From positions 1 through 56,053 of the forward strand of contig BDTJ01000035.1 in the NCBI GenBank assembly GCA_002897655.1: a DNA stretch of 56,053 nt. The letters run 5' to 3'. This DNA is from an archaeon BMS3Abin17. GTDB lineage: Archaea > Nanobdellota > Nanobdellia > Pacearchaeales > GW2011-AR1. The position numbers and the translations under genes are program-made. The first letter of the stretch is position 1. Every line of letters starts with the position of its first letter. The notes below the pieces were generated by a model. That model had not been told where the DNA came from and did no database searches. It saw nothing but the letters and a program-made list of their open reading frames with translations. Below are positions 1 through 56,053 of this stretch, piece by piece.

Positions 1-42
1 TATCACCGAAATATTTATATATACTTGTATATAAAATTATAT

Positions 43-204
43 ATGAGAAAAAGAAGCATAAAATTGGAAAAAGGCAAGTTAGAATTAAAGGATGAATTTG
101 AATTAATATTTGAAAAGACTATTACGAAGTTTGGTAATGGGGCAAAGATAGATGCTCCAAAAGAATTCCTAGGGAAGAAAGTTTATGTGATTCTTAGAAA
201 ATAG
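43..204 (+). CDS. DUF2080-like small (transposon-associated) AbrB-fold protein, 53 aa
   Basis: Not in the ORF track. Manual translation MRKRSIKLEKGKLELKDEFELIFEKTITKFGNGAKIDAPKEFLGKKVYVILRK shows the FGNGAK..PKE.LGKKVYV motif; TATA-like sequence upstream. Confidence 0.75.
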   Translation: MRKRSIKLEKGKLELKDEFELIFEKTITKFGNGAKIDAPKEFLGKKVYVILRK

Positions 205-218
205 ATATTCTTAATTTA

Positions 219-253
219 TACGCAAACCCTGAGAAGAAAAATCAATGTTTGCG
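219..253. terminator. Hairpin between convergent genes
   Basis: ACGCAAAC...GTTTGCGT 8-bp inverted repeat. Confidence 0.4.
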
Positions 254-261
254 TCTGAAGT

Positions 262-723
262 TTATTTCTTTCCCAAAATCCTTCTCTCCAAAGATTTGAT
301 TTGCCGACTAATTTTTACATGAGAACTATTCCCAAAATACTTACCCTTAGGATTTAGGAAATATTTGTATTTTATTAAACAGAAATTTCCCTTTTTAGGA
401 TTAAGAATATCTCTCTTTTCCCATTCTCCTTTGAGAAAATTTCCCTTAAATACTCCTTTGAATAATCTTGCATCTTGGCTCTCAGAAAGATAGTTGTCTA
501 CTCTAAAACTAACCTCTTTTCCATGAATTTTGCCATCTAATCTCCAAATTCCATCATTATCAACTAAAGAGCCTCTTGCATTTTTACTTTTTTTAGGGTC
601 AAATTTATTACTAAGATACAATATAATCATTTTAGCATTATTTTCTTCTCCCTCTTCACAACAAAATCCAACATAATTTGGATTGAATTTCCTTTTTTGA
701 TACGTTATTTTGTTTTGATACAT
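262..723 (-). CDS. Hypothetical protein
   Basis: 153-aa ORF, no recognised motif. Confidence 0.6.
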   Translation of the reverse strand: MYQNKITYQKRKFNPNYVGFCCEEGEENNAKMIILYLSNKFDPKKSKNARGSLVDNDGIWRLDGKIHGKEVSFRVDNYLSESQDARLFKGVFKGNFLKGEWEKRDILNPKKGNFCLIKYKYFLNPKGKYFGNSSHVKISRQIKSLERRILGKK

Positions 724-776
724 TATATCTTTTACAATAAAACATTTATAAAAATGATTATGTTATAATATATATC

Positions 777-1142
777 ATGCCTATCTTTGTAATACATGAA
801 CATCATGCAAGAAATCTGCACTGGGATTTTAGATTAGAAGTTGCAGGAGTCCTAAAGTCATGGGCAATTCCAAAACAGCCTCCCAGAACAAAAGGGATAA
901 AGCGCCTTGCAATTCAGGTTGAAGACCATCTCAAGAGTTATGCTAATTTTCAGGGCGAAATAAAAGAGGGTTATGGAAAAGGAACAGTAAAAATCTGGGA
1001 TAAAGGAACATACAAACTTGAGGATAAAAAACCAGATAAAATTGTATTTGAATTAAAAGGAAAAAAGCTCAAGGGAAAATATGTTTTGTTAAAAACAGCT
1101 ATTGGAGGGGATAAAAAGAATTGGTTGTTTTTTAAGGTTTAA
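777..1142 (+). CDS. Stand-alone LigD-type 3'-phosphoesterase (PE domain)
   Basis: FVIHEHHARNLHWDFRLE, LKSWAIPK, RLAIQVEDH, YGKGTVKIWDKG motifs. Confidence 0.92.
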   Translation: MPIFVIHEHHARNLHWDFRLEVAGVLKSWAIPKQPPRTKGIKRLAIQVEDHLKSYANFQGEIKEGYGKGTVKIWDKGTYKLEDKKPDKIVFELKGKKLKGKYVLLKTAIGGDKKNWLFFKV

Positions 1143-1166
1143 TAACACAGAAAGGTTTATATATTA

Positions 1167-1195
1167 GTTATACTTCTGTTATACATAAGTATAAC
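1167..1195 (+). promoter_or_regulatory. Probable autoregulatory operator of the AbrB-VapC TA operon
   Basis: GTTATACTT...AAGTATAAC inverted repeat just downstream of a TTTATATA TATA box (1156-1163). Confidence 0.55.
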
Positions 1196-1208
1196 AAACT
1201 GATTTAAC

Positions 1209-1427
1209 ATGGAAATTGAAACAACTATTAAGAAAATAGGAAACTCTTTTGGGGTGCTTTTCCCAAAGGAATTTGTTAAGGAAAAAAGTTTGCAAGAAAA
1301 TAAAAAAGTTATTATAAATATAATTAAAGTTGCAGACCTTTCTGATATTTTTGGTTCTTTAAAAGGGAAAATAAAGATGTCAGGTCAAAAAATGAAAGAT
1401 CTTGCGAGAGAAGGATGGGAGAAATAA
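1209..1427 (+). CDS. AbrB/MazE-family antitoxin
   Basis: KKIGNSFGVLFPKE motif; overlaps the PIN toxin gene. Confidence 0.85.
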   Translation: MEIETTIKKIGNSFGVLFPKEFVKEKSLQENKKVIINIIKVADLSDIFGSLKGKIKMSGQKMKDLAREGWEK

Positions 1428-1792
1428 GAAATTTCTTTTTTGACACTTATGCCTTTATAGAAATAGTTAAGGAAAATAAGAATTACGAACCTTACAAGAA
1501 GAATATAGGGATTGTCACAACTATTTTTAATCTGATGGAACTGCATTATTCATTGTTAAGAACTGTCGGGAAAGCAGAGGCAGACAAACATTTTGATAGA
1601 TTATTATCTTTTATTATTGAAATTCCTAAAGAAGTTATTAAGGAAGCCAATCATTTTAAATTGATAAACCGGAAAAAAAGACTTTCTTATGTGGATTGTA
1701 TTGGATATATTTTCTCAAAAAGAATGGGAATAAAATTTCTTACAGGAGATAATCAATTTAAGGATTTTGAGAATGCAGAGTTTGTGAAGTGA
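1415..1792 (+). CDS. PIN-domain VapC toxin
   Basis: FFDTYAFIE, LSYVDCIGY, FLTGD..F motifs. Confidence 0.88.
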   Translation: MGEIRNFFFDTYAFIEIVKENKNYEPYKKNIGIVTTIFNLMELHYSLLRTVGKAEADKHFDRLLSFIIEIPKEVIKEANHFKLINRKKRLSYVDCIGYIFSKRMGIKFLTGDNQFKDFENAEFVK

Positions 1793-1805
1793 TTGTTTTT
1801 TAGGT

Positions 1806-2204
1806 TTAATATACTCTTTCTATTCGGGCATTTTTCAGTCTTGAAAGAACTAAATCTTCTTCTGAATTTTCAAAATATTTTTCGCGAATAATCTCTATCG
1901 CATTTTGATAGATGATTTCATAATGTCTGGACTCTATTCCTATAGTCTTTGAAATGTCTTCAGTATTCTCAAGTATTAGAATAGGAACTCTTCCAATATT
2001 ATTCTTCATAGCAGCAATAGTTCTTTTGTGTCCATCATTTGGTATATACATTCCTAATCTTGAAAATTCTTTAGGGGCTGCAAATACGGGTATGGGATTT
2101 TTTTCAAACCAATTAGGATCTTGGACTAAATTACAAATATCTGAAGTAGTTCTTAGATTATGTCATAAAATTATGTTTTTAGGATCTGTAGTTGTCCTTT
2201 TCAT
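1806..2204 (-). pseudogene. ParB/Srx-like small protein with an in-frame TGA (2163-2165)
   Basis: Frame from ATG 2204 reads MKRTTTDPKNIIL*HNLRTTSDICNLVQDPNWFEKNPIPV...YIPNDGHKRTIAA; DGHxR is a ParB-N-like motif. Confidence 0.5.
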
Positions 2205-2238
2205 CTTTATCTCACTCAGAAATCATCTCCTTTTAAAC

Positions 2239-3108
2239 CTAATCCTCTTCTGCTGTCCACCAGTCAAGGTCAGGAATATCTGCTTCTATTTTTTTTGCCT
2301 TGCAATATCCTTTTGCCAATAGATAAAATATAACCCCTAAACTTCTTGAGTTTTTGTTGTTTCCAATTATAATCTGGTCAGTTCCTTTTGAGAAATTATT
2401 TGTGTCACAAATCATCAAAACCTTTTTCCTTACATTCAGAGTATCATTAAGAGCGTTTCTGTCAAGCCAGGAGTCAGTTACAATTGTTAATTCATTCTCA
2501 AAAAAATCAGGAAGTTGGGTGTTTGTCAGGATTCCTGCAGGATATTTTTTAGTAAAGACTCTTATTCCTGTTAATCTTGAAAACATTTCTGCTGCTTTCC
2601 ATCCAACCTGCCTCTTACATACAAGGATTACGTCTTCTGGAGCAAATTTTGAAAGATATTCAATTCCTTCTTTTAATTTCTCATCAATTAAATCTGTATT
2701 AAAAATAGCTAATCCATCTGCTCTTCTTCTATAAACAAAAGCTCTCATATCAGGAGTTACAACCTTTGTCCCGAGATAAATTCCTGCTTTTACATATTCA
2801 TCAAGTGGAATAAGCATGTCTGCTCTTTTTTTAAGCTTAATCTGTTCTTTAAGTTCCTTTGTTGTAGGCCCTTCACTAGAAATCTTCTCCTTTAATTTTT
2901 TAGCCTTCTCTAGAAGCTCTTTTTTCTTTTTCTCAATATCTAATGGCTTTTCTGTTTTTAGAGATTCCTTTTCAGCGGCTTTCTCTAAGGCCACAGAATC
3001 TTGTTCATTTTCTGATTCTGTGCTGCCAAAATTCTCTTTGGAATTTTTAGCATCTTTTCCTTTTAATTCTTCTTTTACTTCTTCAGCATCAGCTTTTTTC
3101 TTTGCCAT
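2239..3108 (-). CDS. rps2: 30S ribosomal protein uS2 with a long charged N-terminal extension
   Basis: YVKAGIYLGTK...DMRAFVYRRRADGL, AGILTN, DTNN, GNNK motifs. Confidence 0.95.
   Translation of the reverse strand: MAKKKADAEEVKEELKGKDAKNSKENFGSTESENEQDSVALEKAAEKESLKTEKPLDIEKKKKELLEKAKKLKEKISSEGPTTKELKEQIKLKKRADMLIPLDEYVKAGIYLGTKVVTPDMRAFVYRRRADGLAIFNTDLIDEKLKEGIEYLSKFAPEDVILVCKRQVGWKAAEMFSRLTGIRVFTKKYPAGILTNTQLPDFFENELTIVTDSWLDRNALNDTLNVRKKVLMICDTNNFSKGTDQIIIGNNKNSRSLGVIFYLLAKGYCKAKKIEADIPDLDWWTAEED
2989..3054 (-). repeat. Twin-hairpin palindromic element inserted in frame in rps2
   Basis: Minus strand CTAAAAATTC-caaaga-GAATTTTGG cag CACAGAATC-loop-GATTCTGTGG; encodes DAKNSKENFGSTESENEQDSVA. 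Confidence 0.75.
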
Positions 3109-3172
3109 AAAATTTTCTTTCCATTTCTTTAAATTTTGTGGTTCAGAAAATCGTTAGATTTTCTTTTGCCAT
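3109..3172 (-). repeat. Start-codon-duplicating hairpin leader element of rps2
   Basis: ATGGCAAA at 3172 and at 3108; uORF MAKENLTIF*; hairpins AGAAAATC/GATTTTCT and CCACAAAATTT/AAATTTTATGG, the latter covering the second ATG. Confidence 0.7.
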
Positions 3173-3278
3173 GAGAATTGTGAGAAAAATATGTTTTTAA
3201 AACTTGCGTAAGCTTTGCTTCGGAAGTTCCAGAAAATATAAAATTTTCTGAAGGTTTAGTCTGAGTTTTTTAGTGCAA

Positions 3279-3299
3279 CGCCCCCACTGAGCTTCGAAC
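3279..3299 (-). other. Orphan tRNA 3'-end fragment
   Basis: GTTCGAAG-CTCAG-TGGGGGC-G = T loop, 3' T stem, 3' acceptor strand, discriminator; no 5' half; abuts the eno stop codon. Confidence 0.6.
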
Positions 3300-4480
3300 T
3301 ACCTCAAACTCCTCTCGATTTCAATAAGCCTCTTTATCTTTGCCTCACGCTCTTTGCCTGTTATCCCACATTTAAAGAAATCTGCTCCAAAACCAAAGGC
3401 TAAATCAGCAAGGATTGTCTCTTCTGTTACCTCGCTTCTATGGGAAAAAACTATCTTTATATTGTTTTTTTTTGCTAATTCACAGACTCTTTTAACCTCA
3501 AGAAGAGAACCGCACTGGTTTGGTTTTACAATAATTGCATTTACACTCTTCATATCAATTGCTTTTTGAAGTCTTTTATGATTTGTTACAATTAAATCAT
3601 CTCCAACAATAAGTGAATTAGGATATTTTTTTAATAATTTAGAGTGTGATTCAAAATCCTCCTCACTAAAAGGGTCTTCAATATAAAAAAGATTAAAATT
3701 CTTAATCAAATTGCTTAAATAACCTAATTGCTCTTCACTATCTCTGTCCAGCTTGGGATTTTGATAATGATATTTTTTTCTCTTGTAAAATCCTGAAGAT
3801 GCTACATCTGTTCCTAAAGGGATTTTTACTCTCTTAAGTGTATCAAAAATTTCTTTTTCATTTAAAGTGGTCATCCATGCATCTTCATCATTCTTCTTAT
3901 TCTTGAAATTTTTATCTACTTCTTCAAGAAAATTTCCAACTTGTTTTTTTGTTTTTTTGTTTAATTCAAAGGCTTCTTTTACAGACTTTGAATTTGGAAT
4001 TAGTAAAAACTCTTGAAAATCAGGTTTTTTAAGAGCATCAGAGTGTTTTCCCCCTCCAATGCAGTTTCCAACTAATCTTGGAAATTTAGGCTTCTTTGAT
4101 TTAGCAAAGAAGTCATGAGAGGGATTAATCAATTGCCAGACCTGTTTTTTCTGTTCTTTTGCTATTGCTTTTAAAACAGCTGCTTCTAAAGCAAAGAGAG
4201 TATTTGCTCCTATTTGTCTATCCATTATATCTTCAATTCTTCTTAAATCATTAAAATCTTCTATTGATTCTTTAGAAAAATAACTGCTAAAATCTTTTAT
4301 TGCTTTAATATCCCCTTCTAAACTTTTTTTATAGATTTTTACAGCATATTTTCCTGTCGACTGTCCTTTTGGTGCACTTGCAGAAAACTTACCAACATTT
4401 GTCTTAATAGTAACTTGTATTGTCTTTTCTTTTCCAGAATCTAGAATCCATTTTGCCGAAACCTCTTTTATAACAACCAT
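3299..4480 (-). CDS. eno: Enolase (divergent)
   Basis: GGKH, FQEF, DVASS, IEDPF, VGDDL, KPNQ, SHRS motifs; lies next to rps2 as in many archaea. Confidence 0.92.
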   Translation of the reverse strand: MVVIKEVSAKWILDSGKEKTIQVTIKTNVGKFSASAPKGQSTGKYAVKIYKKSLEGDIKAIKDFSSYFSKESIEDFNDLRRIEDIMDRQIGANTLFALEAAVLKAIAKEQKKQVWQLINPSHDFFAKSKKPKFPRLVGNCIGGGKHSDALKKPDFQEFLLIPNSKSVKEAFELNKKTKKQVGNFLEEVDKNFKNKKNDEDAWMTTLNEKEIFDTLKRVKIPLGTDVASSGFYKRKKYHYQNPKLDRDSEEQLGYLSNLIKNFNLFYIEDPFSEEDFESHSKLLKKYPNSLIVGDDLIVTNHKRLQKAIDMKSVNAIIVKPNQCGSLLEVKRVCELAKKNNIKIVFSHRSEVTEETILADLAFGFGADFFKCGITGKEREAKIKRLIEIERSLR

Positions 4481-4521
4481 TAAACAGAAAAATGAAATCT
4501 GGTTTATATAGATTTGGTTAA

Positions 4522-5208
4522 CTATATATAATCATCAACATCAATATCTCCCCCAGAATCTTTTCCTAAGCTTTCTTTTGCCGCATTAACTATAACTTCT
4601 GCAACTTTTTTTGGAGGAATTCCCTGAAAGCCAGTCATTGGAGTTGCTGTTAAGCTTGGATTCACATTATAGAACCTTATTTTATTATTGCAATACTCTT
4701 TTGCCATTGCTTTAGTAAATCCTCTAACTCCAAATTTTGTTGCGCAATATGGGGCAACTTCATCTTCTCCAACTTTTCCATATACACTTGCTATATTAAT
4801 TATTACTCCTTCTTTTTGTTTTTCCATTTGAAGCAAAATATTTTTTGTCATATTGATTAGCCCCTTTAAATTAACATTTATTTGGTCTTCAATTTCTTTT
4901 TCAGTTTGCTCCACTAAATTTTTTATCACAACAATCCCTGCATTATTAATCAAAACATCAATAGAACCAAACTTGTCAATTATTTTCTCAACAGCTTTGC
5001 TTACAGAACTGCTATCAGCAACATTTAATTTAACCAGCATACATTCTGTTATTTTTGCACATTCTTGCAGTGTTTTTTCAGCATCTTTTTTATTAGTATT
5101 ATAAGTTATAATTATTTTTGAACCTTGCTTTGTAAATTCTTTAACTGCCTCTTTCCCTATGCCTCTACTGCTGCCTGTAATTAAAACTACTTTGTTTTTA
5201 AGCTCCAT
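4522..5208 (-). CDS. Short-chain dehydrogenase/reductase
   Basis: TGSSRGIG, NNAG, YCATK motifs. Confidence 0.93.
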   Translation of the reverse strand: MELKNKVVLITGSSRGIGKEAVKEFTKQGSKIIITYNTNKKDAEKTLQECAKITECMLVKLNVADSSSVSKAVEKIIDKFGSIDVLINNAGIVVIKNLVEQTEKEIEDQINVNLKGLINMTKNILLQMEKQKEGVIINIASVYGKVGEDEVAPYCATKFGVRGFTKAMAKEYCNNKIRFYNVNPSLTATPMTGFQGIPPKKVAEVIVNAAKESLGKDSGGDIDVDDYI

Positions 5209-5219
5209 TTTTTGGTAAT

Positions 5220-5689
5220 CTATTTATTAAACTCAATTTTTCTTCTTGGATAGTCTTCAAAATTTATCTCATCATACCATATGCCTTGTTTTGGAGTAAT
5301 CTTGTAGATTTTTGTATCCTTCATCTTCACTTTTTTGTTAACAAACTTAATATATTGAGAGACTTTAGGGTATTTCTTAAGAAAATTCATATAAGCGATT
5401 AGCAGTTCTTTACCCTTTACTTGTTTTGCAGTTCCTTCCAGCATCAATCCTTGGACATCCTGCCCTACACCTTTACTCATTTTAGGATTGACAATAGAGA
5501 CTGCAACACTTGGATTATTAATTATCTCTTTTGAATGTTTAGATGTAGAAGGAGAAATATAATAAAAATTAAAATTCTTATCATAAGAGAACCAGCAATT
5601 AAAGATTCTGGGTTTATTGTTTTGAGAAGTTGAAACCTGCATTAATTCAAATATTTTTTAATAATATTCAATACATCTTTTTTATTCAT
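5220..5689 (-). pseudogene. Pyridoxamine 5'-phosphate oxidase-like (FMN split-barrel) protein, frameshifted near the N-terminus
   Basis: MQVST..PR..WF.YD...YYIS..SKHSKEI..NPSVAV..QGL..EG motif; upstream ATG 5689 gives MNKKDVLNIIKKYLN* out of frame with ATG 5642. Confidence 0.6.
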
Positions 5690-5734
5690 AATAAAAAAAG
5701 TTGAATTCAGTTTATATAATTTACTTTTAGAAAT

Positions 5735-6112
5735 CTACTCTTCTCTCTCTGCTTCTTTCTGTGTTTCTTCTTCTGCTTCATCCTCGGGCTTAGCAAGTTC
5801 CATTATTTCCCCTTCTTTTGTAATTTCTTCCTCTTCTTTAGCTTCTTTCTCTTCTATTTTCTTGTCACTGATTTGTACTTCTTTTGGCCTCTTTAGTTTT
5901 TCTTCTTTTTTATGGGGGAAAGGTTTCTTTATTGAGATTGGAAGTATATTTGATTCAAATTCAACTTCTGCTATTTTAAGAGAGTCAAATTTTATCTTTT
6001 CTAAATCTTCTTCGCTAATTTTTATCAATAAAGGCGCATTCATGGCTATTTGCAATGCTCTTGCTCCAAGAATCCTTGCTCTTTCATATTTGGTAAATTC
6101 ATCTTGTTTCAT
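5735..6112 (-). CDS. rpoK: RNA polymerase subunit Rpo6/K with acidic tail
   Basis: FTKYERARILGARALQIAMNAP. Confidence 0.95.
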   Translation of the reverse strand: MKQDEFTKYERARILGARALQIAMNAPLLIKISEEDLEKIKFDSLKIAEVEFESNILPISIKKPFPHKKEEKLKRPKEVQISDKKIEEKEAKEEEEITKEGEIMELAKPEDEAEEETQKEAEREE

Positions 6113-6351
6113 CTTCTCATTCTTAGGGAACTAAATGTTCTTCCATCAAATGCTCTTTCTACATTTGCTGTTGAATATAATCCTGATGGAAATCTTCCAT
6201 GGCCTTCCTCTGTCTTTCTATATCTATCTGTTGTTGAAATTATCATATAAGAAAAACAAGTCTCAAAATTTCTTCTACCTTGTTCATCTCTCTTACATTC
6301 ACATAAGCCATTACCATATTCTGGGCAGGTATTATCAGTGCTTTCTGTCAT
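6109..6351 (-). CDS. Small Cys-containing hypothetical protein inserted between rrp42 and rpoK
   Basis: ATGA overlaps with both neighbours. Confidence 0.55.
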   Translation of the reverse strand: MTESTDNTCPEYGNGLCECKRDEQGRRNFETCFSYMIISTTDRYRKTEEGHGRFPSGLYSTANVERAFDGRTFSSLRMRR

Positions 6352-7148
6352 TTTATTTGATGTTCTATTTTTTTAATTAAATCTCTTTCTACTTTTTCTA
6401 CCAAGTCTAAAATATTTTTAAACTCTTCTATACTCAATTCTTTTAATCCGCTTTTTTGCATAGAGGAAATTACCCCTTCTGAGCTTCCAATTGTTACTCT
6501 TGTTTCGCTGACATCTTCTTCCTCTCTTGTAGGGTCAACAATCAGATTGTTTCCAATCTTATGAATACTTACTGCCACAGGAGTTTCTTTTGAGACAGGA
6601 ATTTTTCTCTCTGTCCATTCACCATACAATACTTTTTCTCCTTTTTCATCATATTTTGGCATCTTTGCAGTTTTTAGTGCAGCTATTGCCCCAATTCCTG
6701 CAGCATCAAGCAAATTACCGTCGTCATTTAATGAATAAATATCTATGAACACTGTCCATACTTTTTCTCCTTTTTTTATGCATAACTTATCCAAATCAAT
6801 AAATTTGCTTTCTCTTATTCCTCTGTCAATTACTCTGCCTAATTCAATTGCAGGGAATTTTGGAGGCCCATTTTCAAATCTTGGAGAACTTAATGGAAGT
6901 AACTCTGCTGTTACCATCATGTTTCCTTTGTCAGGTGAATCAGGATATGGCTCTCCAACACCCATTTTAACTCCAACTATAACTTCTGTCTTCCCAATCT
7001 TTACTTTTGCACTTCCTTCTGCATTTTTTGAAACACCTGTTTCAATACTTATATCTCTGAATTCATCAAGCTTTCTTCCATCAAATCTTTTTCCATCTGA
7101 TAAATACTGCCTGATTCTCTCACCAGTTAAATTTGATGTTTCTATCAT
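6348..7148 (-). CDS. rrp42: Exosome core subunit Rrp42
   Basis: RFDGRKLDEFR, AEGSAKVKIGKT, PYPDSP, DDGNLLDA. Confidence 0.96.
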   Translation of the reverse strand: MIETSNLTGERIRQYLSDGKRFDGRKLDEFRDISIETGVSKNAEGSAKVKIGKTEVIVGVKMGVGEPYPDSPDKGNMMVTAELLPLSSPRFENGPPKFPAIELGRVIDRGIRESKFIDLDKLCIKKGEKVWTVFIDIYSLNDDGNLLDAAGIGAIAALKTAKMPKYDEKGEKVLYGEWTERKIPVSKETPVAVSIHKIGNNLIVDPTREEEDVSETRVTIGSSEGVISSMQKSGLKELSIEEFKNILDLVEKVERDLIKKIEHQIK

Positions 7149-7849
7149 TCTTTACCTCCGACTTCTTTTAGTGCTTTCTTTTGGACTTCATAGATTTTCT
7201 TAGTTGCTTTTCCTGCAAGCTCAACAGCTTCATTTAATTGCTTTGTCCCAATCTTGCCATCTAATTGAATATGCGTGATTTTTCCTTCATGAGTCATTGT
7301 AATTGGAATATCTGTAGCCCCTTCTCCTTCTTCCCAATCTTCTTCTTTTTTTGTCAAGTCAGTAACTAATTGTTTGTCTAACTTGCCTATTGAAACACTT
7401 GACACCAAATCCTTCATAGGTATTCCTGCGTGTGCAAGAGCCATTATAGCAGCATTTATTCCAGCACATCTTGTTGATGCATCTGCTTGTAAGATATGTA
7501 TATGAACATCAATCACCCTGTTTGGATAATTGTCAATCATAACAACAGGCTCTAAAGCCCACTCAGTTATCTTGCTAATCTCAGTGCTTCTTCTGCTTGG
7601 ACCAGGTCTTATTCTGTCTGTAACTGAAAAACTAAGCATGTTGTAATTGCATCTCAGAGTTCCCTTTGCAGAATTTCTCTGGTTTCGGGGATGATGTTCT
7701 TTTGGACCATAAACAGCAGCTATTGCAACAGTATTTCCAAAAGAAAACATTGCACTTCCATCAGCATTAGGTATAACTCCGACTTTCGCACTTATAGGTC
7801 TTAATTCATCTGGTTTTCTTCCATCTGGCCTTTTAAATGTTTTTGTCAT
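7145..7849 (-). CDS. rrp41: Exosome core subunit Rrp41
   Basis: RPDGRKPDELRPI, ADGSA, VYGPKE, PSRRSTEIS, QADASTR. Confidence 0.96.
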   Translation of the reverse strand: MTKTFKRPDGRKPDELRPISAKVGVIPNADGSAMFSFGNTVAIAAVYGPKEHHPRNQRNSAKGTLRCNYNMLSFSVTDRIRPGPSRRSTEISKITEWALEPVVMIDNYPNRVIDVHIHILQADASTRCAGINAAIMALAHAGIPMKDLVSSVSIGKLDKQLVTDLTKKEEDWEEGEGATDIPITMTHEGKITHIQLDGKIGTKQLNEAVELAGKATKKIYEVQKKALKEVGGKE

Positions 7850-8142
7850 TTTTTATTTTCCTCTAAATATTTTAAGTAAGTCCAATAATTTTTTCCACCC
7901 CTTAATGTAAACTTAACTCCTGCACTTTCACCCAAATCAGTCATAGCAGGACCAACTAATTTAATTCCACCGATAACATTAGCAATATCCTCTCCTTTAT
8001 TCTTTCCTATTTTTATACATGTATCACTTCCATTCAATAGATGTCCGCTTTTTCCTAATGATTCTGTGCATCCATCCTTACTATTAAGAATGCTTTTTAG
8101 GTTTCTTATATTCCCCTTTATCTCATAAATTAAATTTACCAT
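7846..8142 (-). CDS. Hypothetical protein inserted between rrp4 and rrp41
   Basis: Likely start ATG 8142, just after the rrp4 stop; ATGA overlap with rrp41. Confidence 0.6.
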   Translation of the reverse strand: MVNLIYEIKGNIRNLKSILNSKDGCTESLGKSGHLLNGSDTCIKIGKNKGEDIANVIGGIKLVGPAMTDLGESAGVKFTLRGGKNYWTYLKYLEENKK

Positions 8143-8143
8143 T

Positions 8144-8818
8144 TTATTTCTTCTCCTTTTCAAACCATTTTTTTACTTCTTCTGTTAAACCCGAGATAAA
8201 AGATTTTTCTGTGACAAACAAAATAGCTTTTTTTGCATATAATTCATCTTCTACTTTATTTCCTTTTATCCATATTAGCCCGTTCTGGCCAACTGTTATA
8301 TTACATCCTGTTTCGTCTTTTATTAATTTTATCATGCTTCCTTCTTTTCCAATTACTCTTGGAACTTTGTTAGGATTAATCTGGACAATAATCCCTTCAT
8401 CTATTCTTCCTAATCCTCTTGATTTTATGCTTAAGTCAATCCCTCTTCTATTAACATTCCATATTTTTGCAACAGCCATGTCTCCAATATCCATTACCTC
8501 TTCTAATCCGTCTTTGTTAACATATCTTGGAACCTCCATTAATGATAAAAAAGCATTATCAGATGTTCCGATGTTTAGTATCCATCCGTTAAATGTCATG
8601 TTCTCAACCTTTCCTATGACAACATTTCCTCTTCTTGGCTGATAAACCCCTGATAAAGGAATTACCTTGATTAGCTTTCTTGACTCTTCTGCTAAGCCAT
8701 ATTTCATTGCAACTATCTCATCTCCTTTTTTCTCTGTTCCTTCTCCTGGCAAGTAATCATTTCCTTTCATTATTACTTCGCCAGGAATTACTATTTTTCT
8801 TTCTGCTTTTTCTGTCAT
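8144..8818 (-). CDS. rrp4: Exosome cap subunit Rrp4 (S1+KH)
   Basis: VIPGE, VIPLSGVYQP, KVPRVIGKEGSM, VGQNGLIW. Confidence 0.96.
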   Translation of the reverse strand: MTEKAERKIVIPGEVIMKGNDYLPGEGTEKKGDEIVAMKYGLAEESRKLIKVIPLSGVYQPRRGNVVIGKVENMTFNGWILNIGTSDNAFLSLMEVPRYVNKDGLEEVMDIGDMAVAKIWNVNRRGIDLSIKSRGLGRIDEGIIVQINPNKVPRVIGKEGSMIKLIKDETGCNITVGQNGLIWIKGNKVEDELYAKKAILFVTEKSFISGLTEEVKKWFEKEKK

Positions 8819-8820
8819 TT

Positions 8821-9498
8821 TTATTCTCCCTTAACTTCTTCTGTAACAGCACCTCCGTGTGTTACTGAGTTTAATTTATCATAAAAATCCATGATTAATC
8901 CTGCAGGGACATTCACAATAACATCCAGGTCTCCATTATCAAGCCATTTTTCACTTTCTTTATATTGGTTTATTATTCCATAAACCTTTCCGGTGTGCAT
9001 TGCAGGGACAATTATCTTTACTTTTTTTGTTTCCACTTTAATTGGAATTGTCTTGCTTATTTCAGAAATAATATCTGTAATCTGATTTTCTACTGGAACA
9101 TTTTTTATATTAACATGTGCCTGCTCTAATGCTCTCTTTATCCTTTCTGAAGTATGAGGGTTTCCTGTCTGAGGGTCAATAGCATTGCTCACTAAGAAAT
9201 CAACAACCTGCTTGAATTTTTTCTCTTTTTCCTCGTCCCTGTGTTCTTGCGTTAAAAGAATTTCACCATTTTTTACTATTTTTTCAGCAATAGCATTAAC
9301 ATCTTCTGTTCCGAATGCTTTTTTTAAATCAGAACCAGGAGCTGTTTCTCCTTTTTTCGAATCACTAAAGATCTTATCAATTTGTAAAAAATCTGAAACA
9401 ATCCCTTCTCCTTTTTTGAATTTTAATGCATTATCCAAATCAACCATGATTTCAAAATTAATTCCTGCCTGCTTTATTCTTGCTGTTGTTTGCGTCAT
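8821..9498 (-). CDS. Ribosome maturation factor SBDS/Sdo1
   Basis: FEIMVD, IFSDSKKG, IDPQTGNPHT..RI..AL; superoperon position. Confidence 0.95.
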   Translation of the reverse strand: MTQTTARIKQAGINFEIMVDLDNALKFKKGEGIVSDFLQIDKIFSDSKKGETAPGSDLKKAFGTEDVNAIAEKIVKNGEILLTQEHRDEEKEKKFKQVVDFLVSNAIDPQTGNPHTSERIKRALEQAHVNIKNVPVENQITDIISEISKTIPIKVETKKVKIIVPAMHTGKVYGIINQYKESEKWLDNGDLDVIVNVPAGLIMDFYDKLNSVTHGGAVTEEVKGE

Positions 9499-9499
9499 C

Positions 9500-10219
9500 T
9501 TATAATCCTTTAATAGCTTCTCCTTCTAATCTCTGAAGTTTTGCCTCATCGTTTTTAATATAAGCTAATTCAAACTTGTTTATGTTGAATTTTTTTTCGT
9601 ATACTTCCTGAAAAATATCCAAGACCATCTTAACACCTTTTTTTATTGTTAAATCAGCTTTATATTTTTCTCTTAATTTATCTTTTATTTTATCATCATT
9701 TTCACCTATTGCATTTGCAGTGTATGAAAGATAGTTTCCAGTGATATCACTTGTATAAAGTTCTGGCTTTTTATTATTTATTCCAGCAAGCATTATTGCA
9801 GCACCGAAGGGCCTTGCTCCCCCATACTGTGTAAATTGCTGTTTTATATTTGAAATTTCTTTAATAATTAATTCTGGCTCTATTGGCGAATCATAAGTCA
9901 CTCTGTGCTGTTGGGATAATACCTGCGCCTTTTCAATTAAGATTCTTGCATCAGAAACAATCCCGGCAACACTAGACATAATATGTGAGTCTACCTCATA
10001 AATCTTGTTTGCTGATTTTTGAATGATTAACTTGTCATCTATTCTTTTGTCAGCAATTATAAACACCCCGTCTGAGCATACCACTCCAACACTCGCACTT
10101 CCAAGTCGTACTGTCTTCTGTGCATATTCAACCTGCAGCAAGTGGCCTTCAGGAGAGAACATAGTCGCTGTCCTATCATAACCCATTGCTTGATGTTGTA
10201 CATCTGTTGGTAATTCCAT
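9500..10219 (-). CDS. psmA: Proteasome alpha subunit
   Basis: GYDRTATMFSPEGHLLQVEYA, TQYGGARPFG. Confidence 0.96.
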   Translation of the reverse strand: MELPTDVQHQAMGYDRTATMFSPEGHLLQVEYAQKTVRLGSASVGVVCSDGVFIIADKRIDDKLIIQKSANKIYEVDSHIMSSVAGIVSDARILIEKAQVLSQQHRVTYDSPIEPELIIKEISNIKQQFTQYGGARPFGAAIMLAGINNKKPELYTSDITGNYLSYTANAIGENDDKIKDKLREKYKADLTIKKGVKMVLDIFQEVYEKKFNINKFELAYIKNDEAKLQRLEGEAIKGL

Positions 10220-10295
10220 TGTCTATATTATTAGAGAATTTTATAATAAACTTAACTTTTTCTTTTCTCTGTTAAATTTCAGAAGCCCTAACCAT

Positions 10296-10589
10296 TTATA
10301 ATGCTTTTGGTTGCTTTTTCCACATGTTTTTCACACTTCCTGAGACTCTTTCAACTGTCATTTTCTCTGGCCAGACAGTTAAAGCAGCTCTGACTTGATT
10401 AACTGTTTCACGATTTACAGCAATAATAGCATAATCTTTCCCTTTCTCAATCCAGCTCAATCCAGCTATTGACACCCCCAAAGTACCCATAAAATCCACA
10501 ATAGCCTGCTCAATATCCTCCTGAACAGTCTTGCCTCTGACCAAAAGATATCTTTTCTTCTCCCTCATTGATGGTTTAAGTGGTTTCAT
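10296..10589 (-). CDS. rnp2: RNase P protein component 2 (Pop5/Rpp14)
   Basis: KPSMREKKRYL ... VSGSVK; superoperon position. Confidence 0.88.
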   Translation of the reverse strand: MKPLKPSMREKKRYLLVRGKTVQEDIEQAIVDFMGTLGVSIAGLSWIEKGKDYAIIAVNRETVNQVRAALTVWPEKMTVERVSGSVKNMWKKQPKAL

Positions 10590-10649
10590 GATTTAATATA
10601 TCAAATACATAATATAAATCTTTATATCTAATCAATTAATAATCTTTTA

Positions 10650-11053
10650 ATGAGTGTTGAGAAAATCCTTAAAGCGACTAATATACCCTTAACTAAAGAT
10701 GTAAATCTTGAAGAGGCTGGAAAACTTCTAAAATACCTAGCAAAAGAATTACCTGCAGATATAAATTACATTCAATCAGGTTATATTTATCTAACTCGAA
10801 GCCCTTTTAATTGCAATATTCTTCATGAAACAAAAGAGGGACATCAAAACTAACAGGAATGATAACTTGTTTTAGAAAACCAATTGCTTTTGATTCTTTT
10901 GAATTTACTCCCTCAAAAAAAGATTCCTCTAAACTTGCATCAATTCAGTTTAATATGGTGCCTGATTGGGAGTTAGATGAGTATAGGCCCGAAGTAAGAA
11001 AACTTTGGCGTAATGTAAGAGAAGTTGTAAAACAATATTTTAAAACTAAATAA
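10650..11053 (+). pseudogene. Hypothetical gene split by a frameshift near 10835-10841
   Basis: ORFs 10650-10853 and 10859-11053 would join by adding one nucleotide (...ETKE/GTSKLTGMITCFRK...). Confidence 0.5.
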
Positions 11054-11112
11054 AACATTCCTAAAAACATTTAAACTCCTTTTTCCAATTAACAATATAA
11101 AAGAAGTGAAAA

Positions 11113-12456
11113 ATGGAAATACATACTGTTGGCGGATTTAGTGAAGTTGGAAAGAACATGACTGTTGTTAAGACAGGTGATGATGCTATTGTGATTGATG
11201 CAGGAGTTCATCTGCCCGCAGTTATAGAGCTTCAGGAGGAAGAAGAACAATATGTGGCTCCAACTGAAAAAAGATTAAGAAGCGTAGGAGCATTGCCAGA
11301 TGATTTAATTCTTGATAAGCTTGGGTTAAGAGATAAAGTCAGAGCAATTTTGTTAGGGCATGCCCACCTTGACCATATTGGAGCTATCCCTTATATGGGA
11401 TACAGATACAAGGCACCTGTTGTAGGAACACCATTTACAATAGCAGTGCTAAAAAAAATAATGGAGGATAATCAGATAAAGATACCCAACAAAATACATT
11501 CTGTCAAACCAAATTCATCATTTACTATTAGGGGAAAAAAAAGAAATTATCAGGCAGAATTCATAAATATAACCCACTCAACTATTCAGACAGCAATGGT
11601 GGCTCTGCACACTCCAGAAGGAGTTGTTCTTTATTCAAGCGATTTTAAGTTTGATAACAATCCTATTGTCGGGCTTCCTCCAAATTACGACGCTCTTAAG
11701 AGAATAGCAAAAAAAGGAGTAAAGGCACTTATTGTAAACTCTCTTTATTCAGGAGATGAAAGAAAAACTCCAAGTGAGAAAATAGCAAGGGCACTTGTTG
11801 AGGAAGTTTTATTGACAGTCAATAATAAAAAATCAGCAATTTTTGTCTCTACTTTCTCTTCGCATATCGCAAGGTTGAAAAGTATAGTTGATTTTTCAAA
11901 AAAACTTAACAGAGAAGTGTATGTTATTGGAAGAAGTATGAATAAATATATTTCTGCTGCAAATGAAATAGGGATGTGCCCTTTTAGAAAAGATATCCAG
12001 ATTGGAAGCTATAAAAAACAAGTATTGTCAATTTTAAAAAAAGTAAGCAAAGACAGAGAAAATTCTTTGGTTGTTTGTACAGGGCATCAGGGAGAGCCAG
12101 GAAGTATTTTAGACAGATTAGCAAGAAACAAACTACCTTTTCAGTTCAAACCAAATGATAATATAATATTTTCCTCAAAAACAATACCTGTTCCGATAAG
12201 CATGGCAAATAAAGAGCAAATGGACAAGAGACTAAAAAAAACAGGAGCAAGATTATTTGATAATGTTCATGTTTCAGGGCATTGTGGAAGAGAAGATATA
12301 AGAGATTTATTGACTTTAATAAATCCAGAGAATATTATTCCATTTCATGGATCAATGCAGCAGTTAATTCCATTGGTTGAGCTTGCAAAAGAAATGGGCT
12401 TTAGAACAGGAAAAGAGTGCCATTTAATGCAGGACGGGCAGAGATTGAAGTTGTGA
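11113..12456 (+). CDS. rnj: Archaeal RNase J (beta-CASP)
   Basis: GGFSEVGKNMT, HAHLDHIG, SDFKFD, TGHQGEP, HVSGH. Confidence 0.94.
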   Translation: MEIHTVGGFSEVGKNMTVVKTGDDAIVIDAGVHLPAVIELQEEEEQYVAPTEKRLRSVGALPDDLILDKLGLRDKVRAILLGHAHLDHIGAIPYMGYRYKAPVVGTPFTIAVLKKIMEDNQIKIPNKIHSVKPNSSFTIRGKKRNYQAEFINITHSTIQTAMVALHTPEGVVLYSSDFKFDNNPIVGLPPNYDALKRIAKKGVKALIVNSLYSGDERKTPSEKIARALVEEVLLTVNNKKSAIFVSTFSSHIARLKSIVDFSKKLNREVYVIGRSMNKYISAANEIGMCPFRKDIQIGSYKKQVLSILKKVSKDRENSLVVCTGHQGEPGSILDRLARNKLPFQFKPNDNIIFSSKTIPVPISMANKEQMDKRLKKTGARLFDNVHVSGHCGREDIRDLLTLINPENIIPFHGSMQQLIPLVELAKEMGFRTGKECHLMQDGQRLKL

Positions 12457-12528
12457 AGTTTATATTTGTTTTATTAAATTTAAGTTTTAAATAAATACTT
12501 TTATAATTATTTATTTCTTTAAATAATC

Positions 12529-13014
12529 ATGTTAAGATACTTTAAGAATTTCAAGAAATATGCTTTTAGGTTGGAGCTTCTTCAAGAGTATAAGGTTGAT
12601 GGTGAAAAAAAGGATTTTGAGGATTTTTTAAAAACAGGGAAAATTAAAAAAGAGTATAATGACGAAGAGTATTTAATAATAAAGAATGCGAAAGATAGAA
12701 ATGCCAGTATGAGTAGAGTTCATGTGTTTGAATTGCCTTTAACAGATTATCTAAAGTTTGAATTTAAGATGTATAAATTTAATGAATTAGCAGGAGAAAA
12801 AATATTTTTATTGGATAAATTAGATTTTGAAAAGATAAATAGCAATATAAATTTTGATTTTTGGCTATTTGATGACAAAATAGTTTTAAAGATGAATTAT
12901 GATAAAGAAGGAAGATTTTTAGGTTTTGAGGAGATTAGAACAGATCTTAGAAAATTTATAGAATTAAAAGATAAATTACTTTCTATTTCTAAAGCTTTAA
13001 AATCAATATCTTAG
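12529..13014 (+). CDS. DUF6879-like protein
   Basis: FRLELLQEY, RVHV..PLTDYLKFE, AGEKI, DFWLFDD, YD.EGRFLG pattern. Confidence 0.7.
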   Translation: MLRYFKNFKKYAFRLELLQEYKVDGEKKDFEDFLKTGKIKKEYNDEEYLIIKNAKDRNASMSRVHVFELPLTDYLKFEFKMYKFNELAGEKIFLLDKLDFEKINSNINFDFWLFDDKIVLKMNYDKEGRFLGFEEIRTDLRKFIELKDKLLSISKALKSIS

Positions 13015-13060
13015 TTTGTATAATCATACATTTTTTAAATAAAACATTCTTTAAATCATC

Positions 13061-13633
13061 ATGGTTAGAGAAGATATTCTTGGAGGGTTAATTTCAGCAT
13101 TATTGAGAGGAGAGTCTCTTAGGCATGCTATGATTAGCATGCATAATGCAGGTTATGATAAAAAAGAAATAGAATGGGCTGCAAGAACTTTGCAGATGCA
13201 GGGTTATCAGCAGATTGAACAGCCAAAAAAACCCCTTAAAGTAAAAAAGCAAATTCCAAAGCCAATGCCTGGGAAAATAACAAAAATAGTCTCAGCATAT
13301 GCGGAAGAACCTTCAAAAGAGCAACTTTTAATTCCAGAAAGTATAAAAGTAGATTTTAGAACTGCGATAAAGGGTAAAGGAGTAATTAATAAAGAAAAAT
13401 CTAAGGGTGATAGAGCAATAGATCTTGGTCCTGATGTTAAAAATGCAGACACTGAAGCAGATTCAATTATGGAACCCCGTGCATCAAGATATGAGCCAGA
13501 AGCCCAAAGAAAACCGGGAAAATCAATAATTATTGTTTTGATAATGATTCTGGTTTCTTTACTTGGAATCTTAGCATTAGTATTCTTATTCAAAGAAGAC
13601 ATAATAATTTTCTTTAATAATTTATTTGGTTAA
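13061..13633 (+). CDS. Hypothetical protein with a C-terminal TM anchor
   Basis: Hydrophobic C-terminal helix. Confidence 0.7.
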   Translation: MVREDILGGLISALLRGESLRHAMISMHNAGYDKKEIEWAARTLQMQGYQQIEQPKKPLKVKKQIPKPMPGKITKIVSAYAEEPSKEQLLIPESIKVDFRTAIKGKGVINKEKSKGDRAIDLGPDVKNADTEADSIMEPRASRYEPEAQRKPGKSIIIVLIMILVSLLGILALVFLFKEDIIIFFNNLFG

Positions 13634-13634
13634 G

Positions 13635-14237
13635 ATGCTAGAAATCTATCCACCATCAGATGATTCTTATTTTTTATCAAATATTCTTAAAAAAGAAATT
13701 CCAAAACTGTTAAATAAAAATAAAAATCCAGGTGTTTTAGAGGTTGGGTGTGGTAGCGGGGTTCAATTATCAACACTAAAGGGACTTGAAGTTAAATCCT
13801 TGTTAGGGTTAGACATTAATCAAGCTGCAGTTAATCATTGCAGGGGGCTTGGTTTTAATTGTATCTTGTCTGATCTTTTTTCTAACATAAAGAAGAAATT
13901 TGATTTAATTATATTTAATCCCCCCTATCTTCCAGAAGACAAAGATGAGCCAAAAAGTTCAAGGTTGGCTACAACGGGGGGAAAGGAAGGAAGCAGGATA
14001 ATAAACAAATTCTTGAAACAGGCAAAAAAACATCTTAATGAAAATGGAAAAATAATTTTGCTCACGAGTAATTTGGCAAAAAAAATTTACTGGAAAGATT
14101 ACAAGAAGAAACTCCTTGGAAAAAAGAAACTTTTCTTTGAAGAACTTTATGTTTGGGAGTTGAATGCCCCAACCGATAGTAGTCTGGGAGTTTATTTGGG
14201 AAGGTTTTTAATCTCATATAAATTATTTAATACATGA
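13635..14237 (+). CDS. HemK2/MTQ2-family protein methyltransferase (C-terminus extended through a tRNA-like fragment)
   Basis: IYPPSDDSY, LEVGCGSG, FNPPYLP, GGKEG, LFFEEL. Confidence 0.9.
   Translation: MLEIYPPSDDSYFLSNILKKEIPKLLNKNKNPGVLEVGCGSGVQLSTLKGLEVKSLLGLDINQAAVNHCRGLGFNCILSDLFSNIKKKFDLIIFNPPYLPEDKDEPKSSRLATTGGKEGSRIINKFLKQAKKHLNENGKIILLTSNLAKKIYWKDYKKKLLGKKKLFFEELYVWELNAPTDSSLGVYLGRFLISYKLFNT
14165..14176 (-). other. Orphan tRNA 3'-end fragment / direct repeat with 14618-14629
   Basis: Minus strand TCGG-TTGGGGC-A; GCCCCAACCGA recurs at 14619. Confidence 0.45.
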
Positions 14238-14572
14238 ATTGGGTTATGATTATTTTAGTAGGAGCACAATTATTATTTACTACTAGCGATCTTCTCGCAA
14301 GGACATATATGCCTAAACATGGTTTTGCATTAGCTACTTTTTTAAGCGCATGGTTTTTTGCATATTTCTTAATCAGAATAATCGCTATGTTTGGTCAGCT
14401 TTATGTATTCACCACAATTGAGTTGGGAAAAACTATGGCTTTATTTGGAGCAGTTTCAATTATTCTCGCAAATGTTTTAGGATTGCTTGTACTTAAAGAA
14501 GTTCTCTCCCCTTGGGCTTATGTTGGAGTTTCATTAGCAGTAATCGCATTTCTCATATTGGCATTAACTTAA
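14234..14572 (+). CDS. SMR/EamA-like 4-TM small membrane protein
   Basis: Four hydrophobic helices; G.LVLKE.LS...YVG motif. Confidence 0.75.
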   Translation: MNWVMIILVGAQLLFTTSDLLARTYMPKHGFALATFLSAWFFAYFLIRIIAMFGQLYVFTTIELGKTMALFGAVSIILANVLGLLVLKEVLSPWAYVGVSLAVIAFLILALT

Positions 14573-14598
14573 TTATTTTTTAATAGTTTTCAATGCGA

Positions 14599-14631
14599 CG
14601 CCCTAGCAGGGAGTCAACGCCCCAACCGAGA
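14599..14631 (-). other. Two fused tRNA 3'-end fragments
   Basis: Minus strand CTCGG-TTGGGGC-G followed by GACT-CCCTG-CTAGGGC-G. Confidence 0.6.
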
Positions 14632-14748
14632 AGCAGACAAAAATGTCCAGATTAACGGAATTTCTTTTTATTTGGACCTTGGTTTAATACTATATTTGTC
14701 AAAGACCTCTTTTATTTATAAGAATTGTCGAGATGGAAAGGATATAAT

Positions 14749-15288
14749 TTATTTCTTTAAACACTTTTTCAAATCCTCTTTTTTTAAGATTAAATATCTA
14801 AATTTTCCTTGCCTTAATTCATTTGAAAATCCATACTTTGGAGAGCAAACAATAGCCTCATACTTAGCATCTTTAATAATTTGCATCGCAGGTATAAAAT
14901 CAGCATCTCCTGAAAGAAGTATACAAACATCACATGTTTTTTCCACTAATACCTTTCTTATCATATCGGAAGCAATCATCACATCAATTCCCTTTTCTAT
15001 ATTAATCTTTAATTTCTTTATCTTTTTAAGTTTCCTCGTTTTAACAATTATTCCTTCTTTTTTGAGTTTATCTAAGAATTCTATATGTTTATAATAAACA
15101 TCTTTATTATCAGAAATATTTGGAACCGCATTATAGTATCTTACTTCATTAAGATTTAACCCAAATTTTTTACATATAAATTCCCCTAAACACTTAAAAT
15201 CGATATTTGAGACATGATCAATAATTGTTTTAGAATTGTGGTAAAAGTTACTCCCATCAATAAATAGAATTGCTTTTCTCTTAATCAT
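14749..15288 (-). CDS. NYN-domain (LabA/PIN-like) ribonuclease
   Basis: FIDGSNFY, EKGIDV..ASD, LLSGDADFIP. Confidence 0.92.
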   Translation of the reverse strand: MIKRKAILFIDGSNFYHNSKTIIDHVSNIDFKCLGEFICKKFGLNLNEVRYYNAVPNISDNKDVYYKHIEFLDKLKKEGIIVKTRKLKKIKKLKINIEKGIDVMIASDMIRKVLVEKTCDVCILLSGDADFIPAMQIIKDAKYEAIVCSPKYGFSNELRQGKFRYLILKKEDLKKCLKK

Positions 15289-15301
15289 TTAATAAAGTAA
15301 G

Positions 15302-15328
15302 CCCGGCATTGTCAAAGACCATACCGGG
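15302..15328 (-). promoter_or_regulatory. GC-rich hairpin in the NYN 5' UTR
   Basis: CCCGGTAT-g-GTC-ttt-GAC-a-ATGCCGGG. Confidence 0.6.
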
Positions 15329-15393
15329 GATTTAATAAGTATAATAATGGATTATTATATATAAACTCTTCGGTTGTGCAAGATAGTAAAATG

Positions 15394-15417
15394 TGATCCT
15401 GATGGGATTTTTTAACC
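15394..15417 (-). other. Degenerate tRNA 3'-end fragment
   Basis: GGTTaaaAAAT-CCCAT-CAGGATC-A. Confidence 0.5.
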
Positions 15418-15456
15418 TTGTTTTTATTTATTATATTGGATAAAAGCTGATTTAAT

Positions 15457-15648
15457 TTATAAGAATTGTCGAGATGGAATGGATACTATTCTTTGACCAG
15501 GATTATTTTTACAATCATCGCATGAATTGTTGCTATAAGAATAGAGATCATTTTTATTACATATATAATCTCCACTCTCTTGATGTAATAATATTTTAAT
15601 TGTTTCATCTAAAACGCAAGTATCTCTTATTGGTTTTTCTTTAGCCAT
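15457..15648 (-). CDS. Small Cys-rich hypothetical protein
   Basis: 63 aa, 4 Cys, TATA box upstream. Confidence 0.55.
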   Translation of the reverse strand: MAKEKPIRDTCVLDETIKILLHQESGDYICNKNDLYSYSNNSCDDCKNNPGQRIVSIPSRQFL

Positions 15649-15694
15649 CTTATCTTAAATAGGAGGATAATTTATATATCTTTTTAAAAATAAG

Positions 15695-15711
15695 CACCCC
15701 AACCAGGAGTT
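15695..15711 (-). other. tRNA 3'-end fragment directly after the thrC stop
   Basis: AACT-CCTGG-TTGGGGT-G. Confidence 0.5.
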
Positions 15712-15712
15712 A

Positions 15713-17074
15713 TTATCCTGAAACCGCTTTTGTGATTTCATCAAGGTCATTCTCTACCTGAACAGGAGTATTTGCAAATTTGTGCCTTTTGTCTTTATGG
15801 TAATCTATTGTAGCAACAGGATCTTTTAACTGATTTCCTGTTAAAATTCCAACTACAACCTCGCTTTTTTTTATTATACCTTCTTTTACAAGGTTCTTTA
15901 TACCTGCTATTGTAGTTGCGCTTGCAGGCTCACAACCAAAACCATTTCTTCCAACTATTGCTTTTGCATCAAGAGTCTCATCATCTGTTACTGTCCGGAC
16001 AACTCCTTTACTTAGTTCTATTGTTCTTAAGGCCTTTAAGAGATTAACAGGGCGATTTATCTCAATTGCAGAGCAGATTGTTTTTGCTTTTCTGTCTTCT
16101 TTATCCATTGTGCCGTAAAATTTTTCTATCTTCTCAAAATCAACTTCTCCATTATTCCATATTATTTTTTCTTCATTAACAATTCTGTGCAGGGTGTCTG
16201 CACCTTTGGAGTTTATTATAGCAATCCTTGGTATTTTCTCTATTAATCCCATTTTTTTAAGTTCGTAGAATGCTTTTCCAAATGCAGAAGTATTCCCAAG
16301 ATTACCTCCTGGAAGCACAACCCAATCAGGGGTATTCCATCCAAGGCCTTCCAGTAATCTATACATGATTGTTTTTTGCCCTTCTAATCTAAACGGGTTT
16401 ACAGAATTCATAAGATATATATTCTCTTTTTTAGAGATTTCAAGAACTTTTTTCATGGCATCATCAAAATCACCTTTAATCTGGATAACTTTTGCCCCAT
16501 ATTCAAGGCTTTGTGCAAGTTTACCAATCGCTATCTTATCACTTCCTACAAAAACAAGAGCCCCCATAGCACCTAATTCATTTGCAGCAAAAGCAGCCAT
16601 TGATGCAGCAGTATTCCCTGTAGAAGCGCAAACAACTTTTGTTTTACCAAGCATTTTTGCGTGTGTAAAACAAGCCGCCATTCCATTGTCTTTAAATGAG
16701 CCAGTAGGATTATCTCCTTCAAACTGCAGGTAGAATCTTTCCTTATTTAACCCAACATATTTTGCAACTTCTGTGAGCTTAAATGGGGAGGTCTGCCCCT
16801 CTTTTCCATCAAGAGAAACAAGCACTTGCTCATAATTTCCATCACCTAATGGAAAAGGAAGCAATTCTCTAAACCTCCAGACCCCACTTTTATCAAATAT
16901 GCTTTGAGGAGTGGCTTTTCTTCTCTTGAACAATTCTAAAAAAGAATGAGGAATCCCTTTTCCAGAATAGATAACATCAAGAAGATTGCCACATTTTGGG
17001 CATTTTGTCATTTCAGTATTTATATCTCCTTCAAAATCACAAGTAGGAATTATACATTTAAGTGATGTTTTCAT
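15713..17074 (-). CDS. thrC: Threonine synthase (PLP fold II)
   Basis: NPTGSFKD, CASTGNT, NSVNPFRLEGQKT, PGGNLGN, CEPASA. Confidence 0.93.
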   Translation of the reverse strand: MKTSLKCIIPTCDFEGDINTEMTKCPKCGNLLDVIYSGKGIPHSFLELFKRRKATPQSIFDKSGVWRFRELLPFPLGDGNYEQVLVSLDGKEGQTSPFKLTEVAKYVGLNKERFYLQFEGDNPTGSFKDNGMAACFTHAKMLGKTKVVCASTGNTAASMAAFAANELGAMGALVFVGSDKIAIGKLAQSLEYGAKVIQIKGDFDDAMKKVLEISKKENIYLMNSVNPFRLEGQKTIMYRLLEGLGWNTPDWVVLPGGNLGNTSAFGKAFYELKKMGLIEKIPRIAIINSKGADTLHRIVNEEKIIWNNGEVDFEKIEKFYGTMDKEDRKAKTICSAIEINRPVNLLKALRTIELSKGVVRTVTDDETLDAKAIVGRNGFGCEPASATTIAGIKNLVKEGIIKKSEVVVGILTGNQLKDPVATIDYHKDKRHKFANTPVQVENDLDEITKAVSG

Positions 17075-17116
17075 ATAAAGTCCTTATAATCTGGAATTTA
17101 AATATATTTGTGTGGG

Positions 17117-17611
17117 TTATCTAATAATCTCTAGGATTTTTTTCACAGTTAACATGACATCATCATTTTTGATAATGTGCTCGTTTTTTATCTTAATTGA
17201 TTCTATCTCTCTCTTAAGATTATCAAAATCATTTACATCATTTTTTATTGGTCTATCTGTTATTGCCTCTACCTCTAAGAGTTTTTTAAGGGGCCTCATG
17301 AGTCTAAACCAGTATGAAGGCACCTTTGCATCATTTACGAACTTAAGTATTTTTCTAAAGAAATATTCATAGTTAATAATCTCTTCTAAGATAATATAAT
17401 TCTTATGTTTTTTGTTGATTAAGTGTAATTTTTTTATAGATTCTTTGTAAGCAATTTTTAAAGATTCTTGGAAATCTTTTTTCTCTTCCATTGCTTTAAG
17501 TTTAAATTCATCAACACATATAAGCTCTGAATTAGGAAGAATTTTTCTTATGTGATTAGCAATAAGGGTTTTTCCTGTTCCTGGAACTCCTCGGATGATT
17601 ATAGTTTTCAT
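17117..17611 (-). CDS. P-loop nucleotide/AAA kinase
   Basis: IIIRGVPGTGKT Walker A. Confidence 0.8.
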   Translation of the reverse strand: MKTIIIRGVPGTGKTLIANHIRKILPNSELICVDEFKLKAMEEKKDFQESLKIAYKESIKKLHLINKKHKNYIILEEIINYEYFFRKILKFVNDAKVPSYWFRLMRPLKKLLEVEAITDRPIKNDVNDFDNLKREIESIKIKNEHIIKNDDVMLTVKKILEIIR

Positions 17612-18072
17612 TTTTGTAAAAATTTAACATAGTTATTAATATCTATATTGCTACTTCTTTTATAATACATTGGAACATGAATAGCTTGGCATCCTAATTT
17701 TAATGCTGGATTAATATCTCTTTCTTTTCTGTCACCAATTACGAGTAATTTATTGGGTTCTTTAAGAAGATTGTAATATTTAAGGATAGGCAGGAAATCT
17801 TTAGGCTGTTTATTGAAATTAGCCCCTTTTCTTGGCATTTTGAAAAAGTTATCAAAATATCTTGGGTTTATATCTGCTTTATTTAACCCTGATAAGACAT
17901 CTTCAGTTAAAGCGTCTGAGCACGTACAAAAAGTTAGGCCTTCCCAAGTGCCTTCATCCAAAAGCCTAATTATTCCTTTTCTTGGAGCTTTTTCATCTGT
18001 TGTAGCAAGAATAACTCCATACACATCAAATGCAACAACTTCTATACTCGGAGAAATTATTGTTTTTCTCAT
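17608..18072 (-). CDS. HAD-superfamily hydrolase
   Basis: FDVYGV, PK, VIGDRKERDI.PA..LG; likely start ATG 18072. Confidence 0.8.
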   Translation of the reverse strand: MRKTIISPSIEVVAFDVYGVILATTDEKAPRKGIIRLLDEGTWEGLTFCTCSDALTEDVLSGLNKADINPRYFDNFFKMPRKGANFNKQPKDFLPILKYYNLLKEPNKLLVIGDRKERDINPALKLGCQAIHVPMYYKRSSNIDINNYVKFLQK

Positions 18073-18073
18073 C

Positions 18074-18143
18074 TTACCCACATCCATGGCATCCAGAACA
18101 CTGTCTGCATACTATTTTTTTTACCTTGCCTTGTTTCCATCAT
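18074..18143 (-). pseudogene. Putative 22-aa CxxC-xx-CxxC micro-protein with a +1 shift in an A8 run
   Basis: Removing one A gives MMETRQGKKIVCRQCSGCHGCG*, ending just before the HAD start. Confidence 0.35.
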
Positions 18144-18177
18144 ATAAAAACCTCTTAAGAAAGATATTTAAAGGATA

Positions 18178-18198
18178 GTAGTCATGTAACATAACTAC
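18178..18198 (+). promoter_or_regulatory. Imperfect palindromic operator before TrmB
   Basis: GTAGTCATGT-a-ACATAACTAC between the TATA box and ATG. Confidence 0.45.
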
Positions 18199-18200
18199 AA

Positions 18201-18917
18201 ATGTTAGAGAAATTTGGACTCACACAAACAGAAGAAAAAGTTTATTTAGCCCTGCTTAAATTAGGCAATTCTCCTGCTGCAGATATAATTAAAAAAACAC
18301 AGTTGCATAGAACAACTATCTATGATGTTCTTGAAAGGTTAATCAGCAAGGGAATTGTCAGTTATGTTATTCAAAATAAAATTAAGTCTTATTCTTCTGT
18401 AAATCCTTCAAAATTCTTAGATATTGCTTCTGAAGAGAAAAAGCAGGCAGAAGAAAAGCAAAAGTTGGCAAAACAGATTATAGGAGAAATAAATTCAATT
18501 AAGCAGGAAGCTAAAGCAAAATCTCTTGCACAGATTTTTGTTGGTATTCAGGGGCAAAAGACAATTATGCAGGACATTATAGATGAAGGAAAGGATTTTA
18601 TTGAATTTGCGAGCGAAGGACGTTTTGAAGATGTTTTATCTGCTTATACAAAGCAATGGGCAGTTCAGCGTGAAAAAAAGAATATAAAAGCAAAATTAAT
18701 TTTTAAAAAAGGGGTAGATACTCCAATTTGGAAAATGAATAAAATTAAATTTATTAAAGAGGAATATCAATCCCCAACTGCTACAATTGTTTATGGGAAT
18801 AAAGTTGCTATCTTTATCCATGAAGAACCTGTTCTTATAATCTTAATAGAAAGTAAACAACTTGCTCAGAGTTATTGTAATTATTTTAAGATTCTATGGA
18901 GCATTGCTGAAGATTAG
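18201..18917 (+). CDS. TrmB-family transcriptional regulator
   Basis: FGLTQTEEKVYLALL, HRTTIYDVLERL..KGIV. Confidence 0.9.
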   Translation: MLEKFGLTQTEEKVYLALLKLGNSPAADIIKKTQLHRTTIYDVLERLISKGIVSYVIQNKIKSYSSVNPSKFLDIASEEKKQAEEKQKLAKQIIGEINSIKQEAKAKSLAQIFVGIQGQKTIMQDIIDEGKDFIEFASEGRFEDVLSAYTKQWAVQREKKNIKAKLIFKKGVDTPIWKMNKIKFIKEEYQSPTATIVYGNKVAIFIHEEPVLIILIESKQLAQSYCNYFKILWSIAED

Positions 18918-18987
18918 CAATCTCTCTGACTAACGCTTAAGTTCTACCTCAACAATCTTTATATATTTCTTATTTGCTTGTCTTGAT

Positions 18988-20148
18988 ATGGTAAAATTCG
19001 CGCATATTTCTGATGTTCATCTGGGAGGGTGGAAGCAAGAGCCCCTGCAGGATTTGAATTTTCAGTCATTTCAGATGGCAGTTGATGCCTGCATAAATCA
19101 AAAAACAGATTTTGTTTTAATATCCGGAGATTTGTTTGACTCAGCCTATCCTCCTATTGATATTCTTAAAAAAACCTTTGCAGAATTCAGGAGGCTCAAG
19201 GATTCAAAAATCCCCTGTTTTATTATTCCTGGCTCTCATGATTACTCTGTTTCTGGAAAAACCTTTCTGGATGTTCTTGAAAAAGCAGGATTTTGCAAAA
19301 ATGTAGCTGATTTTGAGATAATTGACGAAAAGATAATCCTAAACCCAACTATCTATGAAGGAGTTGCTATTTATGGATATCCCGGGAGGAAATCAGGATT
19401 AGAGGTCGCAGATTTAAGAAAGATAAAACTAAATGATTCTCCGGGAATGTTTAAGATTTTCATGCTTCATACAACAATTGATGCTGCAAAAGGAAATCTT
19501 CCAATAGATGCAATAGAGTCTAAATCACTCCCTCAAGCAGATTATTATGCAATGGGGCATTTGCACATAGATTTTCAATATCAAAACTTTGTTTATCCAG
19601 GACCTATTTTTCCAAATAATTTTCAGGAACTTGAAGACCTTAAATATGGAAGTTTTTATATTGTTGATACTGAGGAAACAAATTCACTTAAAAAAATAGA
19701 ACTTAAAATTAAAGAGATTGAATCTTTTGATATTGAAATAAAAACCTCTTTAACAGCAACAGAAAAGATAATCTCAGAGATTGACAAAAGGGATATCAAG
19801 GACAAGATAGTTCTCTTGAGGGTAAAAGGGGAATTAGAGACCGGAAAAAACTCAGATATAAAATTCTCTCAAATAGAGGATTTTGTAAAGCAGAAAAATG
19901 CATATTTTATGCTCAAAAACACTCATAATTTAAAGACAAAAGAAGTTGAGCTTGAAATAGAGGTAAAAAACACAGAAGACATAGAAAAAGAAACAATAAA
20001 GATTTATTCTGAGAAAAATCCATCTGATTTTAATGATTTAATCCCTCAACTAATACATACACTTTCAATGGATAAGCAAGAAGGAGAAACTTCTGAAAGT
20101 TTCACAAACAGGTTGCTTGATGAAGCCAAGAAGGTGTTGAGGTTATGA
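18988..20148 (+). CDS. mre11: Mre11/SbcD nuclease
   Basis: SDVHLG, SGDLFD, GSHD, LHT, MGHLH. Confidence 0.92.
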   Translation: MVKFAHISDVHLGGWKQEPLQDLNFQSFQMAVDACINQKTDFVLISGDLFDSAYPPIDILKKTFAEFRRLKDSKIPCFIIPGSHDYSVSGKTFLDVLEKAGFCKNVADFEIIDEKIILNPTIYEGVAIYGYPGRKSGLEVADLRKIKLNDSPGMFKIFMLHTTIDAAKGNLPIDAIESKSLPQADYYAMGHLHIDFQYQNFVYPGPIFPNNFQELEDLKYGSFYIVDTEETNSLKKIELKIKEIESFDIEIKTSLTATEKIISEIDKRDIKDKIVLLRVKGELETGKNSDIKFSQIEDFVKQKNAYFMLKNTHNLKTKEVELEIEVKNTEDIEKETIKIYSEKNPSDFNDLIPQLIHTLSMDKQEGETSESFTNRLLDEAKKVLRL

Positions 20149-20149
20149 G

Positions 20150-21091
20150 ATGAAAATTAAAATTAAAGAGCGATTAATTAGAAAAAAAGGCCTTCCTGAA
20201 GGATTTGTAATTACAGATTCAAATGTAATGAAAAGATATGGGCTATTCGTGCTTGGGAATGTTTTTGTTATTGATGCAGGAGAAAAAAGCAAATCTTTTG
20301 AAAATTATCAAAAAATAGCAGAGAATCTTGCAGATGTAGATGCTGAAAAAATTGTTGCATTTGGTGGAGGGGTTGTTGGAGATTTGGCTGGATTTGTGGC
20401 CTCCACTTACAAGAGAGGGATTAATCTTATACATGTCCCGACCACATTGCTTGCAATGGTGGATAGCAGTATTGGGGGGAAAAATGGAATTAATTTGGGA
20501 AAGAGAAAGAATTATATTGGGACAATTTACCAGCCTGAAGAGGTTTTGATTGATACGTCCTTTTTACAAAGTCTACCTCTTTGGGAGTTTAGAAATGGAG
20601 TTGCCGAGATAATTAAATATAGCAGTGTTTTTGAAAAACCAAGTTTAGAAAGACTTGAAAGAGGAATTAACAAAGAAGATAGCGATTTACAAAATATAAT
20701 TACTGAATGCTGTAAAGTTAAAACAGAAATAGTAAAAAGAGACCCGCAGGATAGAGGATTTAGACATACTTTGAATTTTGGGCACACAATTGGACATGCT
20801 ATTGAATTAATATATGCTCTTAGCCATGGAGAAGCAATTTCTATTGGGATGGTTAAAGAATTAGAATTAGGAAATAAACTTGAGCTTGTCACTAAAAACA
20901 AAATTGAGAAAGTTACAAGAATAATTGAGGCTAATGGGTTGCCCACAAAACTCCCGCCCAATTATGATGTAGAAAAAATTTTAAACCTAATAAATTATGA
21001 TAAAAAAGGAAGTTTTGTTTTTGCTTTTAATCATGAGAATTACAATATCAAAGTAAAGAGAGAATTAGTCAAAGAGGTTTTAGAGAGATGA
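20150..21091 (+). CDS. aroB: 3-dehydroquinate synthase
   Basis: GGGVVGDLAGF, PTTLLAMVDSSIGGKNG, LNFGHTIGHAIE, HGEAI. Confidence 0.93.
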   Translation: MKIKIKERLIRKKGLPEGFVITDSNVMKRYGLFVLGNVFVIDAGEKSKSFENYQKIAENLADVDAEKIVAFGGGVVGDLAGFVASTYKRGINLIHVPTTLLAMVDSSIGGKNGINLGKRKNYIGTIYQPEEVLIDTSFLQSLPLWEFRNGVAEIIKYSSVFEKPSLERLERGINKEDSDLQNIITECCKVKTEIVKRDPQDRGFRHTLNFGHTIGHAIELIYALSHGEAISIGMVKELELGNKLELVTKNKIEKVTRIIEANGLPTKLPPNYDVEKILNLINYDKKGSFVFAFNHENYNIKVKRELVKEVLER

Positions 21092-22186
21092 TAGAGAAAT
21101 TTTTTGACAATATATTTACAGGGAATTTTGACAAAGAGGAAGTTAAGAAAAAATTAATAGAGATGCATCAGAGAGAAGGCGGGGAAACAATAGAAGAGAT
21201 TTTCTATGCTGCAAAATCAATGAGAGAACACATGACAAGCATAAAGATTGATTCAAAAGAGGATTTACTGGATATTGTCGGAACAGGAGGAGATGGTAAA
21301 AGCAGCATTAATATATCAACAATCGCCGCGATTGTTGCTGCAGGAGCAGGTTGCAAGGTTGCCAAACATTGCAACAAGGGAGCTTCAAGCAGTTTTGGTT
21401 CTGCTGATTTTTTAGAAGCATTAGGAGTAAAGATTGATTTAAAACCAGAGCAAACAAAACAAGTAATAGAAGATATTGGAATTGGGTTTATGTATGCACC
21501 AATATACCATCCTGCAATGAAAAATGTAGCCCAAATCAAAAAGTCCTTGTGTTTTACCGCACCTTAAAAGGTGCGGTTTGTTTGGACTTTAGGATGTCCA
21601 AGGATTCATCCACACACTAAAGTGTGTGGTTTTCTCCAGAATCCTTGGCATAAGAAAAGAAATAGGGCACAGAACAATATTCAATAAAGTAGGACCCTTA
21701 ACAAATCCTGCAAATCCTCAAACAATGTTAATTGGGGCTTATAGTGTTAATGCAGCAAAAGACATTGCTTATGTTGTAAAAGAACTTGGTGGGGTTAAAA
21801 GAGCAATGGTTGTCCACGGGCAGGATGGTTTGGATGAGATAAGCTTGTATGAATTAACAACAGTCTTTGATGTAGAAGACTCTGAAGAGATTAAAGAATA
21901 TACTATCTATCCAGACTATACTCCTTACAGCACTCAAATTAGTTTAAAGGTAGATTCTGCTGAGGAATCAGCAAGTATATGCAGAAAAATACTTCATAAT
22001 AAGAGACTATCCCAAAGGGAGGATGCTATGAAGAGAGCAGTTATACCCAATGTAGCCATGGCAATGTATGTAAATGATTTAGTAGGTTCTCGTGGAGAGG
22101 GGACATGTTTAGCGCAAGAATCAATTGAAAGTGGCGCTGCAAAACAAAAGTTAGAGGAATTAATTAAACTGATAAATTCATTTTAA
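21088..22186 (+). pseudogene. trpD: Anthranilate phosphoribosyltransferase interrupted by a 115-bp insertion
   Basis: GTGGDG, NIST, KHCN..ASS..GSAD, GLDE motifs; removing 21535-21649 restores HPAMKNVAQIRKEIGHRTIFN. Confidence 0.9.
21535..21649. mobile_element. Non-autonomous palindromic element (IS200/IS605-end-like, PATE/MITE)
   Basis: Nested hairpins AAAGTCC..ACCGCACCTT-aa-AAGGTGCGGT..GGACTTT and CCAAGGATTC..CCACACACT-aa-AGTGTGTGG..GAATCCTTGG; AT at both junctions. Confidence 0.8.
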
Positions 22187-22187
22187 A

Positions 22188-22301
22188 ATGAAACCAACAA
22201 AATTAAAAACTTCAAGAACAAAGTTCTTGACAGTCCCGGAAATTTTAATTTCCGAGATTTTGAAGTCCCATTTTAAAGGGAAAAAAAGATATTCCAAATG
22301 A
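22188..22301 (+). repeat. Twin-hairpin leader element with uORF coupled to rad50
   Basis: ATGAAAC repeated at 22188 and 22298; hairpins TCAAGAAC/GTTCTTGA and CGGAAATT/AATTTCCG; 37-aa uORF ending in an ATGA overlap. Confidence 0.7.
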
Positions 22302-24343
22302 AACTAAAAAAAATAACTTTGAATAACATAAGAAGCTATGAGTATCAGGAGATAGAATTTCCAGAGGGCTCTGTATTATTATCAGGAGATATTGGTGCTG
22401 GAAAAACTTCTATTCTTCTCGGAATAGAGTTTGCATTATTTGGACTGCAGCCAGGTCAGAGAGGAACTTCTTTATTGAGAAATGGAAAAGATATTGGGGG
22501 GGTTGTCATGGAATTTGAGATAGATGGAAAAACAATTATAATAGAAAGAACTTTGAAAAGAGGAAAAACTGTTTCACAAGATTACTGTTCTTTAAGTGTT
22601 GATGGAGAAAAACAAGAATCTTCTGTTTTAGAACTCAAAAATAAAGTCTTAGAGTTATTGAATTATCCAAAAGAATTCTCTAAAAAACAAAATATATTGT
22701 ATAAGTTTACTGCATATACTCCCCAGGAGGAAATGAAACAGATTATCCTGCAGGATTCAGAAACAAGAGTAAATACTCTTAGGCATATATTTGGGATAGA
22801 CAAATACAAGAAAATCTTAGAGAACACTTCTATTTTAGCCTCAAAATTAAGAGAAGAAAAAAGGATGAAAGAAGGAATTACCCTAAACCTTGAGCAAGAC
22901 AAAGTGAATATAATCTCCAAAGAAAATGAACTCGAAACTAAACAATATAATCTTGTTTCAGTTGAAAAAGAGCTCTTCTTAAAAACAGAGATAAGAAAAA
23001 AAGTGAGCGATGAAAAAGATGAAATTTATAAGAAAATAGAAGAGAAAAATAAGATTCAGCAGGAAATTGAAAAAACCCAGATAAGAATCTTGAATAAAAA
23101 AGAATCAATTTCAGAGAACATAAAAACAATAGACCAATTAAAATTACAGATAAAAGAGCTAGGGGATATAAAGATTGATGATTCAAGACTTAATGAACTT
23201 GGAGAGGGAATTTTATCCGGGAAAAAAGAAAGAGAAAAAATAAGTGAGAACAATCTTGATATTATTTCCCAGATAACCACTATCAATATAAAAAATGATG
23301 AAAATAAAAAATTAAACCAGCAGATTTCTAACCTGGAAGTTTGCCCAACCTGCTTGCAGGATGTTGATGCAGTCTACAGAGCAAATGTCCTGAACAAACT
23401 TCATACAGATACTTCAATAAATAATAGAAAACTTGAAGAATTAGAAGATGAGAAAAAGCAAACCCATGAAAAATTAAGGCAAATTAATTTAGAAATTGAT
23501 TTAAAAGAAAAACAGCTTACAGACTTAAGAATATTAAATGCAAAGTACCAGGGGATTCATGAGAAACAAGAAAGATTAACTGGGATAGAAAATTCAAACC
23601 TCTTGCTTGAAAAAGATATGGAAATATTAGCACAGCAAATAGATTCTCTTAGAAGTTCTGTTTCTGAGTTAAATAAATTTCAGGGTATTTTTGAGAAAAA
23701 ACAAGAAGAGTTTGACGAATCTATAAAACAAGAGAGGTTTGTGGAAATAAATGTGGCGGAGTTAAAAAAAGAGATACAGGTTTTTTCAAGGCAAATAGAA
23801 GAATTAAGAGAGAGGGTTAAGATAACAGAGGGGATTAAAAAGCAATTAGATTATATTACTGAGATTGAGGACTGGCTTTCTAAGAAATTCTCTCCTGTAA
23901 TATCCTTCATAGAGAAAAATGTAATGATTAAACTTAAGGCAGAATTCTCCCAATTATTTAACCAATGGTTTTCTATGCTTGTGTCAGACTCTTTTGAAGT
24001 AAGGCTTGATGACGATTTTACTCCTATAATTGAGCATCAGGATTATGAGCTGGATTATACTTATCTTTCAGGAGGAGAAAGAACAGCAATTGCTCTTGCA
24101 TATAGGCTTTCATTAAATCAGGTAATAAATTCTATTTTAAGCAAGATAAAGACAAGAGATTTTGTAATTTTAGATGAACCAACAGACGGGTTTTCAGACC
24201 AGCAATTAGACAAAATGAGGGATGTTTTATATCAATTAAATGTAAACCAGCTGATAATTGTAAGTCATGAGCAAAAAATAGAGGGTTTTGTTGAAAATGT
24301 ATTGAGATTTAAGAAAGAAGCAGGTATAAGTGTTCTTGAATAA
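22298..24343 (+). CDS. rad50: Rad50/SbcC SMC-like ATPase
   Basis: GDIGAGKT, CPTC zinc hook, LSGGE, LDEPT, VSH. Confidence 0.93.
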   Translation: MKLKKITLNNIRSYEYQEIEFPEGSVLLSGDIGAGKTSILLGIEFALFGLQPGQRGTSLLRNGKDIGGVVMEFEIDGKTIIIERTLKRGKTVSQDYCSLSVDGEKQESSVLELKNKVLELLNYPKEFSKKQNILYKFTAYTPQEEMKQIILQDSETRVNTLRHIFGIDKYKKILENTSILASKLREEKRMKEGITLNLEQDKVNIISKENELETKQYNLVSVEKELFLKTEIRKKVSDEKDEIYKKIEEKNKIQQEIEKTQIRILNKKESISENIKTIDQLKLQIKELGDIKIDDSRLNELGEGILSGKKEREKISENNLDIISQITTINIKNDENKKLNQQISNLEVCPTCLQDVDAVYRANVLNKLHTDTSINNRKLEELEDEKKQTHEKLRQINLEIDLKEKQLTDLRILNAKYQGIHEKQERLTGIENSNLLLEKDMEILAQQIDSLRSSVSELNKFQGIFEKKQEEFDESIKQERFVEINVAELKKEIQVFSRQIEELRERVKITEGIKKQLDYITEIEDWLSKKFSPVISFIEKNVMIKLKAEFSQLFNQWFSMLVSDSFEVRLDDDFTPIIEHQDYELDYTYLSGGERTAIALAYRLSLNQVINSILSKIKTRDFVILDEPTDGFSDQQLDKMRDVLYQLNVNQLIIVSHEQKIEGFVENVLRFKKEAGISVLE

Positions 24344-24730
24344 TTATTTTCTCTTTTCTTTAAGATGCCAATACAAATAACCCCCCATCATTCCTATAAT
24401 AAGGTCCCAGAGTGCATTTAATTTAGAATCTAATCTAAAAAATGATGAGCCAGTTGCAATTACTGCCAGCTCAAAAACTTCCCATAAAATAACAACTAAA
24501 AATAATATAAAGAATTTTATCCTCACTTTTTTAAAAATCTTAAAGATTAAAAACATCAGAAGAAAACCTGTAATAAAATGGACTATAGAGTAAATGTCAA
24601 TAAATACAACACTATTGTGAATAAGTGAAGTATTAAAAAAATCTGCAAGGGGACCAACCCAAAATTCACTAAAACTCATTGCCATCTTCTTATTTAATAT
24701 ATCCTTATTTTTAAAATCTTTGTTAAGCAA
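24344..24730 (-). CDS. Membrane protein
   Basis: D.YS.VHF..G, WEVFE, N.LWDLI motifs; the start may lie further downstream. Confidence 0.7.
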   Translation of the reverse strand: MLNKDFKNKDILNKKMAMSFSEFWVGPLADFFNTSLIHNSVVFIDIYSIVHFITGFLLMFLIFKIFKKVRIKFFILFLVVILWEVFELAVIATGSSFFRLDSKLNALWDLIIGMMGGYLYWHLKEKRK

Positions 24731-24804
24731 TAACTTTATAAATTATACAGTCAAAGTTTTATTAAGAGTGATGGTTTGAAGTTGCCTAAATACTTCTGAA
24801 TAAA

Positions 24805-25881
24805 ATGCCAATTGATTTAAGAACAAAAAAATTAGCACAATTAGCAGTAAGATATTCTGTATTTGTAAAACCAAGAGAAACAGTAATTATCTCAGGGGGT
24901 ATAGAAGCAGTTCCTTTTTTAGTTGAGTTATATAAGGAAATTATTTTACGAAAAGCATTTCCTATAGTGAGAATGGGCCTACCAGATATCTCTGACTTTT
25001 TTTATAAATATGCCACAAAAGAGCAAATAGAGCATTTCCCTCAACATCTTATGGATTTATATAAACAAGCAGATAAGACTATTAGTATTGTTACGGATTT
25101 AAATACAAAAGAATTAACTAATTCTGATTCAAAAAAAATATCTACAAGACAAAAGATAGTACACCCTATCTCAGACTATGTTGTTAATGAAAAAGATAAA
25201 ATAAGAAGATGTACTATTGCTTACCCTGTTATAGCTCTGGCACAAGAAGCAGAGATGTCTTTGACAGAATATGAGAATTTTGTTTATCAAGCATGTTTAA
25301 TTGATTGGAAAAAATTTGGGAAAAGACTTGATAAAATTTCTAATAAATTTGAGAAGGGTAAAGATGTTCATTTAATAGGGGAAGGTGTTGATTTAAAATT
25401 CTCAATTAAAGGAAAAAACTGTGTTGCTGATAAAGGAGAAGAAAACATGCCTGGGGGAGAAGTCTTTATGGCCCTTGTAAGAGAAAGTCTAAATGGATGG
25501 ATTAAATTTGATTATCCTGCAATAAGAGCAGGAAAAGAAGTTCTAGATATAGAATTAAAATTTGAAAATGGAAAAGTTGTGGAATCAAAAGCCTCAAAAA
25601 ACCAAGATTTTCTTAAAGAAACCTTAAACTTAGATGAAAATGCAAAATATGTAGGAGAATTTGGCATTGGATGTAATCCAAAGATAAACAAATTTACAAA
25701 CGAACTCTTATTTGATGAAAAGATTGATGGAACAATACATCTTGCTTTAGGAATGGCTTACAAGGAAAATGGAGGAGGAAATGATTCTGCAGTACACTGG
25801 GACATTGTTAAAGACATGAAAAAAGCAAAAATAATCCTTGACGGAAAAGTTGTTCAGGAAAATGGAAAATGGAAGATTTAA
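24805..25881 (+). CDS. Aminopeptidase, M29 (AmpS/AmpT) family
   Basis: NMPGGEVF, GEFGIG, LFDEKI.GTIHLALG.AY, SAVHWD. Confidence 0.94.
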   Translation: MPIDLRTKKLAQLAVRYSVFVKPRETVIISGGIEAVPFLVELYKEIILRKAFPIVRMGLPDISDFFYKYATKEQIEHFPQHLMDLYKQADKTISIVTDLNTKELTNSDSKKISTRQKIVHPISDYVVNEKDKIRRCTIAYPVIALAQEAEMSLTEYENFVYQACLIDWKKFGKRLDKISNKFEKGKDVHLIGEGVDLKFSIKGKNCVADKGEENMPGGEVFMALVRESLNGWIKFDYPAIRAGKEVLDIELKFENGKVVESKASKNQDFLKETLNLDENAKYVGEFGIGCNPKINKFTNELLFDEKIDGTIHLALGMAYKENGGGNDSAVHWDIVKDMKKAKIILDGKVVQENGKWKI

Positions 25882-25955
25882 CTCAAAACAAAAGATTTAT
25901 AAAACACAATAATCTCTAAATTTTATAGATTCTAAATAGATTAAAGGATTATTCT

Positions 25956-26630
25956 ATGGAAATTAAAATGGATAGCGAAATAAAAAACTCAATACTGAAG
26001 ACAGGAACAACTATACTGGGAATTGTCTGTAAAGAAGGAGTTGTAATGGCTGCAGATAGACAGGCAACAATGGGCCACTCAGTAGCAAAGAAAGATTTTA
26101 AGAAAGTAACTCAAATAAATGATTATCTTGTAATGTCTGTTGCAGGAGGAGCGTCAGATGCACAAAGATTCAAGAGGCTATTAGCAGCAGAATTAAAATT
26201 AAAAGAATTAAGAGCAAAATCAAGACCAACAGTAAAACAATCTGCAAACCTTTTATCTTCAATCTCTTATTCAGGGATAAGACAACCTTCTATGCTTCCA
26301 GCGATTGTTGGAAGTTTGTTAGCAGGAGTTAATGATGATGGCTCTGTAGAATTATATACTATTGGACCAGATGGAACAATTGATGATGTAACTGATTATG
26401 ATGCTAATATTGGAAGCGGTATGCCTTATGTTTTAGGTTTACTTGAAAGACAGTATAAAAAAGACCTTTCTATTAAAGAATGTATTGAACTTGCAAAAGA
26501 AGCCCTAAAGTCTTCAACACAAAGAGATATTGCAAGTGGTTATGGTATTGATGTTTTCACAATAACCAAAGAGGGAATAAAAAAGGTTGTTGAACAGGAA
26601 ATAAAGCCAGAATATAAAGATAAAGAATAA
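25956..26630 (+). CDS. psmB: Proteasome beta subunit
   Basis: KTG/TTILG propeptide junction, AADRQAT, GSG, RDIASG. Confidence 0.95.
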   Translation: MEIKMDSEIKNSILKTGTTILGIVCKEGVVMAADRQATMGHSVAKKDFKKVTQINDYLVMSVAGGASDAQRFKRLLAAELKLKELRAKSRPTVKQSANLLSSISYSGIRQPSMLPAIVGSLLAGVNDDGSVELYTIGPDGTIDDVTDYDANIGSGMPYVLGLLERQYKKDLSIKECIELAKEALKSSTQRDIASGYGIDVFTITKEGIKKVVEQEIKPEYKDKE

Positions 26631-26759
26631 ATCTACTAAAAATAATTGATAAAATTCAATGGAGATTATAAGAGATAATTTAGGTTAGAGGTGATAATTA
26701 ATCTAAACAGATTCGTTTTCATATTAACTAAAAAACAAAGCACAAAATAAAACAAAAAA

Positions 26760-26820
26760 ATGGAAACAAAAAAATCAAAGATTTTTAGCCTCCAATTTAA
26801 GGAAGTGAATTAAATTGGAG
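26760..26820 (+). repeat. Hairpin leader element with uORF at the aCPSF1 start
   Basis: uORF METKKSKIFSLQFKEVN* (26760-26813); CTCCAATTTA pairs with TAAATTGGAG, placing AGGAAGTGA in the loop and TTG in the stem. Confidence 0.7.
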
Positions 26821-28698
26821 ATATTAAAGAATATAAAAGAACAACTGCATGGAAAGGTTACTGAAGCGAGCTTTGAAGGTGCAAACATAGTTCTTTACAC
26901 AGATAATGAGAAATTCTTCAAAGAAGGAGAAGGAAAGATAAAAGAAATAGTTGACCAGATAAAAAAGAGAATTGAGCTTAGAGCAGACCAAAAGATTCTT
27001 CTTGAGCAGAAAAAAGTAGAAGAAGAAATAAAGAATATTGTTCCTACAGAAGCAGATATTACAAACATAATTTTTGATTTTCACAGAAGCATTGTAATAA
27101 TTGAGGCAAAAAAACCAGGATTAGTAATAGGAAAACAAGGCTCTATACTTGAAGATATTAAAGAAGCAACTTTGTGGACTCCTCATGTCCAGAGAAGTCC
27201 TGCAATAAAAAGTCAGATTACAGAGAATATCAGAGAAGTTCTTTATGCAAATAATAATTACAGAAGAAAATTTTTAAACTCAATTGGAAAGAAAATTTAT
27301 ACTGATTGGAATCCAGAGAAAATGAAAGGATGGATTAGGCTCACATTTTTAGGAGGAGCAAGACAAGTTGGAAGAAGCTGTATGTTGTTGCAAACACCCA
27401 ATTCAAAGATTCTTCTTGATTGTGGTGTAGATGTTGCTGCACATGGTGCTGGTAAATTTCCTACGTTTGATGTTCCTGAATTTGATATAGCTCAATTAGA
27501 TGCTGTAATCATAAGTCATGCTCACCTAGATCATGTTGGCTTGGTTCCTTATTTGTATAAAATGGGTTATAAAGGTCCTATTTACATGACAACACCCACA
27601 AGAGATATTGCAGCACTAATCTCTCTTGATTTTATAGGAGTTGCCTACAAGCAGGCAGCAAAGCCATTGTTTGATTCTTCAGATATAAAGGAAATGGTAA
27701 AGCACAGCATTTGCCTTAATTACAACGAGGTTACTGACATTACTTCAGATGTGAGATTGACTTTTTACAATGCAGGACATGCATTAGGAAGTGCAATGAT
27801 TCATCTTAATATTGGAAATGGGGCACATAATCTTTTGTATACAGGAGATTTCAAGTATGGAAAGTCAAGGCTATTAGACCCTGCAATATCAACCTTCCCA
27901 AGAGTTGAATCAGTTATTACAGAATCAACTTATGGCTCAAAAAATGATATTCTTCCTCCACGTCTTCAGTCAGAAGAACAGCTTTTAGAATTAGTAAATA
28001 AAACAATTGCAAGAGGAGGCAAGGTTCTGATTCCGGAATTAGGTCTGGGAAGAGCACAAGAAACAATGCTTATTCTTGAAGATGCAATGAAGGCTGGTAA
28101 AATGAAAAAAATACCAATATATATAGATGGTATGATTTGGGATATTAATGCAATTCATACAGCTTATCCTGATTTTTTAAGTAATAAAGTTAGAGCACAG
28201 ATTTTTCAGGACAGCAATCCGTTTATTTCAGAGGTGTTTTCAAGAGTTGGCTCCCCTCATGAAAGGAGAAATGTTATTGAAGGAGGCCCTTGTGTTGTCC
28301 TTGCTACATCAGGTATGCTTGTAGGAGGTGCATCAGTAGAGTATCTTAGAGAATTTGCAGGCAATAAAGATAATGCATTAATATTTGTCTGTTATCAGGG
28401 TGTTGGCTCTCTTGGAAGGCAGGTTCAGGATGGAATCAAAGAAACAAGAATGGTTGTAGATGGTAAGGAAGAAATAGTAAAGATAAATATGGAGATTCAC
28501 ACAATAACTGGGCTTACTGCACACGCAGGAAGAAACGAGATTATGTCTTTTTTTAACAACATGAGGCCAAAACCAAAAAAAATAATAATTAACCATGGAG
28601 AGGTTTCAAAATCTCTTGATTTAGCCTCGTCATTATACAAACTCAACAGAGTAGAGACAAATGTCCCCAGAGATTTAGAAACACTGAGATTGAGGTGA
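26815..28698 (+). CDS. fttA: aCPSF1/FttA beta-CASP ribonuclease with KH domains
   Basis: FEGANIV, KKPGLVIGK, GGARQVGRS, HAHLDH, AGHALGS; follows psmB. Confidence 0.96.
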   Translation: MEILKNIKEQLHGKVTEASFEGANIVLYTDNEKFFKEGEGKIKEIVDQIKKRIELRADQKILLEQKKVEEEIKNIVPTEADITNIIFDFHRSIVIIEAKKPGLVIGKQGSILEDIKEATLWTPHVQRSPAIKSQITENIREVLYANNNYRRKFLNSIGKKIYTDWNPEKMKGWIRLTFLGGARQVGRSCMLLQTPNSKILLDCGVDVAAHGAGKFPTFDVPEFDIAQLDAVIISHAHLDHVGLVPYLYKMGYKGPIYMTTPTRDIAALISLDFIGVAYKQAAKPLFDSSDIKEMVKHSICLNYNEVTDITSDVRLTFYNAGHALGSAMIHLNIGNGAHNLLYTGDFKYGKSRLLDPAISTFPRVESVITESTYGSKNDILPPRLQSEEQLLELVNKTIARGGKVLIPELGLGRAQETMLILEDAMKAGKMKKIPIYIDGMIWDINAIHTAYPDFLSNKVRAQIFQDSNPFISEVFSRVGSPHERRNVIEGGPCVVLATSGMLVGGASVEYLREFAGNKDNALIFVCYQGVGSLGRQVQDGIKETRMVVDGKEEIVKINMEIHTITGLTAHAGRNEIMSFFNNMRPKPKKIIINHGEVSKSLDLASSLYKLNRVETNVPRDLETLRLR

Positions 28699-28712
28699 TT
28701 TTAAAAACCAGC

Positions 28713-28787
28713 AAAATCTTTGCCCCTGCGTCTGTGCGTAGGCACAGTTTAGATTTTGTGGCTTAAAAACCTCAAGGTTTTTAAGCA
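28713..28787. repeat. Intergenic twin-hairpin element
   Basis: CAAAATCT..CTGTGC-gtag-GCACAG..AGATTTTG then GCTTAAAAACC-tcaa-GGTTTTTAAGC. Confidence 0.65.
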
Positions 28788-28806
28788 TTTTTTCCCACCA
28801 CCTAAT

Positions 28807-29010
28807 ATGGTTAAACAAAAGAGGACACTAAGAAATGTTTTATTCACGATTCTGATTGCTTTTGCAATTGTTAGTTTTTGGAGAGGGGTTTGGGGTTTGA
28901 TGGATTTATATCTGGCTCCGCATAACCTTGTGCTTAGTTTTTTTCTGTCTATTTTAATTGGAATATTAATTCTTTATGCAACTAAAAACTTAATTAGGAA
29001 TTTAATATAG
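28807..29010 (+). CDS. Small 2-TM membrane protein
   Basis: FWRGVWGLMD motif; likely start ATG 28807. Confidence 0.75.
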   Translation: MVKQKRTLRNVLFTILIAFAIVSFWRGVWGLMDLYLAPHNLVLSFFLSILIGILILYATKNLIRNLI

Positions 29011-29029
29011 TGAATCTTAGAAAGATTTA

Positions 29030-29049
29030 AATAAGTGAACTCACTTATT
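29030..29049 (+). promoter_or_regulatory. Operator palindrome of the MazEF-like operon
   Basis: AATAAGTGA-ac-TCACTTATT. Confidence 0.55.
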
Positions 29050-29054
29050 CTACC

Positions 29055-29285
29055 ATGACAAATATAACTCTCTCGATTAATAATGAAGTATATAAAAAAA
29101 TGCGTAAATATTCCGAGATAAAATGGAGTGAATTTGTAAGAAAAATGATTAAAAAAAGAATTGATGAGTTAGAAAAAATTGAAAATTATCCAGATAAAGA
29201 GAGCATTATGACAATGTTAGCTTCTGAGGAAACTCTAAAAAAAGATTGGGATAATGAATCAGATGAGAGGTGGAACAATGTATAA
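29055..29285 (+). CDS. RHH-type antitoxin
   Basis: MTNITLSI..EVYKKM...EIKWSE..R; overlaps the toxin gene. Confidence 0.8.
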   Translation: MTNITLSINNEVYKKMRKYSEIKWSEFVRKMIKKRIDELEKIENYPDKESIMTMLASEETLKKDWDNESDERWNNV

Positions 29286-29610
29286 TCAAAAAGATATTAT
29301 TCTAATTCCATTTCCATATTCTGATTTAACACTCTCCAAAAAAAGACCGGCCTTAATTATCTCTAATGAAAAGATAAATAAGATGCAGGATAGAATTTGC
29401 TGCCTTGTAACTTCCAAAGCCCATAAAGATGATTTAGTAATAACAAAAGATTCTTTTGAACAGGGAAGTTTACCCTTCAAAAGTTTTGTAAAGCCCCATA
29501 GGATATTTACAATCAATGCAAATATAGTGATAAAGAAATTCTGCACAATAAATGATGGATTTCACGACAAAGTAATTAAGAGCATTAATAAATTTTTAAG
29601 AAGAGAATAA
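29278..29610 (+). CDS. PemK/MazF-family toxin
   Basis: DIILIPFPYSDL..SKKRPALIIS, VTS; likely start ATG 29278. Confidence 0.9.
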   Translation: MYNQKDIILIPFPYSDLTLSKKRPALIISNEKINKMQDRICCLVTSKAHKDDLVITKDSFEQGSLPFKSFVKPHRIFTINANIVIKKFCTINDGFHDKVIKSINKFLRRE

Positions 29611-29664
29611 TTATATTAAAATATTTTTCCACAACTTTAAAAACTAGTTTTTCCATTATATATT

Positions 29665-29789
29665 ATGAAACACAATGAAAACAGGAAACACTAAAAAACC
29701 TTCGGTTTTTGGTGCTACGAAAATCTCTGATTTTCGTGGTTTTCAAGCATTTCATTTTTAAGGAAGGTGACAAAAAAATGAAGCACAAT
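29665..29789 (+). repeat. Start-duplicating twin-hairpin element before the presenilin-like gene
   Basis: ATGAAACACAAT (29665) vs ATGAAGCACAAT (29778); CACTAAAAA..TTTTTGGTG, CTACGAAAATC-tct-GATTTTCGTGG; TTCATTTTT/AAAAATGAA stem around the SD GGAAGGTGA. Confidence 0.8.
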
Positions 29790-30665
29790 ATAAAAATAAC
29801 AGCAATCCTCTTGGGAATGTTCTTGATAACTCAGTTTATTGGGTTATATGTTGTTAATCATTATCATGCAGAAGATAAAGAGCTTCCTTTTGGGCTTGAA
29901 ACACCTGAAGTGGAAAAAGAATCTGATTATTATGGTTTTTTTACAGGAATCATAATTGCATTCATTATTGCAATTTCTTTGCTGTTTTTTTTAATGAAAT
30001 TTAGATTTGAATTAATCTTAAAATTATGGTTTTTTTTGGTAGTAGTTATTGCCTTGGGAATCACATTTAATGCAATTATGCCTCAATTCAAATATGCGTC
30101 CTGGATTGTTCTGGCTGTTGCACTGCCTCTTGCATATATAAAAATCTACAAAAGAAACTTTTTGGTCCATAATGCTACGGAGTTATTAATCTATCCTGGA
30201 ATTGCTGCTGTTTTTGTCCCAATATTGAATGTCTGGACTATCATTGCTCTTTTAATAATAATCTCTATCTATGATGCTTGGGCTGTTTGGCACTCCGGAA
30301 TTATGCAAAAAATGGCTAAATATCAGATGGAAAAACTAAATGTCTTTTCTGGATTTTTTGTTCCTTATATCTCAAAAAAGGTAAAAATGAAGCTGAAAAA
30401 ACTAAAGAAATCTCAACTTAAAAAGAAAAAGATTAAAGTCAATGTAGCCCTTTTAGGAGGCGGAGATGTTATATTTCCAATAATGACAGCAGGAGTCATG
30501 TTAAAGACTATTGGAATAATTCCGGCATTATTTGTTATTTTTGGCGCAACCTTAGGATTAGCTTATTTGTTCTTTTCTGCTGAGAAAAAGAAGTTTTATC
30601 CGGCAATGCCTTTTATCACAGCAGGAATTTTGTTAGGATTAGGGATTAGTTATTTAGTTTTATGA
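29778..30665 (+). CDS. Presenilin/signal-peptide-peptidase GxGD intramembrane aspartyl protease
   Basis: YDAWAVW, LGGGD, PAMPF; multiple TM helices. Confidence 0.9.
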   Translation: MKHNIKITAILLGMFLITQFIGLYVVNHYHAEDKELPFGLETPEVEKESDYYGFFTGIIIAFIIAISLLFFLMKFRFELILKLWFFLVVVIALGITFNAIMPQFKYASWIVLAVALPLAYIKIYKRNFLVHNATELLIYPGIAAVFVPILNVWTIIALLIIISIYDAWAVWHSGIMQKMAKYQMEKLNVFSGFFVPYISKKVKMKLKKLKKSQLKKKKIKVNVALLGGGDVIFPIMTAGVMLKTIGIIPALFVIFGATLGLAYLFFSAEKKKFYPAMPFITAGILLGLGISYLVL

Positions 30666-31354
30666 GACTTGTATTGTCTCTGTATATTTCTTAATGTCTT
30701 TCCGAAGTTATCTCCCAGGTCTTTATAATGGTCTCTTATTTCATCAGGAGTGCAAACCATCATATCTAATCCATGAGAATATAAATCCTGGCTTTGAGAT
30801 CTTCTTACAGCTTCTAATCCAACACGAATAAGATCTTCTGTTTCAGGATTAGATGAATCACCAAGATAATCTTTTGCTTCAGAGTAGACTTGTAATGCTT
30901 GTATATACTCACTTACTTTTTTATCTCCACTTCCACTTCCAACACAAGTCCAAACCCTCTTTTCAACCCTTCCTAAAGGAAAACAAGTGTATAATTTAGG
31001 GGTATTGTTGAATCTTGTAGCAAGAATTATTGAACTTAATTTCTGAAGATCTGGGAGCTTTGTTCCCATTCTCTTGATATTTAATTTCCTTAACTCATTA
31101 AAATAGCCTTTTTTTACAATTCTTTCAACATTAAATTTTCCACTAGAAAGTTCTTGAACAAATTCCCCTGTTTTCTCATCCATTACTCCAGAATGTCCAA
31201 AACAATAATTCTTATCATCACTTACCCATAACTTTCTTCCAAGAAATTTACCATTAGGTATACCTGTTTGTGGATTTAATGAAGTTACCTGTCTATCTGC
31301 AATTAATACAGTTGCCTCAACCTTTGGATGTTTTATACCAAATACAGTTGTCAT
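30650..31354 (-). CDS. Divergent proteasome-beta-like Ntn hydrolase
   Basis: From ATG 31354: MTTVFGI...VLIADRQVT...RKLW...GSGSG...DLYSHGLD. Confidence 0.7.
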   Translation of the reverse strand: MTTVFGIKHPKVEATVLIADRQVTSLNPQTGIPNGKFLGRKLWVSDDKNYCFGHSGVMDEKTGEFVQELSSGKFNVERIVKKGYFNELRKLNIKRMGTKLPDLQKLSSIILATRFNNTPKLYTCFPLGRVEKRVWTCVGSGSGDKKVSEYIQALQVYSEAKDYLGDSSNPETEDLIRVGLEAVRRSQSQDLYSHGLDMMVCTPDEIRDHYKDLGDNFGKTLRNIQRQYKSHKTK

Positions 31355-31459
31355 ATATTTCTCCAATTTTTATGCTATTTAAACCCTTCCCTGTTTGTTC
31401 TTACTGTGTAAAAGTAACAAAACCATAAGGTTTATAAAAGGGGGCTTCTATGAGGATTT

Positions 31460-31798
31460 ATGGAAATAAATATGGACCTTAGAAGCATTAGAAAGGATTC
31501 AGTTAGAAAAGCTCAAGAAACTAAGATTAATTTACATAACAAATTAAAAAGCAATTTTCCTGATTTAGAAGCTATTAATCTGTCTTTCAGTCTGAGCGGA
31601 AAATCTGTAATATATAATCTATGGGTTAGGGGGGAATTTGGTGCTCCAACACTTGTTAAGATGGAAGATTATCTGGATGCCGAGGGGTTTAATATAGTTA
31701 AAATGAAGAAGGGACCTGTGGGCACAATAATGGGGGATTATTGTGGCATACGAAGAGGACAACATATAGAATATCTAAAGAGAATAAAAAAATGCTAG
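31460..31798 (+). CDS. Hypothetical protein
   Basis: 112-aa ORF with TATA box; overlaps trmB. Confidence 0.6.
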   Translation: MEINMDLRSIRKDSVRKAQETKINLHNKLKSNFPDLEAINLSFSLSGKSVIYNLWVRGEFGAPTLVKMEDYLDAEGFNIVKMKKGPVGTIMGDYCGIRRGQHIEYLKRIKKC

Positions 31799-32571
31799 TA
31801 AAACAAGAACTAATAAACAAGATTAAGGATTATTTTGACCTTAATATTTATGAAACAAAAGTCTGGTTAGCCTTGCTTGGTAAGGGAATCGCTTCAGCAG
31901 GACAGATTGCAGATATTTCAGGGGTTCCAAGAAGCAGAACCTATGATGTCCTTGAAAGCCTTGAAAAAAAGGGATTTGCTATTGTTAAGATAGGAAAGCC
32001 AGTTAGATATATTGGAGTTAAGCCAAGAATGATTCTTGAGAAATTAAAAAACAATGTTAGAAAAGATGCAGAGGATAGAATTGTCAGTCTTGGAGGAATC
32101 AAAGAGACAGAAGAATTCTCAATGCTTGAAGTGCTGTACAAGGAAGGAATAGACCCTGTAAAAAGAGAAGACATTTCTGCAGCTTTAAAAGGAAAATCAA
32201 ATATTTCTAATTATCTTAGAGAAGTTCTGCAGAATGCAAAAAAAGAAGTGATAATCTGCACAAATGCAGAGGAGATAAACTCAAAGACAAAATTATTCCA
32301 GCAGACTTTTGAAATACTTAAAAAATCAAACATAAAGCTTAAATTTGCTTTGTCTGGTGATGAAAGTCTTATTAATCAGATAGAAAAGAAATTTGGGATG
32401 AAAATTAAGAGGATTAACATTGATGCCAAATTCTTTATTGTAGACAGGGGAGAAATCTTGTTTTATTTATCTAAAAATTCAGATAAAGAAGATACTGCTA
32501 TCTGGCTTAATTCTGAATTTTTTGTGGAAGCATTTGCATCTTTGTTTGAAAAAGCTATGGGTGAAAAATGA
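31792..32571 (+). CDS. TrmB-family regulator (TrmBL2-like)
   Basis: LNIYETKVWLALL, SGVPRSRTYDVLESLEKKGF; likely start ATG 31792. Confidence 0.92.
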   Translation: MLVKQELINKIKDYFDLNIYETKVWLALLGKGIASAGQIADISGVPRSRTYDVLESLEKKGFAIVKIGKPVRYIGVKPRMILEKLKNNVRKDAEDRIVSLGGIKETEEFSMLEVLYKEGIDPVKREDISAALKGKSNISNYLREVLQNAKKEVIICTNAEEINSKTKLFQQTFEILKKSNIKLKFALSGDESLINQIEKKFGMKIKRINIDAKFFIVDRGEILFYLSKNSDKEDTAIWLNSEFFVEAFASLFEKAMGEK

Positions 32572-33797
32572 GTTACCAAATCTTAAAGAAAGTAGGCAAA
32601 GCAATAAGAAATACTTTCATAACTGGGCTTGTGCTTGCAAATTTTATTCCAGGGATAGCAAAGGCAGAAGAAATAAAACAGGAAAAGATAATGCCTGACA
32701 GAAAGATTGTTCTTGATATAGCAGACCCAACAAAAAATTTTGAAGCAAACGCAAATGCATGGTACTCAGCAAACCAAATTATCGGAAAAGGAAGCGATTT
32801 ATTGGGTGTAAAAGCAGGATTGGATAATACTCTTCTTGGTAGAATAGGACTTTTAGGACTGTCTTCTGCATTATCACACCATTTGACACATGCTTCACAC
32901 GAATTTGGGCATATAAGAGTGGGAGAAAAAATTGGCTCGTATGAATGGAGATTTGAGCCAAATAGCATTTTTGCCCTAGATAATAATTGGACTAAAACCC
33001 TTAACAAACACCCAACAGATAACCAAGGGATTAGAAAAGCAGTGGCTGGATTAAATCAAAATGAATATAATGCTTATGTTTTATTTAAGAATAATAAGAA
33101 TCAATTAACTCCTGACAATGCCTTTTCTTTTTTGTCTACAAAAACATGGGACATTGGATATAATCTTGGAACATCTTATAAGGTTCCAACTGAGAGCAAT
33201 GATGTAGATAATTATATACGTTTTTTAAATAAAAAAGGAATACCTGCTAAAAAAAGCGACCATTTAACACAGGCAATTTTAGCAGATGCACTTTCTATTC
33301 AGACTTGGGATAGTTTTAGGGCAATCTCTAATTATCTTAAAACAGGTAATAGAGTTACAAAACCAACTGTTTTCAAATGGGGTGAGACAGAGTTTACACC
33401 CCCTTTGATTAATTTATATTTAACACATGAGGGGGGTTTTTTTAATACCACTTCTATTGTGAATCCAGAAGGAGAACACCCAATTGAAGTTAATCTTGGA
33501 TATGATGCAGATTTTATAGGTGGTGGAAGAGTAAACACCATGAGGATTGGAGGGCAATATAATAATATTAGGCTAGCGGATAATTTAAGATTATCCCCTG
33601 GTGCTCACATAAATTTGGAAAGAAAATCACTTGAACCAAAAGGATTTTCAGCAGGAGCTGAATTAGAATGGAAAATAAATAACAAATCATCAATAATCGC
33701 AGGATTGAAATATAATCAAAAAGATATTATGGAGAATATAATTAAGGGAAAAGACAGGGGATTTGATGGAAGATTTAGAATCTCTCACAAATTTTAA
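32568..33797 (+). CDS. Secreted protein with HExxH and a beta-rich C-terminus
   Basis: Signal peptide ..AKA/EE, HEFGH, alternating strands ending RFRISHKF. Confidence 0.65.
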   Translation: MSYQILKKVGKAIRNTFITGLVLANFIPGIAKAEEIKQEKIMPDRKIVLDIADPTKNFEANANAWYSANQIIGKGSDLLGVKAGLDNTLLGRIGLLGLSSALSHHLTHASHEFGHIRVGEKIGSYEWRFEPNSIFALDNNWTKTLNKHPTDNQGIRKAVAGLNQNEYNAYVLFKNNKNQLTPDNAFSFLSTKTWDIGYNLGTSYKVPTESNDVDNYIRFLNKKGIPAKKSDHLTQAILADALSIQTWDSFRAISNYLKTGNRVTKPTVFKWGETEFTPPLINLYLTHEGGFFNTTSIVNPEGEHPIEVNLGYDADFIGGGRVNTMRIGGQYNNIRLADNLRLSPGAHINLERKSLEPKGFSAGAELEWKINNKSSIIAGLKYNQKDIMENIIKGKDRGFDGRFRISHKF

Positions 33798-33833
33798 TCC
33801 TAAATAACTTTTAATCCAGTAATACTCATCTCT

Positions 33834-34241
33834 TCAGCTACTTTCCCTGCTATTATCTCTACAGACTTTTAAAAGCTTGTTTATCACCTTCTTTATCTGG
33901 GATTCTTTGTTCCTCAAAAAGATAGAATCTATTCTTTTTCCGTAATATACAATACCATTTCTTAATCTTCTTAACTCATCAATGAGGATAAATTCTTCTC
34001 TATCAAAGAATTTGCTGTAATTTTTCTCCAGATATTCTATAAGTAGCTTGTGGCTTAATGTTTTAAAACCATTGGAATACATTAGCGAGATTATTATTTC
34101 TTTTGCAACTTCATAATACTGCTCAATTATTTTATATGTTTTAGTTTCTTTTTTAATATCTTCTAATCTCTCCTTAGCCATATCTAAAAGTGCTTTGGCT
34201 CTTATGGGATTTTTTGAAATTATGAATATCTCCTCACTCAT
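33834..34241 (-). CDS. HEPN-domain protein (MNT-HEPN pair)
   Basis: SHK, LRRLRNGIVYYG. Confidence 0.8.
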   Translation of the reverse strand: MSEEIFIISKNPIRAKALLDMAKERLEDIKKETKTYKIIEQYYEVAKEIIISLMYSNGFKTLSHKLLIEYLEKNYSKFFDREEFILIDELRRLRNGIVYYGKRIDSIFLRNKESQIKKVINKLLKVCRDNSRESS

Positions 34242-34770
34242 TTTTTAATCTCCCATACAAAACAAAACCATTAGTCACTTCTGTTTTAACTCCCTCATGC
34301 AATTTTTTCAGATTTTTCTCCATAATAAGATGGATATTTCTCTTTAGAATTTTTTCAAACCTCTTTATGTCTATTTGTTTCTTGTTATCTGTTATAATCA
34401 TTACATCTACATCACTTGATTCAATATCTTCACCTTTGAGATAAGAACCATAAAGAATGATTGCTTGTGGATAAAGAGAGTCAATTAAAAAATCAAGCAA
34501 CCCTGATTCCTTTATTTTAATTATATTTGCTATTTTTTTATAAAACAAAAAATTCTTATTGTCCCTATTAGCAATAAATCCAACAAATCTCTCACCTTTC
34601 TTCTTCTGAATTAATTCTTGATTTTCTAGATTTTTCAGGTGATTTTTGACAGATGTTGGAGCGAGACTTATTTTCTTAGCAATCTCTTTGATATAATGAA
34701 TCTTTAATGGCTCATCAACAAATACACTAAAGACTCTATCTTGACTACATTTTTGTTCCATGATAAACAT
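34234..34770 (-). CDS. HTH + minimal nucleotidyltransferase (MNT)
   Basis: N-terminal HTH; LYGSYLKGED..SDVD. Confidence 0.85.
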   Translation of the reverse strand: MFIMEQKCSQDRVFSVFVDEPLKIHYIKEIAKKISLAPTSVKNHLKNLENQELIQKKKGERFVGFIANRDNKNFLFYKKIANIIKIKESGLLDFLIDSLYPQAIILYGSYLKGEDIESSDVDVMIITDNKKQIDIKRFEKILKRNIHLIMEKNLKKLHEGVKTEVTNGFVLYGRLKNE

Positions 34771-34798
34771 ATATGTTCCTTAAGGTATATAAATGTTC

Positions 34799-36082
34799 CT
34801 ACAGGAATTTTAACTCTTTAATACTCATCTCTTTTATCTTATCTTTATTTTTCTTTTTCCAGTTTTCTATGAATTCACCTATCTTAAAATCAACTTTTTC
34901 TTTTGCATAAATTCTGCCTGATTTTACAAATGTGCTTTTATGCTTTTTCTTAAATGCCTTTACATTTTTTATATCTTTTAATTTAGGTCCTGAATATAAA
35001 ACTCCTGGTTTGCCTTTAACAACAAAGAAATATCTTGCGGATTTCTTCCCGTTATAGCTAAATCCCCTGTTTTTAATTTCAAAAAAATTCTCTATCTCTG
35101 AACTAAAGTGCTTATAGAACTTTAAGAGTTTGCTTCCGGCAACATCTCCTTCCTGTTTATTTGTATCTGCCTCCAGCAGAATAAATTCATATTTTTTCTT
35201 TTCTGCTTCTTTCTTTATTTTTTCTAAATCTGTCTTTTTAATCTCAAATGATTTCTCTGAAGGGTTTTTAAGGAAATTTTCACATTCTTTTTTAAATCTG
35301 TCAAATGTCTCCTGCGAGAGTGCAGCCAGAGCATTTCTTTGCTTGTATGTTGGGTCAATTAATATTATTGGAGAGTGCAGTTTAGAGCTGTTTAAATCCA
35401 TTAAGACAGCTTGTTTATTTTTGTAATGCTTCTCAATATCTATTATTGTTTTGCCTTTGATTTTTGCCATCGCTTTTATGAATTTTATAAATGTCTTATA
35501 ATAGTATACTAATAGTTCTAATCCATAACCAGAGAATCCCTGGACATATGATTCTGCACCATAACACTTGTTAGCGTAGCAAAAAGCTTTTGCAAGTCGT
35601 ATATCATCTAAAGTAATTTCTGATTTTATTTTTTTATTAATGTATTTAACATGGAAAAATGACAGGTCCGTGATGTTCACAGCCTCTTTATTATTTTTTA
35701 CCTTAATTACTGGTATTAACTCAATAATGAGGTTTTGGGTTGCCTTTATTTTAAAATAATCCCTGGAACCATGGATAACTGAATATTTTGAAACATTTTT
35801 AAGTATTTTTTCTGTTAAATTTGAAATTGCTTCTCCCCTCTCTTTTGGAAATCTTATAAACACATCCACATCATAATAATCTTTTTTAATTAAAGTATTT
35901 TTAGCAGAACTTCCCCCAATAAAAATATCTGCTTCAATGCCTAAATCTTCCATACTTTTTTTAAATTTCTTAAGAAATATTCCAAGAGAATCTTCAATCT
36001 CCTCCAGTTCTTTTTTGGAGGGCTTTATCTTGTCTAAAACCTCTTTTAAGATAGAGTTGATTTTTTTACTCATAATGAACAT
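34799..36082 (-). CDS. cca: Class I (archaeal) CCA-adding enzyme
   Basis: GGSSAKNT..DVDVF, YGAESYVQGFSGY..ELL, IDPT...RNA. Confidence 0.9.
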   Translation of the reverse strand: MFIMSKKINSILKEVLDKIKPSKKELEEIEDSLGIFLKKFKKSMEDLGIEADIFIGGSSAKNTLIKKDYYDVDVFIRFPKERGEAISNLTEKILKNVSKYSVIHGSRDYFKIKATQNLIIELIPVIKVKNNKEAVNITDLSFFHVKYINKKIKSEITLDDIRLAKAFCYANKCYGAESYVQGFSGYGLELLVYYYKTFIKFIKAMAKIKGKTIIDIEKHYKNKQAVLMDLNSSKLHSPIILIDPTYKQRNALAALSQETFDRFKKECENFLKNPSEKSFEIKKTDLEKIKKEAEKKKYEFILLEADTNKQEGDVAGSKLLKFYKHFSSEIENFFEIKNRGFSYNGKKSARYFFVVKGKPGVLYSGPKLKDIKNVKAFKKKHKSTFVKSGRIYAKEKVDFKIGEFIENWKKKNKDKIKEMSIKELKFL

Positions 36083-36127
36083 AGTCTAGCAATATTTATA
36101 AACTTATATTAAACTATAATTTATAAA

Positions 36128-36943
36128 ATGAAATTAAAGAAAACAAATATTAAAAACTGGGTTTTGATGGCCCCCCTAGTCTTGCTTCTAAGTTGTGTTT
36201 CATTAGGCTCACATCCCACACTGGAGCAAAGAGCAGAAGTTAGAAAATACTCTTCAGATAAAGTTATTCCAGATTATATTTTAAGAGTAAAAGATAAGGA
36301 TTCAAAAAAAATCAGGAAAATGAAAGATATCTTGGAAAATGTTCCTGACGCAATACAGAAAAAAATAAATGATTTTGGAGGGAAAGTTCTGATATTTGAA
36401 GGAAAGATGACTGATAATCCAGAGCTATCTCACTTGAAAGGAACATTTTTAGGTTATAGAAGAGTTGAGGATCTTGAAGCAACATACTGGAGAAAACCTA
36501 GGATTGCTGCAGTAAAGCTAGTATTATCTGGTTCTTATGGGGGTGGTAATCCAGTCCTGCATGAATATGGACATCTTGGAGATCATGCTTTTGGTGATAT
36601 TTCTGAATCAAGTGAGTTTAGGAAAGTTTATGAGGCAAATCCCTGCACTTCTTCATATTCTGATGGGCTTCCATTATGCAATTCCTCATCTGTCTTTCTT
36701 AGCAGATCAGAATATGCTTATCTTCATGAATATTTTGCAACCTTGTTTGCAGATTATTCTTTTTCTGATAGGTTAAGGGCAAAATTAAAAAAAGAATACC
36801 CTGAAGCACATGAATTTTTTACTAATTTCACAATGTATTATGCCTCTAAAGAATCCAGGAAAGAGTTGAAAAAAGAGTCTCCAGAGGTTTATGAATTTTA
36901 TACTGATTTAGAAAAAACACTTCGGGTATTTAACAACCGTTAG
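36128..36943 (+). CDS. Lipoprotein-like zinc metallopeptidase, anthrax lethal factor (ATLF)-related
   Basis: LLLSC lipobox-like, VLHEYGHLGD, S.EF..VY, EYFA..F..Y, LK..PE...F. Confidence 0.75.
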   Translation: MKLKKTNIKNWVLMAPLVLLLSCVSLGSHPTLEQRAEVRKYSSDKVIPDYILRVKDKDSKKIRKMKDILENVPDAIQKKINDFGGKVLIFEGKMTDNPELSHLKGTFLGYRRVEDLEATYWRKPRIAAVKLVLSGSYGGGNPVLHEYGHLGDHAFGDISESSEFRKVYEANPCTSSYSDGLPLCNSSSVFLSRSEYAYLHEYFATLFADYSFSDRLRAKLKKEYPEAHEFFTNFTMYYASKESRKELKKESPEVYEFYTDLEKTLRVFNNR

Positions 36944-36950
36944 AGTGATA

Positions 36951-37370
36951 TTAATCTTCTTTAGTTGGATCTTTTATCTCCTTTATATCCTTCATATTTT
37001 CTCTTAATGTTGAAGCTAAATCAATTATATATTTTCCCTCTTCAAGCTTGTAGATTAATGGCCTGTCTTTTCTGAATAAATTTACAATATCAATCTCAAA
37101 CTTTCCAGAGCCAGTAACTCTAACCGATTCTATGTCAAGTATAACAGGAGTATCTTCTTCTATAATGCCTGCCATCTCCCTGATATCTTTTTCAATTGTT
37201 TCTTTTTCCTCTTCTGGTATCTCAATAATATGGCCATCTTTTATCTTCTGCATCTGCTCCTCTCTGATATAAAAGAAAAAATGACCCTTGCATTTAGCAC
37301 ATCCCTCTAGTATTTCTTTGCTTCCAATTGGGATAATCCTTGAGCATTTAACACATTGGTGCGGTGAAAT
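36951..37370 (-). CDS. oapC: OapC/DUF2072 Zn-ribbon protein, probable ATT start
   Basis: Frame extends upstream of ORF 37253 to (I)SPHQCVKC...ILEGCAKCKGHFFFYI; GGAGGT 8 nt before the ATT; IESVRV..GKFEID..L. Confidence 0.85.
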   Translation of the reverse strand: MSPHQCVKCSRIIPIGSKEILEGCAKCKGHFFFYIREEQMQKIKDGHIIEIPEEEKETIEKDIREMAGIIEEDTPVILDIESVRVTGSGKFEIDIVNLFRKDRPLIYKLEEGKYIIDLASTLRENMKDIKEIKDPTKED

Positions 37371-37420
37371 TTTTAATTACCTCCAAACATATTTTTTCAA
37401 ATGGTGTTATACTTATAAAA

Positions 37421-38020
37421 TTATCTATAATCTAATATTTTACTGGATTTTCTTCTATTCTCTTCTTTAGTTAACCACTGTAAGTTTTCTGGAGAAAAAG
37501 CTTTTTTTATTTGTTCTGAATCGTTTAAATTAAAAGAACGTAGTGGGAGGAGATGGTCAATTTCAAAATTCTTCAAATTTTCGGGGAAGGGCTTTAAACC
37601 ATTTATGGTTTCTTTCCAATTAATACCATATTTTATTGAATTCATTATCTTTCCCCTTTTTGAATATTTTAATAAAGCATGATTAAATGAACGCCTTAAT
37701 CTATCTGCTACGGCATATTGTTTGTCTATTTTCCGTCTAATTCTATCTCTTTCATTAATTCTTGCCCTAACTTCTGGCCTTTTTCCATATTCTTTCCAGT
37801 ATTTTCTTCTCCTTTCTCTATATTTTGTAACTGCAAGAACCCTATGCCTTTCTCTCCATTCTGGATGGTCTTTCCTAAATTCCCTCATATTTATCCTGTT
37901 TTTCTCTCTAATTTCTGGGCGTCTATTGTAATGTCTTTCTTGACATAAATTACTACAAAATATCTTTGCTCTTGGTTTTTTTATCTCTCCCCCACAAAAT
38001 TTGCAAATTTTTAGAATCAT
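37421..38020 (-). CDS. Free-standing HNH endonuclease with N-terminal CxxC...CxxxC
   Basis: EIDHLLPL..F.L...AF..ENLQWL..EENRRKS. Confidence 0.85.
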   Translation of the reverse strand: MILKICKFCGGEIKKPRAKIFCSNLCQERHYNRRPEIREKNRINMREFRKDHPEWRERHRVLAVTKYRERRRKYWKEYGKRPEVRARINERDRIRRKIDKQYAVADRLRRSFNHALLKYSKRGKIMNSIKYGINWKETINGLKPFPENLKNFEIDHLLPLRSFNLNDSEQIKKAFSPENLQWLTKEENRRKSSKILDYR

Positions 38021-38098
38021 AATAAATAAAATGCAAAAAACTATTTAATAATTTATATTTTCTTTTTAGTGATAATTTCTTTTTACAAAAAATTAAAA

Positions 38099-38515
38099 TT
38101 ATTTATTCAGCATTAATTCTATCTTCTTTGGGTTTCTTTTTATCTCTTTAACAACTGTCGCAGGCCCAATTATTGTGACTGCTCCCAAATCTCCGCCTGC
38201 AAGAGCATTTACAAAACCTGACTTCATTTTTCCAAAAAATCCTCCGCTCCCCCCATTTCCAGAGATAACTGCCAGCTCTATGCCTCTGAAATTCTTAACA
38301 TGCCCTATCATTGCCATTGTATCTCCAATAAGTCTTGCTTCCTCCTCAGATTTTAATTTTCCCTGCAATATAAGTATATTGTTTCCTAAAACAATTCCCA
38401 GGATTTTTCTTATCCTTTGATTACCATCTAAATCTCTTATCTCAGAATAGGGCAAAAATTGTATAGAAAATCCTTTTATTCTTCCAATTTTACCCCCCCT
38501 TTTTTTCTTAGCCAT
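38099..38515 (-). CDS. oapB: OapB/DUF2073 protein
   Basis: RIRKIL..V..NILILQGKL..EEA.LI..TM..I...F.GIE, TIIGPA. Confidence 0.85.
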   Translation of the reverse strand: MAKKKRGGKIGRIKGFSIQFLPYSEIRDLDGNQRIRKILGIVLGNNILILQGKLKSEEEARLIGDTMAMIGHVKNFRGIELAVISGNGGSGGFFGKMKSGFVNALAGGDLGAVTIIGPATVVKEIKRNPKKIELMLNK

Positions 38516-38548
38516 GTTGTTTTTACTAAGTTTTTTTAGTTTTTAAAC

Positions 38549-39190
38549 TTAAACTTTTTTTGACAATTTAAATATTGATTCATAAAATTCCTCTAAATTG
38601 TCCCCATATTTGGCACTTATCCCGATTGCATCGTATTCTGGGAATGCTGCCTCAATCTTTTTCATGTCTGATTTTTTCAGGTCAATTTTGTTTGCAACAA
38701 TTAAAACAGGGATTTTTCTTGCAACCAAGTTCCCGATTATTGTTATATTAACCTGATTATAAGGATTCTCAGTTGAATCAAGAACTATCACTACCATATC
38801 CATGTCATCAAGCCATTTTATACTCTCAATAACCCCCTGTGTTGCCTCTTTTGCTCTTCTTTTAGCATCTTTCTTTTTTACTTTAAATTTTAGAAAATCC
38901 TCAAAGTCTATCTTTGTAGCAATGCCAGGGGTATCAACAATCTTGAAAGTAATCTTTTTTCCTTTGTAACTTATCTCTACTTTTTCCTTAAACTGAACAT
39001 TTCTTGTTTCATGAGGAACCTTGCTTACACTCCCTATTTCCTCACCTGTAAAATCCTTGCAAATTCTGTTTACAAGACTTGTTTTCCCTGAATTAGGAGG
39101 TCCGTAAAAACCAAGTTTTATATCCTTTTTATTCCTGAAGATGCTTGTGAATACTCTCTTAACAAAACTCTTGAAGATTTTTATTACCAT
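38549..39190 (-). CDS. oapA: OapA Era-like GTP-binding protein
   Basis: GFYGPPNSGKT, PHETR, DTPG, RAKEATQGV, ANKID, SA. Confidence 0.9.
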   Translation of the reverse strand: MVIKIFKSFVKRVFTSIFRNKKDIKLGFYGPPNSGKTSLVNRICKDFTGEEIGSVSKVPHETRNVQFKEKVEISYKGKKITFKIVDTPGIATKIDFEDFLKFKVKKKDAKRRAKEATQGVIESIKWLDDMDMVVIVLDSTENPYNQVNITIIGNLVARKIPVLIVANKIDLKKSDMKKIEAAFPEYDAIGISAKYGDNLEEFYESIFKLSKKV

Positions 39191-39263
39191 ATTATAGTTT
39201 TATTAAAATGCTTTATTAAGCTTTTCTGTATTTTATCACTTATTTCATTATAAAGCCATATTC

Positions 39264-41972
39264 TTATCTTGGCATTCCCAGAGGTCCTCTTGGCCTGAAT
39301 CTCTGGTTTGGTGCAGGGGGGATTCTTCCAGTTGGTTGAGGAATCTGTTTTTTCCTCCTCAGCATTCCAAAGATTTTTCCTGGAGATATTTCAAACATAC
39401 CTGTTCTTTTTCCTGCATATTTCTTCATGATATATGTTACTTGTTCAGAATTCCAGCCAGATTTTCTCAAAGATGATTTTAGGGCATCGTCACCCAGACC
39501 TTTTTTCTTTGCATTATTAATATAGGTTATTAAGTTATATATGTTGTTTCTGTTTTTGAATAAATAATTCTCGTATTTTATCTTATACCATCTTTGAAGT
39601 ATTACATACATGATAAATGCAAGGATAAATAAGAAAATCATGATTAATCCAAATATATACCACTTTTTTTTGCTTGGAACAAATTCTCCTGGGTCTTTAT
39701 ATCCTGTTATGTCTAATCTATCAAGACTGGGAGAAATAAATGCAGGCAAGCTGGCAAAGTCAATATCCTCTGTTGTTGAAAATGTGATGGTGTATGCCTC
39801 TTTTTTTAATCTTATATATTCATATCCGGATTTCTCACTCTCTAAATAATTTGCATCAAAATCCAGGTTTTCAAGTTTGCGTATAATAAGATAGGAATCA
39901 TAACCCACCCCCTCTTTTTCACTTGTCTTTAATTCAAATATTCTTAGAAGAGGTTTCCCAGAACCCCCATATTGCACTGAAAACTCCTTGAACTTTACCC
40001 TTGTTTCCATATTTTCCATGTTCCAGAAGAGTATTGCATTAATGTAAGATTCTCTCTTATCGGATTCATAACTTCCTCCGCCTATTTCTTTTAAGACATC
40101 TAGATTTATGTTTTTTTCATCAGGGTAGAATAAGAGGGAGGCTGTATTTCCACTTTCGCTAATTGATTCAGGAATTTTTAATGCTAACAACCTTGGCATT
40201 ATTAGATTATAATCTTCTTCTGAATCAGCTTTTTTAAAATCTTTTTGCAGTGCTGTTATTTCACTATCAAGTGAATCAATATCTAATCTTGAATTTAAGC
40301 CTTTTTGCTCAAATTCATCAAGACTTTCTATCTGCTCCTTTACCTTGGCCAAATCCCCCTGCATTTCTTCAAGGCTTGTGTTTATTACTTTTTCAGGAGT
40401 CTCAATAGTTATGTCAAATGTCATGTAAGAAGTTCTCTGGCTGGAATCTGTTATTGTTATCTTCATCTTATATTGCCCTGTAGAATCATAAGTATGGATT
40501 ATTTTGTTTGTTGAACTTGTCCCTGTTTGATTATCTCCAAAATCCCATTCATATTTTGAAATATTGCCTGATGCTGAGACTTGAACCTCAAACTCAGTTG
40601 GATATGCAGAAGCAGTTTTTGTAGGTGTTAATGATTTTATTACAGGAACACTCTCAACAAAAACCTTTTTTGAAAAAATCTCTTTATCATTTAATTCTAA
40701 TCTGAAGGTGTAATTTCCTAAGTTTGATAAGACAGAAAAATTACCCTTGTTTAAGGATATCTTATTAAAATCCATTGTTATTGTTGCAGGAATCTCAGAG
40801 ATGTCATATATTTCATCCTCTATTATCCCTGAAAATGATGGAGTGCTGTATTTTATAGATAAATCCTTTATTGTTATGCTTTGGTCCTCTCTAGGGATTA
40901 TCTTTACTGGGACAATACAGTCATTTAAAGAGCAGTCACTATTTCCATATTTTTCAATTATATAATCTTTCATTTTATTAGAAATAGTCTCTCCATAGTC
41001 CAGGGAGTTATTTATCAATAAAGTTCCAACCCCTCCAAAACTTTTTCCTTCTGCAAAAATCTGATAAGCTGCAGTTGTTTTTTTATCATAACTGGGATTT
41101 CCATTAAATCCACAAGCTTCAGAAGAATTAGATGTCTCATACCCCTTTATTTTATTCTCACCCCCCCCTCCATCAGAATTAATGCAGACATAATAATTTT
41201 TTTGTTCTTTTACTAGATAATTTATATTGCATGATATTTCCCCCCCGCTACTTGTAGCTTTAGGCAATTCACAACTTCCCAAATCTGCATCATAAAGGTC
41301 ATAGAGTGTCATTGTTAATATTTCTGAACCATTGCCTGTTTCTTTAACCCATGCCCCTATTTTAAATCCAGGAGATTCAAGGAGATTTATTCTCTGGCAA
41401 TAAGGAGGGGTGACTCCAATAACTCCTTCAACAGTTTGCTTAGAATCATCAAAACAACCATAACTTTTTACACAACTTTCTCCTGAAGATTTATAATTTC
41501 CTGTGTCTATCTCCCCGTCATTTAATATATCTATCTTCAATTGATTGCTGCAGGAAGAAACAGCATCACTGTCAATTGTAAAGTCTATAGAGTCTATGCT
41601 ATCTATGTTCTCACTAAATTTAAATCCTATAAGGAAGGGGTTCATTGCCTCTAAATCAAAATTCTTTGCTGTACCTCCATTACTTACAGAATAATCTGGA
41701 CTGCAGTCTTTTGTATTGCATGAATACGAAATATCATTAGTTTTATCAAGCAACTCAATAAGAGTTATAGAATCGCCTTTAGAGTCTTCAAAAAGAGAGT
41801 TTGTGGGTTCGCCTGCCAGACTTATGTTTATCCATCCTTTTATATTATCAGAGGCTCCGTATTGAGTATCAATTGAATAAGATAGATTTCCAATCTCAAA
41901 ATCTGCACTTGTAAATCCAACTAATAATGTTCCCAGTATAATAAAGATAAGTAATTTACTAATCAACCTCAT
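39264..41972 (-). CDS. Large membrane-anchored surface protein with a PKD domain
   Basis: Signal peptide, YEWDFGD..HTY..G.Y, C-terminal TM and cytoplasmic tail. Confidence 0.85.
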   Translation of the reverse strand: MRLISKLLIFIILGTLLVGFTSADFEIGNLSYSIDTQYGASDNIKGWINISLAGEPTNSLFEDSKGDSITLIELLDKTNDISYSCNTKDCSPDYSVSNGGTAKNFDLEAMNPFLIGFKFSENIDSIDSIDFTIDSDAVSSCSNQLKIDILNDGEIDTGNYKSSGESCVKSYGCFDDSKQTVEGVIGVTPPYCQRINLLESPGFKIGAWVKETGNGSEILTMTLYDLYDADLGSCELPKATSSGGEISCNINYLVKEQKNYYVCINSDGGGGENKIKGYETSNSSEACGFNGNPSYDKKTTAAYQIFAEGKSFGGVGTLLINNSLDYGETISNKMKDYIIEKYGNSDCSLNDCIVPVKIIPREDQSITIKDLSIKYSTPSFSGIIEDEIYDISEIPATITMDFNKISLNKGNFSVLSNLGNYTFRLELNDKEIFSKKVFVESVPVIKSLTPTKTASAYPTEFEVQVSASGNISKYEWDFGDNQTGTSSTNKIIHTYDSTGQYKMKITITDSSQRTSYMTFDITIETPEKVINTSLEEMQGDLAKVKEQIESLDEFEQKGLNSRLDIDSLDSEITALQKDFKKADSEEDYNLIMPRLLALKIPESISESGNTASLLFYPDEKNINLDVLKEIGGGSYESDKRESYINAILFWNMENMETRVKFKEFSVQYGGSGKPLLRIFELKTSEKEGVGYDSYLIIRKLENLDFDANYLESEKSGYEYIRLKKEAYTITFSTTEDIDFASLPAFISPSLDRLDITGYKDPGEFVPSKKKWYIFGLIMIFLFILAFIMYVILQRWYKIKYENYLFKNRNNIYNLITYINNAKKKGLGDDALKSSLRKSGWNSEQVTYIMKKYAGKRTGMFEISPGKIFGMLRRKKQIPQPTGRIPPAPNQRFRPRGPLGMPR

Positions 41973-42020
41973 TTTACTATCTCAAGAATAACAGATTTAT
42001 AAATATTCCTCAATATAAAA

Positions 42021-43424
42021 TTAATGTCTTCTCTTTTTTTGATTCATTGCAATATATAATAATACTATTACAATCACTGTTATTATAAAATTAGTATAAC
42101 CAAAAAAAGGAAGCTCTATTTGTGCAGGGCAGATTACCTGGTTACTTCCACCCTCACATGTTGCTTCTTTTCCATCAGGGTCATAATGCCAGTATCCATC
42201 ACCACCTAAAACCCAAAGAGGCCCAGAAACAGGGGTTGTATTAATATTGATTGGGTTCCATAAATAACTTGCAATCCATGAGTACATATAAAACCCATCT
42301 GCACAATCATCTGTGGTATTCTCATTATAACTGCAGCTTCCTATTTTTGAAGGAGTCCCCCCTTCATCACTGCAAACCTCATCTATTACATCTACTCTGT
42401 TTCCCATGCACTCTTCATCTTCCCATATACACTCGCAATTACTCCATATATCACACCCATCTGCACCAGTAGTTACCTGTCCGCAGACAAATCCTCCTCC
42501 CTCATTTGCTTCCACAGTACTGCCTGCAACATTACAGGTATTGACATCATTTTCACATTCTGATTCATTCTTATAATCAGAGCATCTGCCAATTCCAGAG
42601 CAATAAGTTTCGCTAAGCGTTGTTACATTAAGAATATTCTCACTATTTTTTCCATTAACCTTAAAGAAAAATTCATAAGTATCATCTAATTCAGTCCCCC
42701 CTGAATCTATATCTTCTGATGTTATTTTCCATGTGACACTTGAACTTAAATTAGCATCAATAACTCCTGTTATTGCATCTGCACCTGTTCTTATATCATC
42801 ATTTCCGAATAATCCATCATCCTCGTAAATACTAAAATCAACATCTGTTCCTTGACTAAGTCCTGAGTTTTTCAAGATTAATAAAACCTCTGTTGTTCCG
42901 GGAATAGCCTCTATAGATGTTGTTATTCTATTTCGGTTCAGGTCTGCAAAATAAGCTCTTTGAAAGGTTGATTGTTTACAGCATATTTTTTCAGGATAAA
43001 CACTAAAATTTCCCAGATGGGCATTGGTGCTGGAAGATAATGAAATCATTTCAATAGGATATTCTCCAGGGCAAGAATCAGTTGAGCTTGTACAGTTCAG
43101 ACTTTCATAACAAACATTGGAATTATAATTAGTGTTTTCAGGAGTTTCTGCATGAGCATTTGTATCTGAGGAAAGCCCAACAACCTTATTGTATCCATCA
43201 CATGTTGTGTCTCCTACGCCAAAATCACAGCATAGAGAATAACTATAGAAGGATTCACTCTCTAATTCACCATGAGCATTTGCAGTATCAGATAAGTGCA
43301 TAATATCATATTCAAGAGCATCACAACTAGTTTTGACACTGCATGTATCAGCAGATATAAATCCAATGGATGCAATTATTAGAAATAAAAATCCTAAAAA
43401 AATACCTGCTCTTTTTAACCCCAT
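42021..43424 (-). CDS. Cys-rich secreted/surface protein with three LSxxxNAH repeats
   Basis: Signal peptide; HLSDTANAH, GLSSDTNAH, SLSSSTNAH; LPFFG + TM + basic tail. Confidence 0.8.
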   Translation of the reverse strand: MGLKRAGIFLGFLFLIIASIGFISADTCSVKTSCDALEYDIMHLSDTANAHGELESESFYSYSLCCDFGVGDTTCDGYNKVVGLSSDTNAHAETPENTNYNSNVCYESLNCTSSTDSCPGEYPIEMISLSSSTNAHLGNFSVYPEKICCKQSTFQRAYFADLNRNRITTSIEAIPGTTEVLLILKNSGLSQGTDVDFSIYEDDGLFGNDDIRTGADAITGVIDANLSSSVTWKITSEDIDSGGTELDDTYEFFFKVNGKNSENILNVTTLSETYCSGIGRCSDYKNESECENDVNTCNVAGSTVEANEGGGFVCGQVTTGADGCDIWSNCECIWEDEECMGNRVDVIDEVCSDEGGTPSKIGSCSYNENTTDDCADGFYMYSWIASYLWNPININTTPVSGPLWVLGGDGYWHYDPDGKEATCEGGSNQVICPAQIELPFFGYTNFIITVIVIVLLYIAMNQKKRRH

Positions 43425-43521
43425 TTTATATTCTTACCAGTAAAATACAATTTATAAATCTTCTCAATTTCCCAAAAATATTCAAAAGGTTTTTAAATAA
43501 TCAATTCTTAATCTAATAAAG

Positions 43522-44199
43522 ATGGTGAGTATAAATATTAAATTCTCTAACAGGGTTTTATATACATTTATAGCTGTAGTTGTAGCAATATTATTTAGTG
43601 TGCTTGTTTATGCTGTGGCAGGAGTTAGTCATGACGCAACTGAAATTGATTTAAGTGCAGGGGTTTCTGGCGATGCAATATTTAATGGTAATGTTGGTAT
43701 TGGGACTTCAAGTCCCCAATCTTCTTTGGATGTTGCAGGCGATGCAATATTTAATGGCAACGTCGGTATTGGAACAACAAGTCCAACTCAAAAATTAGAT
43801 GTATCTGGTCAAATTCATGCTACTGGTAATATCTGCAGTGATACAAGCGGTGGAGCATGTTTGAGTGATATCATTTATCCGGATTGTCCACTATCATCTG
43901 TTGATACTGGTTATGGTTTTTGTTTGGATAAAAGTGATTTTTCAGCTGATACATGGTATAATGCAGAGGCCATATGTGCGTCACGGGCAAATGGAGAAAG
44001 ATTATGCACACTGACAGAATGGCATCTTGCCTGTGAGGCAGGAATAATCAGTCCAGCTCTTACGACATGGATTCATCAGTTTAATTCTAATGGCCAGGCT
44101 ACTACTGCAGGCTATTTTGCAACAGGTGATTGCAACACTGTGGGTCAGAATGATCCTACTTCAAGTCTGAATTTCAAGTGTTGCTCTGATATAAGATAG
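43522..44199 (+). CDS. Surface fibre/adhesin-like protein with GNVGIGT repeats and a CLec-like C-terminus
   Basis: Two GDAIFNGNVGIGT repeats; TWYNAEAIC...RLCTLTEW..AC...FKCC. Confidence 0.75.
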   Translation: MVSINIKFSNRVLYTFIAVVVAILFSVLVYAVAGVSHDATEIDLSAGVSGDAIFNGNVGIGTSSPQSSLDVAGDAIFNGNVGIGTTSPTQKLDVSGQIHATGNICSDTSGGACLSDIIYPDCPLSSVDTGYGFCLDKSDFSADTWYNAEAICASRANGERLCTLTEWHLACEAGIISPALTTWIHQFNSNGQATTAGYFATGDCNTVGQNDPTSSLNFKCCSDIR

Positions 44200-44231
44200 A
44201 GAGTTTAGAGTTAGAAAATTAATTCCGTAAT

Positions 44232-44334
44232 TACTTACTGGTTTGAAGCTAATTTTCATTTTATCGACGATAGAACAAAATTTGGTAAAATTGGAAGATA
44301 TTTTTTATCGTCGGGAACTTCAGAAAGCTAAGTA
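44232..44334. other. Long interrupted intergenic hairpin
   Basis: TACTTA/TAAGTA, TTGAAG/CTTCAG, CGACGATA/TATCGTCG nested stems. Confidence 0.5.
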
Positions 44335-44389
44335 GATACTTAATTTCCAAATATTTAAAAACTATAGTTTCTTAATGCCTCTAATAAAG

Positions 44390-45244
44390 ATGGTGAGTAT
44401 AAATATTAAATTCTCTAACAGGTTCTTATATACTTTCATAGCAGTGGTTGTAATTATGTTATTTGGCATGGGAGTTTATGCATATGGCGGAACTTATGGA
44501 AACTCTTCTATAATGGGGCACTCTGCAGACGAGATAGGAAATGGGACAATTGCAAACACCCTCACTGTATCTAATGGAAAAGTTGGTATTGGGACAACAA
44601 CTCCTGGCACTAATTTAGAGATATCCAGCACTGCTTCACCAGGAAACCTTTTGCGTTTAAGCAGGTCAAACCTTGCAAGAACAGCTGATATTGGAATTGA
44701 TGATTGGGGAAATTTATTATTGGATAATACAATAAAAATACAAAATGATGCTGTGGGTATTGGAATTAGTTGGTCTTCTCCTGGAGTGGGTAAGTTAGAG
44801 GTGGAAACTGATTCAAGTTATGGTGATTCTGTGGGGGTAAAGATTGACCATATAGGAACTTCCAGCGTTGGAACAACTTATGGCCTTACTTCTGAAGCAT
44901 CTGGCGCTTCTTTAAATAATGTAGCAGGATATTTTTCAGCTTCTGGAGGTACAAATAATTATGGTTTAATTGTGGAGAATGGAGATGTGGGTATCGGGAC
45001 GACGAGCCCACAGGCGAAGTTAGATGTTAATGGCAACATAAAACTTGCAATCTCAACAGAATCAATAGGATCTGTATATAAACAATACACCCCCAAAATA
45101 AAAGTTTATGATACTTGTGGCGACAATGAAGGCGAAATTAGAATAAAGATGGGCTTTAATGTTAATGCAGAACTTTGTTGGTGCGCAGGGGTAAATAGGC
45201 CAGATGGTCTGATACAAATCAGATGGAGCTGTCTGGACGAATAG
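44390..45244 (+). CDS. Paralogous surface fibre-like protein with VGIGTT repeats
   Basis: Start set by a 43-bp identity (43512-43554 = 44380-44422) with the upstream paralog. Confidence 0.75.
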   Translation: MVSINIKFSNRFLYTFIAVVVIMLFGMGVYAYGGTYGNSSIMGHSADEIGNGTIANTLTVSNGKVGIGTTTPGTNLEISSTASPGNLLRLSRSNLARTADIGIDDWGNLLLDNTIKIQNDAVGIGISWSSPGVGKLEVETDSSYGDSVGVKIDHIGTSSVGTTYGLTSEASGASLNNVAGYFSASGGTNNYGLIVENGDVGIGTTSPQAKLDVNGNIKLAISTESIGSVYKQYTPKIKVYDTCGDNEGEIRIKMGFNVNAELCWCAGVNRPDGLIQIRWSCLDE

Positions 45245-45321
45245 CAGAACTATTTGTTATTTACAAAGCCAAAATAACAACTGTTTTCTTTTCATCTTTA
45301 GCCTGCAAGAAAAATTAGTTT

Positions 45322-46731
45322 TTAACCTTTCATGACTGCTATTGGCTTTAATCTTGCTACTTTTTTTCCAATGCCAACTTCATCTACAACTTTAATGACT
45401 TCGTCAATATCTTTGTAAGCTTCAGGAGCTTCTTCTGAAAGTCCCCTCATGCTTCCTGACTCAACTTCAATTCCTTTTTTTGACAGGTCTTTTTTTACTT
45501 CTTCACCTGTTCTTTGTTTTTTTGCACTTGTTCTGCTTTCAACTCTTCCTGCACCATGGCAGGTTGAACTAAATGAAATCTCTTCTGCTTTTTTTGTTCC
45601 AACCAAAACATAAGAAGCAGTCCCCATGCTTCCAGGTATAATAACAGGCTGCCCAACTTTTCTGTAAGCTTTTGGAATTTCTTCTCTTCCTTCTCCAAAA
45701 CTTCTTGTTGCGCCTTTCCTCATAATTAAAACTTGTTTTTCTTTTCCATCAATAGTGTGTTTTTCAAATTTAGCAATATTATGGCAGACATCATAAACAA
45801 CTTCTGCTTTTAATTTTGGGAAATAATGTTTTAAATCTTCTCTAATCCAGTGAGTTATTAACTGCTTGTTTGCAAATGCAAAATTAGCTGCACAGGCCAT
45901 TGCACTAAAATATTCTTTACCTAATTTGCTGTTAATTGGAGCATTAACTAATTCTCTGTCCTGCTCTGGCCACTTATATTCCATTTCCATTAATCTTATG
46001 TAATCTGAAGCAACCTGATGCCCTAATCCTCTTGAACCACAGTGAATCATGATTGTAATCTGCCCTTTTTCTAATCCAAATTCTCTTGCAATTTTTTCAT
46101 CATAAATCTCATCAACAACCTGGATTTCTAAAAAATGATTTCCTGCACCCAAACTTCCTAACTGCGGCAGCCCCCTTTTCTTTGCTCTTTCACTAACATT
46201 ATCAGGGTTTGCACCATTTAATTTTCCTTCTTCTTCTGTATGCAAATAATCTTCTTTAACTCCATAACCTTTTTTAACAGCCCACTGAGCCCCTTCTTTC
46301 AAAACTCCGTTTAATTCTTGCTTATTTAATATTAGTTTGTCTCCTCTTCCCACACCAGAAGGAATACTTCTGAATAAAGAATGAATTATTTCTTTTTTAT
46401 TTTTAATATCCTTAAGTGTTAAATTTGTTCTAAGCAATCGCACACTGCAGTTAATGTCATAACCAACTCCTCCAGGACTTATAACACCTTTTTCAATATC
46501 AAAAGCAGCAACCCCTCCTATTGGAAAGCCATATCCTTGATGAGCATCTGGCATCACCATGCTTGCTTTTAATATTCCAGGCATCATTGCAACATTCTTT
46601 ATCTGTTGCAAGGCTTTGTCTCCCTTAATATTTTTAATCATGTTTTCACTAACAAAAATCTTTGCAGGAACATTCATCTTTCCGCTCTTTGGCATTTCAT
46701 ATATATTATCTGATATTTTTTTAATTTCCAT
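45322..46731 (-). CDS. rtcB: tRNA-splicing ligase RtcB
   Basis: MPDAHQGYGFPIGG, GYDINC, GNHFLE, HCGSRG, HN, HGAGR, EEAPEAYK. Confidence 0.97.
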   Translation of the reverse strand: MEIKKISDNIYEMPKSGKMNVPAKIFVSENMIKNIKGDKALQQIKNVAMMPGILKASMVMPDAHQGYGFPIGGVAAFDIEKGVISPGGVGYDINCSVRLLRTNLTLKDIKNKKEIIHSLFRSIPSGVGRGDKLILNKQELNGVLKEGAQWAVKKGYGVKEDYLHTEEEGKLNGANPDNVSERAKKRGLPQLGSLGAGNHFLEIQVVDEIYDEKIAREFGLEKGQITIMIHCGSRGLGHQVASDYIRLMEMEYKWPEQDRELVNAPINSKLGKEYFSAMACAANFAFANKQLITHWIREDLKHYFPKLKAEVVYDVCHNIAKFEKHTIDGKEKQVLIMRKGATRSFGEGREEIPKAYRKVGQPVIIPGSMGTASYVLVGTKKAEEISFSSTCHGAGRVESRTSAKKQRTGEEVKKDLSKKGIEVESGSMRGLSEEAPEAYKDIDEVIKVVDEVGIGKKVARLKPIAVMKG

Positions 46732-46733
46732 TC

Positions 46734-47204
46734 TCAAACATCTAACACAACCTGGGTTGTGTATTTATTCTTTTCCCCAACAAAATCATTTGCTTTTTTT
46801 GATTTTGTGGCACCAAAATTTGCAGGCAAATTTTTAGTGTTTTTTACAAACATCTCATTGTAAGTTATTGCCTTGACATCATTTGAAAATTTATAATTAG
46901 ACGCTTTATCACCAACAACAATTGCTTTTAGCTTGAACTTGCTGATTTTTATGCTTTTTATCTTACTCGTGATAAAATCCTCTGCATCAAGAAGATACAG
47001 GAACTCTTCCAGGAAATTATACAATAGGTTTTCAAAATCCCTTCCGCTTATTTCAATCTTTTTTTCTTTTTTTGCCTTAATTTTTGCGTTGCACATTCTT
47101 TCTTTCAGGGCAAGTGCAGAATTCTCAAAAGCTTCTTCAATAGTTTTCCCAGATGCCTGAAACTTTACATCTGCAGTATGAGGTAAAAAAATGTATTTTT
47201 TCAT
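46734..47204 (-). CDS. Archease (carries an in-frame 22-aa insertion)
   Basis: HTADV, VKAITYNEM, VVLDV; adjacent to rtcB. Confidence 0.93.
   Translation of the reverse strand: MKKYIFLPHTADVKFQASGKTIEEAFENSALALKERMCNAKIKAKKEKKIEISGRDFENLLYNFLEEFLYLLDAEDFITSKIKSIKISKFKLKAIVVGDKASNYKFSNDVKAITYNEMFVKNTKNLPANFGATKSKKANDFVGEKNKYTTQVVLDV
46776..46841 (-). repeat. Twin-hairpin palindromic element in frame in archease
   Basis: Minus strand AACACTAAAAATTTGC-ct-GCAAATTTTGGTGC CACAAAATC-loop-GATTTTGTTGG; encodes NTKNLPANFGATKSKKANDFVG. Confidence 0.8.
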
Positions 47205-47206
47205 AT

Positions 47207-47644
47207 TTATCCTGTCCAGCAAAATAATTTTAATTTCTTAGGATTATATTCTGACATATTTGAGCTTATCATTATTGATTGTGCATAAACATCTTTTTCA
47301 ATTGTTTTGTCAAATATGCAAATATTGCTTATCTCGCAAACTTCTGCCTCACAGATTAAATAATTGGGTGTTTCTGATATTGTTTTGTTTTTTACATTTG
47401 CCAGGCCATTTGAATTAAAATCAGCCCATTTAAGAGGAAGAGAATTAGCGCCAAGAATCTCATTCCTAAGAGAGTTATTTAATTGTATAGTCTTCAAAAT
47501 GGAAATCTCCTGTTCATAAATTCCTGCAGAGTCATCTCTTTTTTCAACATATTCCCTATCAAGAGTAATTAATAATATTCCAATTATCAAAGAGACTGCA
47601 ACAAACACTTCAACTATCCTTATCCAGGCTTTTTTGTTTTTCAT
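47207..47644 (-). CDS. Pilin-like protein (class III signal)
   Basis: KNKKA/WIRIVEV + hydrophobic helix. Confidence 0.75.
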   Translation of the reverse strand: MKNKKAWIRIVEVFVAVSLIIGILLITLDREYVEKRDDSAGIYEQEISILKTIQLNNSLRNEILGANSLPLKWADFNSNGLANVKNKTISETPNYLICEAEVCEISNICIFDKTIEKDVYAQSIMISSNMSEYNPKKLKLFCWTG

Positions 47645-47681
47645 TTTTATCTTTTTTTAAAGGAGAGATAGCAAGAATTCC

Positions 47682-48389
47682 TTACCATACCCTTATGTTT
47701 ATAATTCCCTTGTTTAAGTTTGCTTCACTATCAAGATATTGCACTGGCTTTTCTTTGGCATAAACACTTGTTGACACATTTTTCTCTCCTGTTTCTATTT
47801 TTGTTCCATTGGTATATTCAAAACTATAGCTGAAATAATTCCCACTGGGAAGATTCAAACTGCTTTCAAAATCAGCATAATTATCTATTAGGTTAACCAT
47901 CTTACTTCTGGAGACATATTTATCTGTTCTAACAGACCTGATTGTCGCATTATCACAAAGAGTATTCTCCATTATTGAATCACTAAATGTTTCATTAGAA
48001 TAATATATCTTGAAAAATACTTTACTTCTAACCGGCCAATAAATTCTAGTAAACTCTCCTGCAGAGCTAGAGTTCACGATAATATTGTTTTCATCTTTTA
48101 CTATATAATCCAATCCATCTAACCCCAATCTTGTTTTATTTATTTCCAGGCAATTAAACCCAACATGGCTTGAATTTGCAGAAACTATTACACTGGTCAG
48201 ATTTTCAGACACTCTCTTTAAAATCTCTCCTTCTATATAATTAAGAAGATATTGCTTGTCTTTTTGAACCACTATTGTTGGCTCAATAAGTGTATAAATG
48301 AAAATAAGAAAAGTTATGAACAATACAAATGATAATATTACCCCAACATGCGAACCTTTTTTATTATTTATTTTCATTTTATCCTCCAA
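47682..48389 (-). CDS. Pilin-like protein (class III signal)
   Basis: NKKG/SHVGVILSF + hydrophobic helix. Confidence 0.75.
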   Translation of the reverse strand: MEDKMKINNKKGSHVGVILSFVLFITFLIFIYTLIEPTIVVQKDKQYLLNYIEGEILKRVSENLTSVIVSANSSHVGFNCLEINKTRLGLDGLDYIVKDENNIIVNSSSAGEFTRIYWPVRSKVFFKIYYSNETFSDSIMENTLCDNATIRSVRTDKYVSRSKMVNLIDNYADFESSLNLPSGNYFSYSFEYTNGTKIETGEKNVSTSVYAKEKPVQYLDSEANLNKGIINIRVW

Positions 48390-49221
48390 AAATTATATTT
48401 GCAACTGCAGATATTAAAAATGACGAAAACGTTAATGCAAAAGAGTGTTTAATTCCTGATTTTATGTTTCCTTCTGCAAGTTTTCCTATAGCTAAGCCAC
48501 TAAAAAATCCCTGAATAAGCAGCAGATACATAAATGAGCTGGATACTTCCTCCTGGCCTATTCCTACAACTCCTCCTGTATTTCCTATACCCCCCATCGA
48601 AGCTCCAACCTCTGCAACCCCTCCAACCATCGGGATTATTTTAAATTGCATGACTAATATAATAATCATGAATACAAAAAATATGATATATCCCTGAACA
48701 ACTAATGAGGATATAACTGCTTTTCTCTCTCTCTTTATCTTATCTGATATGCTTACTGCATCAGCAACAGACTCAAGTATCTTTCCAATATCCCCTCCCT
48801 CTTTTTCTGCCTGCCCAATCAATGTTAATGATCTTGAGATTGTCCTGTTGTTAACATCTTTTGAAAAGACCTGAAGGGCTATCCTTAGAGGAATTCCAAG
48901 AGAGATTTGATTAGATAATTTCTCAATATTCTCCTTTAATACCCCATATACCTCTGGCTTGATATTTATTATACTTTTGCTTATCGGAGTTCCTGTCTTT
49001 ACACTTTCAACCAGATTTCTTGAGAATTCCAGAAACATTTCTTCTTTTTCTGTCTCTCTTCTTGTATCATTGATTACAGACACTACAAATGGCGTTATGC
49101 CAATCAATATGCCGAGACCAAGAATTAAAAAGAAAAGCTTGTTTCCTCTTAAGAAAAAAGCAGTGACCAGCGCTAATAGAGATGCTGCAAATCCTATTTT
49201 GTGAGACCTTTCTATTCTCAT
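48379..49221 (-). CDS. Type II/IV secretion platform protein (TadC/GspF-like)
   Basis: F.EF.R.L.ES..TG, GIPL..AL, GG.IG.IL; TM helices. Confidence 0.9.
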   Translation of the reverse strand: MRIERSHKIGFAASLLALVTAFFLRGNKLFFLILGLGILIGITPFVVSVINDTRRETEKEEMFLEFSRNLVESVKTGTPISKSIINIKPEVYGVLKENIEKLSNQISLGIPLRIALQVFSKDVNNRTISRSLTLIGQAEKEGGDIGKILESVADAVSISDKIKRERKAVISSLVVQGYIIFFVFMIIILVMQFKIIPMVGGVAEVGASMGGIGNTGGVVGIGQEEVSSSFMYLLLIQGFFSGLAIGKLAEGNIKSGIKHSFALTFSSFLISAVANIIFGG

Positions 49222-49243
49222 TTTAAAAAATTATTCACCATTT

Positions 49244-50536
49244 TTATGCAGGAGGTTGTTTTAAATGAAGGAATGTAAGGAAGAGTACATTTACCATTGC
49301 CACACCTAACACCATAATCAATGTTATCATTGCACTGCTAATAGCCAAGCCTATTCCACTTATCTTCATCATCATCAATAATAACATTAATATCATAGGA
49401 GCAGCAATAACTACACTGATATAAACATCCATAAAGGTCTCAGCAGATTTTGTACGTTTTTCTTTCTCAATTCTATATTGAAATAATAAGCTTTCTGCTC
49501 TTTTGTTGAAGAATTCCGGAAGATTCCCTCCAGAAGTTATTGTTGTTGATAGCCCATCTAATAATTCCGCAAGCTTTTTGCTGGGGGTATTTGAAGATAC
49601 ATGTTTTAAGGCAGTTACTAAATCATATCCATATATATTAATCTCATTTATTAATTTTATAAATTCTGTCTCAATATTGGGGTACTCTTTTGTCAATAAG
49701 ATTATATTAAATATTTTGCTTGGGTCAATCATTGAACCTGCAATGGCAGACATATGTATTGTTGCAAAAGGCAGTTCATAATTAATCTTATTCCCTCTTG
49801 ATTTTTTTTCAATATTAGGATAATAATTCATGAAAAAGAATGTTCCTACAGGAATAGCAATAAATAACCAGGAGACTTTTAAGAACCTGCTTAAGATACT
49901 CCCCCCAACTCTTGTTATAAATGGGAAGTCAACCCCCACATTAAAGAATAAAAGAAATATTATTAAGAAAAAAGAGAAGACTATCGATAGCATTGTTGTA
50001 AGTAAAATTACAGAAATATAACTCGGGGGTATTAATTGCATATTTGCCTTTATCAAATCTTTTTTTAGATTTTTAAACATCTTTTTGCTGGCAAGGGATG
50101 CAGAAAAGTCAGAAAACATTCTATTTGATATCTTAATATATTTACTTGGCTTTCTTAATTTTTTTTTGGTTACTTTTTCCCTTTTTTTTTTCAGTCTTCT
50201 AAGAGTCTCCTTTTCAATATCTAGTAAGTTTAAACTCTCCATAGAAAACTTTGTGCGAATAAGTGGCTGAATTTTTAATTTCTCCTCTTTAACCTCTGCT
50301 GGGGATTCTGTAGAAAAAGGCCTTGCTATAACTAAGAATTCAAGGTTTCTTACGATATCTTTGCTTATCTTTTTTATATTGGATTTTAAATAAGCTATTT
50401 GTGAGGCAATTAAGTTTGCTTCTTCAACATTGTCCACTCTTTTTAAATCCTTTAAAAGGTAAATCATTTCTCTGACTATCTTCTTTTCATCAGAGGCTCT
50501 CTCTCTCAGGTTTTTAATGGAATTTTCGCCGGTCAT
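49244..50536 (-). CDS. Type II/IV secretion platform protein (TadC/FlaJ-like)
   Basis: ELPFATIHMSAIA, YGYDLVTAL, TPS..L.ELL.G...SGG.L. Confidence 0.9.
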   Translation of the reverse strand: MTGENSIKNLRERASDEKKIVREMIYLLKDLKRVDNVEEANLIASQIAYLKSNIKKISKDIVRNLEFLVIARPFSTESPAEVKEEKLKIQPLIRTKFSMESLNLLDIEKETLRRLKKKREKVTKKKLRKPSKYIKISNRMFSDFSASLASKKMFKNLKKDLIKANMQLIPPSYISVILLTTMLSIVFSFFLIIFLLFFNVGVDFPFITRVGGSILSRFLKVSWLFIAIPVGTFFFMNYYPNIEKKSRGNKINYELPFATIHMSAIAGSMIDPSKIFNIILLTKEYPNIETEFIKLINEINIYGYDLVTALKHVSSNTPSKKLAELLDGLSTTITSGGNLPEFFNKRAESLLFQYRIEKEKRTKSAETFMDVYISVVIAAPMILMLLLMMMKISGIGLAISSAMITLIMVLGVAMVNVLFLTFLHLKQPPA

Positions 50537-50718
50537 TTTATCATACTATCAATTTTTCTTTGTATTTGAAGGATAAACTTTTTTGTATTATTGAATTTTT
50601 CATAATCCTCTTCCTCGTAGAAATCCTCTAACTTCAGCGCAGATTCTTCAAGAGAATTAACAAGTTGGCTTAGCAATTCAATTTCCCCAACAACATAATT
50701 CTTTCCCTCTTTGTTCAT
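50533..50718 (-). CDS. Small hypothetical protein in the pilus operon
   Basis: 61 aa; ATGA overlap with the platform gene. Confidence 0.65.
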   Translation of the reverse strand: MNKEGKNYVVGEIELLSQLVNSLEESALKLEDFYEEEDYEKFNNTKKFILQIQRKIDSMIK

Positions 50719-50781
50719 CTATAGAAATAGGGATTTATCTTATTAAACGTTTTGTTTTATACCGAAAAAAACAGGAGTTTT

Positions 50782-53700
50782 TCATTTATCCTCAACATTA
50801 AATTTTCTAAGGATTGCTTCTGGATTTTTGTAATACTGGCTCACTATATCCTGTATCTCATCAAATCCAAATATTTTCATCCTGAATAAATTATAGATTA
50901 GCTGAACCCGTCTTCTAAATTCTATCTCTAATTCTTCAGAATTGAGCCCATATCTCATCCTTATCTTTTCAAATATTTTGCTATTTTTCTTAAAATAAAA
51001 CTGGTCTTCTGCAGCATTCCACACAAAAGGAGTATTTGTTATTGCAACTCCATCAGGATTTACATTGACTATCTCAACTATTTCCCTTAGTTTTCTTGTT
51101 TCCTGTTTATTGACAATAGCATGAGTCATGATGCACACACAATCAAGGACATTTAGAAGAGTAGGGGAAAGATTAATCGGAGGGGTCTCTAATCTTTTTA
51201 TAACAGTGTCAACAGAATCTGCATGTATTGTGCTTATGGAGGAATGTCCTGAAGCCATTCCCTGAAACAATACAGATGCTTCTTTACCCCTGACTTCACC
51301 AACAATAACATAGTCTGGATTTTGCCTAAAAGAACTTTTTAATAAAGTAAATAAATCCACTTCCCCCAATCCTCCAAGGCCTGTTGCGCTTCTGACAACA
51401 CTTGGAAGCCAGTTCTCTCTTGGAAGGTTCAGCTCCCGGGTATTATGGACAAAAAAATTATTACATAGAAACTTCTCATATTTTGGGATGCTTAAATCAA
51501 ATACTTCTGTCTTCCCAGAGCTAATTTTTCTTATTTTTTTTACCATATCCCATAAAATATCGTTATGTGATAAATCATTAAATTCAGAGCCTGCTGGAGC
51601 AATCCTTTGCAGGTAATTTCTTCCCATATTCTGCAATCCTTTCAAATACCCATATTGTAATCTTATTCGGGATAATCTGTTTAATTCATGAATTTTATTA
51701 ATGCTTAGAGGAATTACATCAGATTTTGCGTGGTGCGCCTTTTTATTTAACAAATTCATTTTTGAATTCTTTCTCTCCTGTAAAAACCCTATTTCCTTGA
51801 ATTTCTCTATGTTTTCAGAGCTGGAAATAGACATATTAATGCACTTGTCTTTTCTGTCAAAATCATTTATCCTTGAGATTATATCCAGCCTTAAAAATAA
51901 TGTCTGCAAATCTTCAAGAAGAGAATAACTTTGCGAAGCACAGGAAATTTCATGCTTTTTAACTGTTCCGTCAGCGCTAAAATATCCCCTGATAAATTGC
52001 TTAATTTGTTCATTAGATAAATTGCATATAAAATCAGGAATTTTTTTAGTCTTAGAATAACCTTTGAATTTAAGAGTATTTTTCATAAATTTGTAAAAAA
52101 CTGTACTGTGTATTCTTATTGAGGTTTCTTTATCATTCATAACTGAAAAATTCAGTTTTAATCTGCCGGCTATTTTCTTTATTATTTCTCTGCATTCAAT
52201 ATCCTGATTTGAAGCAATAACTACATTTTTATTTCTGCTATCATAACTGCCATCTCCTAGCCATAATCCGCAAAACTCTAAAAACTCTTTATTAATCTTA
52301 AAAATTACTGGTATGGATGAAGTGTTTTTACTTTTTATTTTCAGATTTCTCAATTCCTCGTATGAAAAATCAATATTTAGATTTGCAAAATCTTTAATTT
52401 TTATGATATTTTTTTTCTTCCACCACCTGTATTTTTCTTTTCTGATATTAAAATCTTTTAAGGAATGCTTTTCAAATATCTTTTTTACAGGGTCTCCCTG
52501 CAAAAAATCTTCTTCAAAAACAGAAAGATTGTCCATCAAATTTATTTCTTTTATTTCTTTTCCTTTGATTGGGAGGCTTCTTGGGACAGCAATAAAAGAT
52601 TCTCTTTCTCTTAATTCTGTCGGTTTTATTTCAACTAATGAGTTATCTTCTCCCAATGAGAAGAGGGAATGATCCTGGGTTACTTTGATTTTTCTTCCTG
52701 TTGAAGTTGTAATCTCATATATATCTTTCTCTGAATGATGTTTAATGTAATCCGAAGGTCTGACCCATTTTATCTTCCCATTTTTATCCAGGCTCATTAC
52801 TTCAGCATCTATTTTGTCATCTACAAATTCTTTGATTGTTATATTTTTTATCTCTCCATCTTTATTAATTATTATTCTTGAATCTCCTGTAACACTGTCT
52901 TCAATACTAACAACTCTTGCTTCAGGAGGTATGAAAAATCCTATAGCATTTAACAAAGTCGTTTTACCTGAAGAGGTTCCGCCTGTAATTAAGATATTCA
53001 TTTTATATTCCACTAATAACCAGAGATATGCAAGCATTTCCGGGCTCAAAGTATTAAATCCGATTAATTGAGGGGGGGTCCATGGAGTTTTTGTAAATTT
53101 TCTTATTGTAAATGTCGGTCCTTTACTTGTAATATCTTTAGTATATGTTGCGTTTACTCTGCTTCCATCAGGCAAGCTCCCGTCTAAAATAGGATTGGAA
53201 TAAGATATATATTTCCCGCATCTTTGAGCCAGCTTTTCAACAAAACTTTCTAGTTCGTCATTTTTTTTAAACTCTAAATTTGATTTAATATTCCTATAAA
53301 TTCTGTGGACAATATAAACTGGAGTATTAACCCCATTACACTCAATATCTTCTACAAAGAAATCTCTTAAGAAGGGTTCTGTTTCATTAAATCCTATAAA
53401 ATCCCTGCATAAATAATAATATATTTTTTTGTAAGTTTCATAAGAGATGTTTATCCCAAGTTCTATTGTAAGAAGTTTTAATCTTTTGTCAATATATTCC
53501 AGTAATTTGTCCTGATTTTTTTCTATAACAACATCAAAATTAATCATATCCCTCATTGCATTAACTATTTCTTCTTTGTATTTTTTCTCTTCTTTGTCAA
53601 GGAGGGGTTCTTCTATTTCGTATGCCAATTCAAATATTTTTGGGTTCCAATAAATATGCACATATGCAAAAGGGGCTATCAAACAATACCTTACATCAAC

Positions 53701-53805
53701 TTTTGTTTTATCTTTTACTCTCTTTAAAGGAGGTATTCTTGGAGAAAAATCTATGTGAATTCTAGGATAATCCTGTATTTCCATCTGTTCCATTTTAAAT
53801 CTCAA
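50782..53805 (-). CDS. Type IV pilus/secretion ATPase (VirB11/FlaI/TadA family) containing an intein
   Basis: TIRKF, GGTSSGKTT, SIED/TREL, RQNPDYVIVGEVRG, GH..STIHA. Confidence 0.95.
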   Translation of the reverse strand: MRFKMEQMEIQDYPRIHIDFSPRIPPLKRVKDKTKVDVRYCLIAPFAYVHIYWNPKIFELAYEIEEPLLDKEEKKYKEEIVNAMRDMINFDVVIEKNQDKLLEYIDKRLKLLTIELGINISYETYKKIYYYLCRDFIGFNETEPFLRDFFVEDIECNGVNTPVYIVHRIYRNIKSNLEFKKNDELESFVEKLAQRCGKYISYSNPILDGSLPDGSRVNATYTKDITSKGPTFTIRKFTKTPWTPPQLIGFNTLSPEMLAYLWLLVEYKMNILITGGTSSGKTTLLNAIGFFIPPEARVVSIEDSVTGDSRIIINKDGEIKNITIKEFVDDKIDAEVMSLDKNGKIKWVRPSDYIKHHSEKDIYEITTSTGRKIKVTQDHSLFSLGEDNSLVEIKPTELRERESFIAVPRSLPIKGKEIKEINLMDNLSVFEEDFLQGDPVKKIFEKHSLKDFNIRKEKYRWWKKKNIIKIKDFANLNIDFSYEELRNLKIKSKNTSSIPVIFKINKEFLEFCGLWLGDGSYDSRNKNVVIASNQDIECREIIKKIAGRLKLNFSVMNDKETSIRIHSTVFYKFMKNTLKFKGYSKTKKIPDFICNLSNEQIKQFIRGYFSADGTVKKHEISCASQSYSLLEDLQTLFLRLDIISRINDFDRKDKCINMSISSSENIEKFKEIGFLQERKNSKMNLLNKKAHHAKSDVIPLSINKIHELNRLSRIRLQYGYLKGLQNMGRNYLQRIAPAGSEFNDLSHNDILWDMVKKIRKISSGKTEVFDLSIPKYEKFLCNNFFVHNTRELNLPRENWLPSVVRSATGLGGLGEVDLFTLLKSSFRQNPDYVIVGEVRGKEASVLFQGMASGHSSISTIHADSVDTVIKRLETPPINLSPTLLNVLDCVCIMTHAIVNKQETRKLREIVEIVNVNPDGVAITNTPFVWNAAEDQFYFKKNSKIFEKIRMRYGLNSEELEIEFRRRVQLIYNLFRMKIFGFDEIQDIVSQYYKNPEAILRKFNVEDK
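51442..52896 (-). mobile_element. 485-aa intein with LAGLIDADG homing endonuclease
   Basis: SIED|SVTGDS...TQDHSLF...GLWLGDGS...GYFSADGT...FDLSI..FVHN|TREL. Confidence 0.95.
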
Positions 53806-54337
53806 AGTCTATTATTGTTTTATTTTGATTTTTACCATTATGGGTGATATATAGCTTATATTGAGAGGGGGATTTGGTTATTGTTTTTAGTTCATCTTCT
53901 CCTTTGTAAGTTATGTCATACATTCCGCTATAATTCCTGGTCAGGGTAACCCTGTTGAATTCACCTTTCTTCTCTGTGTATAATATTAAATCTCCATATT
54001 GAATGAATTCTCCTGGTTGGCTGTATTCACTTTTACTATCCATCTCAAAATAAATCATATCTGAAACACCATCAATATTTAAAACACCTTTTTTAATTTC
54101 CAAATCAATTAATCTTTTGTTTCCAGCACCCCCCTGATCAAGAGATAAAATAATTGAATCAATTCCTTCTAGCACTTTTATTGATTGCTCAATTATTGCA
54201 TTGTCCTGTATCTCTTCTATCTTGGGTTTTGCAAAAGTAAGGACTAAACCAATCATCACAAGAGCTATTAAAGTATAAATTAATGTTTCAATCCATATTT
54301 GGCCCCTCTTTCTAAAAGTTTTTCCTCTTTTTTTCAT
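53795..54337 (-). CDS. Pilin-like protein (class III signal)
   Basis: RKRG/QIWIETLIY + hydrophobic helix; likely start ATG 54337. Confidence 0.8.
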   Translation of the reverse strand: MKKRGKTFRKRGQIWIETLIYTLIALVMIGLVLTFAKPKIEEIQDNAIIEQSIKVLEGIDSIILSLDQGGAGNKRLIDLEIKKGVLNIDGVSDMIYFEMDSKSEYSQPGEFIQYGDLILYTEKKGEFNRVTLTRNYSGMYDITYKGEDELKTITKSPSQYKLYITHNGKNQNKTIIDFEI

Positions 54338-54411
54338 TTTTAAATTTTTGAACCCCAAAATTAAGACTGTGCTTGCGCACAGAACACACTAATAATGTTG
54401 TAGGTTTTCAT
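54335..54411 (-). repeat. Start-duplicating hairpin leader element
   Basis: ATGAAAA at 54411 and 54337; uORF MKTYNIISVFCAQAQS*; CTGTGC-gcaa-GCACAG hairpin shared with the 28713 element. Confidence 0.55.
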
Positions 54412-54461
54412 AAGATGTTAAATATGGATTGATTTAAATAATTAATGTTTAGCTAAAGAAA

Positions 54462-54959
54462 TTAACCACACCTGTCGACAGGAGCTAATGAGTCAGATAC
54501 TTCACATTTCTTGCTGTTTATAACAGGGGCTATCTGTATTGTATTTGGATCTTGTATTCCTGCACCTGTTGTATTTAGAATATATGTCAAACCAGAGTTT
54601 TTAGAAGGCAGGCTTATATTTTGGCCATAACCCCCTCCATAAGGTTTTACATAACTATAATTTCCAGGTATCTTAATGCTTTTTCCTGTTCCATTGCCTT
54701 TTATTAATATAAGCACCCCATCTATGTCTATATCCCCTATACTTATGTAAAAGTTAAATTCTTTTGTATTATTATAGTAGCAGGTATCCCTGTTATTTAG
54801 CTTGACTTTTTCAAAATTCCCAAAGCAAGATTTAGCCCCTTCCAGTTTCTCATCAAGAATTCCTTTTACAACCCCCCAGACAATTCCAACAAGAGTCATT
54901 ACTAAGGCGATTAATATTATTGCAGTAATAACCCCTGAAAGCCCTTTCTTTTTTTTCAT
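54462..54959 (-). CDS. Archaeal type IV pilin
   Basis: KKKKG/LSGVITAIILIAL; likely start ATG 54959. Confidence 0.85.
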   Translation of the reverse strand: MKKKKGLSGVITAIILIALVMTLVGIVWGVVKGILDEKLEGAKSCFGNFEKVKLNNRDTCYYNNTKEFNFYISIGDIDIDGVLILIKGNGTGKSIKIPGNYSYVKPYGGGYGQNISLPSKNSGLTYILNTTGAGIQDPNTIQIAPVINSKKCEVSDSLAPVDRCG

Positions 54960-55039
54960 TTTCAAATGTTTGTTTACACCTCCTTGGGTGTTTGTGTCAT
55001 TTTTACAAATGAGGAATTAAAATTGCAAGCAATTTTCAT
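54957..55039 (-). repeat. Start-duplicating hairpin leader element
   Basis: ATGAAAA at 55039 and 54959; uORF MKIACNFNSSFVKMTQTPKEV*; AAAATTGC/GCAATTTT; ACACC/GGTGT stem over the SD GGAGGTG; TCATTT/AAATGA. Confidence 0.65.
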
Positions 55040-55041
55040 CT

Positions 55042-55515
55042 TTAAATCAGGATATCATATCCATGTCTTTCATTGCATACATAACTTTTTTGCCCCTTAT
55101 CACTCTCTCCTATTAAGACAGGAATGACTATTAATTTATTTGCACTACCAATTTCACCGGATATGCTCCCTGAAAATGTTCCTCCTTGATTTATTCCAGT
55201 ATTGGGCCAGTCAGATATTTCACTTAAGTCTTTTGTCTCATGGCTCCCAACACTGATAATTTTTATCTTAATCTTGTAAATAGGAATATTTCCTGTATTG
55301 ACAATTGATAAGATTCCTGAAGAATAACTTGCATCAAAAGATACCTCCTCACATATCAGCTTTATGTTTGTATCTCCAAACTTTGTTATTTTATCCTCCA
55401 GCATACTCCTGAACCACAAAAATATAATTAATGCAATCACCACCACCATTGCAATAAGCAATACAGTTGCAATAACAGGGGAAACCCCTTTATTTTTTTT
55501 AATTGGCTTTGGCAT
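55042..55515 (-). CDS. Archaeal type IV pilin
   Basis: KNKG/VSPVIATVLLIA, N.GN motif. Confidence 0.9.
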   Translation of the reverse strand: MPKPIKKNKGVSPVIATVLLIAMVVVIALIIFLWFRSMLEDKITKFGDTNIKLICEEVSFDASYSSGILSIVNTGNIPIYKIKIKIISVGSHETKDLSEISDWPNTGINQGGTFSGSISGEIGSANKLIVIPVLIGESDKGQKSYVCNERHGYDILI

Positions 55516-55516
55516 T

Positions 55517-55852
55517 TTATACTCTTAATTTTTTTATATTTACTTTTTGAATTGATTTGATTGTATTCATCAATTTTAAGGTGCCTATAATAAAAAATAC
55601 TGATGTTAAAGTGTATAATAATGGGATTATTATCCATATCGTATTTGTTATGTCAAGCTTCTTAAAGAAAAGCAATATCATTATTATGCTGTAGACAATC
55701 CATATAAAATTTGATATAAACAGGAAAAACAGGCTTTTCTTAATCTCACCCCTCATCATGCTAAGGCTAATTAAAAAACAGACACCTCCAACAATACCTA
55801 GTATTGCCCCGATTATTCCTAAACCCCAACTGAAAATAACACTATCAACCAT
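55517..55852 (-). CDS. 3-TM membrane protein
   Basis: Hydrophobic helices. Confidence 0.7.
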   Translation of the reverse strand: MVDSVIFSWGLGIIGAILGIVGGVCFLISLSMMRGEIKKSLFFLFISNFIWIVYSIIMILLFFKKLDITNTIWIIIPLLYTLTSVFFIIGTLKLMNTIKSIQKVNIKKLRV

Positions 55853-55914
55853 TTCATCACCTTTTTATATCTTTATTATGTTTTTTTATGTTTTTAAATA
55901 TTTCTTAATTAAAA

Positions 55915-56046
55915 AGAAATCTCCATCTTTGAAGATGGAGTGATGATTCTCCACTAATTATTTATTCTAGAAAATATTGATTATAAGAGCCGAGATACTC
56001 GGCTCCATGAATGTTTCAATTAGTTGGAACTTTCTAGAATAAATAA
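55915..56046. mobile_element. Structured IS200/IS605-end-like element (may continue past the window)
   Basis: AGAAATCTCCATCTT-tg-AAGATGGAGTGATGATTC; 16-bp inverted repeat 55958-55973/56031-56046 enclosing GAGCCGAG-ata-CTCGGCTC. Confidence 0.55.
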
Positions 56047-56053
56047 ATGTTTG

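Follow-up and report, generated by a model that had tools for sequence, protein, structure and literature searches.

Rickettsia supplies the textbook curiosity of palindromic repeats that write peptides into essential genes, and the original descriptions of these Rickettsia palindromic elements (RPEs) are reportedly those of Ogata et al. from 2000 and 2002. Palindrome-associated elements (PATEs) derived from IS200/IS605 are hairpin-based and strand-specific, and lack inverted terminal repeats and target duplications. As far as the cited accounts go, RPEs measure 105-146 bp, form one long stem and have terminal inverted repeats (PMC2229807, PMC10969869), and the protein-coding palindromic repeats of Methanocaldococcus jannaschii are one reported archaeal case (PMC2229807). 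In the same accounts, MITEs, REP/BIME, ERIC, Correia/NEMIS and SPRITE repeats are small, multi-copy, mostly intergenic and give stable stem-loop transcripts, and some copies of MITEs, REP/BIME and terminator-like repeats are co-transcribed with genes or fused in frame to ORFs (PMC10969869, PMC2229807), all features that they share with the repeat described here.

This repeat is found in archaeon BMS3Abin17 (assembly GCA_002897655.1) on contig BDTJ01000035.1, of which positions 1-56,053, the full stretch analysed, are called the window. Assignment to the DPANN archaea fits the labels of the nearest homologs and of the MAGs that bear the pattern. The original prediction placed three copies in the window, within the genes for uS2 and archease and in a leader, and all three were found; it was incomplete in that two strong copies and two weak candidates had been overlooked (Table 1). 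A covariance model (R1) trained on nine copies gave five strong matches in the window. The proposed scan of the whole genome (1,091,667 bases; G+C ~32%) yielded 31 matches at E<=1, of which 23 had E<0.01, counts that include the nine training copies. The family thus numbers about two dozen dispersed copies of 58-102 nt each. With strict filters and E<=1e-3, there were 20 matches in the BMS3Abin17 genome versus no more than 6 per genome among 150 others of the order. Any match at all was present in 16 of the 150, and the lack of a match in the other 134 indicates that the element is dispensable.

Table 1. Twin-hairpin copies, weaker candidates and host genes in the window
Feature	Position	Strand	Remarks
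uS2 ribosomal protein gene (host), 289 aa	2239..3108	-	~95-aa low-complexity N-terminal extension
uS2 copy, mid-length form	2986..3055	-	inside N-terminal K/E-rich extension; read as DAKNSKENFGSTESENEQDSVA
Weak degenerate candidate	3101..3166	-	R1 20.3 bits, E=0.07; HMM E=0.035; not established
Weak candidate twin hairpin	26764..26825	+	R1 21.6 bits, E=0.04; just upstream of FttA start; not established
Long-form intergenic copy with inner GC-rich hairpin	28704..28790	-	strong; overlooked originally
Leader copy, short variant	29675..29745	+	hairpins 1 and 2 at 29686-29743, plus possible closing stem
Archease gene (host)	46734..47222	-	Pfam PF01951 on homologs; adjoins upstream ORF 45322-46737
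Archease copy	46773..46842	-	~21 aa added (NTKNLPANFGATKSKKANDFVG), loop between last two beta-strands
Divergent long-form copy	54307..54408	+	strong; overlooked originally; leave-out HMM E=2.9e-6

The long-form copy at 28704-28790 lies 5 nt past the stop of the FttA/aCPSF1 gene (26815-28698, + strand), to which it is antisense. The divergent copy at 54307-54408 overlaps the 5' end of one minus-strand ORF (53795-54358), lies upstream of another (54462-54965) and is antisense to both. The leader copy precedes the ATG of a presenilin-type signal-peptide peptidase gene by 33 nt and lies within a 28-codon ORF upstream of 29778-30665, and its possible closing stem would pair 5' TGAAAAC with 3' GGTTTTCA. 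The weak candidate at 3101-3166 spans the uS2 start codon, the 3' arm of its second hairpin containing the ATG.

The uS2, archease and leader copies each fold as two adjacent hairpins, not as a single long stem, with energies of -19.2, -17.2 and -20.4 kcal/mol (z = -3.3, -2.5 and -5.2); shuffled sequences folded equally well in 2/200, 2/200 and 0/200 cases, respectively. On the sense strand an A/U-rich first hairpin is followed by a second hairpin, which in the long forms has an extra GC-rich inner hairpin. R1 scored one strand of each copy far higher than the other (78.1 vs 18.3 bits and 40.7 vs 19.6 bits are examples), and therefore the fold is a property of one strand. Over nine copies, 93.9% of stem cells were paired, versus 87.2% in shuffled sequences and 34-52% when the partners were slid. 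The stems had been said to co-vary, and indeed both sides change in 8 of 20 stem pairs, versus a shuffle mean of 2.7 and a count that none of 500 shuffles reached. A U-G pair in stem 1 is retained in eight of the nine copies. We conclude that the copies form one family with a conserved, strand-specific fold.

With ~32% G+C in the genome and a low-complexity tail on uS2, it is conceivable that A/T-rich stretches merely resemble one another by chance. However, the two intragenic copies, previously reported to align over 66 nt, are identical at 43 of 66 positions without gaps. This is 6 sd above the background of all 66-mers in the window (mean 18.6 identities, sd 3.8), in which unrelated 66-mers reached at most 36. 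In addition, a sequence-only HMM built from seven other copies, with neither the uS2 nor the archease copy included, detected the archease copy at E=2.1e-6, the leader copy at E=6.5e-5 and the uS2 copy at E=1e-3. The uS2 copy is thus the weakest of the three, as it has the highest E-value in this leave-out search; its R1 score of 66.6 bits was obtained with the copy itself in the training set. Together with the covariation and the dozens of further copies, these results refute chance similarity, to which we assign next to no probability.

Nine copies in the genome are intragenic, and each adds ~20-30 aa to its host: uS2, archease, Trm5/TYW2, GatD, chorismate mutase, a GT4 glycosyltransferase, a histidine phosphatase and an FmrO-like methyltransferase, which has two copies. 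As had been claimed for the intragenic copies, they are in gene sense and in one peptide frame; this holds for 9/9, all of them free of stops. The frame is hydrophilic and reads N-T-K-N..N-F-G-A-T-K-S..D-F-V-G, and the peptides quoted earlier for uS2, archease and the leader ORF were found exactly as given. Some two-sided stem changes alter the peptide, for example K-S becoming E-S together with D-F becoming D-S. Other DPANN genomes and metagenome contigs also contain related copies, with six Pfam-identified hosts in the same frame (LeuRS, an arginase-family protein, class I LysRS, PriS-PriL primase, a metallopeptidase-like protein and another archease); among the Pfam-identified hosts of other organisms, no copy was found in a different frame.

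The ortholog comparison covered archease, Trm5/TYW2, the FmrO-like methyltransferase and uS2. The archease insert is absent in all 19 aligned relatives. Among the best 120 archease homologs listed, nearly all have 134-148 aa; besides the protein of this genome itself, a 159-aa homolog of a different organism has an element-like segment in this loop. For Trm5/TYW2, the matches of 40/40 relatives skip query residues ~182-209, the ~28-aa insert, which is a gap in 12/12 aligned relatives. Both ~29-aa inserts of the FmrO-like methyltransferase are absent in 12/12 aligned relatives, and in the 19 relatives with a match all matches lie outside the two insert stretches. These four clean empty sites show lineage-specific insertion, and they agree with the earlier claim that the element adds peptide segments to housekeeping proteins. 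The empty-site alignment that had been proposed for both uS2 and archease was thus informative for archease, whereas uS2 offers no clean empty site because its element lies in the hypervariable K/E-rich N-terminal tail. At the four empty sites the segments did not prove to be ancestral in the orthologs, nor were further copies and covariation wanting.

Structure modelling was performed for archease. The AlphaFold2 model (mean pLDDT 83) places the insert, at about residues 129-153, between strands 118-128 and 154-161, where it is predicted to be coil in a disordered loop, with means of 51 and 45 for its 10-residue pLDDT blocks. We infer that the inserts are retained and translated. If they were instead intron-like, they would be excised by the archaeal splicing endonuclease, with RtcB and archease rejoining the ends, and the proteins would be unaltered; the context is suggestive in that one copy is in archease itself, beside ORF 45322-46737, and others are near pre-rRNA processing stems. 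An excised segment, however, need not keep the frame or be free of stops, as all nine coding copies do, or retain the same peptide frame in six hosts of other organisms. Furthermore, the predicted folds close locally with unpaired ends and form no bulge-helix-bulge across the junctions. We therefore regard removal as extremely unlikely.

The peptide raises another question. All coding copies, here and elsewhere, contain the core (N/S)-F-G-(A/S)-T-(K/E)-S and the D-F-V-G end, as would be expected of a short linear motif selected for a common partner, with the nucleotide palindromy secondary. Yet at least 14 copies are non-coding, rRNA spacers included, and the corresponding frame has a stop in 8/14 of them. 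The compensatory stem changes noted above alter the peptide, and the archease insert is modelled as disordered coil. Taken together, this makes a protein-level module very improbable.

The non-coding copies are in intergenic DNA and in spacers of the rRNA operon. For 17 copies between co-directional genes, a crude ORF map gave ~11 in sense and ~6 in antisense to the neighbouring genes; the occurrence of both orientations fits random landing, followed by selection inside genes. Some copies lie near pre-rRNA processing stems. Other properties of the non-coding copies would be expected if the twin hairpin were primarily a functional RNA or DNA signal and its coding copies by-products of spread. 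Candidate roles would be a transcript end, terminator or insulator, an RNA processing or stabilising element, or a binding site for a lineage-specific protein. The three copies in the rRNA operon are all in transcript sense. One of the copies, in the 16S-23S spacer and directly adjoining the 3' end of tRNA-Ala, has a counterpart at the equivalent site in a second genus that shows compensatory changes. Five non-coding copies are located <=50 nt downstream of a co-oriented stop codon, and GG followed by TTTT ends most intergenic copies versus at most 2/9 coding copies.

The leader copy is a member of a distinct short sub-family, which is better conserved and probably untranslated. Its peptide can be read as originally quoted. 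The small ORF is not conserved, with a stop in one sister copy and an out-of-frame ATG in others. The short variant is ~79% identical per alignment column over 16 copies, 12 of them from contigs of other organisms, a similarity that is inflated because the sequences were gathered with an exact-core pattern. At eight loci it lies 19-38 nt upstream of an ATG. The genes that follow encode signal-peptide peptidase, PolD small subunit, SecDF, uL6, uS4, RuBisCO, a Toprim protein and others; since they are unrelated, the variant is not a gene-specific regulator. A closing stem, which on the signal reading would make the short form a three-way junction, can form in 16/16 sequences, and its outer pairs alternate among U-A, A-U and C-G, with G-C swapping to C-G.

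Against a primary signal function, about 6 of the 17 copies between co-directional genes are antisense, and the closing stem is A/U-rich and individually weak, being equalled by shuffled flanks in 0-33% of trials. In addition, the Rfam 15 covariance models gave no match to the window at the gathering score, and even at E<=10 no family overlapped the twin-hairpin elements in region 28650-29850. The dispensability indicated by the 134 genomes of the order that lack a match at E<=1e-3 also weighs against it. We consider this reading possible, if unlikely. The persistence of the tRNA-Ala spacer copy and of the short variant suggests a function or constraint beyond pure selfishness.

We infer, rather than observe, that the element is mobile: no filled/empty polymorphism, target-site duplication or parent element was found. 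No two copies are identical (best pair 91%, median 60% identity), and at the four empty sites, compared at the protein level with relatives of other genera and with boundaries placed within 1-2 codons, no target-site duplication is visible. Terminal pairing is confined to the short variant, where it amounts to 6-10 bp and is A/U-rich; long and coding copies have none. The repeat appears to differ from MITEs, REP/BIME and terminator-like repeats: its inverted termini are 7-10 bp at best and confined to the short variant, it showed no visible target-site duplication, and it has neither a parent IS with matching ends nor an association with RAYT/Y1. A link to REP/RAYT was rejected, as unrelated hairpins (GTCCC-N3-GGGAC) border the Y1 gene on contig C1. 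PATEs are alike in their hairpins and strand specificity, and a multi-copy IS200-like element resides in this genome, at >=10 contig ends. Unlike a PATE, however, the repeat does not match the resident element, whose end hairpins differ in sequence from both repeat hairpins; no TnpB was found. Y1 transposases do not track the repeat: they occur in 2/6 relatives with element hits versus 9/34 without, and none was detected in a relative with seven hits (G025). No mobilising enzyme was identified.

The closest likeness is to RPEs, and the RPE and M. jannaschii analogies drawn in the original prediction are apt as far as the cited accounts describe those repeats (PMC2229807, PMC10969869). Going by these accounts, RPEs and the DPANN repeat are both short dispersed palindromes whose locations include intergenic DNA, RNA genes or operons, and in-frame sites within conserved housekeeping genes; both have one conserved peptide per family in one frame, occupy positions that the fold tolerates and have no linked transposase. 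For the DPANN repeat this comprises multi-copy dispersal, a conserved palindromic fold, in-frame insertions absent from orthologs, one peptide frame (9/9 here and six hosts elsewhere) and, in the archease model, a fold-compatible position. The differences are an archaeal host, a length of 58-102 nt versus 105-146 bp, and two independent adjacent hairpins, optionally supplemented by an inner hairpin or closing stem, where RPEs have a single long stem. The two have no known sequence relationship and are set apart here by the RPE descriptions, not by direct comparison. The M. jannaschii palindromes, from a methanogen and not a DPANN host, are likened by their description and not by sequence, size or architecture. 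The family is a new analogue of RPEs, not a new principle.

We favor, with a probability of roughly 0.7, a selfish or amplifying palindromic element of the RPE kind, whose survivors in genes have been filtered for sense orientation and one frame and are translated as a tolerated loop or tail. Copies would have spread in a transposition-like manner into intergenic DNA, rRNA-operon spacers and protein-coding genes. Within genes, selection would keep only sense copies in the stop-free hydrophilic frame, and these may be translated as a flexible surface loop or terminal tail of 20-30 residues that the host protein tolerates.

More speculatively, and rather doubtfully, the twin hairpin could be a functional RNA module of DPANN archaea, either a site recognised by an RNA-binding or processing factor specific to the lineage or a general signal of transcript boundaries, and could have been copied to mRNA leaders, spacers of the pre-rRNA and coding sequence. 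If so, the loops in uS2, archease, aminoacyl-tRNA synthetases and tRNA/rRNA-modifying enzymes would mark a post-transcriptional regulon and not junk, and, as a bolder corollary, such elements would be one source of the lineage-specific insertions in universal DPANN proteins. As for the short variant, its conservation raises the possibility of a new structured RNA motif.

The favored RPE-like element would be the second, independent archaeal family of peptide-writing palindromes, after the one reported archaeal case. It occurs in genome-reduced DPANN archaea, in which every gene is thought to be under pressure, and it hits genes at the core of translation and RNA processing (uS2, archease, GatD and Trm5 here; LeuRS and LysRS in relatives) as well as the rRNA operon. 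It is a concrete source of protein length variation in DPANN lineages and a marker for strain and lineage tracing, and it should caution gene callers, as well as phylogenies in which such inserts are scored as shared characters.

We located all three copies of the twin-hairpin repeat that the original prediction had placed in the window, in the genes for uS2 and archease and in the leader of the presenilin-type signal-peptide peptidase gene (see the table). The peptides quoted for them matched the translations exactly, and each segment was predicted to fold into two adjacent hairpins, with z-scores against shuffled sequences of -3.3, -2.5, and -5.2 for the uS2, archease, and leader copies, respectively. 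The uS2 and archease copies could be aligned without gaps, with 43 of 66 bases identical, compared to 18.6 ± 3.8 for all 66-mers of the window. A profile made from seven other copies, leaving out uS2 and archease, recovered all three, with E-values of 2.1e-6 for archease, 6.5e-5 for the leader, and 1e-3 for uS2. Judged by sequence, divergence is greatest in the uS2 copy.

The genome of archaeon BMS3Abin17 consists of 1,091,667 bases in 44 contigs, of which C35 is the window (~32% G+C, 92% complete, 1.2% contaminated). Simple patterns and an nhmmer profile gave additional copies on other contigs. Covariation of the stems, which had been proposed from the three copies, was upheld in an alignment of nine long and mid-length copies with the two stems marked by hand: in 8 of 20 pairs both partners vary, a number reached in none of 500 shuffles. 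Paired cells made up 93.9% of this alignment versus 87.2% in column shuffles and 34-52% with the partners slid, and a U-G pair in stem 1 was kept in eight of the nine copies. From this alignment we built a covariance model, R1, which revealed a larger family, with 31 matches in the genome at E<=1 and 23 at E<0.01, counts that include the nine training copies. With filters off, R1 found five strong copies in the window as well as two weak candidates, one at the start of the uS2 gene and the other at that of the FttA gene. For each copy, the score on one strand greatly exceeds that on the other, from which we deduced that the fold belongs to one strand. Pairwise identity among copies has a median of 60% and a maximum of 91%, and the copies occur in a short form (58 nt), a mid form (70 nt) that includes the uS2 and archease copies, and a long form (87-102 nt) with a GC-rich inner hairpin within the second loop. 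The gene just upstream of the long intergenic copy encodes the transcription termination factor FttA/aCPSF1, with KH, beta-lactamase, beta-CASP, and RMMBL domains.

Features of the repeat family and of the elements and genes considered with it (C, contig; L, DNA record)
Feature	Location	Strand	Remarks
Repeat copy in uS2 gene (289 aa)	window 2986-3055	-	hairpin fold
Repeat copy in archease gene (162 aa)	window 46773-46842	-	hairpin fold
Leader copy, in 28-codon ORF upstream of 295-aa gene	window 29686-29743	+	hairpin fold
Further strong copy	window 28704-28790	-	R1, filters off
Further strong copy	window 54307-54408	+	R1, filters off
rRNA-operon copy 1	C3, 16S-23S spacer	sense	abuts tRNA-Ala 3' end
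rRNA-operon copy 2	C3, 16S-23S spacer	sense	farther along the spacer
rRNA-operon copy 3	C3, 23S rRNA 3' end	sense	inside processing stem
FttA/aCPSF1 gene	window 26815-28698	+	
MazF/PemK-type toxin gene	window 29254-29610	+	
23S rRNA match	C3 (L128) 6911-10367	-	3,457 bases
IS200-like element, full copy	C44:~19700-20404		
IS200-like element at contig ends	window 55891-56053; C44:1-405; C12:1-397; C33, C29, C20, C10, C38, C42, C23		
Second Y1 gene	C1 (2,519 bases) 1907-2251	-	
Reverse-transcriptase gene	C23:22959-23634	-	
Repeat copy in a relative	L044 (G040:C74) 3123-3188	+	
Y1 gene in the same relative	L044 (G040:C74) 4203-4562	+	
Archease ORF, metagenome contig	L192 3-569	-	
Secretion ATPase gene, metagenome contig	L173 1743-4757	+	

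On a crude ORF map of the genome, nine copies lie wholly within long ORFs, all nine in sense. Pfam identified their hosts as a TRM5/TYW2 methyltransferase, chorismate mutase, GatD, a GT4 glycosyltransferase, an FmrO-like rRNA methyltransferase (two copies), a histidine phosphatase, uS2, and archease. The common reading frame first noticed in the window holds for all nine, which are open in a single peptide register, N-T-K-N .. F-G-A-T-K-S .. D-F-V-G; a stop is present in the corresponding register of 8 of the 14 non-coding copies. Of the element's frames, two in sense and two in antisense avoid the stop created by the first stem, and only one is used. Splicing would remove the coding copies from the RNA, but this appears unlikely, given that the frame is kept in 9/9 coding copies and that the predicted folds contain no bulge-helix-bulge motif.

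The rRNA operon on C3 holds three copies, each oriented in sense with the transcript. The rest of the family is intergenic, ~11 in sense and ~6 in antisense relative to co-directional neighbours on the same crude map, and most intergenic copies have GG and then TTTT at their end. The 23S rRNA of this operon exceeds its 2,987-position model by ~470 inserted bases, and a scan with R1 found no twin-hairpin copy inside the enlarged rRNA.

To ask whether the coding copies are insertions, as had been proposed for uS2 and archease, we compared four of the host proteins with their orthologs. Of 40 relatives, none of them of the same genus, 31 have archease, and the ~21-residue segment between the last two strands is absent in 19/19 aligned relatives, in agreement with the proposal; a few aligned archeases have 2-8 extra residues at the insert position. 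For uS2, no empty site could be drawn, since the N-terminal tail varies too much among 17 relatives for alignment; the element lies in this tail, which differs in every relative, just upstream of a conserved 'LEKAAEKES' block. Matches to Trm5/TYW2 in 40/40 relatives skip query residues ~182-209, with a clean 28-residue gap in 12/12 aligned proteins. For the FmrO-like methyltransferase, all matches in the 19 relatives that have one fall outside both insert stretches, and both ~29-residue gaps are present in 12/12 aligned proteins. As read from these alignments, the copies in archease, Trm5/TYW2, and the FmrO-like methyltransferase (two) are insertions, each with a clean empty site, and uS2 is the exception. 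At the resolution of protein sequence, no target duplication was visible at the four empty sites.

In an AlphaFold2 model of archease (48 aligned sequences, mean pLDDT 83), the insert is a coil between two confident strands, with means of 51 and 45 for its 10-residue blocks. We compared DNA contigs from four sequencing runs with window positions 28000-47900; contigs from runs X2 (possibly the source) and X4 read through the archease insert with no difference, and among the contigs compared none joined across it as an empty allele would. An apparent deletion joining 28744 to 46801 proved to be a contig from a different repeat copy, with matches to two copies. Among the best 120 of 1,825 database matches, archease homologs are almost all 134-148 aa long, with exceptions including the genome's own archease and one 159-aa protein (P0020) of another organism. 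P0020, from a 1,057-base contig, has an element-like segment '..KSKISGATKSKTAP..' ('GATKSKT') in the same loop, followed by an aberrant C-terminus, and the segment could reflect either an independent hit in this loop or shared ancestry. In the archease of metagenome contig L192, the element precedes the archease domain at the N-terminus; thus, archease has been hit at at least two different positions in different organisms.

Outside this genome, R1 at E<=1e-3 gave matches in 6 of the 40 relatives. Among 150 other genomes of the order, 16 had matches, with a maximum of 6 per genome compared to 20 in BMS3Abin17 under the same filters. An exact core pattern was found in 25 metagenome contigs and in 13 records of a 185,579-species genome collection, twelve labelled Nanoarchaeota, Woesearchaeota, Pacearchaeota, or Nanoarchaeia and one Flavobacteriales. 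With duplicates removed, Pfam hosts elsewhere are LeuRS, an arginase-family protein, class I LysRS, PriS-PriL primase, a metallopeptidase-like protein, and archease (N-terminal), and in all Pfam-identified hosts of other organisms the element is in the same frame as in the coding copies described here. A few long ORFs in other element frames were set aside as read-through of upstream regions or spurious.

The short form, to which the leader copy belongs, was compared in 16 copies, of which this genome contributed four and other contigs twelve; identity was ~79% per alignment column, a figure inflated because the copies had been gathered by the exact core pattern. Their flanks are able to pair, 5' [U/A/C]GAAAAY with 3' GGUUUUC[A/U/G], and by sequence this pairing would join the two hairpins in a three-way junction. 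This closing stem is A/U-rich and weak individually; its outer pairs alternate among U-A, A-U, and C-G, and G-C becomes C-G in four copies. At eight loci the short variant ends 19-38 nt before an ATG. We rejected a gene-specific riboswitch or leader because the genes downstream are mutually unrelated. The variant matched no Rfam family. A conserved micro-protein over the leader copy was rejected on account of a stop in one copy and of frame differences among copies. Downstream of the short-variant copy on metagenome contig L173 is a type II/IV secretion ATPase gene containing an intein with a LAGLIDADG endonuclease, and the gene preceding the leader copy in the window encodes a MazF/PemK-type toxin of a toxin-antitoxin pair. 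In one contig of run X5, which is of low depth (~4) and possibly in error, the hairpin 2 loop of the leader copy (window 29726-29728) reads AGA rather than TCT. AGA is the reverse complement of TCT, as a hairpin-loop flip would give, and AGA likewise occupies this place in a sister copy on C18.

We also searched for an enzyme that might mobilise the repeat. The genome has nine matches to the Y1 transposase family (PF01797), mostly from an IS200-like element broken at at least ten contig ends. This element encodes the Y1 transposase only, is roughly 0.7 kb long, and has copies ~84-86% identical to the full copy; its two end hairpins show no resemblance to the twin-hairpin repeat. A second Y1 gene, on C1, is flanked by GTCCC-N3-GGGAC hairpins in opposite orientations, an arrangement that looks like RAYT/REP. 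These hairpins are unrelated to the repeat, and C1, which matches nothing else in the genome, may be foreign to it. Across the 40 relatives, presence of Y1 did not co-occur with presence of the repeat. In one relative (G040), a twin-hairpin copy precedes a Y1 gene on the same strand by ~1 kb, a single case that may be a coincidence. TnpB (PF07282) had no matches in the genome. The one reverse-transcriptase gene (PF00078), seen as a pair of neighbouring matches, one of which has a TAA within it, may be part of a diversity-generating retroelement, a type of element common in DPANN; no link between this gene and the repeat was found. We therefore rejected membership of the repeat in both the IS200/IS605-derived and the REP/RAYT groups.

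Coding palindromic repeats are known from Rickettsia, Wolbachia, Coxiella, and M. jannaschii, as presented in the accounts of PMC2229807 and PMC10969869. Relative to the Rickettsia palindromic elements (RPEs) of these accounts, the present repeat differs in host domain and size and has two hairpins, whereas RPEs have one long stem. In the open-access library searched, no repeat of this kind was described for DPANN, Woesearchaeota, or Pacearchaeota.

The repeat, which had been predicted to be a mobile or amplifying element, fits an RPE-like structured selfish or amplifying element, in which selection would have restricted the coding copies to a single harmless frame and to positions in surface loops or at termini. 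Because the tRNA-Ala spacer copy persists at one site in two genera and the short variant is conserved across lineages, some copies, at least, may have a function at the RNA level. The two readings, a selfish element and a function in RNA, are not mutually exclusive.

Follow-up and report, generated by a model that had tools for sequence, protein, structure and literature searches.

What might explain why short pieces resembling tRNA 3' ends are crowded between a HemK-like and a ThrC-like gene in this archaeon, within a 56-kb window (the whole stretch of 56,053 nucleotides that was analysed) that contains no tRNA gene according to ARAGORN? The tRNA-like snippets are leftover att cores, each repeating the end of tRNA-Asp, and were deposited together with a few captured genes by mobile elements whose integrase has since been lost. 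With a probability that we put at about three in four, the region from 14.16 to 15.71 kb consists of three integrase-less remnants in tandem, decayed members of a single family of integrative elements whose target is the 3' end of a tRNA-Asp or tRNA-Glu gene.

Set against the tRNA-Asp 3' end (TTCGACTCCCGGTTGGGGCG) along the minus strand, four snippets out of five prove to copy the genome's own tRNA-Asp(GUC) over its final 10-22 bases. The best of them, core copy 3 at 14618-14628 (CGGTTGGGGCG), is identical at 11/11 positions; core copy 1 at 14166-14176 (TCGGTTGGGGC) agrees at 10/11, the match covering 14166-14175; and core copy 4 at 15694-15711 (AACTCCTGGTTGGGGTGC), aligned as ACTCCTGGTTGGGGTG, agrees at ~14/16 and includes part of the T-loop. 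The fourth, at 14598-14617 (TTGACTCCCTGCTAGGGCG), agrees at ~16/20 positions with one gap in an alignment made by eye, and is either a degenerate Asp-like 3' end or a remnant of the integrase-side arm described below; its 12-mer CTGCTAGGGCGT also occurs in another genome (L054), ~100 nt downstream of a tRNA-Glu core. The string CCCCAACC occurs three times in the 56 kb, always on the plus strand and within 1.54 kb (14167, 14620 and 15697), against a chance expectation of 0.59, and three occurrences were reached in 2 of 100 shuffles. The 10-mer CGGTTGGGGC has only three sites in the 1.09-Mb genome: the tRNA-Asp(GTC) gene at C18:17997-18068 and window positions 14166 and 14619. A sequence-only reading of the locus had counted five tRNA 3'-end fragments of at least three acceptor types, none with a 5' half. 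The intact tRNA-Asp gene accounts for four of these; the fifth, at 15394, is not tRNA-derived and is instead the hairpin and T-run of a repeated element arm (94% identical to C18:13817-13915 and 87% to C31:60474-60562). The acceptor types are thereby reduced to two tRNA-like types and one non-tRNA hairpin, and the absence of 5' halves is upheld, only Asp-type 3' ends being present.

The derivation of these att sites from a tRNA, also proposed from the sequence alone, is borne out by the way in which the core tracks tRNA-Asp from one genome to another. A tRNA-Asp was retrieved for 11 genomes; in 8 of them the last 11 nt of the resident tRNA-Asp, once reverse-complemented, agree exactly with the core next to the arm, and these eight hold five core variants: CGGTTGGGGCG in the own genome, G052, G053 and G054, CGGCTGGGGCG in G041, CGGCGTGGGCG in G044, CGGTCGGGGCG in G047 and CGGTTAGGGCG in G048. 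The core is not exact to tRNA-Asp in G042, G046 and G049, and one further locus in G041 (L028) has a core one mismatch off; some of the inexact cores may be Glu-type candidates.

Between the two flanking genes, the minus strand reads in order: ThrC-like gene, core 4, 63-amino acid ORF with an arm, NYN gene with an arm and core 3, arm remnant, membrane-protein gene, core 1 and HemK-like gene. The accessory genes thus lie between cores or arms, as the sequence-only reading had it when it described snippets partitioning single genes. The threonine-synthase-like gene on the right (15713-17074, minus strand; Pfam PALP, E 9.4e-49) is 77% identical to its copy in the syntenic relative G015, with a C-terminus ~16 residues shorter, and core copy 4 follows directly after its double stop codon. 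Remnant 1 carries a cysteine-rich 63-amino acid ORF (15457-15648, minus strand, from the ORF list) that has no Pfam or PHROG match and whose last codons lie inside the motif of arm copy b; it may not be a real gene. Arm copy b itself (15380-15491, minus strand; nhmmer E 1.8e-8), with its motif at 15450-15491 and a hairpin and T-run at ~15393-15413, aligns by BLAST with C18 (94% identity over 100 nt) and with C31 (87% over 93 nt), and has no proper adjoining core, only an inverted core-like TCGGTTGTGC at 15370-15379. Remnant 2 carries an NYN-domain nuclease gene (14749-15288, minus strand; Pfam PF01936, E 2.7e-18) whose stop codon abuts the motif (14709-14752) of arm copy a. This arm (14629-14752, minus strand; nhmmer E 4.7e-9) adjoins core copy 3; its interior has diverged, and its stretch 14710-14754 is 95.6% identical to C18:13887-13931. 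The cargo of remnant 3 is a 112-amino acid membrane-protein ORF (14234-14572, plus strand, from the ORF list) with no PHROG match and only a weak, below cut-off Pfam match to UPF0060/YnfA (E 0.022). The direct repeat noticed earlier around it, GCCCCAACCGA, is exact over 11 nt (14166-14176 and 14619-14629). Core copy 1 is a solo core whose arm is not recognisable, and the HemK/Mtq2-like methyltransferase on the left (13626-14237, plus strand; Pfam MTS PF05175, E 1.6e-11) reads through it past ...EELYVWEL, where the G015 orthologue ends in ...EELYLYLLSIT and a stop codon.

To what kind of element do such cores and arms belong? The arm that adjoins the core is conserved over ~125 nt and ends in a motif, TTTATAARWATTGTCGAGATGGA. 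It is found at 9 places in the own genome; 33 genome records and 63 metagenome contigs carry it as well, most of them labelled Woese-, Pace- or Nanoarchaeota. In 20 of 44 copies the motif is preceded, at a distance of 60-200 nt, by a GCCCCNNCCG box with at most one mismatch, as against 1/44 on the opposite strand and 3/46 downstream; among metagenome loci the figure is 39/60. When the DNA of 40 relatives was searched for the 124-nt arm, one convincing match came up (G032, 86% over 44 nt), the rest being short and AT-rich, and a lineage-specific arm pattern had 0 matches in metagenomes. Elsewhere the complete order is tRNA-Asp or tRNA-Glu with its core, a short arm, a 386-amino acid tyrosine integrase, cargo, the motif arm and a second core. 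In the orientation of the tRNA, the core of an intact element is the tRNA's own last 11-13 nt, the short arm next to the tRNA-side core carries a TTGGCAY hairpin, and the far-end arm of ~125 nt contains two hairpins and the motif as the reverse complement of TTTATAARWATTGTCGAGATGGA. In G041 and G044 the TTGGCAY arm and the integrase gene directly follow a real tRNA-Asp, and the integrase matches PF00589 (E 6.4e-7; 29.7 bits, the cut-off being 27.1) and the phrog_1 integrase (E 9.6e-14). A tRNA gene stands directly upstream of the integrase at 7 of 12 loci from relatives.

The sister elements form a decay series, which begins with an integrase-bearing element of ~4.7 kb and ends with one of 0.8 kb that has none. 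The 4.73-kb L182 has a full integrase and a 12-nt repeat; integrase stubs survive in L181 (5.0 kb), L171 (4.2 kb, 105 amino acids) and L184 (2.38 kb, 79 amino acids); and no integrase is left in L143 (1.69 kb), L054 (1.5 kb) and L158 (0.81 kb). The own genome holds a 4.2-kb example at C18:13804-17996, with a 10/11 repeat and an IS in the position expected for the integrase. Of 8 metagenome elements, 6 have an exact repeat of 8 nt or more at the predicted place, and in L033 motif arm, core, short arm and integrase stub are all contiguous. Two loci are non-canonical and count against this scheme: in L031 the integrase points towards the cores, and in L036 a whole tRNA-Thr stands in the opposite orientation beside the arm. 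What the comparisons establish is that the cores come from a tRNA, that core, arm and integrase are linked, and that the elements form a series of decay.

No integrase is encoded in the window, in line with the earlier statement that none is local, and the 386-amino acid family was not found in the own assembly (tblastn at E<=1e-3, with 0 matches in a further search), a genome 92% complete in 44 contigs that contains four PF00589 genes and no serine recombinase of PF00239. A history consistent with these features can be proposed. Each integration would have duplicated the core, repeated integrations would have stacked elements in tandem, and internal deletions would then have removed the integrase and most of the cargo, the end product being a gene or two with a motif arm and a core. 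With no tRNA gene in the window, the array does not occupy a canonical attB; an 18-nt stretch is all that resembles a tRNA after the ThrC-like gene. It may have arrived at this non-tRNA site through secondary-site integration, or through a rearrangement followed by a deletion that clipped both flanking genes, and it is presumably immobile at present unless an integrase is supplied from outside. G015, the sole syntenic relative among 40 searched, has an interval of ~540 bp between the HemK-like and ThrC-like genes, with one ORF unrelated to those of the window and no core, motif or tRNA. By comparison with this one syntenic relative, the content between the repeats is accessory.

Could the array instead be an active accretion hotspot? 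In such a working cassette system, an integrase from another element would move att-armed mini-elements into tRNA-Asp/Glu genes and secondary sites, and the 386-amino acid integrase of autonomous relatives would shuffle mini-elements of one or two genes in trans, an integron-like or CIME-like exchange on a tRNA-derived site rather than on attC. The 0.8-1.7-kb mini-elements L158, L143 and L054 do keep both arms and exact core repeats; the arms of the window, C18 and C31 are 87-94% identical around unrelated cargo, which suggests recent spread; and L052 consists of tandem core-plus-arm units without cargo. Several motif copies have no core or hairpin part (C18:14457, C33:46838 and C33:47410), and such core-less motifs bracket the same ParE/MazE pair at two loci, which simple decay does not predict. 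The cargo is also rich in toxin-antitoxin and defence genes, like integron cassettes (PMC9668308). Against this, the integrase stubs of the sister elements indicate decay by deletion, the integrase family is missing from the own assembly, and no joints at cores were seen in the contigs of four DNA runs, a result of little weight since contigs drop rare variants. The choice of loci by motif favours small elements, and the window cores are degenerate (10/11 and ~14/16) and one arm is core-less, so that excision of the window copies is doubtful. We therefore regard an active hotspot as improbable, and the shuffling of mini-elements in trans as equally so. If it did occur, small-genome DPANN archaea would exchange toxin-antitoxin and defence genes in an integron-like manner, and the 35-nt motif would be an arm-type integrase site that could alone serve as a cassette boundary. 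The survival of 79-105-amino acid integrase stubs in sister elements points to the window remnants being decayed larger integrase-bearing elements. The tRNA-derived att sites of the sequence-only reading are retained, and a dedicated cassette-accretion machine is not what the evidence indicates.

The core-plus-arm unit might also be a small, MITE-like mobile repeat or a structured RNA gene, to which the integrative elements would be linked only secondarily. Its copies are dispersed at non-tRNA sites (C9, C31, C33 and C42), it occurs as the tandem units of L052, and on the plus strand its hairpin is conserved together with the T-run behind it, the plus strand folding more stably than the minus strand in 7/7 copies folded. 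This reading is very unlikely. The unit marks precisely the distal end of integrase-bearing elements, its core being repeated at the tRNA. Rfam scans of the region and 16 related loci returned real tRNAs only, neither terminal inverted repeats nor target duplications were observed, and the unit is not an IS200 end. The likeness to IS200/IS605 ends and PATEs is real in that these too are hairpin-rich, gene-less repeats of ~120 nt dispersed in the same genome, and an IS200 tnpA gene stands beside two arm copies (C42 and L057). In C42, however, the right end of IS200 falls ~30 nt short of the motif, the C44 copy has no motif, and a hairpin MITE of this genome differs in sequence from the unit; a derivation from IS200 ends or PATEs was rejected.

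The notion of an eroded tRNA cluster between the HemK-like and ThrC-like genes, also raised in the sequence-only reading, can be dismissed as scarcely credible: core 4 and the piece at 14598 do have T-loop-like bases beyond the core, and a tRNA-Asp may once have stood downstream of the ThrC-like gene, but all pieces are the same Asp-type 3' end without 5' halves, two directly adjoin element arms, and the G015 interval, in the only syntenic relative, is free of tRNA. Two other candidates were rejected. By inspection and single-sequence folds, there are no RYYYAAC...GTTRRRY ends and no end-to-end pairing of the kind expected of attC sites in integrons. The motif contains a palindromic, TATA-like GATTTATAAATC but no 11-6-11 dyad, and a Xer/dif-like or pdif-module reading was dropped once a tyrosine integrase had been found.

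Scars of the preferred kind have precedents among archaea. For Sulfolobus and Thermococcales, She et al. (2001-2004, cited in PMC8371274) described tRNA-gene integrative elements with 'gene capture' after integrase loss, and that review treats the chromosomal trapping of cargo once the integrase is lost or an att site has mutated, and also secondary att sites. The window family shares with the elements treated there the tyrosine integrase, direct repeats equal to the tRNA 3' end, tandem integration and trapped cargo. It differs from the SSV type, in which integration splits the integrase gene, in having its att site outside that gene, which remains unsplit. Its hosts are Woese-, Pace- and Nanoarchaeota, and neither 'DPANN' nor 'Nanoarchae' is mentioned in the review. 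The remnants are reduced to as little as one gene, and the window array, unlike the known archaeal elements, is not beside a tRNA. Integrons and CALINs have been reported in Archaea, including Nanoarchaeota (Ghaly et al. 2022, PMC9668308). They resemble the array in being rows of small cassettes with many toxin-antitoxin and defence genes and, for the most part, no local integrase, whereas here the recombination core copies the end of a tRNA and the integrase adjoins a tRNA.

The array is also reminiscent of the CIMEs and the ICE-IME accretion of bacteria, in which integrase-less, att-flanked DNA is stacked in tandem at tRNA or ssrA sites. They have in common the lack of an integrase, att sites matching those of related autonomous elements, and tandem stacking at one site. 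The bacterial systems are linked to conjugation, and their mobilisation in trans has been demonstrated, whereas for the archaeal window remnants it would be a conjecture.

A cluster of tRNA-like snippets is thus explained without an exotic mechanism, by an element family of Woese-, Pace- and Nanoarchaeota that is defined by its integrase, both arms, a 35-nt signature motif and a tRNA-Asp/Glu core, and of which no description was found in the DPANN literature searched. The decay series illustrates how accessory genes (toxin-antitoxin pairs, NYN, Fic) become fixed in tiny genomes. In fragmentary DPANN genomes, the motif offers a practical way to locate integrated elements and captured genes.

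Contigs from other sequencing runs back the assembly over the length of the array (X3, 12096-15409; X5, 14873-15524; X4, 15384-16675). Run contigs also show two skips at low depth, within the HemK-like and NYN genes, which are probably other organisms' DNA.

What are the five GC-rich minus-strand snippets at 14165, 14599, 14618, 15394 and 15695, which the sequence-only reading took for tRNA 3' ends? The genome is 1.09 Mb long (32% GC, 44 contigs), and ARAGORN found no tRNA genes in the window, which is its contig C35. The octamer CCCCAACC occurs three times in the window, always on the plus strand and within 1.54 kb (14167, 14620 and 15697), against 0.59 copies expected by chance, with at least three copies reached in 2 of 100 shuffles. 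The 10-mer CGGTTGGGGC has only three sites genome-wide: the tRNA-Asp(GTC) gene (contig C18, 17997-18068) and window positions 14166 and 14619. Compared on the minus strand with the tRNA-Asp 3' end, TTCGACTCCCGGTTGGGGCG, core 3 (14618-14628) matches at 11 of 11 positions and core 1 (14166-14175) at 10 of 11; by-eye alignment gives about 14/16 for core 4 (ACTCCTGGTTGGGGTG, 15694-15711) and about 16/20, with one gap, for the piece TTGACTCCCTGCTAGGGCG (14598-14617). Four snippets are therefore real, and the cores derive from a tRNA 3' end, but the 15394 snippet differs, lying within a stretch of about 100 nt with 94% identity to C18:13817-13915 and 87% to C31:60474-60562. The array is unrearranged in contigs from other sequencing runs (X3, 12096-15409; X5, 14873-15524; X4, 15384-16675).

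Further copies of this repeat were found by extending matches to the 15394 stretch and by a profile search with its conserved end. Together these gave nine strong copies across the genome (in the window at 14709 and 15450; C18 13886 and 14457; C33 46838 and 47410; C31 60450; C9 2521; C42 10498) and two weak ones (C33 46276; C31 61214). Read on the window plus strand, the full unit consists of a GC box, (A/T)CGCCCCnnCCG, a spacer of about 12 nt, a hairpin with a T-run, an AT-rich hairpin and the motif GATTTATAARWATTGTCGAGATGGARWGKAT. An exact-pattern scan of species-representative genomes yielded 51 motif loci, 35 of them archaeal by record title and mostly Woese-, Pace- or Nanoarchaeota; two of these 35 (L021 and L058) and the 16 bacterial loci look like chance matches because they share no flanking similarity. 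The motif's neighbours in this genome are NYN, ParE/MazE (an identical pair at two loci), a pentapeptide-repeat protein, VapBC, Fic and IS200 tnpA fragments, and across loci GmrSD, nucleotidyltransferases, DUF2283, D12 methylase and reverse transcriptase, as well as housekeeping genes. Of the 39 copies with a motif-side neighbour, 25 border a convergent gene at its 3' end, and for 11 of these the stop codon is no more than 11 nt away. The motif contains tandem ATGGA units and would, judged by its sequence, serve as an arm-type binding site; its palindromic TATA-like core makes a promoter possible. The element reading does not explain motif-only copies bracketing cassettes at C18:14457 and on C33. 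Elsewhere, locus L052 (2340-2660) has tandem core-plus-arm units without cargo between them, and L031 (2290-2400) has four ACGCCC-type boxes within 150 nt.

The box tracks the resident tRNA. When tRNA-Asp genes were retrieved from genomes holding motif loci, 11 genomes yielded one (G043, G045, G050 and G051 yielded none), and in eight of the 11 the box equals, without mismatch, the reverse complement of the final 11 nt of tRNA-Asp, in five variants: CGGTTGGGGCG in this genome, G052, G053 and G054, CGGCTGGGGCG in G041, CGGCGTGGGCG in G044, CGGTCGGGGCG in G047, whose tRNA-Glu has the identical ending, and CGGTTAGGGCG in G048. The intron-containing gene of G054 was called Asn(GTT) by ARAGORN but matched tRNA-Asp by BLAST. 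The exceptions are G046 and G049, with one and two mismatches to tRNA-Asp, G042, with one mismatch from its own tRNA-Glu, and L028, a second G041 locus, with one mismatch. In 20 of 44 copies, a box differing from GCCCCNNCCG at no more than one position stands 60-200 nt upstream of the motif; the controls gave 1/44 on the other strand and 3/46 in a downstream region. At the far-end cores of C18:13806-13818, L063 and L160, the resident tRNA 3' end is copied with a single change, A in place of G; in C18 and G042 this substitution falls at a G-U pair of the tRNA acceptor stem, where the box has the Watson-Crick base.

Core, arms and integrase are physically linked in other genomes. In G041 and G044 the sequence TAATACCTT(C/T)(T/A)TGGCA(C/T)... 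and a hairpin directly follow a genuine tRNA-Asp and precede a tyrosine recombinase gene (386 aa in G041; PF00589, E 6.4e-7, 29.7 bits, cut-off 27.1; phrog_1 'integrase', E 9.6e-14), and at L033, in the same genome as G044, a motif arm, core, short arm and 86-aa integrase stub are contiguous. Of 60 relatives searched, 14 (12 of the 36 in the same family) carry a homologue of the integrase, and none was found in this genome. A tRNA stands immediately upstream in seven of the relatives' 12 loci (Asp twice, Glu, Gln, Ser, Leu-like and Cys). A metagenome scan added 63 loci, with the box in 39 of 60 evaluable ones and both ends in the predicted geometry in eight. These eight form a deletion series, from 4.73 kb with a full integrase at tRNA-Glu (L182, 12-nt core repeat), through elements with integrase stubs at tRNA-Asp (L181, 5.0 kb, 9 nt), tRNA-Leu (L171, 4.2 kb, 105-aa stub, 8 nt) and tRNA-Glu (L184, 2.38 kb, 79-aa stub, 12 nt), to elements with no integrase at tRNA-Asp (L143, 1.69 kb, 12 nt; L158, 0.81 kb, 13 nt) and tRNA-Glu (L160, 0.86 kb, one mismatch in the repeat; L170, about 0.5 kb, no core repeat found). 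A separate locus, L054, adds a 1.5-kb element at tRNA-Glu that has an 11-nt repeat and no integrase. In this genome, C18:13804-17996 is an element at tRNA-Asp with a 10/11 repeat and an rve-type IS at the integrase's expected place. The arrangements at L031 and L036 are non-canonical and are not accounted for by the element reading.

On the minus strand, the tRNA orientation, the array runs from the stop of the ThrC-like gene to core 4, a 63-aa ORF with an arm lacking a proper core, NYN with an arm and core 3, the CTGCTAGGGCG piece, an oppositely oriented 112-aa membrane-protein gene, and core 1 followed by the HemK-like gene end; this order implies three one-gene remnants. Of 40 relatives searched, only G015 has the ThrC-like gene (77% identity, syntenic); there, about 540 bp separate it from the HemK-like gene, holding a single unrelated ORF on the minus strand but neither box, motif nor tRNA, and the C-termini of both flanking genes are different, longer or unrelated. 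The block was thus probably inserted or rearranged at this place in the window, clipping both gene ends. Nothing speaks for the eroded tRNA cluster offered as an alternative; the proposal of tRNA-derived att sites was essentially right. A tyrosine integrase would integrate the element by crossover inside the 11-13-nt core, elements would accrete in tandem and the integrase would then be lost; the array may have reached its non-tRNA site via secondary-site integration or rearrangement.

Such tandem integration with integrase loss is the 'integrated element / gene capture' pattern of archaea, as outlined in a review (PMC8371274) that does not mention DPANN. It also resembles bacterial CIME accretion. 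In gene content the array is like archaeal CALINs (PMC9668308), but it has no attC features. A literature search for such elements in DPANN yielded nothing specific. The phenomenon is known in kind, and the element family is newly delineated.

Smaller features surround the array. Core 1 lies between two direct copies of the 8-mer TGGGAGTT (14154-14161 and 14185-14192); deleting the 31 nt between, one copy included, would give a HemK-like end ...ELYVWEFIWEGF*, near the G015 protein length, and the repeat may be a footprint or chance. At 15301-15352 a GC stem (CCCGG...CCGGG) encloses the 12-mer TTGTCAAAGACC, also found at 14696 inside arm copy a, and next to it, shortly before the start of NYN, comes a degenerate sequence resembling the motif, ATTTAATAAGTATAATAATGGA; together these may represent either the NYN promoter or an eroded third arm. 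At 14195, the low-depth second record of X3 (depth 3) has a diverged copy of the beginning of the 112-aa gene with ...ATGCCCCAACCGTGTACCAGGGGAGT before it, its core identical to that of the window and its spacer different; this contig represents a variant strain or else another locus. The DUF6879 gene (12529-13014) is absent from the otherwise syntenic G015 contig, which makes it another small insertion close to the array. An orphan tRNA-Glu-like 3' end, GTTCGAAGCTCAGTGGGGGCG (3279-3300, minus strand), directly follows the stop of a 393-aa minus-strand gene (3299-4480), placed like core 4 after the ThrC-like gene.

Scanning the genome with the last 12 nt of 27 tRNAs (at most one mismatch) gave 46 orphan matches, among them C34:3635, C20:6769, C32:24456, C33:17466, C31:91318 and C44:19486, several of them with T-loop context near the tRNA that they match (Val, Arg, Leu, Gln, Lys); att scars left by elements of several types seem to abound in this genome. 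Archaea usually have a single XerA; this genome has three 278-aa PF00589 paralogues (C38:73485, C18:2492, C31:23944) and a fourth, partial gene that lies at a contig end (C4:22821), and a genome search with the 386-aa integrase as query matched none of them. A distinct hairpin-rich miniature repeat (...ccgcaccttttaaggtgcgg...) lies at C18:~16000-16130 and C42:~10830-10910, in the latter interrupting the IS200 transposase gene tnpA.

Follow-up and report, generated by a model that had tools for sequence, protein, structure and literature searches.

A small, non-autonomous, MITE-like element has probably inserted at the start of a signal-peptide-peptidase (SPP; presenilin-homolog) gene of a DPANN archaeon, duplicating its ATG and regenerating the gene behind a new leader. 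The host has a small genome, assembled as 1.09 Mb in 44 contigs with 31.8% G+C, and the gene lies in a stretch of 56,053 nt that was analysed as a whole (the window). A 101-nt twin-hairpin element separates the upstream start copy ATGAAACACAAT from the downstream start copy ATGAAGCACAAT, and the orthologous loci of the nearest relatives show the site without it.

A start duplication flanks a twin-hairpin element

The original prediction had placed a TATA word at 29636–29643, two 12-mers and a 101-nt insert before the protease gene, and all of them are found there (Table 1). The two 12-mers agree at 11 of 12 positions; as had also been claimed, their A/G difference is synonymous, and MKHN is read from each copy. 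Gene starts across the genome were profiled from the upstream regions of 960 ORFs of at least 100 codons, which were crudely called. With the ATG left out, the next nine bases of the two copies match at 8 of 9, and a match as good occurs at one of the 960 gene starts, which is that of the gene itself. The start duplication at the protease gene is beyond chance. The last 3–4 duplicated bases (CAAT, AAT or AAW) stand before the element in other copies too, at genes without these bases, so the true target duplication may be 8–12 nt long; it was perhaps lengthened in the protease gene by chance or by a preferred CAAT.

From left to right, the element consists of an outer stem, two hairpins, a T-rich anti-start, a purine-rich tail with a Shine-Dalgarno (SD)-like word, and an A-run that touches the ATG. 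Its 101 nt hold no transposase gene, their reading frames give short peptides only, and across the whole window there were no Rfam matches above the gathering score. The insertion adds 113 nt, as a result of which the copy at the protease gene is not in-frame. The upstream ORF (uORF) that begins at the vestigial ATG has nine codons (MKHNENRKH; stop at 29692–29694) and ends 86 nt before the real start.

The predicted fold of the insert has an energy of −28.9 kcal/mol (z = −3.2), and none of 200 shuffled sequences folds as well. Both hairpins are enclosed by the outer stem GAAAAC/GTTTTC; in a further weak predicted stem, over the real start, the anti-start TTTCATTTTT pairs with AAAAAATGAAG, leaving GGAAGGTGA in the loop. 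The anti-start stem around the SD that the original prediction described is therefore present in the fold, but it is not gene-specific: 201 of the 960 gene starts pair with this anti-start as well or better, through the same A-run. When the anti-starts of six copies were ranked against all gene starts, their own genes came at positions 201, 441, 960, 408, 379 and 960 of 960, and gene-specific pairing was rejected for this genome, the stem being a generic one.

Table 1. Coordinates of the insert at the protease gene and of other copies of the element. Plain positions refer to the window; positions with a contig prefix lie elsewhere in the assembly.
Feature	Position	Strand	Basis
Twin-hairpin stretch of weak similarity, lying in-frame within the variable N-terminal extension of rps2	2993..3056	−	nhmmer, E = 0.016–0.056; Pfam S2; alignment of N-termini
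Type C copy at the start of a Rad50-like gene; duplication ATGAAACCAA / ATGAAACTAA; 37-codon uORF stopping on the real ATG	22198..22293	+	covariance model R1
Type B copy in reverse orientation, between the stop of aCPSF1 and the start of the gene that follows	28705..28793	−	
Ancestral promoter word AACTTTAAAAAC, 20 nt before the vestigial ATG	29633..29644	+	identical 12-mer in 9/94 orthologous loci
Vestigial gene-start copy ATGAAACACAAT, upstream half of the target duplication	29665..29676	+	sequence
Type A twin-hairpin element, 101 nt	29677..29777	+	covariance model R1, 117 bits; nhmmer
Hairpin 1 (CACTAAAAAACC..GGTTTTTGGTG)	29689..29714	+	consensus fold; compensatory changes in 43 aligned matches
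Hairpin 2 (CTACGAAAATC..GATTTTCGTGG)	29715..29739	+	consensus fold; compensatory changes
Anti-start TTTCATTTTT; predicted partner, the A-run and AUGAAG of the real start	29750..29759	+	fold
SD-like AAGGTGA in the element tail; GGTG from −12	29764..29770	+	match to 16S 3′ end
Downstream start copy ATGAAGCACAAT	29778..29789	+	
Intact signal-peptide-peptidase / presenilin-homolog gene, 295 aa	29778..30665	+	Pfam PF06550
In-frame copy within archease, 21 extra residues in the last loop	46775..46845	−	nhmmer
Partial type B copy immediately ahead of the start of gene 53795–54337 (−); TTTTCAT on both sides	54342..54404	+	
Type A copy before the presumed DNA polymerase II small-subunit (PolD small subunit) gene	C38:30350		nhmmer
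Type A copy before a 157-aa gene	C18:30554		nhmmer
Type A copy before a secreted-protein gene	C32:22103		nhmmer
Type C copy, in-frame near an N-terminus	C31:58382		R1
Type C copy at the start of a gene	C44:20991		R1

Orthologous loci without the insert

The protease gene matches PF06550 with E = 1.6e-14 over profile positions 2–279 of 283, making it full length from the ATG at 29778; the downstream half of the duplication makes up its first 12 nt, and orthologs align from residue 1. The gene is present in 40 of 41 related genomes, and a metagenome scan added 80 loci, none of which exceeds 74% identity. Of 99 loci, 93 were usable, having at least 60 nt of upstream sequence and an alignment that begins at residues 1–3. 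The protein starts at the position of the downstream ATG in all 93, with MKHN in 69 and MKHK, MKHT and similar starts in the others.

The promoter word AACTTTAAAAAC precedes the ATG in 9 of 94 orthologous loci, at a distance of 20 nt in eight and 21 nt in one; relatives that start the gene directly at the first ATG, as the original prediction implied, do exist. In the window, this distance is kept to the upstream ATG copy, and the real start lies 133 nt behind the promoter word. A FastTree tree of 94 proteins places the window's gene with L174 (support 0.92) and then with L136 and L162 (support 0.76). These three nearest relatives show the empty site, all of them being without the element; in L162, the promoter and 20 nt are followed by ATGAAACATAAT. 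When the 99 loci were scanned with both element models (nhmmer), a single one, the metagenome locus L108, proved to contain element-like sequence. Comparison of the orthologous sequences thus points firmly to an insertion with duplication of the start.

No empty-site allele was present in the contigs of three metagenome runs (X2–X4); all carry the insert, with no skipping joint, which suggests that the insertion is fixed in the sampled population. A further run (X5) held short pieces of a relative only, one of which diverges after the promoter, where the 30 letters visible are not usable as evidence.

The neighbourhood of the gene also differs from that of its relatives. Between a Fuseless-like membrane gene and the protease gene, positions 29055–29610 of the window contain two ORFs, one like an RHH antitoxin and the other like a MazF/PemK toxin. 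Relatives have the protease gene directly behind the Fuseless-like gene or aCPSF1, and the toxin-antitoxin-like pair therefore looks inserted in the window.

Promoter geometry suggests a leaderless gene that gained a leader

Across the 960 genes, TATA-like hexamers lie at −29, −28 and −27 in 167, 97 and 78 cases, respectively, and at most other positions in about 8–20. Placement as sharp as this, peaking at −29, marks transcripts whose 5′ ends coincide with the ATG or lie beside it. SD-like four-letter words are 3–4-fold enriched at −14 to −9, and the 3′ end of the 16S rRNA reads ..GGATCACCTCCT. TTTAAA stands at the modal TATA position, −29, relative to the vestigial ATG at 29665, and the TATA-like TTTAAAAA at 29636–29643 lies inside the promoter word. 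The real ATG at 29778 has GGTG at −12, and the stretch from −22 to −3 forms a duplex of −11.9 kcal/mol with the 16S end. Orthologs use both modes, with a TATA-like word at −31 to −26 in 28 of 93 loci and an SD-like word at −16 to −7 in 30 of 93. The original prediction, that a leaderless gene was converted into a leadered, SD-served one, is well supported by the promoter geometry of the orthologs together with TTTAAA at −29 and GGTG at −12, from which we infer both the transcriptional start site and the use of the SD.

The proposed course of events is as follows. The element, which has two conserved hairpins and carries no gene, inserted 8–12 bases past the first base of the start codon, and the duplicated target, containing the ATG and the next three codons, regenerated the complete gene downstream. 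Transcription would still start from the old promoter, now firing at the vestigial ATG, to give an mRNA leader of 113 nt that consists of the start copy and the element. The 5′-terminal AUG would yield only a 9-residue peptide, and the protease would be translated as a second, internal cistron from the AUG at 29778 via the SD-like AAGGTGA of the tail, which lies at the genome's standard distance from that AUG.

Transcription could instead begin inside or after the element, leaving the mRNA leaderless or short-leadered and the upstream copy silent. The T/A-rich TTTTTAAGG at 29755–29763 within the element is a candidate promoter for such a message, but it begins at −23 rather than at the −29 to −27 where this genome places its TATA words, and transcription from it would start inside the coding region. 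Moreover, the conserved ancestral promoter is intact, and a leaderless mRNA would have no use for an SD at canonical distance, making an internal promoter very improbable.

A repeat family at gene starts and within genes

The genome contains about 20 copies of the element (nhmmer matches with E < 1e-4 in 1.09 Mb). Beyond the copy at the protease gene, at least seven others lie at gene starts with start duplications, and some copies are in-frame within genes. Type A comprises four full copies found with nhmmer, each directly before a gene's ATG and each with an ATG just upstream; the gene behind C38:30350 is one that we take, from its sequence, to be the DNA polymerase II small subunit. Type B copies have the hairpin 1 of type A and a longer second arm, and in ORFs they read NTKK..FGATKSK..RRGKDFVG. 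At least nine copies span ORFs, all in one orientation and one frame. About half of the in-frame copies fall within the first ten codons of their ORFs, indicating that the family leans towards gene starts. The covariance model R1 added three type C copies, at 22198–22293 of the window, C44:20991 and C31:58382.

In-frame inserts in archease and rps2 had been named as homologs of the insert at the protease gene. For archease the homology stands: the type B model finds both the protease copy (E = 3e-6) and the archease copy (E = 1e-6). The archease insert is absent from all 11 aligned orthologs, and no clear flanking duplication is seen around it. For rps2 the similarity is weak (E = 0.016–0.056), and the twin-hairpin layout was seen by eye. 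Further, the type A model finds type B copies with E of about 1e-5; the two models cross-match, and the copy at the protease gene ties in-frame and start-site inserts into one family, as had been proposed. Two other locations were observed. In the spacer of the rRNA operon, a type B copy comes just behind the tRNA and ahead of the 23S rRNA gene (G000 C3:10861-10939, L029), and an ORF of 317 residues contains two in-frame copies (G000 C22:7175-7265 and 7526-7609).

The hairpins were compared across eleven genomes, this one included, in an alignment of 43 R1 matches that is model-fitted and includes some opposite-strand matches of the same loci. Standard pairs fill 93.2% of its cells, 20 of the 21 pairs have changed on both sides, and none of 500 shuffles reaches this level; when the partner is slid by one column, pairing falls to 56–64%. 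The hairpins, maintained through compensatory change, are what the element family conserves. One U-G pair is common to all four type A copies, favouring a structure on the given strand.

Displaced genes and their uORF or SD

Start duplications are found at the DNA polymerase II small-subunit gene (ATGAATAC), at the C44 gene (ATGGTTGA / ATGGTAGA) and at the window gene 53795–54337 (TTTTCAT). The start of a 508-aa gene carries a reverse-orientation copy (C38:93459-93565) with a perfect 13/13 duplication, AAACACAATGAAA, from −7 of the ATG. Apart from this one and the 11/12 duplication at the protease gene, duplications are 7–10 nt long and imperfect. Those of the sister copies are singly weak, with own-gene ranks of 14–43 of 960 for three copies and a non-significant result for C32. 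The two longest duplications, AAACACAATGAAA and that of the protease gene, share nine bases (AAACACAAT), an overlap that may be the mark of a target preference.

Six forward copies were compared for the way in which their genes could be translated. In five, uORFs of 31–39 codons run through the element and stop at −20, −17, +1, +1 and +4 relative to the real ATG, and these copies pair weakly with the 16S end (0.8 to −5.7 kcal/mol, versus −11.9 for the protease copy). The protease copy is the only one of the six with an early-stopping uORF and a strong SD. Its tail, AAGGAAGGTGAC, shows changes towards GGAGGTGA when set against the sister tails; the C32 tail reads AAG-AAGATAAC, and that of L108 reads AAAAAAATAAC. 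These differences suggest that a displaced gene may stay translated by one of two routes, either through an SD or through ribosomes passed on by a long uORF. The second route is closed to the protease gene, because of the element's frames its duplicated ATG lies in the only one that contains a stop, and the lack of this route would probably explain the strong SD.

Instead of being merely tolerated, the element may alternatively be kept as a regulatory leader, either a translational switch or thermometer whose anti-start stem would hide the SD-led start, or a transcription attenuator acting via the hairpins and U-runs. We consider this decidedly unlikely. The stable fold (z = −3.2) with a stem over the start, the compensatory hairpin changes, the G-U pairs that favour one strand, and a strong SD that evolved or was kept in the protease copy's tail alone would all suit such a role; however, its host genes have no relation to one another (protease, PolD small subunit, Rad50-like, secreted protein, archease), the anti-start pairs as well with 201 of 960 starts, 98 of 99 ortholog loci are without such a leader, and there is no Rfam match.

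Copies in related genomes

Model R1 has matches in 11 of 61 related genomes. In the more distant genomes, most matches are without flank duplications and without an adjacent gene start; the flank-repeat test on 33 R1 matches is underpowered, a best 10-mer identity of at least 9 being reached in 13% of mismatched pairs.

The metagenome locus L108 (L108:256-445) is an SPP ortholog whose leader has a homologous 3′ part, AGCATTTCATTTTTAA..ACAAAAA, abutting the ATG. The leader has lost most of the hairpins, and beside the promoter TATA word stands a second copy, of type B and reversed. L108 is far from the window's gene (rank 51 of 93 by distance), and the common clade of the two holds 69 of 94 tips. 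Its leader is either an independent insertion at the same spot, which would fit targeting, or goes back to an old insertion that was lost many times.

The secY gene of G024 (L055:1460-1680) is preceded by a start copy, a full element, a second start copy and a hairpin-less remnant, which leads into the true start. Its anti-start is a perfect 13-nt inverted start copy, equalled by none of 960 gene starts, and it is the only copy with a gene-specific anti-start among those ranked. In G040, a tRNA gene with a long variable arm (L056:1464-1659) has a 115-nt intron that is a member of the twin-hairpin family with an A-rich tail. ARAGORN found no tRNA there at default settings and found one when introns were allowed, calling it Thr(tgt), for which the intron would be oddly placed; a Ser(UGA) identity, which puts the intron at the canonical position, seems more probable.

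With a family member serving as a tRNA intron, removal of the insert at the protease gene has to be weighed as well, either by splicing or by ribosome hopping between the two CAC AAT codons, with the duplicated codons as conceivable take-off and landing sites; in either case the true start would be the upstream ATG. This is extremely improbable. A bulge-helix-bulge, defined as two 3-nt bulges separated by a 4-bp helix at both junctions, is absent, and the flanks form by eye a 6-bp helix, a 6x5 internal loop and another 6-bp helix. Moreover, in-frame copies always keep one open frame, which argues for translation and not removal, and the regenerated start has its own SD.

Movement of the element

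The genome has nine PF01797 matches (Y1, HUH transposase), and a multi-copy IS200/IS605-like Y1 element ends many of its contigs; the left end of this element is the right end of the window (55891–56053). Neither the end hairpin of the resident Y1 element (CTCCATCTT..AAGATGGAG) nor the inverted repeats around four DDE transposase genes resemble the twin-hairpin element. No TnpB-type match was found in the genome, and no partner transposase among its Y1 and DDE genes. A second Y1 gene (G000 C1:1500-2519, L177) has GTCCC..GGGAC hairpins on both sides and outer inverted repeats, a layout like that of a REP/RAYT 'REPtron'.

Duplications begin 0–2 nt from the ATG in the six forward copies and at −7 in the reverse copy C38:93459, and selection alone would permit offsets of −9 to 0 for a 12-nt duplication. 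The A-run within 0–2 nt of the ATG in all six forward copies is not predicted by a random staggered cut, and it agrees with another origin, in which a leader cassette was copied from another gene start by template switch or recombination at short homology (ATGAA, and A-rich codons like the element's left end). Several target starts do resemble the element's left part (C32 ATGAAACAAAAGAAAATC, G024 secY ATGGCTGATTTAAGAAAT, C44 AAAAACACT); the secY tandem, with its hairpin-less remnant and its inverted start copy without equal among 960 starts, and the same 3′ leader at the same spot of the unrelated SPP ortholog L108 would also be accounted for. Copying is nevertheless the less likely origin, though not a negligible one, the other candidate being a staggered cut with a target preference: the two clean duplications of 12–13 nt fit an ordinary staggered cut, that of C38:93459 is reverse and runs from −7, and likeness among lysine-rich starts is expected in an AT-rich genome. 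Extended homology between the left arm and the gene start was sought by local alignment, which was not discriminating in this AT-rich genome (ranks 8 to 352 of 960).

Insertion with a target duplication remains the preferred reading of the protease gene. A broader one, plausible yet tentative, is that the family represents portable leaders of DPANN archaea, which home to first codons, duplicate starts, and carry a long uORF or an SD. Homing would perhaps rely on ATGAA/ATGGN-type starts or on copying between starts, the movement would be unlike known transposase footprints, and the same family would give rise to in-frame peptides and tRNA introns. If the start bias reflects targeting rather than survival, then the mechanism by which the element moves is an undescribed one.

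Discussion

The protease gene offers an unusually clean before-and-after case, in which a selfish hairpin repeat appears to rewire gene expression without breaking the gene. On this reading of the sequence, a gene with a leaderless mRNA would have become the second cistron behind a structured leader. One repeat family has met three fates: in-frame inserts in essential proteins, start-site inserts and, in a relative, a tRNA intron. Further, the difference between the protease copy, with a short uORF and an SD, and its five sisters, with long uORFs and no SD, provides a testable rule for displaced genes. Full-text literature searches listed no work on hairpin repeats that duplicate archaeal start codons.

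In REP/BIME sequences with RAYT, and in palindrome elements derived from IS200/IS605, it is the hairpins and not the sequence that are conserved. The present family shares this hairpin conservation, and its genome has Y1 transposases, one of them flanked by REP-like hairpins. Y1 elements, however, insert without a target duplication and beside a fixed word of 4–5 nt, whereas the element described here has a duplication of 12–13 nt and hairpins unlike those of the resident Y1 elements. Assignment to the Y1 substrates (IS200/IS605, REP-type) was rejected on these two grounds.

Prokaryotic MITEs such as the Correia type can change the expression of a neighbouring gene, a capacity that the present element would share. 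With 101 nt, no transposase gene and about 20 dispersed copies, the present element has much of the build of a MITE. It differs in lacking clear terminal inverted repeats at both ends that would match a parent IS; its GAAAAC/GTTTTC stem is subterminal, and the A-rich tail lies outside it. No parent IS with matching ends was found among the Y1 and DDE genes of the genome, and the bias to first codons is strong. Small size, multiple copies, structure and target duplications are shared with the Correia/NEMIS, ERIC and BOX elements, as described in the passages of PMC10969869 that deal with MITEs.

Rickettsia palindromic elements (RPEs; Ogata et al. 2000, reviewed in PMC10969869) are in-frame hairpin repeats of a reduced genome; in the passages of PMC10969869 devoted to them, they are short, have no gene of their own, and often lie in-frame in unrelated genes, to which they add a conserved peptide. 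The same passages on RPEs and MITEs make no mention of a start-site mode with a duplicated start codon or a supplied leader. The in-frame copies described here likewise lie in unrelated genes of a small genome, keep one conserved frame and leave the genes unbroken, and their NTKK..FGATKSK.. peptide, as in archease, is a parallel to that of RPEs. The two differ in host, which is here an archaeon, and no relation in sequence was seen, with Rfam giving no match in the window. They differ further in that the archaeal family has a second mode, at gene starts, where the start codon is regenerated and the tail of the element gives an SD or a long uORF.
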